A stretch of DNA of 46,219 nt from a virus (lineage: Duplodnaviria > Caudoviricetes). Shown in pieces: positions 1-46,219 of this stretch (the stretch's first letter is position 1; every line of letters starts with the position of its first letter). Location: the IMG/VR virus record IMGVR_UViG_3300011337_000466, positions 1-46,219 of that record; one strand, written 5' to 3'. The notes under the pieces are model-generated. The model did not search any database and was not told where the DNA came from. It was given only the letters and a program-made list of their open reading frames with translations. A program made the position numbers and the translations under genes.

Positions 1-361
1 AAATAATAAACATATATTCAAAACATTGATAATATCTGTTCGTATCAGGAAATGTTAAAGAGTTTTTCCGATAAATCATCGTGTCGTGTAGGTTAAATCC
101 AATTTCTTTAAAATAAAGTGCTTGTTTGAATGATGTTCCAGTTTCACTCCCTTTAATTGTTGCGTCTCCAACTACCCACACTACTACACCACCCTGTTTT
201 GTTACTCGGTACAATTCTTTAGCAATTCCTTCAAAGTTAAAAGTGTAGCCGTTATATGTTCGTAAATTATCGTAAGGTGGCGAAGTAACTGTTAGGTCAA
301 TACATTCGTCATCAAATGTTTTCATCACATCTAAACAATCTCCGTGTAATATTTTGTTCAT
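1..361 (-). CDS. N4-cytosine DNA methyltransferase (beta class), N-terminal part; runs off the window start or continues across the circular join into 46092..45594
   Basis: Manual translation from ATG 361: MNKILHGDCLDVMKTFDDECIDLTVTSPPYDNLRTY... contains GDCL and the SPPY catalytic motif. Confidence 0.9.
   Translation of the reverse strand, partial: MNKILHGDCLDVMKTFDDECIDLTVTSPPYDNLRTYNGYTFNFEGIAKELYRVTKQGGVVVWVVGDATIKGSETGTSFKQALYFKEIGFNLHDTMIYRKNSLTFPDTNRYYQCFEYMFII
111..237. repeat. 127-bp exact repeat of the contig end (46093-46219)
   Basis: AAATAAAGTGCTTG...CCTTCAAAGT is identical at 111-237 and 46093-46219. 127 is a common assembler k-mer length, implying a circular or terminally redundant genome. 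Confidence 0.95.
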
Positions 362-375
362 ATATTTCTTATTAA

Positions 376-1134
376 TTATTGAGAGAGACGTTTATTAATA
401 ATGTCTATGTATTCTTGTTCTTTCTCTATTAGTATGTAGTTACGCCCTGTGTTTTTACAGGCTAATCCTGTAGTGCCTGAGCCTGCACAGTTATCGAGTA
501 CCAAGTCTCCTTCATTGGTGTAGGTTTTGATAAGATACTCAAATAAAGCAACTGGTTTTTGAGTAGGGTGGAGTTTCTCTTTATCTCTATTAAACTTTAT
601 TAGATTTTTAGGATACCTTTTTCCATCACTTTTTGTTTCAAATCCACCCACATCTTCACGCCCACCTTTACCCCCTCTCACAACAGCAGAGTTTTCTTTT
701 TGCTGTCCTGATTTTATTGTATATGGCTTTCCTTCAGTAAATTGAGGATTATATTTCATAGTCACTCCGTTCTTTGTAAAAGAACTCGCACCCCTAGAAA
801 ATACACAAATATCTTCTGTGATTTTTAATGGTTGAAACTTGCTATTAAGAAAGTTTGTGCCGTTGTCTTTCTCCCATACCCAATTATATTTATACATAGA
901 TAAATTACTTGCGATAAGCAGAGAAGTAAAAGGTTGCTGTGCTGTAAGCACAATAGCCCCGTTATCTTTTATAATTCTCTTGTATTCTATCCATAGCTTT
1001 TCAATCGGGATTATTGTATCCCAACTAGCAGGAGTAGTGCCGTATGGCAAATCACAAAGTATCATGTCTATACTCTTATCTGGTATATCTTTCATTACCT
1101 CCAAACAATCTCCTTGTATTACTGTGTTAATCAT
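376..1134 (-). CDS. DNA methyltransferase, beta class (N6_N4_Mtase family, DLPY motif)
   Basis: GDCLEVM, CDLPYG, HPTQKPVAL and LDNCAGSGTTG motifs. Confidence 0.95.
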   Translation of the reverse strand: MINTVIQGDCLEVMKDIPDKSIDMILCDLPYGTTPASWDTIIPIEKLWIEYKRIIKDNGAIVLTAQQPFTSLLIASNLSMYKYNWVWEKDNGTNFLNSKFQPLKITEDICVFSRGASSFTKNGVTMKYNPQFTEGKPYTIKSGQQKENSAVVRGGKGGREDVGGFETKSDGKRYPKNLIKFNRDKEKLHPTQKPVALFEYLIKTYTNEGDLVLDNCAGSGTTGLACKNTGRNYILIEKEQEYIDIINKRLSQ

Positions 1135-1159
1135 ATATTTCTTATTATCTCCTCGTTGT

Positions 1160-1269
1160 GAGATGCACTGAGCACTGGTATGCTGTGCATAAAAGCTTCT
1201 GGTGGAACCGAATCAGCGTCCTCATTACACTCGGTTCAAGGTGTAATATACCAGTATTCAATGCACCTC
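1160..1269 (-). ncRNA. Structured RNA element A (22-bp closing helix, two inner hairpins with complementary loops)
   Basis: Arms 1160-1181 and 1248-1269 pair, with G-U wobbles favouring the minus strand. Inner loops GAACCGA and UCGGUUC are complementary. Confidence 0.65.
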
Positions 1270-1285
1270 GTTGATAATGTTCTAC

Positions 1286-1363
1286 TTAAACTAACTTACC
1301 TATTGTAAATACTAAATAAATAACAAGTGCTATAAAAATAATTCCAAAAGTTACATCATTCAT
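1286..1363 (-). CDS. 25-aa hydrophobic single-TM peptide
   Basis: Manual translation MNDVTFGIIFIALVIYLVFTIGKLV*; same orientation as its neighbours. Confidence 0.45.
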   Translation of the reverse strand: MNDVTFGIIFIALVIYLVFTIGKLV

Positions 1364-1381
1364 ATATTCCTAATTACTAAG

Positions 1382-1720
1382 CTAATAATGCTTCATCACA
1401 CCTTTTATACTACCATTCTTAACCATTGGGTCAAGACGACTATCCACACATTTCATTCTGTAAAATATATTAGCAAGTTTCTTATATTCATCAGACATTG
1501 GCGGCTCGTCAACATTAGGAAGACCATCAAATTTCGTGTGGTCCTCCATAATTTTTAAGGCGTATTCCATACCAGCAACAAAGCACGCCTGAGATGTTGT
1601 AGACCATACCCATTTCGGTTTCTCAAACTCATACATCTTATTCTTCATCATTACCCAGATGTACTTCTCGTAATTTATTTGTGAATTTAATATTCTAAAA
1701 AGTGTTTTTGGAACTACCAT
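1382..1720 (-). CDS. hypothetical protein
   Basis: 112-aa ORF abutting the upstream gene; no recognisable motif. Confidence 0.7.
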   Translation of the reverse strand: MVVPKTLFRILNSQINYEKYIWVMMKNKMYEFEKPKWVWSTTSQACFVAGMEYALKIMEDHTKFDGLPNVDEPPMSDEYKKLANIFYRMKCVDSRLDPMVKNGSIKGVMKHY

Positions 1721-1722
1721 AT

Positions 1723-2553
1723 TTATTGTGATGAGTACATAAAAGGAACCTTAATACCTTCTGCTAGTCGTTCTTCATGAGTCTTCCCACCAAATTTATA
1801 ATCGTCTTTAAATGCAACCCAGTACCAGTCTGATTTGTCATACTGCATGTTTTTAAAGTAAATACCGTCTAGCTTAAAAGCTTTCCTGACACCAGGTAGT
1901 AGTAAGGCAAGCATGATTAGTTTCTTATACTTACGTGTTTGCAAAAATACACCTGGCCTCTCCCTTGATTCCATAATATCAAACAACCTTGATATTTCTT
2001 TCCTTGGGTTTCTCTTAAGATTATCAAGATTACATTCTGTTGCCATATCTTGTAACCTGGACCGGTAAGCATCATCATATTCTATAATATGCGCTATAGA
2101 ATAAGCAACCTCTTCTGCGAGATCTTCTTGCAAATAATTCGCAAGTATTTTCTCCAACAACTTATAGAAGTTATATGACGCATGACACATGTACTGTCTC
2201 TTAACCATAAATGAAAAGAAACATCTCCTGAAAAACCAGATAAAGTTTTTTGCTAGTTTTGTTGGGAACAGAAATACTACAGGGAAGCTTGTGTATTGTC
2301 GTAGCATTGATTTAACCATGTTAATAGCGTGTATTCCTTCTGGTCTTGGGAATACTTTGTGTGGGTATTCAGCGTTCTCTATATGTACAAGACAACCAAC
2401 ATACGGGACAAGTTCAAACTTTAAAGTATTGAAGAATATAACTTCGTCACCAATAACAAAGTCTGTTTGATTGAGGTAATACTCTTGTGGTATCCCCATT
2501 TCATTAAAGACAGAATCTCTGTCCTTTTCTTCTACTTTTGTCATGTGTTTCAT
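1723..2553 (-). CDS. hypothetical protein
   Basis: 276-aa ORF tightly packed in an operon. Confidence 0.8.
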   Translation of the reverse strand: MKHMTKVEEKDRDSVFNEMGIPQEYYLNQTDFVIGDEVIFFNTLKFELVPYVGCLVHIENAEYPHKVFPRPEGIHAINMVKSMLRQYTSFPVVFLFPTKLAKNFIWFFRRCFFSFMVKRQYMCHASYNFYKLLEKILANYLQEDLAEEVAYSIAHIIEYDDAYRSRLQDMATECNLDNLKRNPRKEISRLFDIMESRERPGVFLQTRKYKKLIMLALLLPGVRKAFKLDGIYFKNMQYDKSDWYWVAFKDDYKFGGKTHEERLAEGIKVPFMYSSQ

Positions 2554-2555
2554 AA

Positions 2556-3410
2556 TTATAATAATTCTTCGACTTCTATGTCTATTTGTCCTTTCTTATA
2601 AATTACGAGTGCCGCTAGGAATGCCTTAGAGTGCTTATCAAAGTCATACCTAGCATCTACTTCAAAATCATTTCCTTTCTTGCCTGATCTTATAACGACA
2701 GCTCCAACAATATCCTTGTCATACCCCATCTCGTTCCATGCCAACCAGTAAGCTGCACACTGATGGAAGTAAGAATCACCGTAGATACCTGAACTTGTTT
2801 TGAAGTCAGCCATGTATTTCTTACCATTGACCTCTAAAAGTAAGTCAAAACTACCAGCATAGAAATACTTCTTACTAACAGCACTCATTTCACTCTCTAG
2901 GAACTTAACGTGATCCATGGGAGCTAGATTGATGGAGTTCTTGTCGTAAGTATTTGCTTTTAGTCGTACAGGAACTCTACCGTTACACCAGTCTACAAAC
3001 GGCTGTAGTATCCCGTGTAAGTCTTTGTCATCTGGTAGAGCTGGTATATTCTTACCTTTAATGTGAGCCTTGGCGTATTCCTCTACCCATGCGTGAGCTT
3101 GTGTACCGATATCCATAGCTTCACCAGAAACACGCTTAGATGCCCAGTCTTTATTTTCTAGTATGCGTTCTATTTCATATCTATCTTTATCGAGGCAGTC
3201 TTCATAAGCAAGCTTGATGGCCCATTCTGTTACTTGTGGCTTAGCCACTACGTTCAGTATAGTTGTTACACCAGTGACAGACTTTCCGTTTAGTAGATAA
3301 CGCTTCTTGCCACCTTCCTTTGGTCTGAACTCTAGTATATCCACATCCCCGTTCTCATGTATCATCCGTGTCTCGATGACATCGTCTTTTTCGGTTTTAA
3401 TTATCTTCAT
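2556..3410 (-). CDS. PD-(D/E)XK (Cas4/exonuclease-like) nuclease
   Basis: SVTGVTTIL, GTQAHAWVE, YAGSFDLL...MADFKTS and HQCAAY motifs. Confidence 0.85.
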   Translation of the reverse strand: MKIIKTEKDDVIETRMIHENGDVDILEFRPKEGGKKRYLLNGKSVTGVTTILNVVAKPQVTEWAIKLAYEDCLDKDRYEIERILENKDWASKRVSGEAMDIGTQAHAWVEEYAKAHIKGKNIPALPDDKDLHGILQPFVDWCNGRVPVRLKANTYDKNSINLAPMDHVKFLESEMSAVSKKYFYAGSFDLLLEVNGKKYMADFKTSSGIYGDSYFHQCAAYWLAWNEMGYDKDIVGAVVIRSGKKGNDFEVDARYDFDKHSKAFLAALVIYKKGQIDIEVEELL

Positions 3411-3451
3411 GTGTATATCTTACCACGAGTGGAGTTACGGGGTGTGAATAA

Positions 3452-4180
3452 CTATAAGAATGAATTTAATTCAGTGTCGTTTGTTAATACTTTGACTGGC
3501 GCAACCTTAGATTGTATAAGTCGTATAGTAGAATACCTACGAGAAAACGCCCCGAGGTTCATTGCAAACTTTTTATCGGGCGAAACAGCTAAAGCATCTA
3601 TCTTTAATTTAATCTCATCGAGCGGGTGAAGCGAAAGCAGGTGGAGCGCAGTCTCTTTCGTTCCTTTCATGAATCTCAGCTTAGACGGTGTTTCAGGTGA
3701 TATTTTTTCATAGAAGTATAATACGACTGCTTGCCAGTCGCTAACATATGAGTTTATATCTGGTTTCTTATCTGTGTTTATATCTGGTATAGGTTCGCAA
3801 ATTTCTGTAGATGCATTCGCAAATTTTGCGGATGGAGTTACAGTTTTTGGCGGTTGGATTTCCATAACTTTATAAACTGAGTTTTTACACCCGTCAGTCG
3901 TATACCACTTAGTTCGGTCATACTTAAACTGGTTATAGTTCCCAGACATAATATACCCAGCTTTCTCTAACTTATCCAAGTAGTTATACACAGATCTTTC
4001 CTTCCAATAAGGAAACAATTTAGCAAAACTACCAGCTGAATTATAAGTCCACCATCTTCCATCATGGAAGTGTTTTTCCTCACCATTAGCACGGTTCTTC
4101 TTTACCCAGAATTGTATGTTACTGAGAAGAATCGCACACTCAACACCTAGCTCAACAGCTATGTTTTCGTCAAAGTTCAT
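3452..4180 (-). CDS. phage replication initiator (winged-HTH, DnaD/replisome-organiser type)
   Basis: A..LGVECAILL..I.FW..KN, DGRWWTYNS...LFPYW, GNYNQFKYDRTKWYT and EPIPDINTD motifs. Confidence 0.8.
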   Translation of the reverse strand: MNFDENIAVELGVECAILLSNIQFWVKKNRANGEEKHFHDGRWWTYNSAGSFAKLFPYWKERSVYNYLDKLEKAGYIMSGNYNQFKYDRTKWYTTDGCKNSVYKVMEIQPPKTVTPSAKFANASTEICEPIPDINTDKKPDINSYVSDWQAVVLYFYEKISPETPSKLRFMKGTKETALHLLSLHPLDEIKLKIDALAVSPDKKFAMNLGAFSRRYSTIRLIQSKVAPVKVLTNDTELNSFL

Positions 4181-4203
4181 ATTAAATTAACTAACTAATA
4201 AGT

Positions 4204-4330
4204 TAGCCAAAAAGTATAGATGTACACAATTCTTTTGCGCCCCACCCTCTTTGTAAGTAGGTAGGTTGCAAAAGATACAAAGATAACCTTTCGGCTACCG
4301 ATAGTATATCACATTATACTCTTCCTGCAA
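4204..4330 (-). promoter_or_regulatory. promoter and structured 5' leader of the replication initiator
   Basis: TTGCAG-16-TATACT (4330-4303); nested stems 4288-4297/4204-4213 and 4268-4275/4231-4238. Confidence 0.55.
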
Positions 4331-4460
4331 AGATATCGTAAGCATCCTGCGCAATTGTTGTTAACCCAGAGAACTTCTCATTGAAGTTAACAAACTGCTG
4401 CCATAAACGATATAATCCGAAGTTGATTCCTGCCAAAAGCACAATAATTATTATTTCCAT
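4314..4460 (-). CDS. small membrane protein (48 aa), leaderless
   Basis: MEIIIIVLLAGINFGLYRLWQQF...; TTGCAT...TAGAGT promoter 6 nt before the ATG. Confidence 0.6.
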   Translation of the reverse strand: MEIIIIVLLAGINFGLYRLWQQFVNFNEKFSGLTTIAQDAYDIFAGRV

Positions 4461-4500
4461 ATCTTAACTCTATCACACCACAAAACTTATGCAAGGGATA

Positions 4501-4529
4501 ACTAAAACACCCCTTTAGGGTGCCTTAGT
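4501..4529 (-). terminator. intrinsic terminator
   Basis: GGCACCCT-AAA-GGGGTGTT hairpin followed by U residues on the minus strand. Confidence 0.6.
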
Positions 4530-4551
4530 GGTTGCGTATTAAAATTTATAA

Positions 4552-5019
4552 TTACAAGTTTACAATTCCGTTATTAAGGTTGTAACTTCCAACGGTAAAT
4601 GCTTGTGCGGTATTACCTGTTAGGTACATGGTATTAGATCCCAGAGCTGAAGCAGTAGTAGTTATTGAACCACCTATATATTGCGGATTAGCCCATGTGA
4701 CTCGAGGGAATACCTCATAAGTCCACGTCCAAGGTTTTGTAACTATTTCTTGCTTGATAATATTAATTGTGATAGGAAACACCCTGTCACATCTTTCGTC
4801 ATTTTCATGTCGTTCCTTAACCTTATCAAGTCTCCCAGCCTTAAAGTCGTCGATGTCTTGTTTGAGTAACTTAATCTCCTCATCAAGTTCATCTCTCTCT
4901 TCCTCAAGGTCTTTCTTCTTTTGTAAAATTTGCTTAATTGTTTGCTTAAGCTGAGCAATAGATTTTTCTTCAATCTCTTGTTCGGCGGATTGAAATGCCT
5001 CTTTGTATTTGTTTGTCAT
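4552..5019 (-). CDS. coiled-coil hypothetical protein, monocistronic
   Basis: 155 aa with heptad-rich N-terminus; has its own TTGACA/TATAAT promoter and terminator. Confidence 0.8.
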   Translation of the reverse strand: MTNKYKEAFQSAEQEIEEKSIAQLKQTIKQILQKKKDLEEERDELDEEIKLLKQDIDDFKAGRLDKVKERHENDERCDRVFPITINIIKQEIVTKPWTWTYEVFPRVTWANPQYIGGSITTTASALGSNTMYLTGNTAQAFTVGSYNLNNGIVNL

Positions 5020-5124
5020 ATTTTTTAGTTGTTTTGTAACGCAACCGGTAACATTATAACATATTATATTTTTATGTCAATAAATACATTGACTTTATTT
5101 TAATATATTGTGATACTATATATA

Positions 5125-5535
5125 ATGAGAGTTGTCAAGATTAAGACACTGGAAGGCAGAATATGGAAGTTATGCAGAGCAATCATACGAACTAAATATG
5201 GTATTGACAAATGTTTTATATGTGGTGATGAAGTGACTGATTTGAAGAAGCTACACACAGCACACTTGTTTAAGAAAGAAACACTACCACTACAATTAAA
5301 ATATTCATTAAGAATCTTGAGGCCGTGCTGCTACACATGCAATAGATCTCGCCATGGTAATGAGGGCTGGTTTGTTGTTCGTCTTATAGAAGAAGAAGGA
5401 CTAGAGTATTTGAATCATATCATATATGATATAAGAAATTTGGAAGATATAACATCTACTCCTGTTAAACGTGAATTCCTCTTGGAATTAGAGCAACAAT
5501 ATGTTACATTACTTTCTGTTCTCACCAGAGGATAG
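5125..5535 (+). CDS. NinG/Rap-like HNH-fold nuclease
   Basis: CFICG...AHL...RPCCYTCN...HGN zinc/HNH pattern; ATG at 5125 directly after the -10 box. Confidence 0.75.
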   Translation: MRVVKIKTLEGRIWKLCRAIIRTKYGIDKCFICGDEVTDLKKLHTAHLFKKETLPLQLKYSLRILRPCCYTCNRSRHGNEGWFVVRLIEEEGLEYLNHIIYDIRNLEDITSTPVKREFLLELEQQYVTLLSVLTRG

Positions 5536-5554
5536 CAACACCTGCCAACTAATC

Positions 5555-5589
5555 TTGACAGGTGTTCGTCTTTATGGTACATTAAATAG
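5555..5589 (+). promoter_or_regulatory. sigma70-type promoter giving a leaderless endolysin mRNA
   Basis: TTGACA-17-TACATT, then 6 nt to ATG 5590. Confidence 0.7.
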
Positions 5590-6138
5590 ATGAAAGACGT
5601 ATCTTTGTTGCTACCAAAAGTACAAGAAATGACTAGAGTTTTTCTCAATAAATGTAAGTCTGCCGGTTACAATGTAATTATTACATCAACATTTAGGGAT
5701 GAAAATGAACAAAACGCTCTCTACGCACAAGGCAGAACATCTCCTGGTTCTGTTGTTACTAATGCTAAGTTTGGTGATTCTTTACACAACTACAGGGTAG
5801 CTATCGACTTCGCCCCTGTTGATGCTCAAGGGAATATTCCTTGGAATGATAAAAAGTTATTTATGAAAATAGCTGACATTGGTGTGAGTTGTGGTTTTGA
5901 AGCTGGGGCTTACTGGACATCATTCCTTGATCTCCCTCACCTACAATACACCGCAGGGTATTCTCTACAAGATTTCAAGGATAATAAAGTTGATTATTCT
6001 AAGTTCAATACAGAACAAAATTATGTAGAAGAGTTTGTTAAAGCATTAAATAAATTTCAGGAATCTGAAGGAATCTCACCAGCAAGAAAGATAGGACCTA
6101 AAACAACTTTATCACTTAAGAAATACGGATTATTATAA
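5590..6138 (+). CDS. endolysin, peptidase M15 (L-Ala-D-Glu type) with C-terminal PG-binding-like segment
   Basis: FR...EQNALYAQGRT.PG.VVTNA..GDSLHNY..AIDF and DLPHLQ motifs; FQ...GI....IGPKT tail. Confidence 0.92.
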   Translation: MKDVSLLLPKVQEMTRVFLNKCKSAGYNVIITSTFRDENEQNALYAQGRTSPGSVVTNAKFGDSLHNYRVAIDFAPVDAQGNIPWNDKKLFMKIADIGVSCGFEAGAYWTSFLDLPHLQYTAGYSLQDFKDNKVDYSKFNTEQNYVEEFVKALNKFQESEGISPARKIGPKTTLSLKKYGLL

Positions 6139-6139
6139 T

Positions 6140-6406
6140 ATGGAACCAATAACAACGGCAACAATCGTAAGAAGTTTTGCAGGATTAATAATGAGTGAGA
6201 ACCTATCACCAAGAAGGAAGCAAGCTCTTGTGATAGGGATATCAATAATATTTTTCCTCGCAGCTCAAGTAGCGTCAGGGAATTATTCAACAAAAGAGTT
6301 GTATCAATCATTGCTTGAAGGGTGTACTGCTGGCCTATCAGCAATAGGTATGTATGAGTTTACCAAGAAGGGTGTGGACAAGACATCTGTACAAGATATT
6401 GGATAG
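6140..6406 (+). CDS. holin
   Basis: Small hydrophobic protein directly after the endolysin; GLSAIGMYE resembles phage holins. Confidence 0.75.
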   Translation: MEPITTATIVRSFAGLIMSENLSPRRKQALVIGISIIFFLAAQVASGNYSTKELYQSLLEGCTAGLSAIGMYEFTKKGVDKTSVQDIG

Positions 6407-6426
6407 AGTGTACTATTCCGAAAGTA

Positions 6427-6438
6427 GTTCTTTAACAA
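6427..6438 (+). promoter_or_regulatory. boxA-like antitermination site
   Basis: GTTCTTTAACAA matches the boxA consensus (GCTCTTTAACA) and is preceded by a small hairpin (ACTAT-TCCGAAA-GTAGT). Confidence 0.55.
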
Positions 6439-6533
6439 GTGGTGGACAGATGGGGGAGAAATTGACTCAATAATATAGGTGTTTATCACACAAGCGTGGG
6501 AGTCCTAGAAACGCTTCCCCGCCTGTCCATCAC
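6439..6533 (+). ncRNA. Structured RNA element B (17-20 bp closing helix, inner hairpins)
   Basis: GTGGTGGACAGATGGGG pairs with CCCCGCCTGTCCATCAC; inner AAGCGT/ACGCTT hairpin; GACTC/GAGTC complementarity. Confidence 0.6.
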
Positions 6534-6545
6534 AAAGGAGCCGTA

Positions 6546-6815
6546 ATGGCCAAAGGTCACAACCTACGTGAAATGCAAGATGAGTACAAGGAATCCATCG
6601 TTGGACTGTGCCTCATCTGTAGCAAGCCGTGCCATGGTTGGTACGCACGATTCGATAATGCTGGTGTGTGCTCTAAGAAGTGCATGCACGAACAGGACAA
6701 AAAACCTAAATATCCAGGCTACACAGAGGAGGAGTACTTCGCTCGCCAAGGGGAAACCTTTTGCGATTCGTCCTTTCAACTCGATGGAGGTGATGATGGA
6801 AGTCCTGACGGCTGA
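6546..6815 (+). CDS. small Cys-rich (zinc-finger-like) protein
   Basis: CLICSKPC...VCSKKC; strong SD AAGGAG. Confidence 0.75.
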   Translation: MAKGHNLREMQDEYKESIVGLCLICSKPCHGWYARFDNAGVCSKKCMHEQDKKPKYPGYTEEEYFARQGETFCDSSFQLDGGDDGSPDG

Positions 6816-6972
6816 TGACGGGTCTTTCGCACTCGTCTTCTCGAAGGAAGAGAAAGAGCTTGGCCTTGCAATCTTGGAGAACTTCACCGCAACTACCAAG
6901 CAAGGTGAAGAGAACCTCAACGATGCAAAGTCGAGGATCATCATGGCTGGTGAGAGCTTGACTGCTCAATAG
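6796..6972 (+). CDS. hypothetical protein
   Basis: GGAGG SD at 6786-6790 before ATG 6796; corresponds to the 3' part of ORF 6568..6972. Confidence 0.6.
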   Translation: MEVLTADDGSFALVFSKEEKELGLAILENFTATTKQGEENLNDAKSRIIMAGESLTAQ

Positions 6973-6981
6973 GAGTGAATC

Positions 6982-7284
6982 ATGATCGCAAAGAAGTTCC
7001 GTGCGGTGGCGTTCGTGGCGTGCCTGCCGTTCATCCAAGCACACGCCTTCAACCCTGACCTCGACCTCAACGGGTCGTTCGTCAAGAGCGAAGGCCAGTG
7101 CAAACACGAGAAGCGGGTCTACAAGTGCTTCATGCTGGAGAAGGATGCCATCAACTACATCGTGGCACTCGACTCCGAAGGGGTGCTCGCCGTCTGGATG
7201 GTGAAGGAAGTCAAGGACTCCTACACCGAAGGCGAGATGAAGCTGATGTGGCAACGCCAAGGGCGAAGGAAGGAAGACGTGTGA
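6982..7284 (+). CDS. secreted protein with signal peptide
   Basis: MIAKKFRAVAFVACLPFIQAHA signal with A-H-A cleavage motif; AGGAG SD. Confidence 0.75.
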   Translation: MIAKKFRAVAFVACLPFIQAHAFNPDLDLNGSFVKSEGQCKHEKRVYKCFMLEKDAINYIVALDSEGVLAVWMVKEVKDSYTEGEMKLMWQRQGRRKEDV

Positions 7285-7463
7285 TGCTTCTTCTTGAAAC
7301 CGCCATCGAACGTACAGGGAAGGATGATCTCCAGTTCTTCCAAACCGCCTACATGTACAAGTACGGCAAGTACTACGATGTGTGGGGAGATGTGCTTGCG
7401 TGGAGAACGCAGAAGATCGTCCCCAACTATGTCAAGGAATACCTCAAGTATCTCTACGACTAG
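7284..7463 (+). CDS. hypothetical protein (59 aa, Tyr-rich)
   Basis: TGATG coupling to the upstream gene; MLLLETAIERTGKDDLQFFQ... Confidence 0.65.
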   Translation: MLLLETAIERTGKDDLQFFQTAYMYKYGKYYDVWGDVLAWRTQKIVPNYVKEYLKYLYD

Positions 7464-7466
7464 AAT

Positions 7467-7537
7467 GGCAGTGTAGTTTAAGCGTAGTAAAACCCTCCGA
7501 AAGGAAAGATGTGGCCCTTACACCACCACTGCCGCCA
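7467..7537 (+). ncRNA. tRNA-like RNA lacking an anticodon arm
   Basis: GGCAGTG/CACTGCC acceptor stem plus G-CCA; TA linker; GTTT/AAAC D-stem; TCC-GAAA-GGA in place of the anticodon arm; GTGG/CCAC T-like arm. Confidence 0.7.
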
Positions 7538-7558
7538 GCCTCACAAGGGCTGGTTTTT
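7535..7558 (+). terminator. intrinsic terminator
   Basis: CCAGCC-TCACAAG-GGCTGG-TTTTT. Confidence 0.8.
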
Positions 7559-7625
7559 GTTTTGTCCACAGTTTTACCTTTGATATTTTACAAAAATAAT
7601 TATACTAGTTGTAGTCGAAAGACAT

Positions 7626-7979
7626 ATGAAATTACAACTACCATTTTCCAAGAAAGAGTTTGAACGATTACAAATAATGCACAGATTAGAAGTTGATAGG
7701 TTTAATAGAATTCTACCAGAGGATCACACGAAGAAAAAAGCTCAAGCAGAGGTTGTACTAAATATTGTTGACCAATTATACAACAATATAAACAAGGACT
7801 ATTATAACAAATACGCTAAGAATGTTTGTAGGTTTGGTCACTTTGAAGACACAAAAGAAGTATGTGAGAAGAAGTTTAAAAACACTCTTGCAAACTATGT
7901 TTCAAACGGCAATTGTTGTAAAAGTTGTAACTCAGTAATTTTAAATAGAATGAAAAACATATGTACAGAATTAATATAG
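7626..7979 (+). CDS. hypothetical protein with Cys/His motif
   Basis: CRFGH...CCKSC zinc-binding-like pattern. Confidence 0.65.
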   Translation: MKLQLPFSKKEFERLQIMHRLEVDRFNRILPEDHTKKKAQAEVVLNIVDQLYNNINKDYYNKYAKNVCRFGHFEDTKEVCEKKFKNTLANYVSNGNCCKSCNSVILNRMKNICTELI

Positions 7980-8164
7980 AATTATTAAACGAAAGAGGTG
8001 ATGAGTTGCTAAACAAGCAGCTTAAAATTCCAACACTTGACGGGATACTTGATACCGATCTTGCTCTTCTCTATGCAGAAGCTCAACAAAATGAGTTATT
8101 CGACATAGACCAAGTACCTGAATACGATGAGACCGAAAACTACAGGGAGTCTACTGATCTTTAA
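7961..8164 (+). CDS. small acidic hypothetical protein
   Basis: 67-aa D/E-rich ORF overlapping the previous gene. Confidence 0.6.
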   Translation: MYRINIELLNERGDELLNKQLKIPTLDGILDTDLALLYAEAQQNELFDIDQVPEYDETENYRESTDL

Positions 8165-8316
8165 CATATAATAAAATTATGTCAAGTATAAAAACAGCTT
8201 GACAATTTAAAATAAATACAGTTGACAAAATCAATAATTTGTTTTATTGAAAATCAATTGTTACACTAACTATGGAAGTTCATTTAACGCCGAAAGGCAT
8301 CAATAAGGAGTTCACC

Positions 8317-9486
8317 ATGGATACGAAGCAATTGCACGCGTTCCTGGTGAAGAACCAGGACAAGGGTACTACATGGCTCGCCAATAAATCTGGCAGATCG
8401 CAGAGGACGATTCGAGAACACCTCGCTCGTCTCAGGGATGAAGGTAAGGTTGGACAACCAACAAAAGGCCAACCGAAACCAGTTCTCACAGAAGATCAGC
8501 AGTTCCAGTTGGATATGGAGAAGATTCGGCTCAAGCACGCCGAAAAGGGAACTGACAAAAAATACAAGGTTGCGATGGCAGAGATCATGCGTTTGCGCGA
8601 CGATCTTGAACAGATCACATCCTGCGCTGACGCTGTTAGTACTTATACAATTGAAAAGTCTAATGGTACGGGTGGCAACGCTGTCGCTGTCGCCGTTGCA
8701 TCAGATTGGCACGTTGAGGAAAACGTCAAACCAGAAAGCGTGAACGGATCCAACGAGTACACGATGTCGATTGCGAAAAAAAGGGCTGAGAAGTTCTTCC
8801 AGCACACACTTCAACTCGTGGAGAAAGAGCAACAAGCTGTGAAGATTGAGACGCTTGTGGTTGCATTGCTTGGGGATTTCTTCTCGGGCAACATCCACGA
8901 AGAGTTGCTTGCAGCGTGTGAAGTCGGTCCGCAAGACGCCATGCTGTTCGCACAGAACCTCATTGCGTCTGGTATCGAGTTCCTGCTTGCGAACTCTAAG
9001 CTCAAGTTGATTATTCCCTGTGCGGTGGGCAACCACAGTCGCATGACTCACAAGGTCCATGTGTCTAACGAGCAAGGGAACTCGCTTGAGTGGGCAATGT
9101 ACAACTTCCTAGCCAAGTACTTCTCGAAGGAAAAGCGTGTGACATTTGTACTGTCCCGTTCTTACCACAACTATGTTGATGTCCTCGGGTACACGATCCG
9201 TTTCCATCACGGTCATGCCATTCAGTATGGTGGCGGGTTAGGTGGTATCACGGTCCCCGTCATAAAAGCAATCAACAGGTACAACACAGATCGAAAAGCT
9301 TACCTTGATGTGTTTGGGCATTTCCATAATCGTATTGATGGGGGGATGTTCATCGTCAACGGCAGCTTGATTGGTGATTCGCCTTACGGAAAGCGTCTCG
9401 GATTCACTGGTCGCCCCGAGCAAGCTTTCTTCCTGATTGACCAGAAGCGCGGCAAGACTGTTGTGTGTCCTATTCTTGTGGAATAG
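8317..9486 (+). CDS. calcineurin-like metallophosphoesterase with N-terminal HTH and coiled coil
   Basis: SDWH, LLGD, VGNH, HHGH and GHFH motifs; SD AAGGAG precedes ATG 8317. Confidence 0.88.
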   Translation: MDTKQLHAFLVKNQDKGTTWLANKSGRSQRTIREHLARLRDEGKVGQPTKGQPKPVLTEDQQFQLDMEKIRLKHAEKGTDKKYKVAMAEIMRLRDDLEQITSCADAVSTYTIEKSNGTGGNAVAVAVASDWHVEENVKPESVNGSNEYTMSIAKKRAEKFFQHTLQLVEKEQQAVKIETLVVALLGDFFSGNIHEELLAACEVGPQDAMLFAQNLIASGIEFLLANSKLKLIIPCAVGNHSRMTHKVHVSNEQGNSLEWAMYNFLAKYFSKEKRVTFVLSRSYHNYVDVLGYTIRFHHGHAIQYGGGLGGITVPVIKAINRYNTDRKAYLDVFGHFHNRIDGGMFIVNGSLIGDSPYGKRLGFTGRPEQAFFLIDQKRGKTVVCPILVE

Positions 9487-9489
9487 GGT

Positions 9490-9517
9490 TTGTGGAGGGT
9501 AACTCCTCCACAATTTT
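9490..9517 (+). terminator. intrinsic terminator-like hairpin
   Basis: TTGTGGAGG-GTAACT-CCTCCACAA-TTTT. Confidence 0.65.
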
Positions 9518-9532
9518 ATTAAAAACTATAAT

Positions 9533-10066
9533 ATGGGTATGACAACTACCGAAAGAGAAAGAAAAATGTCTTACGCAGCAGGACTTATAGATGGAGAAGG
9601 GTGCATAGGAATGTATCTGAACTCTCACAATGGAAATTACCAGTTGCGCTTAAGTGTAGAAATGGGAGAAGACGACGGATTGAGAATACTCGATGAACTT
9701 TGTAAAGGTAAATGGTATTATCGTCCAGCTAAAAATCCAAAAAGAGAAACTTATACTTGGATGTTGTTTAATGCTAATGCGTATTTATTTTTAAAAGAAT
9801 TAGAACCATATATGTATGTTAAACAAAAACATGCACAGATTATACAAAGTGCAGACTGGATTAACTTTAAAGGTAAACCATTAACTAACCATGAAAAAGA
9901 AATTCGTAAATCAATTGCAAACCAAATCAAATCACTTAACGAAAGGGGTTACTATGGAGAAGCAGACAAATCCGAAAGACGCAGTTGGAATCAGGAAAGT
10001 ACCGTTACACGTAGTATCGGGGCCAGTAATGATGGAAATGGCTCTGGGGATGTTGGAAGGAGCTAG
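9533..10066 (+). mobile_element. free-standing LAGLIDADG homing endonuclease
   Basis: YAAGLIDGEGCI motif and FLKELEPYMYVKQKHA; reads 113 nt into the next gene in another frame. Confidence 0.9.
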
Positions 10067-10379
10067 AAAATACGGTTCGCACAATTACAGAGTTGCCGGA
10101 GTTAGAGCCTCTGTATATTACGACGCTGCAATGCGTCATCTTATGGCTTGGTTTGAAGGCCAAGATATTGATCCGGATTCAGGGCTATCTCATATCTCAA
10201 AGGCCATGTCATGCCTCCACGTGCTGAGAGACGCAATGATGAATGACATGTGGACAGACGATAGACCTCCTGTATTCAAAAATCAAGAATGGGTTCAAGA
10301 AATGAATCGTAAGGCAGGGGAAATAATTGATAAATACCCAGATAGTGTCAAACCTTTCACACAAAAGGAGATCGAATGA
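9954..10379 (+). CDS. dATP/dGTP diphosphohydrolase (DUF5664-type)
   Basis: NPKDAVGIRKVPLH, GARKYGSHNYR, YYDAAMRHL.AW.EGQDIDPDSGLSH and DDRPP motifs. Confidence 0.88.
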   Translation: MEKQTNPKDAVGIRKVPLHVVSGPVMMEMALGMLEGARKYGSHNYRVAGVRASVYYDAAMRHLMAWFEGQDIDPDSGLSHISKAMSCLHVLRDAMMNDMWTDDRPPVFKNQEWVQEMNRKAGEIIDKYPDSVKPFTQKEIE

Positions 10380-10690
10380 ACTGGATATGTTGGATCGTCG
10401 TCTCTAACATCGGCATTTTCTGGATTGAATATGCCTACCGATCATCAAAATACGACAGCTTCATCGAAGCGATCCCGTATATCGCGGTTCCTGTTCTGAT
10501 TTCTCAGGCGGGACTGTTCTACGGATTCAGGGCTGCGCCAAGTTTGTTCCTTTGTGGTGCGGTGTTCACATTGATGAATGTCGCCCTGCGAGTCATCAAT
10601 GCGTTCAGGCTTGGTGAAGCACCCAACATCTACAACTGGTGCGGAATTGCAATGCTGTGCGTTGCAGTAATTCTGCTGAAGGTGAAATGA
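10376..10690 (+). CDS. small 4-TM membrane protein (SMR/DMT-like)
   Basis: Four hydrophobic segments; LGE.P.IYNW.GIAML..AVILL tail typical of DMT proteins. Confidence 0.65.
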   Translation: MNWICWIVVSNIGIFWIEYAYRSSKYDSFIEAIPYIAVPVLISQAGLFYGFRAAPSLFLCGAVFTLMNVALRVINAFRLGEAPNIYNWCGIAMLCVAVILLKVK

Positions 10691-10872
10691 TGAAAAAACG
10701 GAATAGATCCAAGAAGATTCGTAGAATCATTAGAAATGTTTTCAGCTCTCTGGACTCACACCTGGAGTACACATACAAGAAAGGTCTGGAGAAGCCGGAA
10801 GACAATAACTTCCACAAGAAGTGCGTAAAAGAATATGCAAAAATAATCAAAGATGCGGCAGATCTTTTATGA
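10687..10872 (+). CDS. small basic hypothetical protein
   Basis: ATGA-coupled ORF, MMKKRNRSKKIRR... Confidence 0.6.
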   Translation: MMKKRNRSKKIRRIIRNVFSSLDSHLEYTYKKGLEKPEDNNFHKKCVKEYAKIIKDAADLL

Positions 10873-10935
10873 AAACATATTCATATCCACAGTCTACAAC
10901 TGTGGATTTTCTTATCGATATGATATTCTAAAAAC

Positions 10936-11214
10936 ATGACAAAAAATAATGTAAAAAAGACAGTTAAAAAAGTTATTAAGAACAAAAAAGATGTAATTGA
11001 AAATGTTCCATTGGATTACAAGCAAATGTATGAATCAATGAAAGTTTTGTCTAATAATTTGAAGTCAGAACTTGAGTACGAAACAGATCTTCGAGTGCAA
11101 AGAGGAGAAAAAATAAGAAAACTAGAAGAAAAAATTGACGATGCTAATTTGACTTGTTTCCTTTGGGTGCTATGTAGTCTAATCGTTGGTATTCTTATTG
11201 GTTTTTATTTTTAA
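10936..11214 (+). CDS. coiled-coil protein with C-terminal TM anchor
   Basis: Hydrophobic C-terminus; extended -10 box 6 nt upstream. Confidence 0.7.
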   Translation: MTKNNVKKTVKKVIKNKKDVIENVPLDYKQMYESMKVLSNNLKSELEYETDLRVQRGEKIRKLEEKIDDANLTCFLWVLCSLIVGILIGFYF

Positions 11215-11241
11215 CAATCCAAATTAAATAAAGTTTTATAA

Positions 11242-11727
11242 ATGTCAAAGATTAATCTCAGGAATTATGATGAGTTAATCGTTACAGAAAAAGAAGCAGC
11301 AAGGGTTTTATCCGATAAGGAAAACATAAAAGACGAATTTCATTTAAGTTTACCGTACAACATTATTCACGAAGATGGCGTATGGACAGGAGCATTAAAA
11401 GAAGTAACGTCAATAAGTTCTTCAGAAAAACGTAAGCCAACTCATTACTTAAAGCGTGAAGACATCGAAAGATTTCACAATACTCACGGATACGGTAAGT
11501 ATAAGAGTGAATACCTAAAAGGTTACGGTGTTTTGGATGTACCAACACAATATCTTATTGGAACAAAACAGGCAAAATTAGAAGATGATGGAAGAGGCAG
11601 GATTTCACTGAAATTATTAAAGCAGAATGAAGCAGCGATTAAGTGGGCAGAACTATGGCAAGATTATCTAACAAAACTAGATCCATTTAATGAACTCAGA
11701 CAATCAGACAATTCAATCAACAATTGA
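11242..11727 (+). CDS. hypothetical protein upstream of the helicase
   Basis: 161-aa ORF overlapping the dnaB start. Confidence 0.7.
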   Translation: MSKINLRNYDELIVTEKEAARVLSDKENIKDEFHLSLPYNIIHEDGVWTGALKEVTSISSSEKRKPTHYLKREDIERFHNTHGYGKYKSEYLKGYGVLDVPTQYLIGTKQAKLEDDGRGRISLKLLKQNEAAIKWAELWQDYLTKLDPFNELRQSDNSINN

Positions 11728-12997
11728 CCATGAGAAACAGCTTATAGGATGCCTGTTACTTAATCCAGAGAACTTGTCTGAAGTTGATCTTACTCAAGAT
11801 GATTTTTTGGATTATAATTGTAGTAACACATATTCTGCTATTGTCAAGTTAGTTAACCAAGGGGATATCGTGGATTTAACGAGTGTTAATAATATTGTGA
11901 ACTTACCGGAATTTCTGGTAAGTTGTATGAGTATTGTTACAGCCCCAAGTGGCTATGTCTACTATTCAAAGATTGTCAAAGAACGATCTGTGCTCCGGAA
12001 GCTCCACTCTATCACAACCAATGTTTCTGTCAAATCTGGTAACGCGGAACAATCACCAGAAGAGCTGATTGAGTATATAAATCAATCATTAGCTGAAATA
12101 TACACAGCTAAAACGAAGGATACTCTTACTTCGCAAGAAGCGGTAGATATTGTTATGGCTGGTGTTCAGAAGAAAATGCTTAATCCTACAGATGTAACTG
12201 GGGTTACTACAGGGTTTCCTTCGTTGGATCATATTCTTAGCGGAATACATAAAACAGACCTAATTATCCTAGCAGCAAGACCTGCAAGGGGAAAATCAGC
12301 TTTTGCGTTGCAATTAGCTAAGAATGTGTCATTGTATGGAAATATGCCTGTAATGTTTTTTAGCCTTGAAATGGGCACAGAACAGCTGGTACAGCGTCTA
12401 GTGGCATCAGAGTCCAAGGTAAGTATTTCAGCCCTGTCCACGGGCAGAATTGACGAAAATGAGAAATTAGCCCTCGAAATAGCCAGTAAAACCATAGGTT
12501 TTTTGCCGGTGTTTTTCAACGATAAGGTTGGGCTAAAACTTAAAGACATAAGACGTCAAATAAAAGCCCATAATCACCGCCATAAGGATCCTATAGGAAT
12601 GATTATAATCGACTATCTTCAGCTCATGGCAATTGGTGGTTCTGGCAGGGATAATATGGTCCAGGTTGTTACTGAGATCTCAAGAGGTCTAAAGATGATT
12701 GCCAAGGAGTTTGATGTGTGTGTACTGGCATTATCACAGCTTTCACGAGATGTTGAGAAGCGTGGTGGTAAGCCTAAGTTAAGTGATTTGAGGGATTCTG
12801 GAAGTATAGAACAAGATTCTGATGTAGTAATGTTCCTTCACTCGGAAGGAAAAGAAGTTGACAGTTATGGAAATCGTGGTATTGAGTTGCTTATAGAGAA
12901 ACACCGAAATGGCCCAACAGGATCATGCTTCTTTAACTTCAAAGGAAGTAACATGACATTCACGGAGACTCAAGATGTTTCCAAGTGGGAAGATTGA
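11690..12997 (+). CDS. dnaB: replicative DNA helicase
   Basis: AARPARGKS Walker A, FFSLEM, IIIDYLQLM, LSQLSR, DLRDSGSIEQDSD and KHRNGPTG motifs. Confidence 0.97.
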   Translation: MNSDNQTIQSTIDHEKQLIGCLLLNPENLSEVDLTQDDFLDYNCSNTYSAIVKLVNQGDIVDLTSVNNIVNLPEFLVSCMSIVTAPSGYVYYSKIVKERSVLRKLHSITTNVSVKSGNAEQSPEELIEYINQSLAEIYTAKTKDTLTSQEAVDIVMAGVQKKMLNPTDVTGVTTGFPSLDHILSGIHKTDLIILAARPARGKSAFALQLAKNVSLYGNMPVMFFSLEMGTEQLVQRLVASESKVSISALSTGRIDENEKLALEIASKTIGFLPVFFNDKVGLKLKDIRRQIKAHNHRHKDPIGMIIIDYLQLMAIGGSGRDNMVQVVTEISRGLKMIAKEFDVCVLALSQLSRDVEKRGGKPKLSDLRDSGSIEQDSDVVMFLHSEGKEVDSYGNRGIELLIEKHRNGPTGSCFFNFKGSNMTFTETQDVSKWED

Positions 12998-13028
12998 CAA
13001 AATAATATAAATGTGGTATTGTATCGGC

Positions 13029-13121
13029 ATGAAGTACAATATAGTTACTGAATACTGGAATAAGGAACTTAAGATCTGGCAGTCAGAAAAAGATACGCCA
13101 TATCTTAAAAAAACATCCTAA
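13029..13121 (+). CDS. 30-aa leaderless peptide
   Basis: TTGACA(12994)-17-TATTGT-6-ATG; MKYNIVTEYWNKELKIWQSEKDTPYLKKTS. Confidence 0.45.
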   Translation: MKYNIVTEYWNKELKIWQSEKDTPYLKKTS

Positions 13122-13187
13122 AAATGGTATAATATAAGTCTGTGCCCCTTGGTGTGAGGTTTGTCACATTACCTTTAGTGACGCAAT

Positions 13188-13568
13188 ATGATAGTAATAA
13201 AAAGGATCTGTGTGCTTTTCGCGACACTTATCCTGCTTACCCACGTTAGCGCGGCTACGGCACCCGTTATCGAGCGAAAAGTAGTACCTCTAACAATACC
13301 GCAAATGATTGTTAAGTACGCCAATGAGAATAATGTTTCAGCCGAAGTACTCACAAACGTAATCCGTTGTGAGTCGAACTTTAATCCTAAAGCTATTAAC
13401 AATTCACCTATTGAGTATTCAGTAGGTTTGGTTCAGATTAATCTTAAGGCTCACACGAGTATTACGGTCGAACAAGCCATGGATCCAGATTTTGCCATAC
13501 GTTTTATGGCAGAAAGAATTGACAAGTCTCCACATATGTGGACTTGTTATACAAAGATCTACGGATAA
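13188..13568 (+). CDS. secreted lytic transglycosylase (SLT domain)
   Basis: N-terminal signal; VIRCESNFNPKAIN...SVGLVQIN...W.CY. Confidence 0.85.
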   Translation: MIVIKRICVLFATLILLTHVSAATAPVIERKVVPLTIPQMIVKYANENNVSAEVLTNVIRCESNFNPKAINNSPIEYSVGLVQINLKAHTSITVEQAMDPDFAIRFMAERIDKSPHMWTCYTKIYG

Positions 13569-13601
13569 ACAAAAGGCACCCACATGGGTGCTCTTTGTTT
13601 T
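13567..13601. terminator. bidirectional terminator between convergent modules
   Basis: AAACAAAAG-GCACCCA-CA-TGGGTGC-TCTTTGTTTT. Confidence 0.8.
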
Positions 13602-13604
13602 ATA

Positions 13605-16283
13605 TTATCTCCCTTTTGTTGCCATTTCTATGTAACCTTTAGATGTTTCAACAGCTTTCTTTAGTTGTTCTGGTTTCATGTTGCCCCAACCACGTCGATG
13701 AGTAGCAAGAACTTCTTCGTCAGAAAGCCCGTTTGCTTTCTGCCACGCAACCTGAGCTTTAATGAAAGCATCTTGTAGTGATGGATTAGCTAGGAATTCT
13801 TGTGAAGAAACTGTTTTACCAAGGAAGTCTTTAGCTTTTTCTTTAAGCCTCGCTTCTGTTATTTGGTATCTTCCGAGCGCTTTACCAAGCGGTGACGCAG
13901 GGCCAAGATTCTTATTACTCCACTGTGAGAATGAGTAAGGATTTTTCTCGCCCCGTGTTTCTGCATGAGCTATTTGTGAAGTGAGTTGTTCAATCTTCTG
14001 ATTTTCTGGGATTTCTTGTATTTCTTTAATCTCTGGCTCTCTCTGATATGTTTCAGTACCGTAGACTTTTTCTAGCTTTTTATATATACCAGTACCAGTT
14101 ACTCCGGCTGCTGATAACGCAGCAAGTTTATTAATAATACCAATGTCAGCTGAACCTTTAAGGTTAGTCTGCAGCGGTTTTGAACTAGGGAACCCGCGAG
14201 ATACATCAGCGACAGTAGATGGATTAACATTAATAGGAACGAGATTAGCAGCAGTATTTGATACGCCAGTCGGTAATGCTAATGGTGCGCTTTTAATTGC
14301 TGTATCTTGAGACACTTTACCAACATTCCTCAATATTCTCTGAGCATTACCAATAAGTTCACTTGAAGTAATAGGACCCGCTTTTCCTGAAAGATCACCG
14401 AATAAAGCATTGTTCTTTGATCGGATCGCCATATTCTGGAGATTGTTTGTAATCCTGTGAGCTGCGAGATATGCGAGTGGGTTATTACCAGTTGCACCAG
14501 CACCCATAAAGCCAGCTGCCTTATTAAGTAATTCAGATCCTTTTTGACCTGGGAATCTAGCCATTAGATCAACAACATCAACACCCTGCATAAGTCTTGA
14601 GTATTCTTTGTTGACAGCATTAATATGAGCGATGATGGCTTTTGTTTGTGGATCGGTAGCTTTTTTCTCAGCAAGACCAAGGGCATCTCTCATTGTGTTA
14701 CCAAGGATTCTTGCAACAGTACCTTTGTTTTTAGGGTTAACGAAATCAAAGTTAGCGTCACGACGGATGATACCTGCATCAACAATACCAAATGGATTAC
14801 CTTCGTTTTGTTTATTTATAAGTGTAGAAACATAGTCCCTTATTTTTTCTTTGTCAAGATCTGTAAGGTATGTTTTATCTAGTCTTGCATTGAAATCATC
14901 GAGAAGTGATTTCCTATCTAGTGGGACGAGTGGGAGTTTTTCTTGTCTGACTTTATTAATAATTGGATTGAGAGCTTCATCCATCAGATCATTTGCCTTA
15001 TTCTCAAGAGCAAGCTTTGTATCAAAGATTGGATTCTTTGTATTCTGCATATGTTCAACCATCGCAGTTATACCATCATCCGTTAATGCCTCCGCTTTCT
15101 CTGCTCGTGTTAATTTAGCACCACCATAAGATTTATCTATACCATCTTCAATAGCAGTTCTTACTTTATTTATTGAACCCTTGACTGCCTTGTCGTCTAG
15201 TTTATTTGCAGCAACAAACCTACTGTATTGAGGTGATGTTGTTATTTCGGCAACCTTTGTAGTGTCTCCGGCTTTTACAGCACTATCTAGGTTGTCGAGT
15301 ATTTCTGGAGAGTAACCAGCTGTCTTGTTGAGTTTTGCAGCACCAAGACCAAGAACGCCACCAAGCAGATACCCTGCTCCGTACCCAGCAGCACCCTTAG
15401 CCAATGCTTCAGGAACAGAATCTCCTTCTTGTAATGATGTTCCTGCCGTAGACAAACCAAGCATTTTACCACCTGCTTTACCTGATTCTTTGAGATATGG
15501 AAGAATACCCGCCTTACCAAATTCTAATGCTGACTTTACCTCTGGCCCACCTATTGCGTAAGACAAACCTTCTGCTAGTGCTCCTGTGCCTTGCTTTGCT
15601 GTTTCCCATGCCCCAAGTTCTTTACCATCTCTATATCCAAGAGCGTTCTGTTGCTCACCGAGTGGGTTTGAGTAGGATGATTCTGGTCCAGCTGTTGTTG
15701 GGCCCTCTATACCTGCTTTTGATGCAAGATTAAGTACTCCACCACCAAGAACCATAGGAGCTTTCGTAAGAGCATTAACCACAGGGGCAACAACACTTTG
15801 TTCTGGTGGAGTTACTGTAGGAAGTCCTGAGATATCAATACCTTGTGGTGTTATATTACTGTTTGTGTCTGTTTCTGGTGTTCTACCACGCATTTCTTGG
15901 TAGTATTTAGAAACATTCTTAACATATGTTGGTGTGTCATATGAAACACCTAAAGAGTTTTTACCTACATTGGTCTTCCATTTATCTCCTTCTAACGATC
16001 CTTCGCCTGCATTCCATGCAGCAGCGATTTGTGCAGGATTATAACCTTTGTCTTTCCATGATTTGATTTGGTTGTAAGCTACCTTATTCTGGTTTTCCAT
16101 CGTCATTGGTGCATTAGGATCACCGAGATGAGTACCCGCCCACGCCTTCCACGTATCTGGCATGAACTGATACGCGCCAAACTCACCAGAAGCACCCTTA
16201 GTATTATAAGGGTCTTTACTTCCTCCTGATTCCTGCTTCTTTATAGCTGTAGCTAGAGCTTTTATCTTAGGGTCTAGTTCCAT
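13605..16283 (-). CDS. internal virion/ejection protein with N- and C-terminal lytic transglycosylase-like domains
   Basis: QESGG...GASGEFGAYQFMPDTW...AAWNAG at the N-terminus; HAETRG...ALGRYQIT at the C-terminus. Confidence 0.8.
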   Translation of the reverse strand: MELDPKIKALATAIKKQESGGSKDPYNTKGASGEFGAYQFMPDTWKAWAGTHLGDPNAPMTMENQNKVAYNQIKSWKDKGYNPAQIAAAWNAGEGSLEGDKWKTNVGKNSLGVSYDTPTYVKNVSKYYQEMRGRTPETDTNSNITPQGIDISGLPTVTPPEQSVVAPVVNALTKAPMVLGGGVLNLASKAGIEGPTTAGPESSYSNPLGEQQNALGYRDGKELGAWETAKQGTGALAEGLSYAIGGPEVKSALEFGKAGILPYLKESGKAGGKMLGLSTAGTSLQEGDSVPEALAKGAAGYGAGYLLGGVLGLGAAKLNKTAGYSPEILDNLDSAVKAGDTTKVAEITTSPQYSRFVAANKLDDKAVKGSINKVRTAIEDGIDKSYGGAKLTRAEKAEALTDDGITAMVEHMQNTKNPIFDTKLALENKANDLMDEALNPIINKVRQEKLPLVPLDRKSLLDDFNARLDKTYLTDLDKEKIRDYVSTLINKQNEGNPFGIVDAGIIRRDANFDFVNPKNKGTVARILGNTMRDALGLAEKKATDPQTKAIIAHINAVNKEYSRLMQGVDVVDLMARFPGQKGSELLNKAAGFMGAGATGNNPLAYLAAHRITNNLQNMAIRSKNNALFGDLSGKAGPITSSELIGNAQRILRNVGKVSQDTAIKSAPLALPTGVSNTAANLVPINVNPSTVADVSRGFPSSKPLQTNLKGSADIGIINKLAALSAAGVTGTGIYKKLEKVYGTETYQREPEIKEIQEIPENQKIEQLTSQIAHAETRGEKNPYSFSQWSNKNLGPASPLGKALGRYQITEARLKEKAKDFLGKTVSSQEFLANPSLQDAFIKAQVAWQKANGLSDEEVLATHRRGWGNMKPEQLKKAVETSKGYIEMATKGR

Positions 16284-16292
16284 ATGTTTAAA

Positions 16293-17435
16293 TTAATCCC
16301 AACTCTCTGCAAACCCTCCTGTGTTTTTGTTTCTATCTACTACTCCTGTGTATTTCTTAATGTAATCATCAAGAGCAGGTTTAGGCATTCCAGCTCTCTT
16401 AGCTAATGCAGCATCTTGTGCAAATTCAGCGAATGCTGCAAGGTTCTTTAGTTTCTCACCAACTCTTTGAGTAGAGTCAATTGCTAGATCTGGAATAAAT
16501 GTTTGTGCTCGAGCAAGTTCTGAACCAGTAACAGCGGCACCATAAATGTTATTGATGATAGGCGCTGTGATGCGTCCGAGTATTGCTTCAAAGTCCTGAT
16601 ATCCTTTAGAGCCTTTTCCTCCAAGGAATACACTGTATTTTTCAGCCGCATACTTGTAAGGATTGGTTGCAATGTCTTGTGGAAGCATCGATGCAATTTG
16701 CTGTGTACCTGATGTTACTTCATCGTATGAATCAAACTTTTGTCGTTCACCTGTCGACATGCTGTTGTATAAACCAGATTTAACTAACTCTCGCTGTCTT
16801 TCTTCTGGGAGTGATGCGAGGTATGCGAGGTTTTGAGCACGCTCATCGGCTGTACCACCTTGGACAAGTCCATTGATACGTAACCCTTCAAGCCATGGCG
16901 ATGAACTCATGTCTGACAATGGGGCAGATGATTTAGCTTTCTTTTGTTCGGCTAATTGTGTTTGAGCTGCTTTTGAGTACTCATTAAGTGTTTGATTATA
17001 AATGTCGTCAGCACTCTTACGCTGTGCCATAATTTGTTCTGGTGTATATTGTACACCTGGCTGGAGAGCGTACAATCCTGTTCCTTGAGATGAGTGACGA
17101 GCTTGTTCGAGTGCTAGTTGTCTGTATTTATCAAGGTAATCGACAGTACTAGTTTCTTCTGGTTGAGTACTTACTGGTGTAGGTTGTACTGGCGCAGGCT
17201 GGTATCCTGATTGTCCTGGCTGAGATGAGTAGTCTTGTTCTGTTGCGGTTTCTATTACAGGTGGGGTTACTGGTTGAGTAAAAGCGGGTGCTTGATTAGT
17301 AAAATCAAATTGATTGGTTGGTGGGTAACTGACCCCCATTGGTGTTGAATTCGCAACAGTATAACTGCCACCACCGTTAGGCATGGTTCTTTTTCCTTTT
17401 AGAATATTATTGAGTGCTCCGATTGGGTCTGCCAT
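16293..17435 (-). CDS. putative ejection (DNA pilot) protein
   Basis: Q/P/T-rich N-terminus; GAAVTGSELARAQTFIP motif; position in the ejection block. Confidence 0.6.
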   Translation of the reverse strand: MADPIGALNNILKGKRTMPNGGGSYTVANSTPMGVSYPPTNQFDFTNQAPAFTQPVTPPVIETATEQDYSSQPGQSGYQPAPVQPTPVSTQPEETSTVDYLDKYRQLALEQARHSSQGTGLYALQPGVQYTPEQIMAQRKSADDIYNQTLNEYSKAAQTQLAEQKKAKSSAPLSDMSSSPWLEGLRINGLVQGGTADERAQNLAYLASLPEERQRELVKSGLYNSMSTGERQKFDSYDEVTSGTQQIASMLPQDIATNPYKYAAEKYSVFLGGKGSKGYQDFEAILGRITAPIINNIYGAAVTGSELARAQTFIPDLAIDSTQRVGEKLKNLAAFAEFAQDAALAKRAGMPKPALDDYIKKYTGVVDRNKNTGGFAESWD

Positions 17436-17442
17436 ATTTTTA

Positions 17443-18117
17443 CTATTGTATTGTTGGACTCTTGATCCTTGCTTTTAAGTAGTCACCACCTAGAAGGTTT
17501 CCGTAACTCTTCTTTTGAACATTAAGAGTACCTTGACCACCGAATGGGTTGTATCTGTACATTGACATATTGTTAGCTGTAACACCAGAACCAGATGCTG
17601 TATAAGGTCTTATCATTGTTGATTCTAAGCCTGGTGTTTCAGTACCGTACTTGTATTCTCCTTGTCTTAATGTATTAGAAAGGGAATTTGCTGTGTTGCT
17701 GTATGCTTGTCCTAGCAAACTATTGTATTTTGCATTAAGAGAGTTTTCTCGTTCTGCTCTTGCAGAGCTTCCCCATGTTCCTTTTTGTCCTTCAGTATCT
17801 GCGAGAGTTGCTGCATCCTGCTGAAGACCTCGATTAAGATCCTCAACTGTTTGCTGATAATCTTGTAAAGCCTTCCCTGTATCAGAAGCAACTCCAGCCT
17901 TACCAACAGCTAACTCATTCTGATACCAAGGATTAAGTGCTTCTTCGCCCTGTCCTGCGTATATTTTTTGAACATCTTCTGGTATAAAATCTGGAGTTAT
18001 TGGTTTTATACCTTGTCCACTTGCCCACTGCCGATATGCGGTAGGGTCTTTTTGCATCATCTGAATGTGCTCATTGATCTTCGGATCTATTGATGTTGGA
18101 ATACTTGACTGTGTCAT
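17443..18117 (-). CDS. putative ejection protein
   Basis: Q/A/G-rich helical protein between the nozzle and ejection genes. Confidence 0.55.
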   Translation of the reverse strand: MTQSSIPTSIDPKINEHIQMMQKDPTAYRQWASGQGIKPITPDFIPEDVQKIYAGQGEEALNPWYQNELAVGKAGVASDTGKALQDYQQTVEDLNRGLQQDAATLADTEGQKGTWGSSARAERENSLNAKYNSLLGQAYSNTANSLSNTLRQGEYKYGTETPGLESTMIRPYTASGSGVTANNMSMYRYNPFGGQGTLNVQKKSYGNLLGGDYLKARIKSPTIQ

Positions 18118-18134
18118 ATATATGTGTTAGTATA

Positions 18135-18638
18135 CTACGGAATTATCCATACTGTAAAGGTAAATGAGCAGTCCGCAGCAACCCCTGCTGCATTCCATGT
18201 CTTTACCTGGAAATCGTTTGCGTTAAATGATGATATATTTGCCGTAAAGGCTGTTGTTGCTATAGGAGAAATAAGAACATTATATTTAGCGTCACCAATA
18301 TTATGTGTTACCGTATATGCTCCCGTGCCTGTTTTTGTTGGAGACCATTTCTGGGAGAAGAAAAAGCGTGATGTATCAACCGCGCCAGCTGCTGTAACTA
18401 CACCAATTCCAGCAATACTTGGTTGTGGAAACTCTACTGTACGTGAATAGATATAGTCGTTAGGATTGCTTGGTGCGTATTGCTCCTTAACACCTATCGC
18501 TTGATCTATGGAATTACTTCTGGCTCTTTCAACATTTTCCTTGTACAGATATCTATCTGTTTTACCATATGATTTAAAGACATCTTCTTTTTCCTCTGGT
18601 CTTTTCTCTTCAGAGTTAATTGAATTTATTTGTGTCAT
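18135..18638 (-). CDS. virion-associated protein
   Basis: TGAYTVTHNIG...F.V.T.NAAG..ADCSFTF domain common at phage tail-protein C-termini. Confidence 0.6.
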   Translation of the reverse strand: MTQINSINSEEKRPEEKEDVFKSYGKTDRYLYKENVERARSNSIDQAIGVKEQYAPSNPNDYIYSRTVEFPQPSIAGIGVVTAAGAVDTSRFFFSQKWSPTKTGTGAYTVTHNIGDAKYNVLISPIATTAFTANISSFNANDFQVKTWNAAGVAADCSFTFTVWIIP

Positions 18639-18639
18639 A

Positions 18640-20178
18640 TTAGTTGTAATCGTATCCTAGATCATCTAGTTTTCTTATCATTGGGACACCAACTTTAACA
18701 ATCACACCTTTTGATTCTCCATATACACGGAACTTAATCCGGTTAAATTTTTCTGACTGAAATGCTGGAAACAGTGTCATATAATCTCCTGTTATCTCAC
18801 CAATGTCATGCCAGACATTCGGACGATCCTTGTCTGTTTGGTAAGCGAACTTGAATCCTGCTGCATTTTCAGAAGGCAGTGAGATGCCATTAATACGTTT
18901 TACGTGGGTTTCATTATCGAATGTCATCCAATTTGTTTGGTATTCACAGAAGATAGGAAAAGCGTTGAAGTCATTAGTAACACTTGAATTTATTGTCTGC
19001 GGATTGGATACATTAAATGTTCCTTTGTAAAAGTTTGTTGTGTCATCAGCAAACAATATTGCTGTTGGATATATGTCGTTAGAAACATAACTACCACTAG
19101 AAGAAACTGTTGAGAAGTTTTCATAAGCAGCACATGTTGGAGTTAGGGCACCTGATGGTGATGATATTGCATACATTGTCCATACCTGGGTAGAAAGAGT
19201 GTATCTTATTATGTACTGCTTTACAGAAGAAAGTGCCGGAATTAGTCCGATATTGAAGTAAACATGGTCATCATCTGACCAACCAAAAACTGATGCTTGA
19301 TTAGCGTTTGGGATCTTTTGGATTATATCTCGAATCTTTCCTGATACTTCTTGCGGGAAACCGTTAGAACCAATATAGTAAACACCGGATGGGTGGTAGA
19401 AATAAAAACCATTCTTTGTCTTTATGATAGCCTCTTGCTGGAACGCGCCAACACTAGAAATACTTGTGTTGTCTTGTGATTGTGTATTGTATACACGGAA
19501 TATACCATTGTGTGTGAATACATACAATACGTTTTGGAGTCGAGCAAAACCAGTTATCTTATCTCCGTTATTTGCATTGATTGTAAGAAATGATGCTCCC
19601 CCTGTCGTTGGCGCAGCAATACCGCCAGAAGGAATAACGTCTGAGTAGTATACTCTATTTAAAGCATCTGCTGAGTAAGCACACCAGATACGTCCGCTGA
19701 AACCAGCAGAAATTAAGTCCATTGTGTTCGGGAACGATGTTCCCAGGGCAGTTGGTGCTGACGCGACAGCGTTTGTATACTTAGGTTGTCCAGACCCACT
19801 ATTTGTCATGAGTAGATAACCTTGAACCATATCGAATCTGTTTTTAACAGAAGAACCAAAAGTTGCAGCTCTTGTTGTAACACTACCGTCGCCAAGAACA
19901 TCTTGTATCTTTAATGTTGTACCTTCTTGCCAAAACACTTGTGGTGTACTACCGATAGATGCTTCTTGATACAAAACACAACTCAACGCTCTCGCAGCAG
20001 GAGAAGTACCGACAACAGTAAACATTCTTCTTGTTGACATTATACCAAGTGTGTCATTATGAAAGTTTTCCGCATAACTAATAGACCCTTCAGGAGAGAC
20101 ATAGTGGCTCAATATATTTTCAGAAATAACAGATTCTGTTACTGGTGAAAATGGTACATTCTCAATTGATTTAAGCAT
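18640..20178 (-). CDS. tail nozzle/stabilisation protein (P22 gp10/T7 gp12-like beta-propeller)
   Basis: NRVYYSD, GDKITG...LYVF...IFRV and YFYHPSGVY repeats; position after the adaptor. Confidence 0.7.
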   Translation of the reverse strand: MLKSIENVPFSPVTESVISENILSHYVSPEGSISYAENFHNDTLGIMSTRRMFTVVGTSPAARALSCVLYQEASIGSTPQVFWQEGTTLKIQDVLGDGSVTTRAATFGSSVKNRFDMVQGYLLMTNSGSGQPKYTNAVASAPTALGTSFPNTMDLISAGFSGRIWCAYSADALNRVYYSDVIPSGGIAAPTTGGASFLTINANNGDKITGFARLQNVLYVFTHNGIFRVYNTQSQDNTSISSVGAFQQEAIIKTKNGFYFYHPSGVYYIGSNGFPQEVSGKIRDIIQKIPNANQASVFGWSDDDHVYFNIGLIPALSSVKQYIIRYTLSTQVWTMYAISSPSGALTPTCAAYENFSTVSSSGSYVSNDIYPTAILFADDTTNFYKGTFNVSNPQTINSSVTNDFNAFPIFCEYQTNWMTFDNETHVKRINGISLPSENAAGFKFAYQTDKDRPNVWHDIGEITGDYMTLFPAFQSEKFNRIKFRVYGESKGVIVKVGVPMIRKLDDLGYDYN

Positions 20179-20180
20179 GT

Positions 20181-21554
20181 TTATTGAATTATTATTTGTG
20201 ACTGACCAGTGTATGGATTACCCATTATGTTTGCTAGCCCACGCATAAACTTCTTGTAGTCTTCGTCGTCCTCACCAATCGAATCATCTCGACGACGCTT
20301 AATAGCAAACTTAAGATAATCTTTATAAATATCACGATAGTGCTCAGGAATAACATCAGACAAGAACGTGACATCTTCTATTTGTTTGTAATAATCTATA
20401 TACAAGTTTTTACCCTGAAGGCCAGCTGGTATTGGTCTATCAAACCACAATTTATGATTACCATCTTGGTCATCGAATACTGTGAAAAAGTAAGGTACTG
20501 CGAAAGTTGAGTATGCCCATACTTGTGTGCCAGCAGCAATGTTTCTACTTATGCCAGAACATCCGGTTAGTGTATTTGTGAGAAGGTTATTACCTGAGAA
20601 CGTGACACTTATGATTGATTGAGTTGGTAATTCGGTTGCAATAAGAACTGTCCCGGTGGTTGGGAAATCCCCTGTTGAAGAAAGGACAAGGGATGTCGCT
20701 CCAGACAAAGTTGATCCAACTGTAACAGAGTATCTATTTAAATAAGCTCTCTGATTCCATTCGCGCTTGTCAACATACTTAAGTGGTACGTTAGCAGCAA
20801 CAGATTGCCGTGCATATCGCGCGGCAAGCAATGTTCTGTTTGTTTCGTTGAAGTCGATATTTGAAGGAAGTGTTACGAAGTTTGTTCCAGCAAGCATTTG
20901 GATTGGGTATTCGAAGTTGTGTCTCCATTCATTAAGACGCCCGTAACCAAAAGATGTATCAGCGATTCTTCGAGCATCGTTGATTGCTGAAATAAAGAAA
21001 TCATCTTTGAGTTCTGTGTTACCAACAGCCTTACGAACACTGAGAATCATGTTACTTACTGTGGTTGGGCCGAGGTCATTTTGTGAAACACCAACACCAC
21101 CATTTGAATAGTCTGAGTAGATGCCAGTTACTGAGTTGAAGAATCTTTGACGGTAGTACGTTGATGATGTGCCAGCTGTGTCGTTGTAAGACGTCTTATC
21201 TTGACTCCACTGTATGTTGATTGTTGCGATGATTGAGAATGTGCCAGTTGCAGATGTTGAAGACTCAATTACAACTTTGTCGTACGTTACTTGTGAAACA
21301 GGTTCACCACGAGAGTGAGAAAACGAACAACCGAGACCCGCCATGAGGGCCATGGTGAGAGAGGTTGTTGTCTTCGAACTTATTGTTGGCATCAGTTCCG
21401 CGTTTGATGTGCCGATCATACCGAACACAACAAGACCGTTTGCTGTCGTGAACTGTTCTGTGTTTTCTACTGCAAAAGTACTGCTGTTTGAAGTATGGTC
21501 TCTTGAGAGAAACGAACTACCTACTACTAAAGATTGATTTACTGTTATGTCCAT
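20181..21554 (-). CDS. head-tail adaptor-like virion protein
   Basis: FISAINDA, GTNFVTLPS and IDYYK...DVIPEHYRDI...YL pattern of podoviral adaptors, with extra beta domains. Confidence 0.6.
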   Translation of the reverse strand: MDITVNQSLVVGSSFLSRDHTSNSSTFAVENTEQFTTANGLVVFGMIGTSNAELMPTISSKTTTSLTMALMAGLGCSFSHSRGEPVSQVTYDKVVIESSTSATGTFSIIATINIQWSQDKTSYNDTAGTSSTYYRQRFFNSVTGIYSDYSNGGVGVSQNDLGPTTVSNMILSVRKAVGNTELKDDFFISAINDARRIADTSFGYGRLNEWRHNFEYPIQMLAGTNFVTLPSNIDFNETNRTLLAARYARQSVAANVPLKYVDKREWNQRAYLNRYSVTVGSTLSGATSLVLSSTGDFPTTGTVLIATELPTQSIISVTFSGNNLLTNTLTGCSGISRNIAAGTQVWAYSTFAVPYFFTVFDDQDGNHKLWFDRPIPAGLQGKNLYIDYYKQIEDVTFLSDVIPEHYRDIYKDYLKFAIKRRRDDSIGEDDEDYKKFMRGLANIMGNPYTGQSQIIIQ

Positions 21555-21555
21555 A

Positions 21556-23376
21556 TTAGAATGTTATTAAATTACCAACACCTCTTTCGATACTAAATTT
21601 AGGGCCAGCGTTGGTAAATGATGTTGATGATGCTGACGGTGTTACTGAGTTACTCGCAGAAGATGCGGATGATGTGCCGACAGAGTTTGTTGCTGTCGCT
21701 GTGAATGTGTATGCTGTCCCGTTTGTCAGACCTGTAACGGTGATGACACCGGACGATGGTGAAGTTGCAGTTATCCCACCCGGAGATGAAGTAACTGTAT
21801 ACAGTGTTATTGTCGCGCCACCATCGTTTGTTGGGGCACCAACTGTTACACGAGCAGAACCGAGTGATTGTTCAGCAAGACCCATGGCTGGTGGTAGAGG
21901 CACAACAGCATTCGCTGTGTAAACAATATTCGATGGGTTTGACAAACTACCGTTGTTTGACGGTGTTAGTGTCACTGTACCAGAAGTCGTTGGAGTAATA
22001 GTGAATGTCTGTGCGTTAGAAGCGCCAACCCATGTTAATGTTACTGGGATTAATCCATCACTTGCTGTACCTGAAGGAGTTATTGTAACTGTACCGTAAT
22101 ACGTTGCATTCGGAGTAACTGTAAAGTTGGTTGAGGCAGATCTAACGTTACCAGAAGTAGGACCAGTAAATGTAAATGTTGTTGCTGGCACGAACGGTGT
22201 TGCTGAGTTAGATGCTGAAGACTCTGAACTATTACCAACCGCATTAGTTGCTCTTGCAGTGAAAGTATACGGCGTACCGTTGGATAAACCAGATACAACA
22301 ATTGGTGAAGACGAGCCTGTATTAGAAAAACTACCGGGAGTAGATATTACTCGATATTGTGTAATCGCCGATCCACCATCAGAAGTCGGTGGAGAGAATG
22401 TTACAGAAGCACTTGTGTTCCCCGGTGTTGCTGTTCCTATTGATGGTGCGTTTGGTGCAACAGCGTTTGCTGTATAAGTAAGTGCTGCTGGGTTGTTTAT
22501 GCCAGCTGTGTTTGTAACTGTCAACGTAATACTACCTGATGTTAGAGGAGTAATAGTGAATGTCTGTGCAGCAGAAGAAGCTGAATAGTTTAAAACCGTA
22601 GGAGACATCCCAGCAGATCCAGCGCCAGTTGGTGTGATAGTAACTGAACCAGTGATTGCAATGTCTGGTGTATATGTAAAGTTGGTTGAGGCAGCGTTAA
22701 CGTTTCCTGATGACGGGCCACTGAATGTTGCAGCAAGATATGGTTTAATAGAATACATTATGGAACTAAACCACCCAGATGACGATGTCCACTGAGTAAC
22801 CAAAGAGTATGATCCTGGTGTTGCCTTTGCTCCGTTGGAATCTAGTATACTTGATACAGCGGTTGCCACTGTCACAAAAGATTGTCGCAAAGTTGTGCTA
22901 GATCCAGCCTGGTGAGTTCTTGTTGAGTTGTCAAAACCCTTTATGAAAGTTGCGATCCATGCGTTGGCTGTGACTGTTGTCACACTATCTGTCTGTTGTG
23001 TGACACTATTGCCATTTGTGTTATTTGTCGCGTAAGCTTCTGCTTGTACAGGATCAACACCATTATAACACACAGCTGCTATTGCTTCTGTTGCACCACT
23101 ACCAGTTGTTACTGCAAGTGTTTTCGTACCAGTGTTTGGGTTTGCCAAGCCCCATACACTTACATTAGCAACATAACTAAAACCACTGTTAGATGCAATT
23201 GTTCGCTCGTTTAGTTTGGTTAGTGAAACACTATCAAATGTCATAGATGACACGTTGGCACCACTAACAACAAACAAATAACGATTTGCGGTTGATGCAA
23301 TCGTAATACTTTGGTTAGTTGTAGTATTTGCGTTAGCCTGGAAGCTTACAGACGTGTCGTATGCGATAGTAGCCAT
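21556..23376 (-). CDS. surface protein with duplicated Ig-like + fibronectin type III modules
   Basis: Two Fn3 copies (P..DGG..IT.Y.V...GL.NGT.YTFTA.ATN.VG.S), each preceded by a related Ig-like module. Confidence 0.85.
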   Translation of the reverse strand: MATIAYDTSVSFQANANTTTNQSITIASTANRYLFVVSGANVSSMTFDSVSLTKLNERTIASNSGFSYVANVSVWGLANPNTGTKTLAVTTGSGATEAIAAVCYNGVDPVQAEAYATNNTNGNSVTQQTDSVTTVTANAWIATFIKGFDNSTRTHQAGSSTTLRQSFVTVATAVSSILDSNGAKATPGSYSLVTQWTSSSGWFSSIMYSIKPYLAATFSGPSSGNVNAASTNFTYTPDIAITGSVTITPTGAGSAGMSPTVLNYSASSAAQTFTITPLTSGSITLTVTNTAGINNPAALTYTANAVAPNAPSIGTATPGNTSASVTFSPPTSDGGSAITQYRVISTPGSFSNTGSSSPIVVSGLSNGTPYTFTARATNAVGNSSESSASNSATPFVPATTFTFTGPTSGNVRSASTNFTVTPNATYYGTVTITPSGTASDGLIPVTLTWVGASNAQTFTITPTTSGTVTLTPSNNGSLSNPSNIVYTANAVVPLPPAMGLAEQSLGSARVTVGAPTNDGGATITLYTVTSSPGGITATSPSSGVITVTGLTNGTAYTFTATATNSVGTSSASSASNSVTPSASSTSFTNAGPKFSIERGVGNLITF

Positions 23377-23420
23377 GGTTAGTTATCCTTATTTTACAAC
23401 AAATTAGTGATATTGTCAAT

Positions 23421-23675
23421 CTATGCCTTATTAATAATGAAACCAAGTATTCCAGCCCACCATCCTTTTATAACTCCCACTACGCCAGCAATAACTAAAA
23501 GCCATTTAAGAGTTGTGCCAATACCGCCAAAAAACTTACTTACACTTTTAATTGATATAAGTATGTCGTGTATTTCGTCGACCTTATCTTTCATCCCTAT
23601 TAATCCAGTCTCTTGATCTCCAAAAATTACTTTCATTAGATTTTCATGTTCTTCTTGTAACTGACCTTTTTTCAT
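23421..23675 (-). CDS. small membrane protein (holin-like)
   Basis: Coiled N-terminus with a C-terminal TM segment. Confidence 0.6.
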   Translation of the reverse strand: MKKGQLQEEHENLMKVIFGDQETGLIGMKDKVDEIHDILISIKSVSKFFGGIGTTLKWLLVIAGVVGVIKGWWAGILGFIINKA

Positions 23676-23676
23676 A

Positions 23677-24729
23677 TTATTTAGCTAACCATGTTGAACC
23701 ATTCCATACATAGAGCGTTACCGTACTTCCCGAAACATATACAACAACACCTTTGTTGTTTATAGGAGCACCACTCGGTATTGATGTTACTATTTCTATT
23801 TCTAATAAATTACCCTGTGCAGCCACAGATTTTTCAACCCCACCACCCAGCTCAACACTCACATACGAAAGAGGTGAAAGTGTCGCACCAGTACCAGCAA
23901 TACGAGCTACTCCAGTAATTGTTCTTGATGTTGTTGTTGTAATTCTTGCAAGACCGGTTTCTGTGCGTGTTGTGTTTGCTGTAATTCTGGAAACACCGGT
24001 CTCTGTTTTGTTTGTACTAACGGTGATACGAGAGATACCTGTTTCAGTTTTTGTTGTTGTGACCTGAATACGTGCCACACCCGTTTCAGTTCTGGTGGTT
24101 GTTGCTGTAATTCTTGATACACCTGTTATGTTTTGGGTTGTTGTACCGGTTACGGCAATATTAGCGACACCTGTTATAGTCCTCGTTGTTGTTGCTGTAA
24201 TTCTTGATACTCCGGTTTCTGTTCTCGGTGTTGTAACAGTAATGCGAGACACACCTGTTTCAGTACGTGATGTACTTACAGTTATACGTGATACTCCACT
24301 TATTGTCTGAGAAACTGTTTTTTGTATTCTTGAGACACCATTTATTGTTCGAGTTGTTGTGGCGGTAATTCTAGCGACACCAGTCTCTGTTCTTGACGTG
24401 GTTGCGGTTATGCGTGATACACCAGTTTCTGTTTGACTTGCTGCAACGGATACACGAGCGACACCTGACTCTGTACGAGTGGTTGTTGTTTGAATACGGG
24501 CAACACCAGTTTCTGTCCTAGTCGTTGTGGCAGTTATTCTTGCCTTACCTGTTATTGTTTGAGTTGTCGTTATTGTTGAACTATCTGGATTAGTAACAAA
24601 AGGCCGCCCTTGAAAGGCATAGTCCATTGTTGTCGTATCTATTGATGATTTTCCAGGTACGGAAACAAAAGGCTGCCCTTGAAAGGCATAGTCCATTGTT
24701 TGTAGATCGGTTTTAGTTGGTAAAGCCAT
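23677..24729 (-). CDS. Thr-rich protein with 13-aa tandem repeats
   Basis: About 17 repeats of TTTRTETGV(S/A)RI-like units; doubled MDYAFQG.PFV motif. Confidence 0.85.
   Translation of the reverse strand: MALPTKTDLQTMDYAFQGQPFVSVPGKSSIDTTTMDYAFQGRPFVTNPDSSTITTTQTITGKARITATTTRTETGVARIQTTTTRTESGVARVSVAASQTETGVSRITATTSRTETGVARITATTTRTINGVSRIQKTVSQTISGVSRITVSTSRTETGVSRITVTTPRTETGVSRITATTTRTITGVANIAVTGTTTQNITGVSRITATTTRTETGVARIQVTTTKTETGISRITVSTNKTETGVSRITANTTRTETGLARITTTTSRTITGVARIAGTGATLSPLSYVSVELGGGVEKSVAAQGNLLEIEIVTSIPSGAPINNKGVVVYVSGSTVTLYVWNGSTWLAK
24606..24700. repeat. 26-bp direct repeat (24606-24631 and 24675-24700)
   Basis: GCCCTTGAAAGGCATAGTCCATTGTT occurs twice; it encodes the TMDYAFQG duplication. 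Confidence 0.9.
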
Positions 24730-25027
24730 CTTTGTAGTAGTTCTTAATTAACCTTTTAGCAAGATTTATTGCTGCGTTCTTGCTAATAGTGTTTTCATCA
24801 AATGCTTCAATATCTGCTATAAGATCAAGCCTTCTTGTTTCTTTAGCTGCATCTCGTGCTTCTTGGTTTGCCATCTGATCAATAACATTTTGTGCTTTGT
24901 TTAATATTCTTGCATCAGTTGGTCTTTTATCTTTTTCAAACTTTAAAAACACAGAAACACCACGTCCGATATCTACTCTCGCACGCCAGTTTCCAGCCTT
25001 ATCTTGATATACTTCTAGGATATTCAT
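24713..25027 (-). CDS. hypothetical protein
   Basis: 104-aa ORF in the structural operon. Confidence 0.75.
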   Translation of the reverse strand: MNILEVYQDKAGNWRARVDIGRGVSVFLKFEKDKRPTDARILNKAQNVIDQMANQEARDAAKETRRLDLIADIEAFDENTISKNAAINLAKRLIKNYYKDGFTN

Positions 25028-25028
25028 A

Positions 25029-27293
25029 TTATGCTTGTGTTATTGTCATGTCGTCTACATAACCATTAAATGTTGAACCACCGTACGCATATGCGAAGAT
25101 TTCTACTGTCCCCGCTTCTGACGGGGTGAATGTAATAGTTAATTCCTCCCATGTATTAGCTGCTGCTGTCATGCTAGATGTAACATCTGATGATACGCCA
25201 GATATTTGATTACCTGGACAAACCAAAGACATTGTAAGACCTGTGTCGTCACGTCGCATCCATGCTTTTACTGTAACAAGATTACCAGAGGTACATGCTA
25301 TTTTTGCAATAGATAACTTTAGAGGGAATATAGAGTCTGCACTTGTTGAAGTTGGAGACATTTTCCAAGAAATACCAGAAGCAGTGTGGCGAACAGAAGT
25401 ATCCGATGTTATTACTCCATAGTTACCAAATATGTAATGATTATCGGTAGTTTTGTCGTGTTTTTCAGAATAAATATACAAACCGTTTGCTGTTCCTGAA
25501 GTGTCGAATTCAGTACCACTCATAGTGGTATTTCTAAAATAGATATATGCGTTTTGAGAAACAGCGTTTGCTGTACATACAGCGGTATAATTTTTACTAA
25601 ATGTCCCATTATATGACGTAAGTCCAAAACCACTAACTCCATAATATCTATTATTAGTAACATTTCCTAAGTTTCTTATAACAACACTGTTGCTTGTAAG
25701 AATAGTAAGTGCTGCGTTTGTTGATGATGTAGCCGTGTTATTTGAAATACTGTTTAGAGTATTTATTGTAACAGATGCCGATCCTGATATAGACAGTGCT
25801 GCCCCGACATTATTATTCAATGCGTTAATTGTCTTGAAGAGTATATTACTTGGTATGGAAGAAGTCATTAGAATTCCATTATTATTATTACAATTACCAC
25901 TGTAATTATCTATTATAATATGATGAGATGCAGTTGATACCTGTAGTCCTGTAGAATATCCGACCATGTTTATTTTATTTATAGAAATAAAACTCTTCCC
26001 AGAAATCAGCAACCCTGTACCACTTGCGTTTTGACTTGCATACCATGTTTCTCCGTCTTGAGTTGTCATATTAGTTCTATCCCAACCACCTTCAAAATTT
26101 ATATAGCTTCCTGCTGTTCCACTATCTGTTACTGAAGACACCGTTGCGTTAGCATTACCAAGTGTTATTGTCGGCTCTCTTTTATATGTAGTTACAGTTT
26201 CTGTGGTTCCTGAATAACCAGCATGAAAACCTAGCACTGTATTTGTATTTCTTCCGTTATCAAGAATAACCTGCGTATCTTTTATTGACGCTATTCCATA
26301 CCAAGTTTCATTACCTGAATTTTTACCAATAAGGGAAGACAAAGTAAGACTATCGTTTGATGTTGAATCTTTACATGCAATGATATTATCAATAATAAAT
26401 GTTTGTGTTCCTCTATCAGTGTTTACATATAGTGCAACTGATTGAATACTAGACCCAAGTGCTGCTCCAGTGTCTACAGTAAACGTGTTCATCGTGTTGT
26501 TGATTGCTAAACCAGGCACGTTAATTGTATTTACTGGTGTTGCCCCAGCAGTGTCAGAACATAACTTTATACTTATATCACCTGAAGCAGATGCTGCTGT
26601 ACCAGCTATTTGCATTATATTAAAAGATACTTGTTTATATGCAGAAAAGTCTACAGCAGACCCTAATGCTTTGTATGCAGCGAGTCCCGTGGTAAAAGCA
26701 GCTTGCACAGCAATACTATCCGTTACATCCCCACTTCTTAGCATTGATGTGGAGAGACTTGTGGTTACGTTAGCACTCGCAGTCCATGCGGTTCTACCTT
26801 CTCCTTGATTGCCTGTACTTGCGATTGTTTTAGTAAGAGCTGAAGCAAGTGTCACTACTCCGTTAGTTACAATCTGATATGTCCCAGTTGCTCCACCAGT
26901 ACCGTTACCTGTTGATCCATCAAGGGTAAATGTAGTACTGCTTGTGACTGTTATTTTCCAGTGTCCATTAGCGTTGGTGTTTGTGGTATGTCCAGTTATC
27001 CATACATAATCACCAGTAGATAGACCATGTGTTCCTGTAGTAACAGAAATAGGGCTGGCATTTGTAGAACTAGTTATGCTAGATGTAGCAAATGGCCCAG
27101 CACTTGGTGCGTCTGTCCAAGTTCCGTTTATTCCAAGACTTGTTGGGTCTTTAGACTTCATCACACGAATTGTATCGCCAGGTGCAATTCTGGCTGCTGT
27201 TGCTCCTGATGTCCAAGTCTTCCAACGATTAGCAAAAGTAGTACCGTCGTTTGCATCATTTCCTCCATCGTAGTCTAAGTAATAGGTTGCCAT
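25029..27293 (-). CDS. tail fibre/spike-like protein (beta-helix and carbohydrate-binding-like domains)
   Basis: YYLD..GGNDANDG...WKT...APGDTIRV start of pectin-lyase-like proteins; N-rich beta-helix; WEELTITFTP...YVDD C-terminal domain. Confidence 0.7.
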   Translation of the reverse strand: MATYYLDYDGGNDANDGTTFANRWKTWTSGATAARIAPGDTIRVMKSKDPTSLGINGTWTDAPSAGPFATSSITSSTNASPISVTTGTHGLSTGDYVWITGHTTNTNANGHWKITVTSSTTFTLDGSTGNGTGGATGTYQIVTNGVVTLASALTKTIASTGNQGEGRTAWTASANVTTSLSTSMLRSGDVTDSIAVQAAFTTGLAAYKALGSAVDFSAYKQVSFNIMQIAGTAASASGDISIKLCSDTAGATPVNTINVPGLAINNTMNTFTVDTGAALGSSIQSVALYVNTDRGTQTFIIDNIIACKDSTSNDSLTLSSLIGKNSGNETWYGIASIKDTQVILDNGRNTNTVLGFHAGYSGTTETVTTYKREPTITLGNANATVSSVTDSGTAGSYINFEGGWDRTNMTTQDGETWYASQNASGTGLLISGKSFISINKINMVGYSTGLQVSTASHHIIIDNYSGNCNNNNGILMTSSIPSNILFKTINALNNNVGAALSISGSASVTINTLNSISNNTATSSTNAALTILTSNSVVIRNLGNVTNNRYYGVSGFGLTSYNGTFSKNYTAVCTANAVSQNAYIYFRNTTMSGTEFDTSGTANGLYIYSEKHDKTTDNHYIFGNYGVITSDTSVRHTASGISWKMSPTSTSADSIFPLKLSIAKIACTSGNLVTVKAWMRRDDTGLTMSLVCPGNQISGVSSDVTSSMTAAANTWEELTITFTPSEAGTVEIFAYAYGGSTFNGYVDDMTITQA

Positions 27294-27295
27294 AG

Positions 27296-27682
27296 TTATT
27301 GAATAGTCATTATTCTTTGAACATTCTTCCCGTCCTTATCATTTGTTTGCCATCCAAAACAATAGGCAATTCTATGATTTGTTTCCTTGCCATCTGTGGT
27401 GAAATCATGAGTATGTTGACGATAGAATACAATTCTAAAATCTTTCAATGTCATGTCTGTGTGCATAAAGAAAGGAAGCCCAGCAACTTCAAAGTGACCG
27501 TCTTCTAGGTTTACTGAGTACTGATGTTCATTGTTAAAAAGGAAAAAGCTTTTAACTTCATCTTGTTTAACGTCAAAATAACAGCTCCGTGTTTCAGGCT
27601 CTGTCATTGATCTGTCTTCTTCATTCTGCGTGTATGTAGAACCGTCCTTGTATGTAACTTGAAAAAGGTATTTGAGTGGCAT
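27296..27682 (-). CDS. conserved phage hypothetical protein
   Basis: 128 aa with VNLEDGHFEV...IVFYR...YCFGWQ pattern. Confidence 0.75.
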   Translation of the reverse strand: MPLKYLFQVTYKDGSTYTQNEEDRSMTEPETRSCYFDVKQDEVKSFFLFNNEHQYSVNLEDGHFEVAGLPFFMHTDMTLKDFRIVFYRQHTHDFTTDGKETNHRIAYCFGWQTNDKDGKNVQRIMTIQ

Positions 27683-27704
27683 GGTATTGCGTAATATTTA
27701 ATTG

Positions 27705-27947
27705 TTAGATGTTTGCTAGTTTAGCTTCGTTTTCTGCTTCAACATCTTCTGCTTTTATTTGTCCGATGTTAGCTGCTTCGTATTTTTCTAATTCTTCCGT
27801 AATGCCGTCTTTGTCAAGTGTCCCTGGAAGTTTAAAGAATGAACCGTCTGCGAAAGTAAACAAGTAATCCCCGTAGACATCAATTGTTACTTCTGCATCT
27901 TCAACTTGTTGTGTTATTGCGTTAAACGCTGATCGTGTTTTTGTCAT
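27705..27947 (-). CDS. small acidic hypothetical protein
   Basis: 80-aa ORF in the operon. Confidence 0.75.
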   Translation of the reverse strand: MTKTRSAFNAITQQVEDAEVTIDVYGDYLFTFADGSFFKLPGTLDKDGITEELEKYEAANIGQIKAEDVEAENEAKLANI

Positions 27948-27952
27948 AGTTT

Positions 27953-28522
27953 TTAGTTTTCCGCATATTGGAGAGTCAAGGTAACTGTAGCTGTATCACC
28001 TGCTGATGCTCCTGAAGTTTGTAATTGTGTAGTTAGGTAATTTGTATAGCAAGGGTTGGTTGTCATACTTGTAGCTTTACCTGTAGCTTCTGGGCCTGTA
28101 GCACCAAAACATACACCAACACCTGAACCGATTGAGATTGCAGATGTCATGTTTGTCGTAAGGTTTGAGTTTGTTGTTTGTGAAGGAGTTGTATAAAGAA
28201 GTCTATCTCCATCACCTGTACAAGCTGGTGTACCTTTTAGTGTAAGTCCAGTTCCAAATGCTGTTGCTGTGTGAGCAAAAAGACCTGAACTGATTTGGTT
28301 GAAAGTTCCTGAGAACTTACCGAAGTTCCAGATTTCATAACTGTTAGTACCATCTGTAATAGGTGCTGATGAGTATGCTGTAGCATATGTATCAGTACTC
28401 TTCCAGTTAGTATCTGTAACTGCTGTGGAACGTGTTGTACCTTTTGCTGGTGAACCGGTTGCTGTGCCAGTGTCACGGTTAAATTCGAACGTAGCCGCGA
28501 TAAGCCTACACTTGAGCTGCAA
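27953..28522 (-). CDS. Thr/Gly-rich virion protein; start uncertain (no ATG: TTG 28522 or ATC 28501)
   Basis: AATFEFNRD...LTLQYAEN body; the apparent Met1 position is occupied by ATC. Confidence 0.75.
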   Translation of the reverse strand: MQLKCRLIAATFEFNRDTGTATGSPAKGTTRSTAVTDTNWKSTDTYATAYSSAPITDGTNSYEIWNFGKFSGTFNQISSGLFAHTATAFGTGLTLKGTPACTGDGDRLLYTTPSQTTNSNLTTNMTSAISIGSGVGVCFGATGPEATGKATSMTTNPCYTNYLTTQLQTSGASAGDTATVTLTLQYAEN

Positions 28523-28994
28523 TTATTGCAAAATATTTTTCTGCAAAATCTGACTCTTTCCATATTGTCTTTTGATGACATGGACGGCATAGTGTTATAC
28601 CGTTGTTTGTATTGAATAAATTTTCTCTGTCTGACCTGACAGGAATTATATGGTGTGGTTCAAGATATCCTCCGATAACAAAACATTCTTGACAAGTGTA
28701 TTTATCTCTTTTAAAGATTGAATTTCTCCACTCTCTCCATGCTGTTGTTCCTTTTAGTCTCTTTTTCCACAATTTTTCTTTTACATCGTTAGTTTTATTC
28801 CAAGGAATACTCCCTAACTTCGCTTTACTTATTTTCTCCTTAGTTTCTTCAGAGTGAGGTTTACTGTGTGTTGGTCTGTTACCATTCCTTATAGCAGTTG
28901 CCCTCATTTTTAATTTTGTTTCTTGACTATGAGGAGGTCTTTTCTTGCCTAGTTTGGCCATCCTCATTTTCAATCTTGTTTCATCACTTATCAT
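28506..28994 (-). mobile_element. NUMOD3-HNH homing endonuclease
   Basis: HSQETKLKM and HSEETKEKIS NUMOD3 repeats; IFKRDKYTCQEC...LEPHHI...NGITLCRPCH. Confidence 0.92.
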
Positions 28995-29278
28995 TATGAG
29001 TATGAAAGTGAGGCTCTGTTATCCCAAACATTATCGTAGTTACCGTTTCCATCAGCGAATGTTACTGTTAGTAAACTTGAAGTATCAACTTTACTAATTC
29101 TCCATACCGCTGATGCAGTTGACGCGGAGGCCGATCCTTTACCTATGTAAATAACAGTTCCGCTTGATTGGTCAACTCTGAATATGTAATCTAGTGGTTG
29201 TAGCGAATCCTCTGTTGCTGGATTAATAACTTGGCCGAGCGCGTTATCAAGTTTTACTCTCGATACTCTATCTGCCAT
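28994..29278 (-). CDS. small virion protein
   Basis: YIGK...A.TASAVWRI.K...FADGNGNYDNVWDNRASLSYS, a recurrent phage domain. Confidence 0.75.
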   Translation of the reverse strand: MADRVSRVKLDNALGQVINPATEDSLQPLDYIFRVDQSSGTVIYIGKGSASASTASAVWRISKVDTSSLLTVTFADGNGNYDNVWDNRASLSYS

Positions 29279-29279
29279 G

Positions 29280-30131
29280 TTATTTGTACGGTACCCCCGC
29301 TAGTTCATACTTCTCAATAATGAATTGCTCCCTAAGAGCGATATTACTTCGCTCGGTCTGGAAAGCTAGTTTTTCACGAGAAAGCTCTTCTCGCTCATGA
29401 GATATAGCTGCTCGCTCTGCATCAAGTTCTGATTTTTGCATTTGTGAAGCAGCCAACTCATGGCTTAATGTTTCCATTTTAGACACAAGTTCTTTGTACT
29501 CTTTTTCTTTATTAGCGGTAGTATTAGTTGCCTCAAAAGACGCTCGTGTATTTTTTTCTAATGATTCTGAAACATCTTTTGCTAAAGATTCTAATTCTTT
29601 AACTTTGTTTTCAGCAACATCAACAAACTCCTTCATTTCTGAATATTGAGTAGCAAGAGAAGCTTTTGTGGAAGAAAGTGTTTCCACATCTTCTACCAAC
29701 TTTGCTAGATCTTTTCTTTTTGAAGCAATTTCGTTGTTTATAGAATCCAACTCAGAACTATTATCTCTTGTGTATTTTGCAATGTCTTCATCAATGCTGT
29801 TCTTCTTTATAGATAGAATGTTTTCAATCTCTGATATTTCTGCGTTTAATTCTTTTAGAACAACCCTCTTTTCATTAACCTCTGCGAGGAGAGAATTAAG
29901 TTCATCAGTTGATTCTCCTTTTAGATTAGCAATAACTGAAAGTTCTTTTTCAAGTGTTGTCTTAGCTGTCGAAAGTTGTGACTCAAGATCTTTTATTTCT
30001 TTGACCGTTTCTTTTTTTGTCTTTGTAACTTCAGCAAGTTCTTCTTTCGCCTGACTTGTAGCAAGAACAATACCATCGAGTGTATTTTTTTTGTTTACAA
30101 CTTCTACATCCTCTTGGTATATAACTTTCAT
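29280..30131 (-). CDS. long coiled-coil protein
   Basis: E/K/L heptads along 283 aa. Confidence 0.8.
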   Translation of the reverse strand: MKVIYQEDVEVVNKKNTLDGIVLATSQAKEELAEVTKTKKETVKEIKDLESQLSTAKTTLEKELSVIANLKGESTDELNSLLAEVNEKRVVLKELNAEISEIENILSIKKNSIDEDIAKYTRDNSSELDSINNEIASKRKDLAKLVEDVETLSSTKASLATQYSEMKEFVDVAENKVKELESLAKDVSESLEKNTRASFEATNTTANKEKEYKELVSKMETLSHELAASQMQKSELDAERAAISHEREELSREKLAFQTERSNIALREQFIIEKYELAGVPYK

Positions 30132-30132
30132 A

Positions 30133-30534
30133 TTATGCTATTGGTGTGAACACTGGGTGCGCTCGCATTAAGATTGTGTAGTTTCCAGCTGAATATGATG
30201 TTACGTTAGGACAAACCCAGCGTACACCGTCTACGTTTAGAGAATACATGTTTGTTGCCGCAGAACCAGCGAAAGAAATGCCTGTGTTACCTGCGATAAC
30301 TGAACCTGATTGAACATCAACAATTGCAGCGTATACCCAAGGATTTGTTGGTGAAGCAGCAGATGAAAAATCAGGAACTGTATCTGCATCTGACACAGCG
30401 AACTTAATTGTCGCTGTTGGTGTTGATGCACCAGAAACTGTTAAGTTAACTGTTTTATAATTTTCTACATTGAATGCGGTACCTACTCCAGTAGCAGCCT
30501 GCGCACTCATTAGTGTTTGTGTAAGTGTACTCAT
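30133..30534 (-). CDS. virion beta-sandwich protein
   Basis: 133 aa, S/T/A/V-rich, immediately downstream of the capsid gene. Confidence 0.7.
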   Translation of the reverse strand: MSTLTQTLMSAQAATGVGTAFNVENYKTVNLTVSGASTPTATIKFAVSDADTVPDFSSAASPTNPWVYAAIVDVQSGSVIAGNTGISFAGSAATNMYSLNVDGVRWVCPNVTSYSAGNYTILMRAHPVFTPIA

Positions 30535-30551
30535 AATTAATTAATTCGAGC

Positions 30552-30596
30552 TAATTTGCTCTATCCAGCCCCCGAAGGAGCTGGGAGAGTAAACTA
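30552..30596 (-). terminator. long hairpin after the major capsid gene
   Basis: CCAGCTCC-TTCG-GGGGCTGG with extended lower stem. Confidence 0.7.
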
Positions 30597-30601
30597 ACAG
30601 A

Positions 30602-31621
30602 TTATGCACCTGTTGAGTAGTACCAACCACGAAGGTCTGCTGCACCGAACTGACAGTAAAGTGTTGCTGTCATGATAAGGTCAAGGTTTCCTACGAAGTC
30701 TTCACGAAGATCTGAGATATCAAGTGGCATTGATTCAATGTACTGGAATCCAAAGTTTTCGTTAACCATTGAAGAGTCAAAACCGTACCACTGAATTGAA
30801 GATGATCCTGATCCGCCGTAAACAGCAAGAGGGATGATATCAAAAGAAGCAGTTGGGTTTCCATCTACGAATGATCCAGTTGTACCTGGAGTTGCTCCTG
30901 GATACTTTCCACTCTCGAGAGTCTTCTTGATAGAAGAAGCGAGGAAGAAAGCTGTAGAAGAATCCTGGAACATGAATGTGTCAAGCTTTGACATAAGTGG
31001 AAGACCACGTCCGTCTTTCTTGGCAGCATGAAGAGCACGCATAGCAAGAAGGTTTGCAAAACTGAAAGCACCGGTTGTGGTGTTTGACCAGTTAGCACCT
31101 CCGTCTTCACGTGTGTGTGATGATGACCAAAGAGCTACACCGTCAGCTGTAGTTGTATCAACAGTAACAGACCCTTGGAATCCTCCAATTGGAGTGAAAG
31201 AGAAAGATGTTGATGCACCGTTAGCTAGGATTGACTGTGCATAGTAGTTCTTTAGGTGAACAATTGAATTCTTAAGGTTAAGAATTTGAGACTTGATGTT
31301 AGCATCAATCTTCGCACCGTTCTTAGATGTAAACAAGTAGTAGTAAGACTGCTTTGACAAACGAACACGGTTAGTGAAGATTGCCTGAGTGAAAGTCTTA
31401 GTGTTTCCTTGGATAGGAGCATCTGAAGCAGGTACTTGACCGTCAGCGATAACTTGACCCATTCCGAGTCCTGTAACACCTGTCATTACATACTGGAGTT
31501 GATTCCAGTTAACTGTGTTTGAATACTTTGCATATTCCTCCACAACAGTAGGAGCTACCACAGGGTAGATTTTCTTAACGCGAGCGTCAAGAATTGTTGA
31601 GTATGAAGCGACTAATGACAT
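30602..31621 (-). CDS. major capsid protein
   Basis: 339 aa; ADGVALWSSSHT and QFGAADLRGWY motifs of Mu-gpT-like capsids; follows the scaffold and decoration genes. Confidence 0.8.
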   Translation of the reverse strand: MSLVASYSTILDARVKKIYPVVAPTVVEEYAKYSNTVNWNQLQYVMTGVTGLGMGQVIADGQVPASDAPIQGNTKTFTQAIFTNRVRLSKQSYYYLFTSKNGAKIDANIKSQILNLKNSIVHLKNYYAQSILANGASTSFSFTPIGGFQGSVTVDTTTADGVALWSSSHTREDGGANWSNTTTGAFSFANLLAMRALHAAKKDGRGLPLMSKLDTFMFQDSSTAFFLASSIKKTLESGKYPGATPGTTGSFVDGNPTASFDIIPLAVYGGSGSSSIQWYGFDSSMVNENFGFQYIESMPLDISDLREDFVGNLDLIMTATLYCQFGAADLRGWYYSTGA

Positions 31622-31627
31622 ATATTA

Positions 31628-32038
31628 TTATACGCGACGAGCGAGGATTTTCTTATCTGATGCCGCGCCGACTACTGCGAGCTGTACGAATACGCCAGTT
31701 GTACCTGTAACGTCTGTACCAGTGTTTGTAAGTGTTGCACCTCCTGCACCGATAACCATACGCTGTCCATTGTGACTAGCATTTGAGTTGTTATCAGTAT
31801 CAACGAGGTATTCATCTTCCTTTGAACATACAGTCATACTGACTGGTGTTGATCCAGAAGCGAGTGTTTCGTTAGAAACATACAATACTTGGTTAGCTGT
31901 TGTAGCAGCAACCGCAAGTTGGAGTGCACCTCCCGAGAGAGCGTTGAAGTATAGAGATCCTGTAGTTGTAGCTAGAGAAGATCGTCCAACTGAACGCACA
32001 TCACGTGTGTTTTTGATTGTTGTTAATTTAAATGACAT
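31628..32038 (-). CDS. capsid decoration/cement protein
   Basis: 136-aa small-residue-rich ORF between the scaffold and capsid genes. Confidence 0.6.
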   Translation of the reverse strand: MSFKLTTIKNTRDVRSVGRSSLATTTGSLYFNALSGGALQLAVAATTANQVLYVSNETLASGSTPVSMTVCSKEDEYLVDTDNNSNASHNGQRMVIGAGGATLTNTGTDVTGTTGVFVQLAVVGAASDKKILARRV

Positions 32039-32092
32039 AAAATTATAAAACTTATAATGTGGTTGATTGAAACCACCGTGGTAACTTGAGAT

Positions 32093-32968
32093 TTACCAAC
32101 CGAACTCTTTAGGATCAAGACCTGCTTCTTTCATTGTTGAATTAAGTTTTTCGTCTGGCTTAGATACTGCTGGAGCTGATTGAGTTGTTGAGGAGATATC
32201 CACTAGGGATCGTTTATCAGCTGACTCAGATGCTCTTTGGGAGCGTGTGTCAACTTTAGGGAAAAGATATGCGCGCGCCATATCCATAGCAACAAGAAGA
32301 TCTTGTTTAGATGATTGTGGAGTAATGTTGAATCTCTCTACAACAAATTTTTCAAGTACATCTCGCTGTGCTGGATTAGCTGCTATATCCTTGTGAGTGG
32401 CATAGAATTCTTGCGCTGCGGTAAGGTGTTCGTTTTGTCGGGTTTGACCGGCAACTATTTCTTGTACCATCTGAGCAACCTCGTCTTTAGGGACGTAACC
32501 CATTTTGCGCAATGCTTCTTTGGCTTGTTCTTCTTCTGTTGAGGCCTCTTGTGACTGGCTGGCTTCAATCTTTTCTGGTGCTGGTGTGGCGTCAGAAGAT
32601 TTGTGATTAAGTGCAAGTTCCTTTCTAAGGGATTTAATATGTTGAGCTAGAGCTGATTTTTCTTCAGGAGTTTCTGCTTGTGCTTTTGCTTGGCCGGCAT
32701 CGTAAATTTGTTTACGGATGTTGTACTGCAAATCAGATTCTCCTTCATATTGAGAAGGTGGGTCCGAAATCTTAATTTCTGGAGTAACTGGATCTGTCGG
32801 TGTTTCAACTGATTTTTCCTCAGTCTTAGTAACTGGTTCCGGTACTGTTTCCTTCGGTGCCTCTACAGGCGTTTCAGCTTGTTCAACTACTTGCGTGTCA
32901 TTCCCTGATGTTTCTGTCGTAAGCTCTGGGAAGTTAAGAGCGTCGACGTCAAATGTTTCTTGGTCCAT
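32093..32968 (-). CDS. capsid scaffolding protein
   Basis: Acidic P/E/T-rich N-terminus and helical core; has its own TTGACA-17-TACAAT promoter. Confidence 0.7.
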   Translation of the reverse strand: MDQETFDVDALNFPELTTETSGNDTQVVEQAETPVEAPKETVPEPVTKTEEKSVETPTDPVTPEIKISDPPSQYEGESDLQYNIRKQIYDAGQAKAQAETPEEKSALAQHIKSLRKELALNHKSSDATPAPEKIEASQSQEASTEEEQAKEALRKMGYVPKDEVAQMVQEIVAGQTRQNEHLTAAQEFYATHKDIAANPAQRDVLEKFVVERFNITPQSSKQDLLVAMDMARAYLFPKVDTRSQRASESADKRSLVDISSTTQSAPAVSKPDEKLNSTMKEAGLDPKEFGW

Positions 32969-33038
32969 ACTACACTCGTATCGCGGAGGTTCGCGTATTG
33001 ATTAAATTGTAATACATTAATAATATTTTGTCAAGTAA

Positions 33039-33566
33039 CTAGTATACTTTTCTCTCTTCAGCTTTTACATCAAGATGCTTAAGAATCTTTGATGCCTGCT
33101 TCTTGAAATAATCGACTTCAAATGATGAAGGTCTTCCTTGTCCACCTGTAAATACAACGCTTCTTGTGTCGTATCTAATAAGACGATCTGTGAAATCTCC
33201 ATTAGAAAACTCGTGTTCAGTTAATACTTTTGGAATGAGAAGTGTATAGATGTTTGTGAGGTCGTGCTTGAACAAAAGTACTTCTGGGTATTTCAAAAAT
33301 ACTTCATTCTTTACAACAGACTCTACTCTGTCTTCTGGTAAAAGAGTTCCAACAGCTTTAGGAAAGTACACAGGCACCTTGCCTTCTCGGAAGTACTTCA
33401 CTGGGTCATTATCTCCTAGAAATTTCTTTACTTCTGGTGTTGATAAGTACAACTTGACACGTGTTGTTTTGTATGGTCCTGCCTCTGTAGGTTCTACAAG
33501 GTCTTCAAAACCATCGTATTCAATAACGGATTCATTAATAATTTCTTCTTTTGATGCTTGTTTCAT
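33039..33566 (-). CDS. hypothetical protein
   Basis: 175-aa ORF in the head operon. Confidence 0.75.
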   Translation of the reverse strand: MKQASKEEIINESVIEYDGFEDLVEPTEAGPYKTTRVKLYLSTPEVKKFLGDNDPVKYFREGKVPVYFPKAVGTLLPEDRVESVVKNEVFLKYPEVLLFKHDLTNIYTLLIPKVLTEHEFSNGDFTDRLIRYDTRSVVFTGGQGRPSSFEVDYFKKQASKILKHLDVKAEERKVY

Positions 33567-33582
33567 AGTTTTTAGCTAGTTT

Positions 33583-34125
33583 TTATAATTCTTCCTTAGT
33601 CTCCTCGGAAGTTTCTTCTCTGGCTTTCTTAAGGGCCTCGAGTTGTGGCTTGAAAAACTTCTCTGTGAATTCTTTTGATTGTTCTTGTAGTGTTGTTTTA
33701 GCTTCTTCAAACTCTTCGATTGGTACCTTAATGACTTCCTTGCCTTTAATAGTACAAAGGCGGAGAGCTTCCATAACAAGAGCGATACCGAGTGGTATTT
33801 GCATTGGTGCGAAGAACTGCACAAGTTCTCCCTCTTTTATATCTTTACTTGCATTGAAGTAAATAGGTACCGCAGCTTCTGCTGTTGGTACAAAAGAAGT
33901 GTCAGCAGTAGTTAGCGCTGCCGCAAGATCTTTTTGTTTAAATTGCTCTCGAATAATTGCAAGAATGTCTTCTGATGACACAATAACGTGATCTTTTCCT
34001 TTTGGTGTTATTTTAATTAACTCACGCTCGACTGCTTCGTCATCGTATTTAATGTCAATACGAATGTCGTCGTTTTCAAAAAAGCTTCCTTGTTTGTTTT
34101 TATTTCTGTGGAGTAGTTTTGTCAT
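33583..34125 (-). CDS. hypothetical protein
   Basis: TAATATG-coupled start at 34125. Confidence 0.75.
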   Translation of the reverse strand: MTKLLHRNKNKQGSFFENDDIRIDIKYDDEAVERELIKITPKGKDHVIVSSEDILAIIREQFKQKDLAAALTTADTSFVPTAEAAVPIYFNASKDIKEGELVQFFAPMQIPLGIALVMEALRLCTIKGKEVIKVPIEEFEEAKTTLQEQSKEFTEKFFKPQLEALKKAREETSEETKEEL

Positions 34126-34126
34126 A

Positions 34127-34351
34127 TTATACAACTGCTTTTATTATTTTTATTAAACTACCACTTTTAAGATTAACGATTGTTCCACTGACCGGATCAA
34201 CAAGTTGTAAAACATGTGGCTTTCTTTTTTCGTCATACGGATTATAGTCTCCATCTGTGTGCATCTCCCACATACACTGGTCTGTGAGAAGATATGCTTT
34301 ATCTTTTTTAGGTGTAAATTTTTTTTCAAAATCTTTAACTAGTTTTGTCAT
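34127..34351 (-). CDS. hypothetical protein
   Basis: 74 aa, TAATG coupling. Confidence 0.7.
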   Translation of the reverse strand: MTKLVKDFEKKFTPKKDKAYLLTDQCMWEMHTDGDYNPYDEKRKPHVLQLVDPVSGTIVNLKSGSLIKIIKAVV

Positions 34352-34587
34352 TAATTTATTTTATTAGGAAGTACACCATTATTAATAACAAACTGAGTTA
34401 ATTTTCTTTGTAGATCATCTATAGCTTGTACACCAGCAACATGGACAATTGTTGTGAACTCATCGTCTTGTATCCATTCACCATAAGGCACTCTTAGATG
34501 ATTAATTACAGCACAAATAGCCGGAAGTTTATCCAGCGTAAATATTTCTTGTATTTGGGATTCGTATTGTTTTAGGTTTTCGTTCAT
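34351..34587 (-). CDS. hypothetical protein after the portal gene
   Basis: 78-aa helical ORF. Confidence 0.7.
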   Translation of the reverse strand: MNENLKQYESQIQEIFTLDKLPAICAVINHLRVPYGEWIQDDEFTTIVHVAGVQAIDDLQRKLTQFVINNGVLPNKIN

Positions 34588-34661
34588 AATCGTATCGTGA
34601 TTAGCTTCGAGTAAATTGTTTGAATTGTTAGGAATTTCCTAATAACTCTTTTAGGGAAACG

Positions 34662-36797
34662 CTATGATGCAGCTCTCCCTATACTTGCTTGTACAGCCGC
34701 GTTCATTGGTGATTGATTGAGTGCTCGTTCTTGTGGAGCTGGTGCTTGTGTTGGATTAGTCCCATCTGGCATCACACCTCCTGCTGGGCCTCCTTGCATT
34801 GGCTGACCGTCTGGTCCCATTACAAAAGGCTTAACCATGCCTCCTTGCATAATCATGTCGTACTGTTGCTTTGGTATATAATTAAAGATATTTTCTTTTT
34901 GTACTTCCAAGAACGTCTTAAGTGATGTGAGTTGTGATACAGCTTGAATAGGATCTGCTTTAGCAAGACCAAAGATGAGTTGAAGAGAACTCTGGATAAG
35001 AGGGAACAACTGCATTGCGGTTTGCTTCTGTATTTCAGCAGAAGGAAGAAGCATTGAGTTTGGATCAATCTTTAATATTACTTTATCGTAACCAATTTTG
35101 TCAGGTGTCTCTAGATTATAAATGCTTGATAGCATTGATGACTTAGAAATTGTTATTTGTGGTGATCCAAACTCTTGCATTTTTTGATCCGCAAAATCTG
35201 ATTCACTAAGTCCGTCTTGTGAGTAGTCAAATGAAACAGGAACTCTCTGAGATGAAAACACTGATATTGAAGCTGGTACTTTTAGAGGTACACCGTATTC
35301 ATCGAGTTCGTCTGAATCAACTTCTTCTACGTTGCCTTCTTCGTGATGGAATGCAGGGTTAGCTGCAACGAATGCTTGTACTTCATCTTCGTTTGAGAAA
35401 ATAAATTCACGTGGATTAACTTGATCTTGTTCAAGCCAAGAGAAGAATATACACGCGTCATTCTCGATCATCTGCTTAAGAGAGTTACGAGGAATGATAA
35501 GGCGATTAAGAGCTGCTTCCTTGAGGATAACGGTAGCGCCAAGAGTTGTCTCGGATGATGAACCAGATACGATGTTATTGACACCTGTGTTTTCTTCGAT
35601 GTCTCTCTTTTGTGCATCAGCGTAGTTGATGCCAAGGGTTACGTTGCCGGTTGTAAGAATCTTCTCAAGCTTTGCTCCATTAGGGAGTTGATTAATTCTG
35701 TTAGCTCCTCGCTTGTAAGACAAATCACCATTTCCTGTAATACCTGAAGCAAACAATAGAGGTTCTACTTCAGCAACAACCTGCTCAGCGTTGATTGAGT
35801 TAATGTAGTTATAGATAGCTGCATTACCACGAATCATTTCGTACAAACCTACAGTATATGGGTTCTTCTGGTTAGCAATAAAGCAGTGCCCAACAACAAC
35901 AGAACCATAAACTTCATCATTCGGCATTTCACCGTCATAGAAACAAATGTTATCAGAAGCAATTATGTATCTATTGTCAGAAGGGTTCTCGTAGAATGTA
36001 AGTGTTACGTGTGTGGTTGTTTTTTCTGAGTCTTCATTCTGTGCTTCAATTGAAACACTCGCAGATTCTTTTGACCTCTTACCCATTCTTTTTTTCAACT
36101 TCTCGTAGTCTTCTTTTGTGATGTCGATCTCGTACAGTACTTCTGGACGGTTTACGTTATGAGTTGGTTTGTAACTTAGTCCAAGCCATGTGCGACGAGG
36201 ATCAAGAGGTTCACGATATACATCATCAAATACAATCTTCTTTGTTTTTTTACCGTTGATTGTTTTATCAACAACATCTTGCTTTGGATAAATTCTCCAA
36301 GCACCCCATCCATATGTAAAAATATTTTGTGTTGTTGTCTGGATTGTCATCTGAGCATTCATCTCAGGGATTTCCATACTACGCTTCCATAATTCTTTGT
36401 ACGCACGAGCTTTTATCTTGTTGGTCGAGTATGTCTCACCATCTGGAATATTAGCTGCAATAGCAGAAGCAGCTACGAGGATCTTTGAGAAAGCAAGAGG
36501 TTCAGCAGCGCGAGGCACGTTGGAAACATCTTGTTCCATCCCAGAGATACGAGGGAAAACTGCCCAGTCGGTAGAACCGTCTGATCGTAGTGTTGGCCAA
36601 TATACCATTGTACGAGTTGACTCATCAATCTTACGTTTTACTACGCCTGTATTGATAAGATTTTGCTCTATTTCTAAACAAAGTGAATCGAATTCACGTC
36701 GGTATTTATTTTCTTTAAGCTCAGATTTCTTCTTTACAAGGAAACTAATTGATTTATTGGTAGGAGATTTTGACTTATCTTGTGATTGGTCTTGCAT
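34662..36797 (-). CDS. portal protein
   Basis: ~710 aa directly after terL; DIEENTGVNNIVSG...TLGAT motif; Q/P/M-rich tail; leaderless ATG at 36797. Confidence 0.85.
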   Translation of the reverse strand: MQDQSQDKSKSPTNKSISFLVKKKSELKENKYRREFDSLCLEIEQNLINTGVVKRKIDESTRTMVYWPTLRSDGSTDWAVFPRISGMEQDVSNVPRAAEPLAFSKILVAASAIAANIPDGETYSTNKIKARAYKELWKRSMEIPEMNAQMTIQTTTQNIFTYGWGAWRIYPKQDVVDKTINGKKTKKIVFDDVYREPLDPRRTWLGLSYKPTHNVNRPEVLYEIDITKEDYEKLKKRMGKRSKESASVSIEAQNEDSEKTTTHVTLTFYENPSDNRYIIASDNICFYDGEMPNDEVYGSVVVGHCFIANQKNPYTVGLYEMIRGNAAIYNYINSINAEQVVAEVEPLLFASGITGNGDLSYKRGANRINQLPNGAKLEKILTTGNVTLGINYADAQKRDIEENTGVNNIVSGSSSETTLGATVILKEAALNRLIIPRNSLKQMIENDACIFFSWLEQDQVNPREFIFSNEDEVQAFVAANPAFHHEEGNVEEVDSDELDEYGVPLKVPASISVFSSQRVPVSFDYSQDGLSESDFADQKMQEFGSPQITISKSSMLSSIYNLETPDKIGYDKVILKIDPNSMLLPSAEIQKQTAMQLFPLIQSSLQLIFGLAKADPIQAVSQLTSLKTFLEVQKENIFNYIPKQQYDMIMQGGMVKPFVMGPDGQPMQGGPAGGVMPDGTNPTQAPAPQERALNQSPMNAAVQASIGRAAS

Positions 36798-36843
36798 TAT
36801 GCAATAATAACACATTTATTGACAATTTGTCAATGTTAATGCG

Positions 36844-38565
36844 TTAGTTTTTTGCAAAAATCGCATCTAAAACACCGATCGGTTTAACTACTTCTATTTT
36901 TTCTGTTGATCCTTGCAAAACGGCTACAGCAATAGCCCATGAGATAACAACGTCGTCGTTAGAACCAACGCTGGCTTGTGGTTTACCACGTTTATCACGC
37001 ACAAAGGTAAGTATTTCATCAAGTAATGGACGACAATTAATCATCTCTGTAGAGTTAAAATGCTTCTTAGCTTCACCCAACATAAAGTCACGATTTTTCT
37101 TGTTTGTCAACCATCCGTATGACTGAGTTGGTTCTTTGGTAATGCGATCTATTTCAGTGCGTATGTAGATGTTTGGGTAGCCTGAGTTACGCACCTCGGT
37201 GTTAACCCAGTTACCATCTTTGTTGAACTCTATTGCCAAGAGCGCATTATTGTAGCGCTTACCGAGTGCCATGATAAGTTGTGAAAACTCATCAGGTTCA
37301 ATATGTCCACGATACAATGCTTTTACTTGTTTGTCAAATCCAAGTACAACAGCTACTGTATAGTCTCCGTTCAGTAATCCTTCTGCAACGTCAGCGCCAA
37401 TAACATATTTTCTGCCAGGACGCACATTATCATAAATATATAAATCACCCTTGTCGTCTTTCTCGAAGTTACCATTAATAAATGAATACCGTTGGTAGTT
37501 ATTATCACATCTGTCTAAGAATGCAGCAGCCTTGCGTGATGAGAAGTATGGTGAACCTGAAGAAAGAAATGCTTCCATCGGATGTGTCGGGTACTCTTGA
37601 TGGAGTTTGTCGATGTCCTTGTTAGCATTGATGTACTTCAAATAATAGAAGTTCATCTCTTTGTCAGAGAGTTCGTTTTCTTCTTGATACTCCTTCCAGT
37701 TTATTTCACACTCTTCCATCTCGTGAACCTGTATAATTCCATCTAATGCAGCCGCTTCTATTTCTTCGGTATCCCACTTCCAGTTATAGAAAGCTGTTTT
37801 GAAGTGTGCTTTTGAAAGTGCTGGGGTTACTGTATCCCTGATCTTCCACGCTGGCATAAAGATGTCATAAAACAATCCACTGGCCCCTTCTGCGGTAGAT
37901 TCTATAATAGCTTGACCTCCTATAGGAATAGCGGGAAGTGTTCCTGTTACTATTTCCTCAGCGCGACCCTGATAGAGTTTAGCAAGCTTACCCAACTCAG
38001 AAATGTGAACACCCACAGAGAAAGTACCAGAGCGTGCGGAGTTAGACACACCAATAGCAGAGACACTACCATCAGGGTAAGAAAATTGCTGACGTGAGGC
38101 CTTAGCTTGCGACATGTCGAGGATTCCTTTAAGAGCTGGACAAAAGTTTTTGATTGCATAAATAATTTTACGATTAAAGATCTCGTTAGCGTCTTTGAGA
38201 GTATGCGCAATCTGTAGCGCTTCTGAGTTCGGTCTAAAAATAACTTGGTCTAGGAAGTATAAACTAATAAGTGTTGTGAAGCCAAGCTGTCGTGATTTTA
38301 ATATTGCTATTTTCTTATATCCTGCTGCTAGGTAATTCTCAAAGAAGTGAAGTTGAGGTTTGTTTAATTTGAATAATGCCTTTCTTCCGTCTTTGGTCAT
38401 TATGTAGTACAAATGCTGAAGACGCCACAACGTAGCGTCCTTGGAGATGAATGTATTGAAATGAAACGTAATCAAATAGTCTACCTGTAAGTCTATTGGT
38501 AGGTTTTTAACAATTACTTTCTTACCGTCAAGTTCGGTTTGTACATTGAGTAGGGAGTCGATCAC
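36844..38565 (-). CDS. terL: terminase large subunit
   Basis: ILKSRQLGFTT Walker A, HISE Walker B, IIESTAEG, IGADVAEG, AIEFN and NDDVVIS nuclease motifs; probable leaderless GTG start at 38565. Confidence 0.95.
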   Translation of the reverse strand: MIDSLLNVQTELDGKKVIVKNLPIDLQVDYLITFHFNTFISKDATLWRLQHLYYIMTKDGRKALFKLNKPQLHFFENYLAAGYKKIAILKSRQLGFTTLISLYFLDQVIFRPNSEALQIAHTLKDANEIFNRKIIYAIKNFCPALKGILDMSQAKASRQQFSYPDGSVSAIGVSNSARSGTFSVGVHISELGKLAKLYQGRAEEIVTGTLPAIPIGGQAIIESTAEGASGLFYDIFMPAWKIRDTVTPALSKAHFKTAFYNWKWDTEEIEAAALDGIIQVHEMEECEINWKEYQEENELSDKEMNFYYLKYINANKDIDKLHQEYPTHPMEAFLSSGSPYFSSRKAAAFLDRCDNNYQRYSFINGNFEKDDKGDLYIYDNVRPGRKYVIGADVAEGLLNGDYTVAVVLGFDKQVKALYRGHIEPDEFSQLIMALGKRYNNALLAIEFNKDGNWVNTEVRNSGYPNIYIRTEIDRITKEPTQSYGWLTNKKNRDFMLGEAKKHFNSTEMINCRPLLDEILTFVRDKRGKPQASVGSNDDVVISWAIAVAVLQGSTEKIEVVKPIGVLDAIFAKN

Positions 38566-38647
38566 TTGTTTATAATAACACATTTATAAATTTTGTACAG
38601 TCTAGCTTGACTACTTATTTTGTGATATGATATAATGTTTTTACAAA

Positions 38648-38915
38648 TGTATATTAGTTTGGGTTTTGAGTGAGGCGGTAGGAAAGACCTCACTATAATA
38701 AAGAGTATATAAGCACTATAGGTACGCGCCACCTCACCTAGAGTAAGAGAAAACCTTATGTACGACGATCCGCAGGTGACATCAGAAACTATTACCAAGC
38801 TATCTCTTAAACAATGCTTGGGGAAACTTATACTTCGGCTCCGACAAAGGTAACCATAAGAATAGGAACAAACACCTTGGGTATGAAAATATCATGGTGC
38901 CAAACGAACTATACA
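38648..38915 (+). ncRNA. putative ~270-nt structured RNA divergent from terL
   Basis: TTGACT-18-TATAAT promoter (38607-38636); 5'/3' closing pairs; several internal stems; no credible ORF. Confidence 0.55.
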
Positions 38916-39051
38916 CACATAAAATTTTTAAAAGCACTGGTGGTGTAGCCTTTTTCTTTCCTTCTCACCAACAAAGGGCTTATAAAATAAGGGTTAAACA
39001 GAGACAACAACACAAATTGAGGTTTCGACCAAACTTTGCTATCATATTACT

Positions 39052-39285
39052 ATGAATAAAATAAAGTTTAACAAGATGAAAGAAAACGAAAGAGCCTTGT
39101 TTAAATTTTGTTATGAAAATGAAATACACTTCGATCAATACAATATGTACCATTACCGCCTATTCTACAAAGGTAATATACTAGATGTCTGGCCAGTGAG
39201 CCGTAAATATTGGAACAATAAAATGAGTTGCTCACGGGTTTACAAAAAGGTTTCTGACATTAAACCATACATACTGATCGATTGA
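39052..39285 (+). CDS. hypothetical protein (leaderless)
   Basis: YHYRL...LDVWP motif; TGcTATCAT 6 nt upstream. Confidence 0.7.
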   Translation: MNKIKFNKMKENERALFKFCYENEIHFDQYNMYHYRLFYKGNILDVWPVSRKYWNNKMSCSRVYKKVSDIKPYILID

Positions 39286-39314
39286 CAAACTAGCCAAATA
39301 TTGTATAATGTATA

Positions 39315-39418
39315 TATCAACGCACTTACATTGTGAGGAATGCAGAGATACGAACAAGAGCTTTTGCTCTTTTTTCGTTAATGGTTACATATGATTACCA
39401 CCTTTACGGGTGGTTTTT
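39315..39418 (+). ncRNA. putative ~100-nt small RNA
   Basis: TTGACA-16-TATAAT promoter, two hairpins, and terminator ACCACC...GGTGGT-TTTT. Confidence 0.45.
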
Positions 39419-39441
39419 CATGTGTTATCATATGCAAATAT

Positions 39442-39512
39442 CGCGGGGTAGAGTAGAGGTAACTCACGAGGCTCATAACCTCGGGACACAGGTTCGATTC
39501 CTGTCTCCGCTA
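39442..39512 (+). tRNA. tRNA-Met(CAT), initiator type
   Basis: Full cloverleaf with CTCATAA loop and TTCGATT T-loop; C1:U72 mismatch and A11-U24; no encoded CCA. Confidence 0.92.
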
Positions 39513-39513
39513 C

Positions 39514-39828
39514 ATGAAAGATCTAATAATCAAGAGTTACTTTTACCTCAACCAAGGAGTCTCAGTCCTTAACCAGTTTCGTAACTTATTCCTAGCAGTA
39601 TTTGGGGTGTACCTAACTCTTAAGTTGACAAATCCATTAAGTATGGTGGTGATGTTTTTAGTAAGTATTCCTATTTTAATAGCTGTTGGGTATTACAATA
39701 TTCATAAGGTAGCGAAGGTATCTGAACAGCTTAGTGTAAAACATGGGACGCATTATGGTATCAAACAGTTTGAGTTAATGGAAGAACAGGTGAGGTTATT
39801 GAAGGAGATTAAAGAGAAGCTTTCTTAA
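39514..39828 (+). CDS. two-TM membrane protein
   Basis: Two hydrophobic helices; starts 2 nt after the tRNA. Confidence 0.75.
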   Translation: MKDLIIKSYFYLNQGVSVLNQFRNLFLAVFGVYLTLKLTNPLSMVVMFLVSIPILIAVGYYNIHKVAKVSEQLSVKHGTHYGIKQFELMEEQVRLLKEIKEKLS

Positions 39829-39997
39829 GCTTACTAGCACTCCTAGTAACCCCATACTTTTTAACAATATTATATATTTGTCTTTCGGTGACTTTCCACT
39901 TAGTTGCGATGTCTTTAACTGTCATTTGCCGGCTGGTGTAGTTACCTATAATATCTTTCTCGGCTCCGATGATGCCGTACAGAAATGTTTTATTCAT
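39809..39997 (-). CDS. small HTH DNA-binding protein
   Basis: TVKDIATKWKVTERQIYNIVKK helix-turn-helix. Confidence 0.75.
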   Translation of the reverse strand: MNKTFLYGIIGAEKDIIGNYTSRQMTVKDIATKWKVTERQIYNIVKKYGVTRSASKLKKASL

Positions 39998-40250
39998 ATA
40001 AGTAATATAACATACCTTTTTCGAAAATGGTAGTGGGTGGTGTTACGGACTGTACAGGATTCTTTTTTCTTTTTGTATGGGTAGGGGTTAAGAAAGGGTG
40101 GTGGCGGGGGTCGTGTTTTGCATTGACATTTCTAAAAGTTATTGTGCTATATGAAGAACAATACCACTAGTATACATAGTATGTCAATATGAAATCATAG
40201 AGTAACAATATCTATTTGACGACTCTAAAGAATTTGACTGTTATTGCTGT

Positions 40251-40691
40251 CTATTTTTCTTCTTCAATATCCTCCTTGTCTTGTAGTACTTCCTGCACCT
40301 GTGACGCATTCTGTGCCCATGCAGTGCGTGTTACATTGCCGTTCTTGTCCGTTGATTCTTTGAGTGTGACTTTAGGTGTGAGTGCTGTGTATATTGCTGT
40401 GAGGTTTTTACCTATTCGTGACGCTGTTTCAGCCATAACTAAGTCTTTTGGCTCTTTTTGTAGTGCTTCGTTCACTATTTCCTGCACAATAAACAAATTA
40501 GTGTTGTTTTTGTCAAGTATCTGCTTTTGTACGATAGCGTAAGTCTTTGTATTCTCGATAAGTGATGGTCTGCGTGATGTTGTTTCGCTGTAGCCTGCCA
40601 CTAGTGCGCTCTCCATCTTGTTTGCTCCCGCTAATCTATTGTGTATATATTCCGTAACATTTTTTTGTGCATCTTCCTGTGAGTGCTTCAT
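40251..40691 (-). CDS. terS: terminase small subunit (probable)
   Basis: NKMESALVAGYSETTS resembles the A..AGYS motif of TerS. Confidence 0.65.
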   Translation of the reverse strand: MKHSQEDAQKNVTEYIHNRLAGANKMESALVAGYSETTSRRPSLIENTKTYAIVQKQILDKNNTNLFIVQEIVNEALQKEPKDLVMAETASRIGKNLTAIYTALTPKVTLKESTDKNGNVTRTAWAQNASQVQEVLQDKEDIEEEK

Positions 40692-40775
40692 ATCTGATAA
40701 CTATACCACATAAATTGTTATTACACAACAAAAAACACCACTGTCAAGCGGTATTCTTTGTGCAAATAATTCGCA

Positions 40776-40934
40776 TTATATATTTTCTAATGTAACCTTG
40801 TATTTATTCTTGTCTATCGTAAAAGTCCACTCAAATACACTATTAACGTCTTTGTCTATAATCTTTCCTTTGACATACTTTCCGCCGCTATTGTATATCA
40901 AGTCATCAATCAATTCCTCCATGTGTTTTGTCAT
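40776..40934 (-). CDS. hypothetical protein
   Basis: ATG 40934 with AATAAT context. Confidence 0.6.
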   Translation of the reverse strand: MTKHMEELIDDLIYNSGGKYVKGKIIDKDVNSVFEWTFTIDKNKYKVTLENI

Positions 40935-40957
40935 ATTATTCTTGCGAATGATTCGCA

Positions 40958-41146
40958 TTATATAAACGCTTTTACTGTTTCAGAAAGTTGATAATTATTA
41001 TATTCCGCTACTCTCTTCGCATGGTCAACAGCTTGATTAAGAGCTATAAACTTTTCTAGCTTTCTATGATGTTCTCCGTATGCTGTCTGCATAATCATCA
41101 TAGTGTAAAAATACTTCCTTTGTTTTTGTATTGTTATTTTTGTCAT
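40958..41146 (-). CDS. hypothetical protein
   Basis: 62-aa ORF in the small-gene cluster. Confidence 0.6.
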   Translation of the reverse strand: MTKITIQKQRKYFYTMMIMQTAYGEHHRKLEKFIALNQAVDHAKRVAEYNNYQLSETVKAFI

Positions 41147-41354
41147 AGTTTTATTAGTTATATATAATCATTCTTCCTTAACCACTCCACACACACCCAC
41201 AACCCGTACACTGATAACACTATTTGTACAGCTATTGACATACTAGTAAGGTTTTATTTGTATAAGTGTCCAGCAGTTCAAATTCTTGCATGTCCCTGTG
41301 TTAAGATACCCACAATACTCACATTGTTTGATGTTTAAGTTGTTGATATTCATA

Positions 41355-41819
41355 TTAGTTTTTTACTACATAGTCCTGTAACTGTACAATAGTCTGTTCA
41401 ACAAGATTGTCATAATACACCGCACACGCTTCACTAATAGAGCTACAGCCGTATTCCTCCATATAAGACATGATATCACTTTCGTTGAACATGTTCAGAT
41501 ACTCAAGGCGGACAGATGTATATATACTAGCGAAGCCATCTCGCTCTAGCTCTTGCATAACCTCGTACACCTCCATGTCGATAAACTTTTCTAATGTAAT
41601 GTCATTATCAGCGAGAAAAGCCACAGCATCATATAATACATCATAATTTAGATTATTATCACCAGAAGCAATACCATCATCGCTGTAAACTAAGTTGACC
41701 AGAAAGTCCTTAAGCTCTCCGCTTTCTAACTTGATATAAGTATAATAATCCTCCTTACCCTCATTTCTCTCTTTCCTGTCCATGCTATCTAGTAGCATTG
41801 TGTATGTTTCATTAGTCAT
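41355..41819 (-). CDS. highly acidic protein, Ocr-like DNA-mimic candidate
   Basis: About 33 D/E versus about 10 K/R in 154 aa; ASIYT..RLEYL segment; early-type gene cluster. Confidence 0.55.
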   Translation of the reverse strand: MTNETYTMLLDSMDRKERNEGKEDYYTYIKLESGELKDFLVNLVYSDDGIASGDNNLNYDVLYDAVAFLADNDITLEKFIDMEVYEVMQELERDGFASIYTSVRLEYLNMFNESDIMSYMEEYGCSSISEACAVYYDNLVEQTIVQLQDYVVKN

Positions 41820-41932
41820 TATATTTGTAATTAGTATTATTTTTGTAACATTCCTCATCTAACGCGCAACCGCCCCACATAATCACCCATAATCCTACGA
41901 GTAGCAATATAGCCGTTATAAGTTGTTTCATA

Positions 41933-42130
41933 TTATTGATATAAATTAGCGTAATGCTTCATTATTTCGATACGTCTATTTACTTTTCTAACGTACTCTT
42001 GTAATACTTTGTCACCGCTTTCATTTGCTATTTCTTGCATTGCACACTTTGCCATGATTATAAAGTTGTGTGCTGTCTGATCATTTGTATAATGCGTGGC
42101 AATATTATATTTTGTTATTGTATTTTTCAT
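41933..42130 (-). CDS. hypothetical protein
   Basis: 65-aa ORF. Confidence 0.6.
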   Translation of the reverse strand: MKNTITKYNIATHYTNDQTAHNFIIMAKCAMQEIANESGDKVLQEYVRKVNRRIEIMKHYANLYQ

Positions 42131-42232
42131 GGTTATTTAATACCTCTCATCATTACCTTAGCTATTAAGTCCCCCTTAGTCATTACACGCGCCCGCATTT
42201 CCTTGTAGTGTTGCTCTTTTGTTTTGTACATA

Positions 42233-42598
42233 TTAGATAGTAGCTAGCATACCCTGTAATTCAAGCATTGTGTCTTTGAGTGGTGAAGACTCGAGTGTAA
42301 ACAACTCGCGCCCTTGTGCTTGCTGTCTCTTTTGTTCCTGTGTAAACTCCTCCGCTAATCTATCCGCATACTTCGCAAGCATTGAGTCATACAAAGCTAG
42401 TTTTTTATCGCTCCATCTTGATGGCTTAATACTTAACCCTGTACCAGTAAACATCACTATACTTGTGAAATTGCCCTTTTTTTCTGTCGGCTGTATATTG
42501 ACATGATATCTTTTTGTAAACTCATTTTTTCTTCCTTCTATTAGTAGATACTTTTCTTCTCCGTTATCTAACTTTTGTATATTATATTTTTTAACCAT
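42233..42598 (-). CDS. hypothetical protein, first gene of the small-gene cluster
   Basis: 121 aa; promoter-like TTGCTT...TAGACT upstream. Confidence 0.7.
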   Translation of the reverse strand: MVKKYNIQKLDNGEEKYLLIEGRKNEFTKRYHVNIQPTEKKGNFTSIVMFTGTGLSIKPSRWSDKKLALYDSMLAKYADRLAEEFTQEQKRQQAQGRELFTLESSPLKDTMLELQGMLATI

Positions 42599-42764
42599 AT
42601 GTTTTTAATTATATGAGTGCCCCCAAGCTCTCATGACTCCAGTCTACATCTCATAAGCATAAAAGCAAGAAAAGTTATACACACAATAATGCAACACAAA
42701 ATAGCACATGTCAATGTGCTTATTCTATAAGTGTTTTTATTCTATTTTACTTTACAAACTAAAA

Positions 42765-42817
42765 ACTTGTTTTAACAAGTAGAACTTGTTCTACGCGTAA
42801 GAGCAAGTCTTACTTGC
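42765..42817. repeat. cluster of ACTTGY/RCAAGT inverted repeats
   Basis: Five copies forming overlapping palindromes. Confidence 0.6.
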
Positions 42818-43227
42818 TATAGTTTCTCATCAAACACCCCGAGCAGTATCATATTGTTATTAATGAAATCTTGCAGTGTTCTTGGCTTATCTTCACTGTT
42901 TCGTATCTCATTAACTAACTCTATAAGTCCTGCTTCAAAGCTACTTGGCAACGGTCTACTAGTATCTTGACAATACTGCCAAAGTGTTGCCCCATTAGTA
43001 ACACCTCTACACCACACATCTATCAAATCGTCAATAGTATATATCGGCATTTTAGCACTCAATAATTCTGTCACTCTGTCAATAGTATTATTCGCAACAA
43101 TGTCCTTCATATCCTGCTCAGTAAAAAAAGGACTTGGAATTTCTGGGATTGATCTAATAGGCGATTCAGAATTTGAATTTTGGTTCGGATCAGATTTGGA
43201 TTTTTTGTTAGGATTTTGTTTTGGCAT
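42817..43227 (-). CDS. hypothetical protein
   Basis: Probable start MPKQNPNKK at 43227. Confidence 0.7.
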   Translation of the reverse strand: MPKQNPNKKSKSDPNQNSNSESPIRSIPEIPSPFFTEQDMKDIVANNTIDRVTELLSAKMPIYTIDDLIDVWCRGVTNGATLWQYCQDTSRPLPSSFEAGLIELVNEIRNSEDKPRTLQDFINNNMILLGVFDEKL

Positions 43228-43423
43228 GTTTTTCTTTTTCAATGAGCGCTTCGTATCGAGATAGTAGTCTCTCGGCTTCTTGGAAATGCTTGAGCGATTC
43301 ATTACCTTTGGTTGCTCTCGCTATTCTTAAATGTTTGTTAACATTCTTTTGTCTTCGTAATGCTTGGTAGTGTATGCGTTGGTATTCTTTAATTTTTTCT
43401 GGTGTTAATGTTTCTTTATTCAT
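43208..43423 (-). CDS. small basic helical protein
   Basis: 71-aa ORF. Confidence 0.65.
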   Translation of the reverse strand: MNKETLTPEKIKEYQRIHYQALRRQKNVNKHLRIARATKGNESLKHFQEAERLLSRYEALIEKEKHAKTKS

Positions 43424-43606
43424 ATTAGAACTTTATTACAGGCAGCCTACTATCGTGGATCCACTGTAGTGCTGTGTTGATTGCTTTCTTTAATGATTCT
43501 GTCATATTTCATAGGTAGCCACTTATGTTTTATCGGATCTGGTTCTTCGTAAAAAGGACTTAACTTCCAATCATCAGTGGCTGATTTAGCGTCGTAATAA
43601 AGTGGA

Positions 43607-44011
43607 TTAGAACGGTGGTTCGTCTTCTCCTGCTGGGTTGCTGGGAATTTGTGTTGGTGTTTGTGGTTTATATCCCTCCCTTAACCCACCAAGACTAGCC
43701 ACCGCATTCCTTAGTTGCATAATTTCTACTTCAATAGCAGATACCCGCATCGCAAGTTTATCTTCTGCCTTTGGTACCTCGTAGTTTAAAAAGTCACCGT
43801 TTTGTTTTACAATAACATCAACTTGATCTCCTTCTTTCCAGTTCTCGTTCTCACGTCCCTTGAATCCTGATAGCCACTTGTCTCCGTATTCTACACACTT
43901 CACAGACAACTTAGAATAAGGCTTACCTAACTTACTCATAAGTGGTGTGCCGTCTTTGTTTTTATCAGTTACGAAGACACGTGTTAATGTTATTTTGGTG
44001 ATTTGATTCAT
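43607..44011 (-). CDS. OB-fold single-stranded DNA-binding-like protein
   Basis: GKPYSKLSVK...WLSGF...WKEGDQV strands and an acidic-aromatic tail EDEPPF. Confidence 0.6.
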   Translation of the reverse strand: MNQITKITLTRVFVTDKNKDGTPLMSKLGKPYSKLSVKCVEYGDKWLSGFKGRENENWKEGDQVDVIVKQNGDFLNYEVPKAEDKLAMRVSAIEVEIMQLRNAVASLGGLREGYKPQTPTQIPSNPAGEDEPPF

Positions 44012-44038
44012 GTTATTTATTTTGTTTGTTTTAGTATC

Positions 44039-44170
44039 GGAGAAACACTGGTGAAGAGAGGCTAACCTCAGCTGTACAATTGGCAGTCCTAGTTTAACAT
44101 GTTCTTATCTAGCCCAATTGCTAGGAACTCATGTAACGTGTTAGTTAGTCCCCTCCATCAGTGCTTCTCC
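44039..44170 (-). ncRNA. Structured RNA element C (~27-bp closing helix, two inner hairpins with complementary loops)
   Basis: Arms 44039-44066 and 44144-44170; loops AAUUGG and CCAAUU. Confidence 0.65.
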
Positions 44171-44275
44171 TAAAAGTGGATTTAATTCAGTTACGATTTA
44201 TTTCCTTGGCTTAGGGGCCATTTACATAATAGCACAATTAATAATTATTTCCAGTAACATGTGGGGACAACTACA

Positions 44276-44437
44276 CTAAAATTCATCTAAATTCCACTTA
44301 TTGTCAGTAACACTTGTCAAATGGTATTTAAAACACCTATCACATTTATACACTCGAAGTCTCTTATTGCGATAAAAATATATTTTATTTTTCATCGCTT
44401 CCGCACCGGATTTTGAATATGATTGTTTGTTACACAT
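44276..44437 (-). CDS. small zinc-binding protein
   Basis: Manual translation MCNKQSY...RLRVYKCDRCFKYHLTS. Confidence 0.6.
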   Translation of the reverse strand: MCNKQSYSKSGAEAMKNKIYFYRNKRLRVYKCDRCFKYHLTSVTDNKWNLDEF

Positions 44438-44555
44438 TTTTATGTTGTAATTATTTATCTTCTTTTATGGAATATGGTACTAATCTACGACTAAATGTAA
44501 GACATGCAGGACAGTCACATCCTGATACTGTTGGGGGGGTAAGTTAATGAGGGGA

Positions 44556-44774
44556 TCATACTCTTAGGTTGTTGATTGACTCATCTATGTCATTACTTCT
44601 AATAAATGCTTCACCTTCTAGGAAGTACGCAGTAGGTTTCTTGTGCACCTCTTTCTCCACTAAATCTAGTACAAAGTTCACTACTTTAGTATTGTGCTCG
44701 GATACATTAATAGCACCATCAAAAGTTTCTATTTCACTGTTTTTCTCCAAAAAGTTCTTTAAGTCGTTAGTCAT
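44556..44774 (-). CDS. hypothetical protein
   Basis: 72-aa ORF. Confidence 0.6.
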   Translation of the reverse strand: MTNDLKNFLEKNSEIETFDGAINVSEHNTKVVNFVLDLVEKEVHKKPTAYFLEGEAFIRSNDIDESINNLRV

Positions 44775-44894
44775 GGTTAAAAATTAATGTTAGTTGGTAT
44801 TGGTTCTAAACATAAACAACATCTATGTTTACCTTTTATTCCACACGGTGGGTTTTCCTTTAAAAAACAATGTGTGTGATCTATTTTGTTGTAG

Positions 44895-45248
44895 TTATTC
44901 ATGGTGATTAAGTGATTCTAATACTTCAGATACTTTGCTAAGTGTTTCTCCGACTCCTCGACTGTAAACTAAGTTTTTGTCTTGTACGTATCTCTCACCA
45001 TCTTGTTTTCTTAGTAATACAAGTTCGTACTTAATCAAATCTAATAACTCTTTCTTTTGTTCTTCGAGTTTACCAACCCACCAGTCTGCAATGTTTTCTG
45101 GTGTACCTACTCCGTTAGCTAATTCCATTGCGGGTTCTTTGTAAAACCATTTTACAAATTCTTCTTTCCAGTCCCTCTTATCCTCCAGCGGTATTCTCTC
45201 TATCATCTCCCTGTTTTGGTCTAGGTTTTTTTGTATTGTTTCTTCCAT
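44895..45248 (-). CDS. hypothetical protein
   Basis: 117-aa ORF. Confidence 0.7.
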   Translation of the reverse strand: MEETIQKNLDQNREMIERIPLEDKRDWKEEFVKWFYKEPAMELANGVGTPENIADWWVGKLEEQKKELLDLIKYELVLLRKQDGERYVQDKNLVYSRGVGETLSKVSEVLESLNHHE

Positions 45249-45249
45249 A

Positions 45250-45450
45250 TTATTTCTTTGAGGAGGGACTAATAATTACTTCCACCTTAATAACTGTGTA
45301 CTGTGGTTTATATAATCCAATACGTTTGTAATCTTCTAGGCACTCCTTCTTTGTTTTTGTAAAGTTATACAGGCATGGCTTATCCTTACCGTAACGTAAA
45401 CAGATACAGTACATTATTTGGGTTTCCCTACTTAGTGCTTTTGGTGTCAT
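45250..45450 (-). CDS. hypothetical protein
   Basis: 66-aa coupled ORF. Confidence 0.6.
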   Translation of the reverse strand: MTPKALSRETQIMYCICLRYGKDKPCLYNFTKTKKECLEDYKRIGLYKPQYTVIKVEVIISPSSKK

Positions 45451-45581
45451 ATAAGTTCTTCGTACTTAAAATCTTTGTCACTAATTTTCACATTACTGTT
45501 GCGATTACATACCCACTCTCTACCATTAAAGGTAAAGGTTACTCCTGTGTACATTTGTACTGCTTGTGTTCCTTCTTTCAT
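45447..45581 (-). CDS. hypothetical protein (44 aa)
   Basis: MKEGTQAVQMYTGVTF...; ATGA overlap with the next gene. Confidence 0.5.
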   Translation of the reverse strand: MKEGTQAVQMYTGVTFTFNGREWVCNRNSNVKISDKDFKYEELI

Positions 45582-45593
45582 ATTGTTTGTTAA

Positions 45594-46219
45594 TTATTGA
45601 GAGGGGGGGATTAATCTTTTATTTATTATATCTATGTACTCTTGTGAGATTTCTATTCCTAGATAATTCCTATTATTTTTCTTTGCCATTTTTAGTGTTG
45701 TTCCACTTCCTGCCATTGGGTCTAATACTATATCTCCTTCATTACTCCAAGATAATATATGGTCTTCGGCAAGTTTTTCTGGGAATGGAGCGGGGTGTTC
45801 TTGTTTTGTCTCTTGATTTATTCTCCAATTATTAAATCTTCTCCCAAATGGTTTTACAGTAATTTCTCTTTTATAAGTTGATAAACCTTCTTTATTTCTT
45901 CCACCGCTAGTAGTTTGCTTACCTGTAATTTTATTCTCCCTATCACAAATAGGATTAAAGGTATTTGGTCTTCCTTTGCTAAATATAAACATATACTCAA
46001 AGTTCTGCCAATAACAATAATTTGAACCAACAGCACCTTGACCTGTTTTCTCCCATATCATCGTATCGTGCAAATTAAAGCCTATTTCCTTGAAATAAAG
46101 TGCTTGTTTGAATGATGTTCCAGTTTCACTCCCTTTAATTGTTGCGTCTCCAACTACCCACACTACTACACCACCCTGTTTTGTTACTCGGTACAATTCT
46201 TTAGCAATTCCTTCAAAGT
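45594..46219 (-). CDS. N4-cytosine DNA methyltransferase, C-terminal part (N-terminus at 361..238 across the join)
   Basis: HPAPFPEKLA and VLDPMAGSGTT motifs; open to the window end and in frame with the SPPY-containing N-terminus. Confidence 0.92.
   Translation of the reverse strand, partial: FEGIAKELYRVTKQGGVVVWVVGDATIKGSETGTSFKQALYFKEIGFNLHDTMIWEKTGQGAVGSNYCYWQNFEYMFIFSKGRPNTFNPICDRENKITGKQTTSGGRNKEGLSTYKREITVKPFGRRFNNWRINQETKQEHPAPFPEKLAEDHILSWSNEGDIVLDPMAGSGTTLKMAKKNNRNYLGIEISQEYIDIINKRLIPPSQ
46093..46219. repeat. 127-bp exact repeat of 111-237
   Basis: Direct sequence identity. Confidence 0.95.

Follow-up and report, generated by a model that had tools for sequence, protein, structure and literature searches.

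Three intergenic elements in the genome of a tailed phage raise the question of what long RNA helices placed immediately ahead of genes have in common, and what they might do. The window, meaning the whole stretch of DNA analyzed, spans positions 1–46,219 (46,219 nt) of IMG/VR virus record IMGVR_UViG_3300011337_000466 (Duplodnaviria; Caudoviricetes). An ordinary large terminase is present in the window phage, and the best match in a search of cultured phages is to a terminase, at 34%. The host is probably one of the ultra-small bacteria, Patescibacteria, an assignment based on a single contig at 48% identity; the bin concerned (G023) carries a relative of the ssb-like gene described below, belongs to the Patescibacteria, and encodes RNase III, the sole such bacterial bin among the matches listed. 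Relatives were compared in an incomplete sample of metagenomes and genomes, and counts of relatives are lower bounds.

Three long helices ahead of genes

The elements, designated A, B and C, and their neighboring genes are as follows.

376..1134, minus strand: N6/N4 DNA methyltransferase gene, downstream of A
1160..1269, minus strand: element A, with a 22-bp closing helix and 66-nt interior (cargo), 25 nt before the methyltransferase gene
1160..1171, minus strand: outer frame of A, 3' strand of the shared 12 bp
1258..1269, minus strand: outer frame of A, 5' strand of the shared 12 bp
6439..6533, plus strand: element B, with a 17–20-bp closing helix and a cargo of about 60 nt, between the holin gene and an 89-aa ORF
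6537–6540, plus strand: GGAG upstream of the 89-aa ORF
6546..6815, plus strand: 89-aa ORF downstream of B, of no known family
43607..44011, minus strand: 134-aa OB-fold, ssb-like gene downstream of C (model pLDDT 82.6)
44039..44170, minus strand: element C, with a 21-bp closing helix plus extension and a cargo of about 90 nt, exchanged in relatives

The positions and long closing helices given by the initial annotation are borne out. Folding z-scores on the gene strand are -5.2 (A), -4.9 (B) and -4.3 (C), none of 200 shuffles doing as well, and these are the only non-coding stems in the window scoring at least 17; across 20 Markov copies of the window, stems of at least 18.4 number three in all. 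The next ATG is 25, 12 and 27 nt away, respectively, within the 12–28 nt first described, and the reported wobble bias towards the transcribed strand is also seen, the G-U:A-C ratios over the outer 17 bp on the gene strand being 3:1, 2:1 and 2:1. All three are genuine helices that exceed chance expectation and favor the transcribed strand. Long helix-stems are moreover a habit of the phage group: 35 of the 48 top stems lie outside ORFs, where ORF-free sequence is 18%; 17 stems have an ATG no more than 40 nt away on just one side, and 15 of these show better pairing on the gene strand, with 54 G-U against 14 A-C. As the initial annotation had supposed, A, B and C match no described Rfam family; a search of the window at E up to 5 returned a tRNA-Met and one chance snoRNA, and nothing else. 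For the ssb-like product the OB-fold/SSB matches are weak and do not reach E 0.001; a listing of its relatives comprises 466.

Related frames and exchangeable interiors

The initial annotation described the three elements as unrelated in primary sequence, but their closing helices are alike, sharing 18 (A and C), 16 (A and B) and 14 (B and C) of the outer 24 letters. Among 351 pairs drawn from 27 other phage stems, 1 and 7 reach the first two likenesses; B–C kinship taken alone is not significant, with 27 null pairs equally alike. In six copies of the outer 12-bp frame 93% of cells are paired and 4 of the 12 pairs are compensatory, with none of 500 shuffles equal, and a seed profile built from these copies and run on 27 stems of other phages recovers one further member, with 11 of 12 pairs. 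A G-U at base pair 4 is retained in six of seven copies, and an A-C mismatch at base pair 12 is conserved. Three pattern scans of viral contigs returned four loci (two known, two chance), 11 loci (two known, one new, L104, and eight chance as judged by fold) and three loci (one chance). The pattern has no match in 401 Patescibacteria genomes, the frame does not resemble any of nine host 16S stalks in its letters, and neither L104 nor the G007 element matches Rfam. By this comparison a single helical frame occurs in three copies, as A, B and C, and it is in the closing helix that conservation and covariation lie.

The interiors behave differently. Three long interiors of unrelated sequence are known at site C, besides a short-hairpin form, and those of relatives include one of 110 nt. 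Among the records listed as carrying site C none is an RNA dataset, which has no bearing on expression. In three relatives the long helix is replaced by a hairpin of 6–8 bp. In one relative (L014) the interior follows the arm order of YrlA (T arm, closed acceptor arm, D arm), and the long helix stands where an anticodon arm would be; the D and T loops are intact, and there is no anticodon or CCA end. It scores 32.8 bits (E 0.0026) against YrlA (RF02553), below the 69-bit cut-off, and 24 related records yielded no match above the cut-off and one weak match. Matches to this cargo in host genomes (63 of 401) are confined to the T arms of ordinary tRNAs, and no such permuted tRNA-like domain is found in the A, B or C cargos. 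Site A has two known interiors: an otherwise unrelated phage has the two arms of A and 40 nt of flank in common with the window, and carries a different cargo within that frame. In a contig of run X18 the outer 12 bp of A are kept exactly and position 1171 is joined to 1258, either directly or through different letters; the comparison that returned this contig gave no coverage of B. When the A, B and C interiors were searched against their own genome for trans targets, the longest match listed was 12 nt, at chance level. The closing helices are related, and their interiors are exchangeable.

Such exchange could arise at the DNA level, with short inverted repeats serving as exchange points and the interiors being near-neutral filler. 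The unrelated phage sharing the flank and arms of A fits this account, as does the mixing of short forms and cargo types across phage lineages at site C; it is nonetheless quite improbable, given that G-U pairs are biased to the gene strand, that the frame carries compensatory changes, and that the tRNA-like cargo keeps its D and T loops.

The interpretation of the initial annotation is partly supported, and its emphasis is inverted: the helices are kin and the interiors vary. It had proposed a class of RNAs with one topology, two inner hairpins and complementary, covarying loops, perhaps oligomerizing. Interlocking loops of this kind are drawn for phi29 pRNA and the SRP Alu domain. The complementary words quoted, and the AGGA..CUG..CAG words, are present in the sequence. 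The best case is in A:

1205..1237, minus strand: 7-nt complementary pair in A, with 1237–1231 in the loop of a 7-bp hairpin and its partner at 1211–1205

Against 150 shuffles per interior, loop complementarity stands out in A, where all seven letters are perfect (p 0.007), and does not in B (0.093) or C (0.139); it exceeds shuffles in 2 of 29 other long stems of related phages, and other cargos in the same frame do not have such loops (C014, p 0.97; G007, p 0.72). In ViennaRNA ensembles, whose model does not extend to the kiss itself, the B words GACUC/GAGUC form an ordinary nested helix (probability 0.97) and the CUG/CAG hairpin is given at most 0.01 in A and in C; opening both loops costs 5.1 (A), 5.0 (B) and 2.8 (C) kcal/mol before any kissing energy. 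Both C loops contain a palindromic CAAUUG, a point in favor of the kissing-loop model. Loop covariation is not seen: the single C variant (run X18, one contig at depth 2.3) has three of the six loop 2 letters altered, plus insertions, and its loop 1 is the same as in the window. Resemblance to phi29 pRNA or the Alu domain extends only to the topology drawn for A; loops are not conserved at the same site, no SRP Alu match in Rfam or conserved loop-loop pseudoknot was found, and the elements are not adjacent to packaging genes. Of all the explanations weighed, a kissing-loop family is the least probable, and the pair in A is a possible pseudoknot or kiss private to that cargo.

A proposed processing stem and its alternatives

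We lean, cautiously, towards the frame being a host RNase III-type processing stem around exchangeable RNA cargo, which was among the three mechanisms first offered and is the best reading of these elements. The enzyme would cut the phage transcript within the frame, 10–14 bp above the helix base, so that the cargo would come free as a separate small RNA and the next gene would gain a new 5' end; at C, it would also release a 60-nt 5' leader piece. The simplest account of cargo swapping would be recombination between co-infecting phages via the shared arms. Three relatives do not have the long helix at site C, and a cut there would thus be dispensable.

The helix lengths of 20–22 bp agree with what is required of RNase III sites, described as a helix of about 22 bp with a minimum of 11 bp on one side of the cut (PMC1540722, PMC6212723). 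On the in vivo E. coli RNase III matrix (PMC6212723 Table S4) A, B and C score -25.0, -25.5 and -26.9, inside the -33.8 limit and near the -25.5 limit given there; frames range from -24 to -27, and host 16S stalks score higher, from -18 to -22.6. The pair order is not distinguished from shuffled order on this matrix (p 0.19–0.80 singly, joint 0.29), a comparison of low power, since only two of nine host 16S stalks beat their own shuffle. The register of the frame on the matrix is ambiguous; in one of the two best registers the base pair 12 mismatch falls at a position with 0 of 85 A-C counts. RNase III substrates of E. coli and B. subtilis are reported to carry wobble pairs in the distal box.

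T7 transcripts are reported to be processed by RNase III, and its early RNA stems (R1.1 and others) are likewise about two helical turns long, imperfect, located between genes ahead of a start codon, and present as several related copies per genome (PMC3867540, PMC8708148, PMC1540722). R1.1 is a 49-nt simple stem, whereas here the helix surrounds 60–130 nt of multi-branched cargo that is swapped between phages, and cleavage is predicted. Two other RNA systems were considered and rejected. TIGR-Tas stem-loops are described as tandem arrays that carry box C/D and come with a Nop-domain gene (PMC12045711), whereas these elements are single and dispersed, with Nop in none of five records; a retron or DGR RNA was set aside with RVT_1 in none of four frame-bearing or sister phages.

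The frame might instead stay uncut, as a folding clamp or protein-binding site that displays the cargo in the mRNA leader and shields the message, like the Ro60-binding stem of Y RNA. Consistent with this are the sequence conservation of the outer 12 bp with its fixed mismatch, the YrlA layout of one cargo, and the non-significant RNase III sequence signature. We consider it unlikely: a Ro60 (TROVE) gene is found in none of the five records searched, and the YrlA Ro60-binding motif (GNCGAAN0-1G) is absent from the frames by inspection. The YrlA likeness is confined to the L014 cargo at site C, below the cut-off, and the cargos of the window are not tRNA-like. Helices of 20 bp are also hard to keep uncut in a cell that has RNase III.

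Antitermination, another of the mechanisms first suggested, has local support at B.

6427..6437, plus strand: perfect boxA (GYTCTTTAANA), 1 nt before B and after a small GAAA hairpin

The elements would then be antitermination or co-transcriptional folding signals as in an rRNA leader, with boxA loading Nus factors ahead of the helix. This is the only perfect boxA in the genome, with 0.44 expected anywhere, and a relative (G001) has boxA with one mismatch at the same site. No boxA was found before A or C, however, and 32 stems are preceded by one perfect and two imperfect matches; the consensus is gamma-proteobacterial. Antitermination is very improbable as the general explanation, and would complement processing rather than replace it. 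Leader–trailer stalks and intervening sequences of rRNA do offer a parallel to the favored processing stem, with a long helix around structured RNA and boxA ahead of B; Patescibacteria 16S stalks are 25–37 bp, and short IVS-like inserts are described as common in CPR rRNA (PMC11270868). The phage frames differ in lacking sequence likeness to the host stalks, and in being located in mRNA leaders.

The leader of C and a second promoter

The ssb-like gene has a promoter-proximal leader in which element C forms the third hairpin domain, and this leader has a predicted partner 1.6 kb downstream.

44226..44234, minus strand: predicted extended -10 box (TG-N-TATTAT) of the leader carrying C, kept in relatives
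44208..44219, minus strand: predicted leader hairpin 1 (GGC-CCCUAA-GCC), its first 10–11 nt complementary to 42628–42619
44171..44207, minus strand: leader hairpin 2 and a conserved ACUUUWA-type linker before C; sequence differs among relatives, fold kept
42646–42641, minus strand: -10 of the second predicted promoter, just ahead of the hairpin at 42613..42634
42613..42634, minus strand: second-promoter hairpin (5 bp, 12-nt loop), 15 nt before ORF 42233–42598; putative antisense target

Leader loop 1 and the second-promoter hairpin loop are complementary in all six genomes holding both sites, with one compensatory change (G002) and a U-G in the window. The gene behind the target hairpin differs between relatives, and an atlas search with the ORF at 42233–42598 returned no family. 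Contact between the loops as RNA is the fairly probable reading; a DNA operator could also account for the complementarity, although we find this rather doubtful.

Loop-loop antisense control is known from ColE1 RNA I/II and the c4 and CI RNAs of P1 and P4. As in c4 and CI, a small hairpin loop is complementary to the loop of a leader hairpin in the same replicon and on the same strand. The leader of C differs from all three in having a single 10–11-nt seed; it has no match to Rfam C4. The two pairing segments of the c4/CI type are not found, and bipartite pairing via the ACUUUUAG linker was rejected, with the second partner lying between the -10 and the predicted start, in untranscribed DNA. 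A resemblance between the leader loop and twister or pistol ribozymes was also rejected, with the rest of the core missing and no Rfam match. Separately, leader loop 1 could form an intramolecular pseudoknot with the base of C in MFE folds of four of six leaders cut at 60 nt, which is absent with the full helix.

The covarying loop-loop pair 1.6 kb apart is in no motif library, and the frames suggest looking for covariation in the closing helix rather than the loops. At its most speculative, and we regard this as doubtful, Patescibacteria phages would run modular small-RNA delivery, in which a shared frame is traded between unrelated phages and decoy cargos (a tRNA-elbow mimic, pseudoknots, twin-loop sponges) soak up host defence or RNA-binding proteins, while cutting at C releases a 5' antisense RNA, and this RNA silences the message of the second early promoter by loop-loop pairing. 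If the stems are cut as predicted, they would constitute a natural swappable small-RNA cassette in phages, each cargo being a candidate counter-defence or regulatory RNA; if the helix alone matters, they would represent mRNA punctuation of the T7 kind, now in another host group, the Patescibacteria, for which almost no phage RNA biology has been described.

Long-stem elements of the genome and its relatives

Three intergenic RNA elements, each folded on the strand of the adjacent gene and compared with shuffled sequences, are located as follows.

1160-1269, minus strand: element A, preceding a DNA methyltransferase gene
6439-6533, plus strand: element B, between a holin gene and an 89-aa ORF
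44039-44170, minus strand: element C, preceding an ssb-like gene

On the gene strand each folds better than all 200 of its 200 shuffles, and they are the only non-coding stems in the window scoring at least 17; in total, three such stems arose in 20 Markov copies of the genome. The initial annotation had placed each element shortly upstream of a gene and recognised no named motif, and both points hold: the ATG lies 25 nt (A), 12 nt (B) and 27 nt (C) past the element end, and an Rfam search gave nothing on any of the three. Identity with pRNA or the SRP Alu domain is rejected as Rfam gave no match, and a retron or DGR identity is rejected too, with a reverse transcriptase gene in none of four frame-bearing or sister phages. 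Of the 48 stems that score at least 17 in the fetched relatives, 35 fall in non-ORF sequence, which is 17.8% of the 786,705 bases; 32 of the 35 are distinct, three being repeats from near-identical genomes. Seventeen stems have a start codon within 40 nt at just one end, and 15 of these pair better on the gene's strand, with 54 G-U versus 14 A-C pairs on that strand in the 17; this gene-strand pairing and G-U excess point to RNA rather than DNA.

An 8-nt direct repeat, CAACGAGG, is present at the left edge of A and just 3' of it (1151-1158 and 1266-1273, minus strand), and overlaps the methyltransferase ribosome site, which the 3' arm of A could cover if the helix opens. A 25-codon hydrophobic ORF (1286-1363, minus strand) ends 16 nt upstream of A, and the flank following it is common to the window and phages G001 and G065.

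The window, a complete tailed-phage genome of 46,219 bases, encodes a terminase, helicase, exonucleases, endolysin, holin, and methyltransferases, and the nearest terminase among cultured phages is 34% identical. In two close relatives the terminase is interrupted past residue 547 by roughly 270 inserted codons (G005 C1 12623-15184 and L017 5117-7678), in G005 as a single open frame of 854 aa; the insert is likely an intein or homing element. The gene 3' of C codes for a 134-aa protein with a predicted OB-fold, and its SSB-like matches are all weak. The phage host is a putative one, because the call derives from a Patescibacteria bin, the single bacterial record with a relative of the ssb-like protein (48%) among the matches listed. 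The sole tRNA gene, tRNA-Met(CAT), is at 39442-39513 (plus strand), with nested hairpins ahead of it.

Complementary loops within and beyond the elements

Kissing loops had been proposed as a trait of all three elements. When each interior and 150 shuffles of it were searched for a pair of hairpins whose loops are complementary, only A stands out (p = 0.007; B, 0.093; C, 0.139); among 29 other distinct long stems of related phages, two pass at 0.05. The B loop pair forms a nested helix in the ensemble (0.97), and the CUG/CAG hairpin said to be shared by A and C is unformed (0.01 or less); the folding program cannot score kissing interactions. Nor does covariation emerge in C, whose sole cargo (interior) variant, one contig of run X18 at depth 2.3 with five of its six substitutions listed, alters three of the six loop 2 letters, with loop 1 unchanged among the listed changes; CUG and CAG are both altered and five letters added. 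The 7-bp loop pair of A is worth -9.0 kcal/mol as a free duplex and could repay the 5.1 kcal/mol cost of loop opening. No variants of its cargo were found in a search for them, and a pseudoknot or kiss may be real yet private to the A cargo.

A second loop complementarity involves the leader of which C is the third domain. The leader starts 7 nt past a predicted extended -10 box and opens with a predicted hairpin, GGC-CCCUAA-GCC; this and a second promoter-proximal hairpin 1.6 kb away have complementary loops (44219-44208 and 42634-42613, both minus strand). Counting G-U as a pair, the first ten letters of the leader have exactly one perfect same-strand complement in all six genomes or contigs with both sites, where chance predicts 0.12 per strand for the window (L014 and G024 hold a single site within the contig). 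In all six it falls inside the loop of a hairpin with a 5-bp stem, immediately past the second predicted promoter and 20-43 nt 5' of an ATG, and the gene that follows varies among relatives. The window pairing contains a U-G pair, and in phage G002 both loops are changed, the cognate duplex being worth -22.4 kcal/mol and crossed ones -17.6 to -21.1 kcal/mol. Support from the target stem is weak: one of its pairs is compensatory, and 31 of 500 shuffles score as high. A repressor site at the two promoters remains a rival explanation of the complementarity; these loops are the real candidate for a covarying pair, as a possible trans antisense pair or paired operators. Elsewhere in G002, about 400 nt of non-coding, multi-hairpin sequence 3' of a promoter-like site (L025 17400-17800) is possibly a larger non-coding RNA.

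The only perfect boxA in the genome (consensus GYTCTTTAANA, PMC5725501) is at 6427-6437, one base ahead of B (0.44 expected on both strands); there is none ahead of A or C. In G001 the boxA is kept at this position with one mismatch, and a shorter hairpin stands where B would be; ahead of them is a different, AU-rich 79-nt hairpin (L023 3720-3798), whose arms resemble the pairing segment of the C leader and its complement with one mismatch. From B onward, a small-ORF block (6400-8200, plus strand) differs from most of the genome in its GGAG ribosome sites and, by eye, in a higher GC content; it was possibly acquired as a module.

A shared helical frame with exchanged cargo

The elements had been described as unrelated in primary sequence, a view that the closing helices contradict. 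Of 24 outer letters, 18 are alike in A and C, a likeness that 1 of 351 null pairs reaches; the figure is 16 for A and B (7/351) and 14 for B and C (27/351). Six copies of these outer 12 bp, or frame (A, B, C, the A-type copy of G065, and the site C copies of L003 and L014), give the consensus G W G R W G S A Y W G A on one arm and Y C W G U S Y W U C W C on the other; pairing holds in 93% of 71 cells, versus 35-56% in slid controls. Four of 12 pairs are changed on both sides and none of 500 shuffles is as high, which is not a probability because the six copies are related. Among 27 stems from other phages, a profile built on these seeds picks one (G007 295-432, 11 of 12 pairs). A search of 401 Patescibacteria genomes did not find the frame.

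The interiors are exchanged between the arms. At site C, L003/L018 keep both arms 5' of the ssb-like gene around an unrelated interior, L014 keeps both around a circularly permuted tRNA-like domain, and interiors are replaced in runs X13 (173 letters) and X16 (58 letters); G001, G002 and L012/L013 have merely a 6-8-bp hairpin. At site A, G065 has the flank and arms of the window with a different cargo, and its proteome gave one weak match to the 28 window proteins tried; an X18 contig joins 1171 to 1258 with the outer 12 bp retained, and G001 is without A. Most simply, we infer, cargo is exchanged by recombination via the shared arms. In the mainly non-subscription literature searched, we found no account of phage leaders in which one processing frame is shared and its cargo exchanged.

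The L014 RNA (51-157, plus strand) has no anticodon loop or CCA end, and its T arm is identical to host tRNA-Asn genes across 23 nt. It reaches 32.8 bits (E = 0.0026) against the YrlA model, under the cut-off of 69. For the elements of the window a YrlA identity (PMC4201824) is rejected, with no GNCGAA motif in the frames and Ro60 in none of five records, as is TIGR (PMC12045711), with Nop in none of five.

The G065 cargo (L104 701-796, minus strand) has two hairpins with CUUACACA in both loops, a word we take to be boxA-like, and is possibly a protein sponge. In G007, a long helix (L059 8268-8367, plus strand) encloses a tRNA-like cloverleaf, tRNA-His by eye; its termini are like those of A, with 7 of 12 profile pairs, which is not significant. 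A chance-looking pattern match in G066 (L105/L108 701-803) lies in an AAC-rich tract adjoining a reverse transcriptase gene, with 12 nt at its 3' end in common with the 3' arm of A; the locus is probably a diversity-generating retroelement.

Candidate processing by RNase III

A similar layout, a two-turn imperfect helix just upstream of a gene, is described for RNase III sites of phage T7 (PMC3867540 and PMC8708148), and the Patescibacteria bin, G023, encodes RNase III. Scored on in vivo pair counts (PMC6212723 Table S4), the frames reach -24.0 to -27.2, inside the table limit of -33.8. The G-U at frame bp 4 would fall in the distal box, a location that favours wobble pairs (PMC1540722 and PMC11780869). 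Counting against RNase III, shuffling the order of the pairs gives as good a fit (p = 0.19-0.80, joint 0.29), and the registers differ by two or three pairs. Nine host 16S stalks outscore the frames (-18 to -22.6) and differ in look, though only two of the nine beat their own shuffle. On either side of Patescibacteria 16S genes (L091-L101) run 25-37-bp U-rich/A-rich stalks in which a core sequence recurs, and CPR rRNA often carries short inserts of the RNase III type (PMC11270868). The helices are therefore compatible with RNase III and not diagnosed as substrates. We lean slightly towards a role in which the frame helix would be cut by an RNase III-type enzyme and the cargo released.
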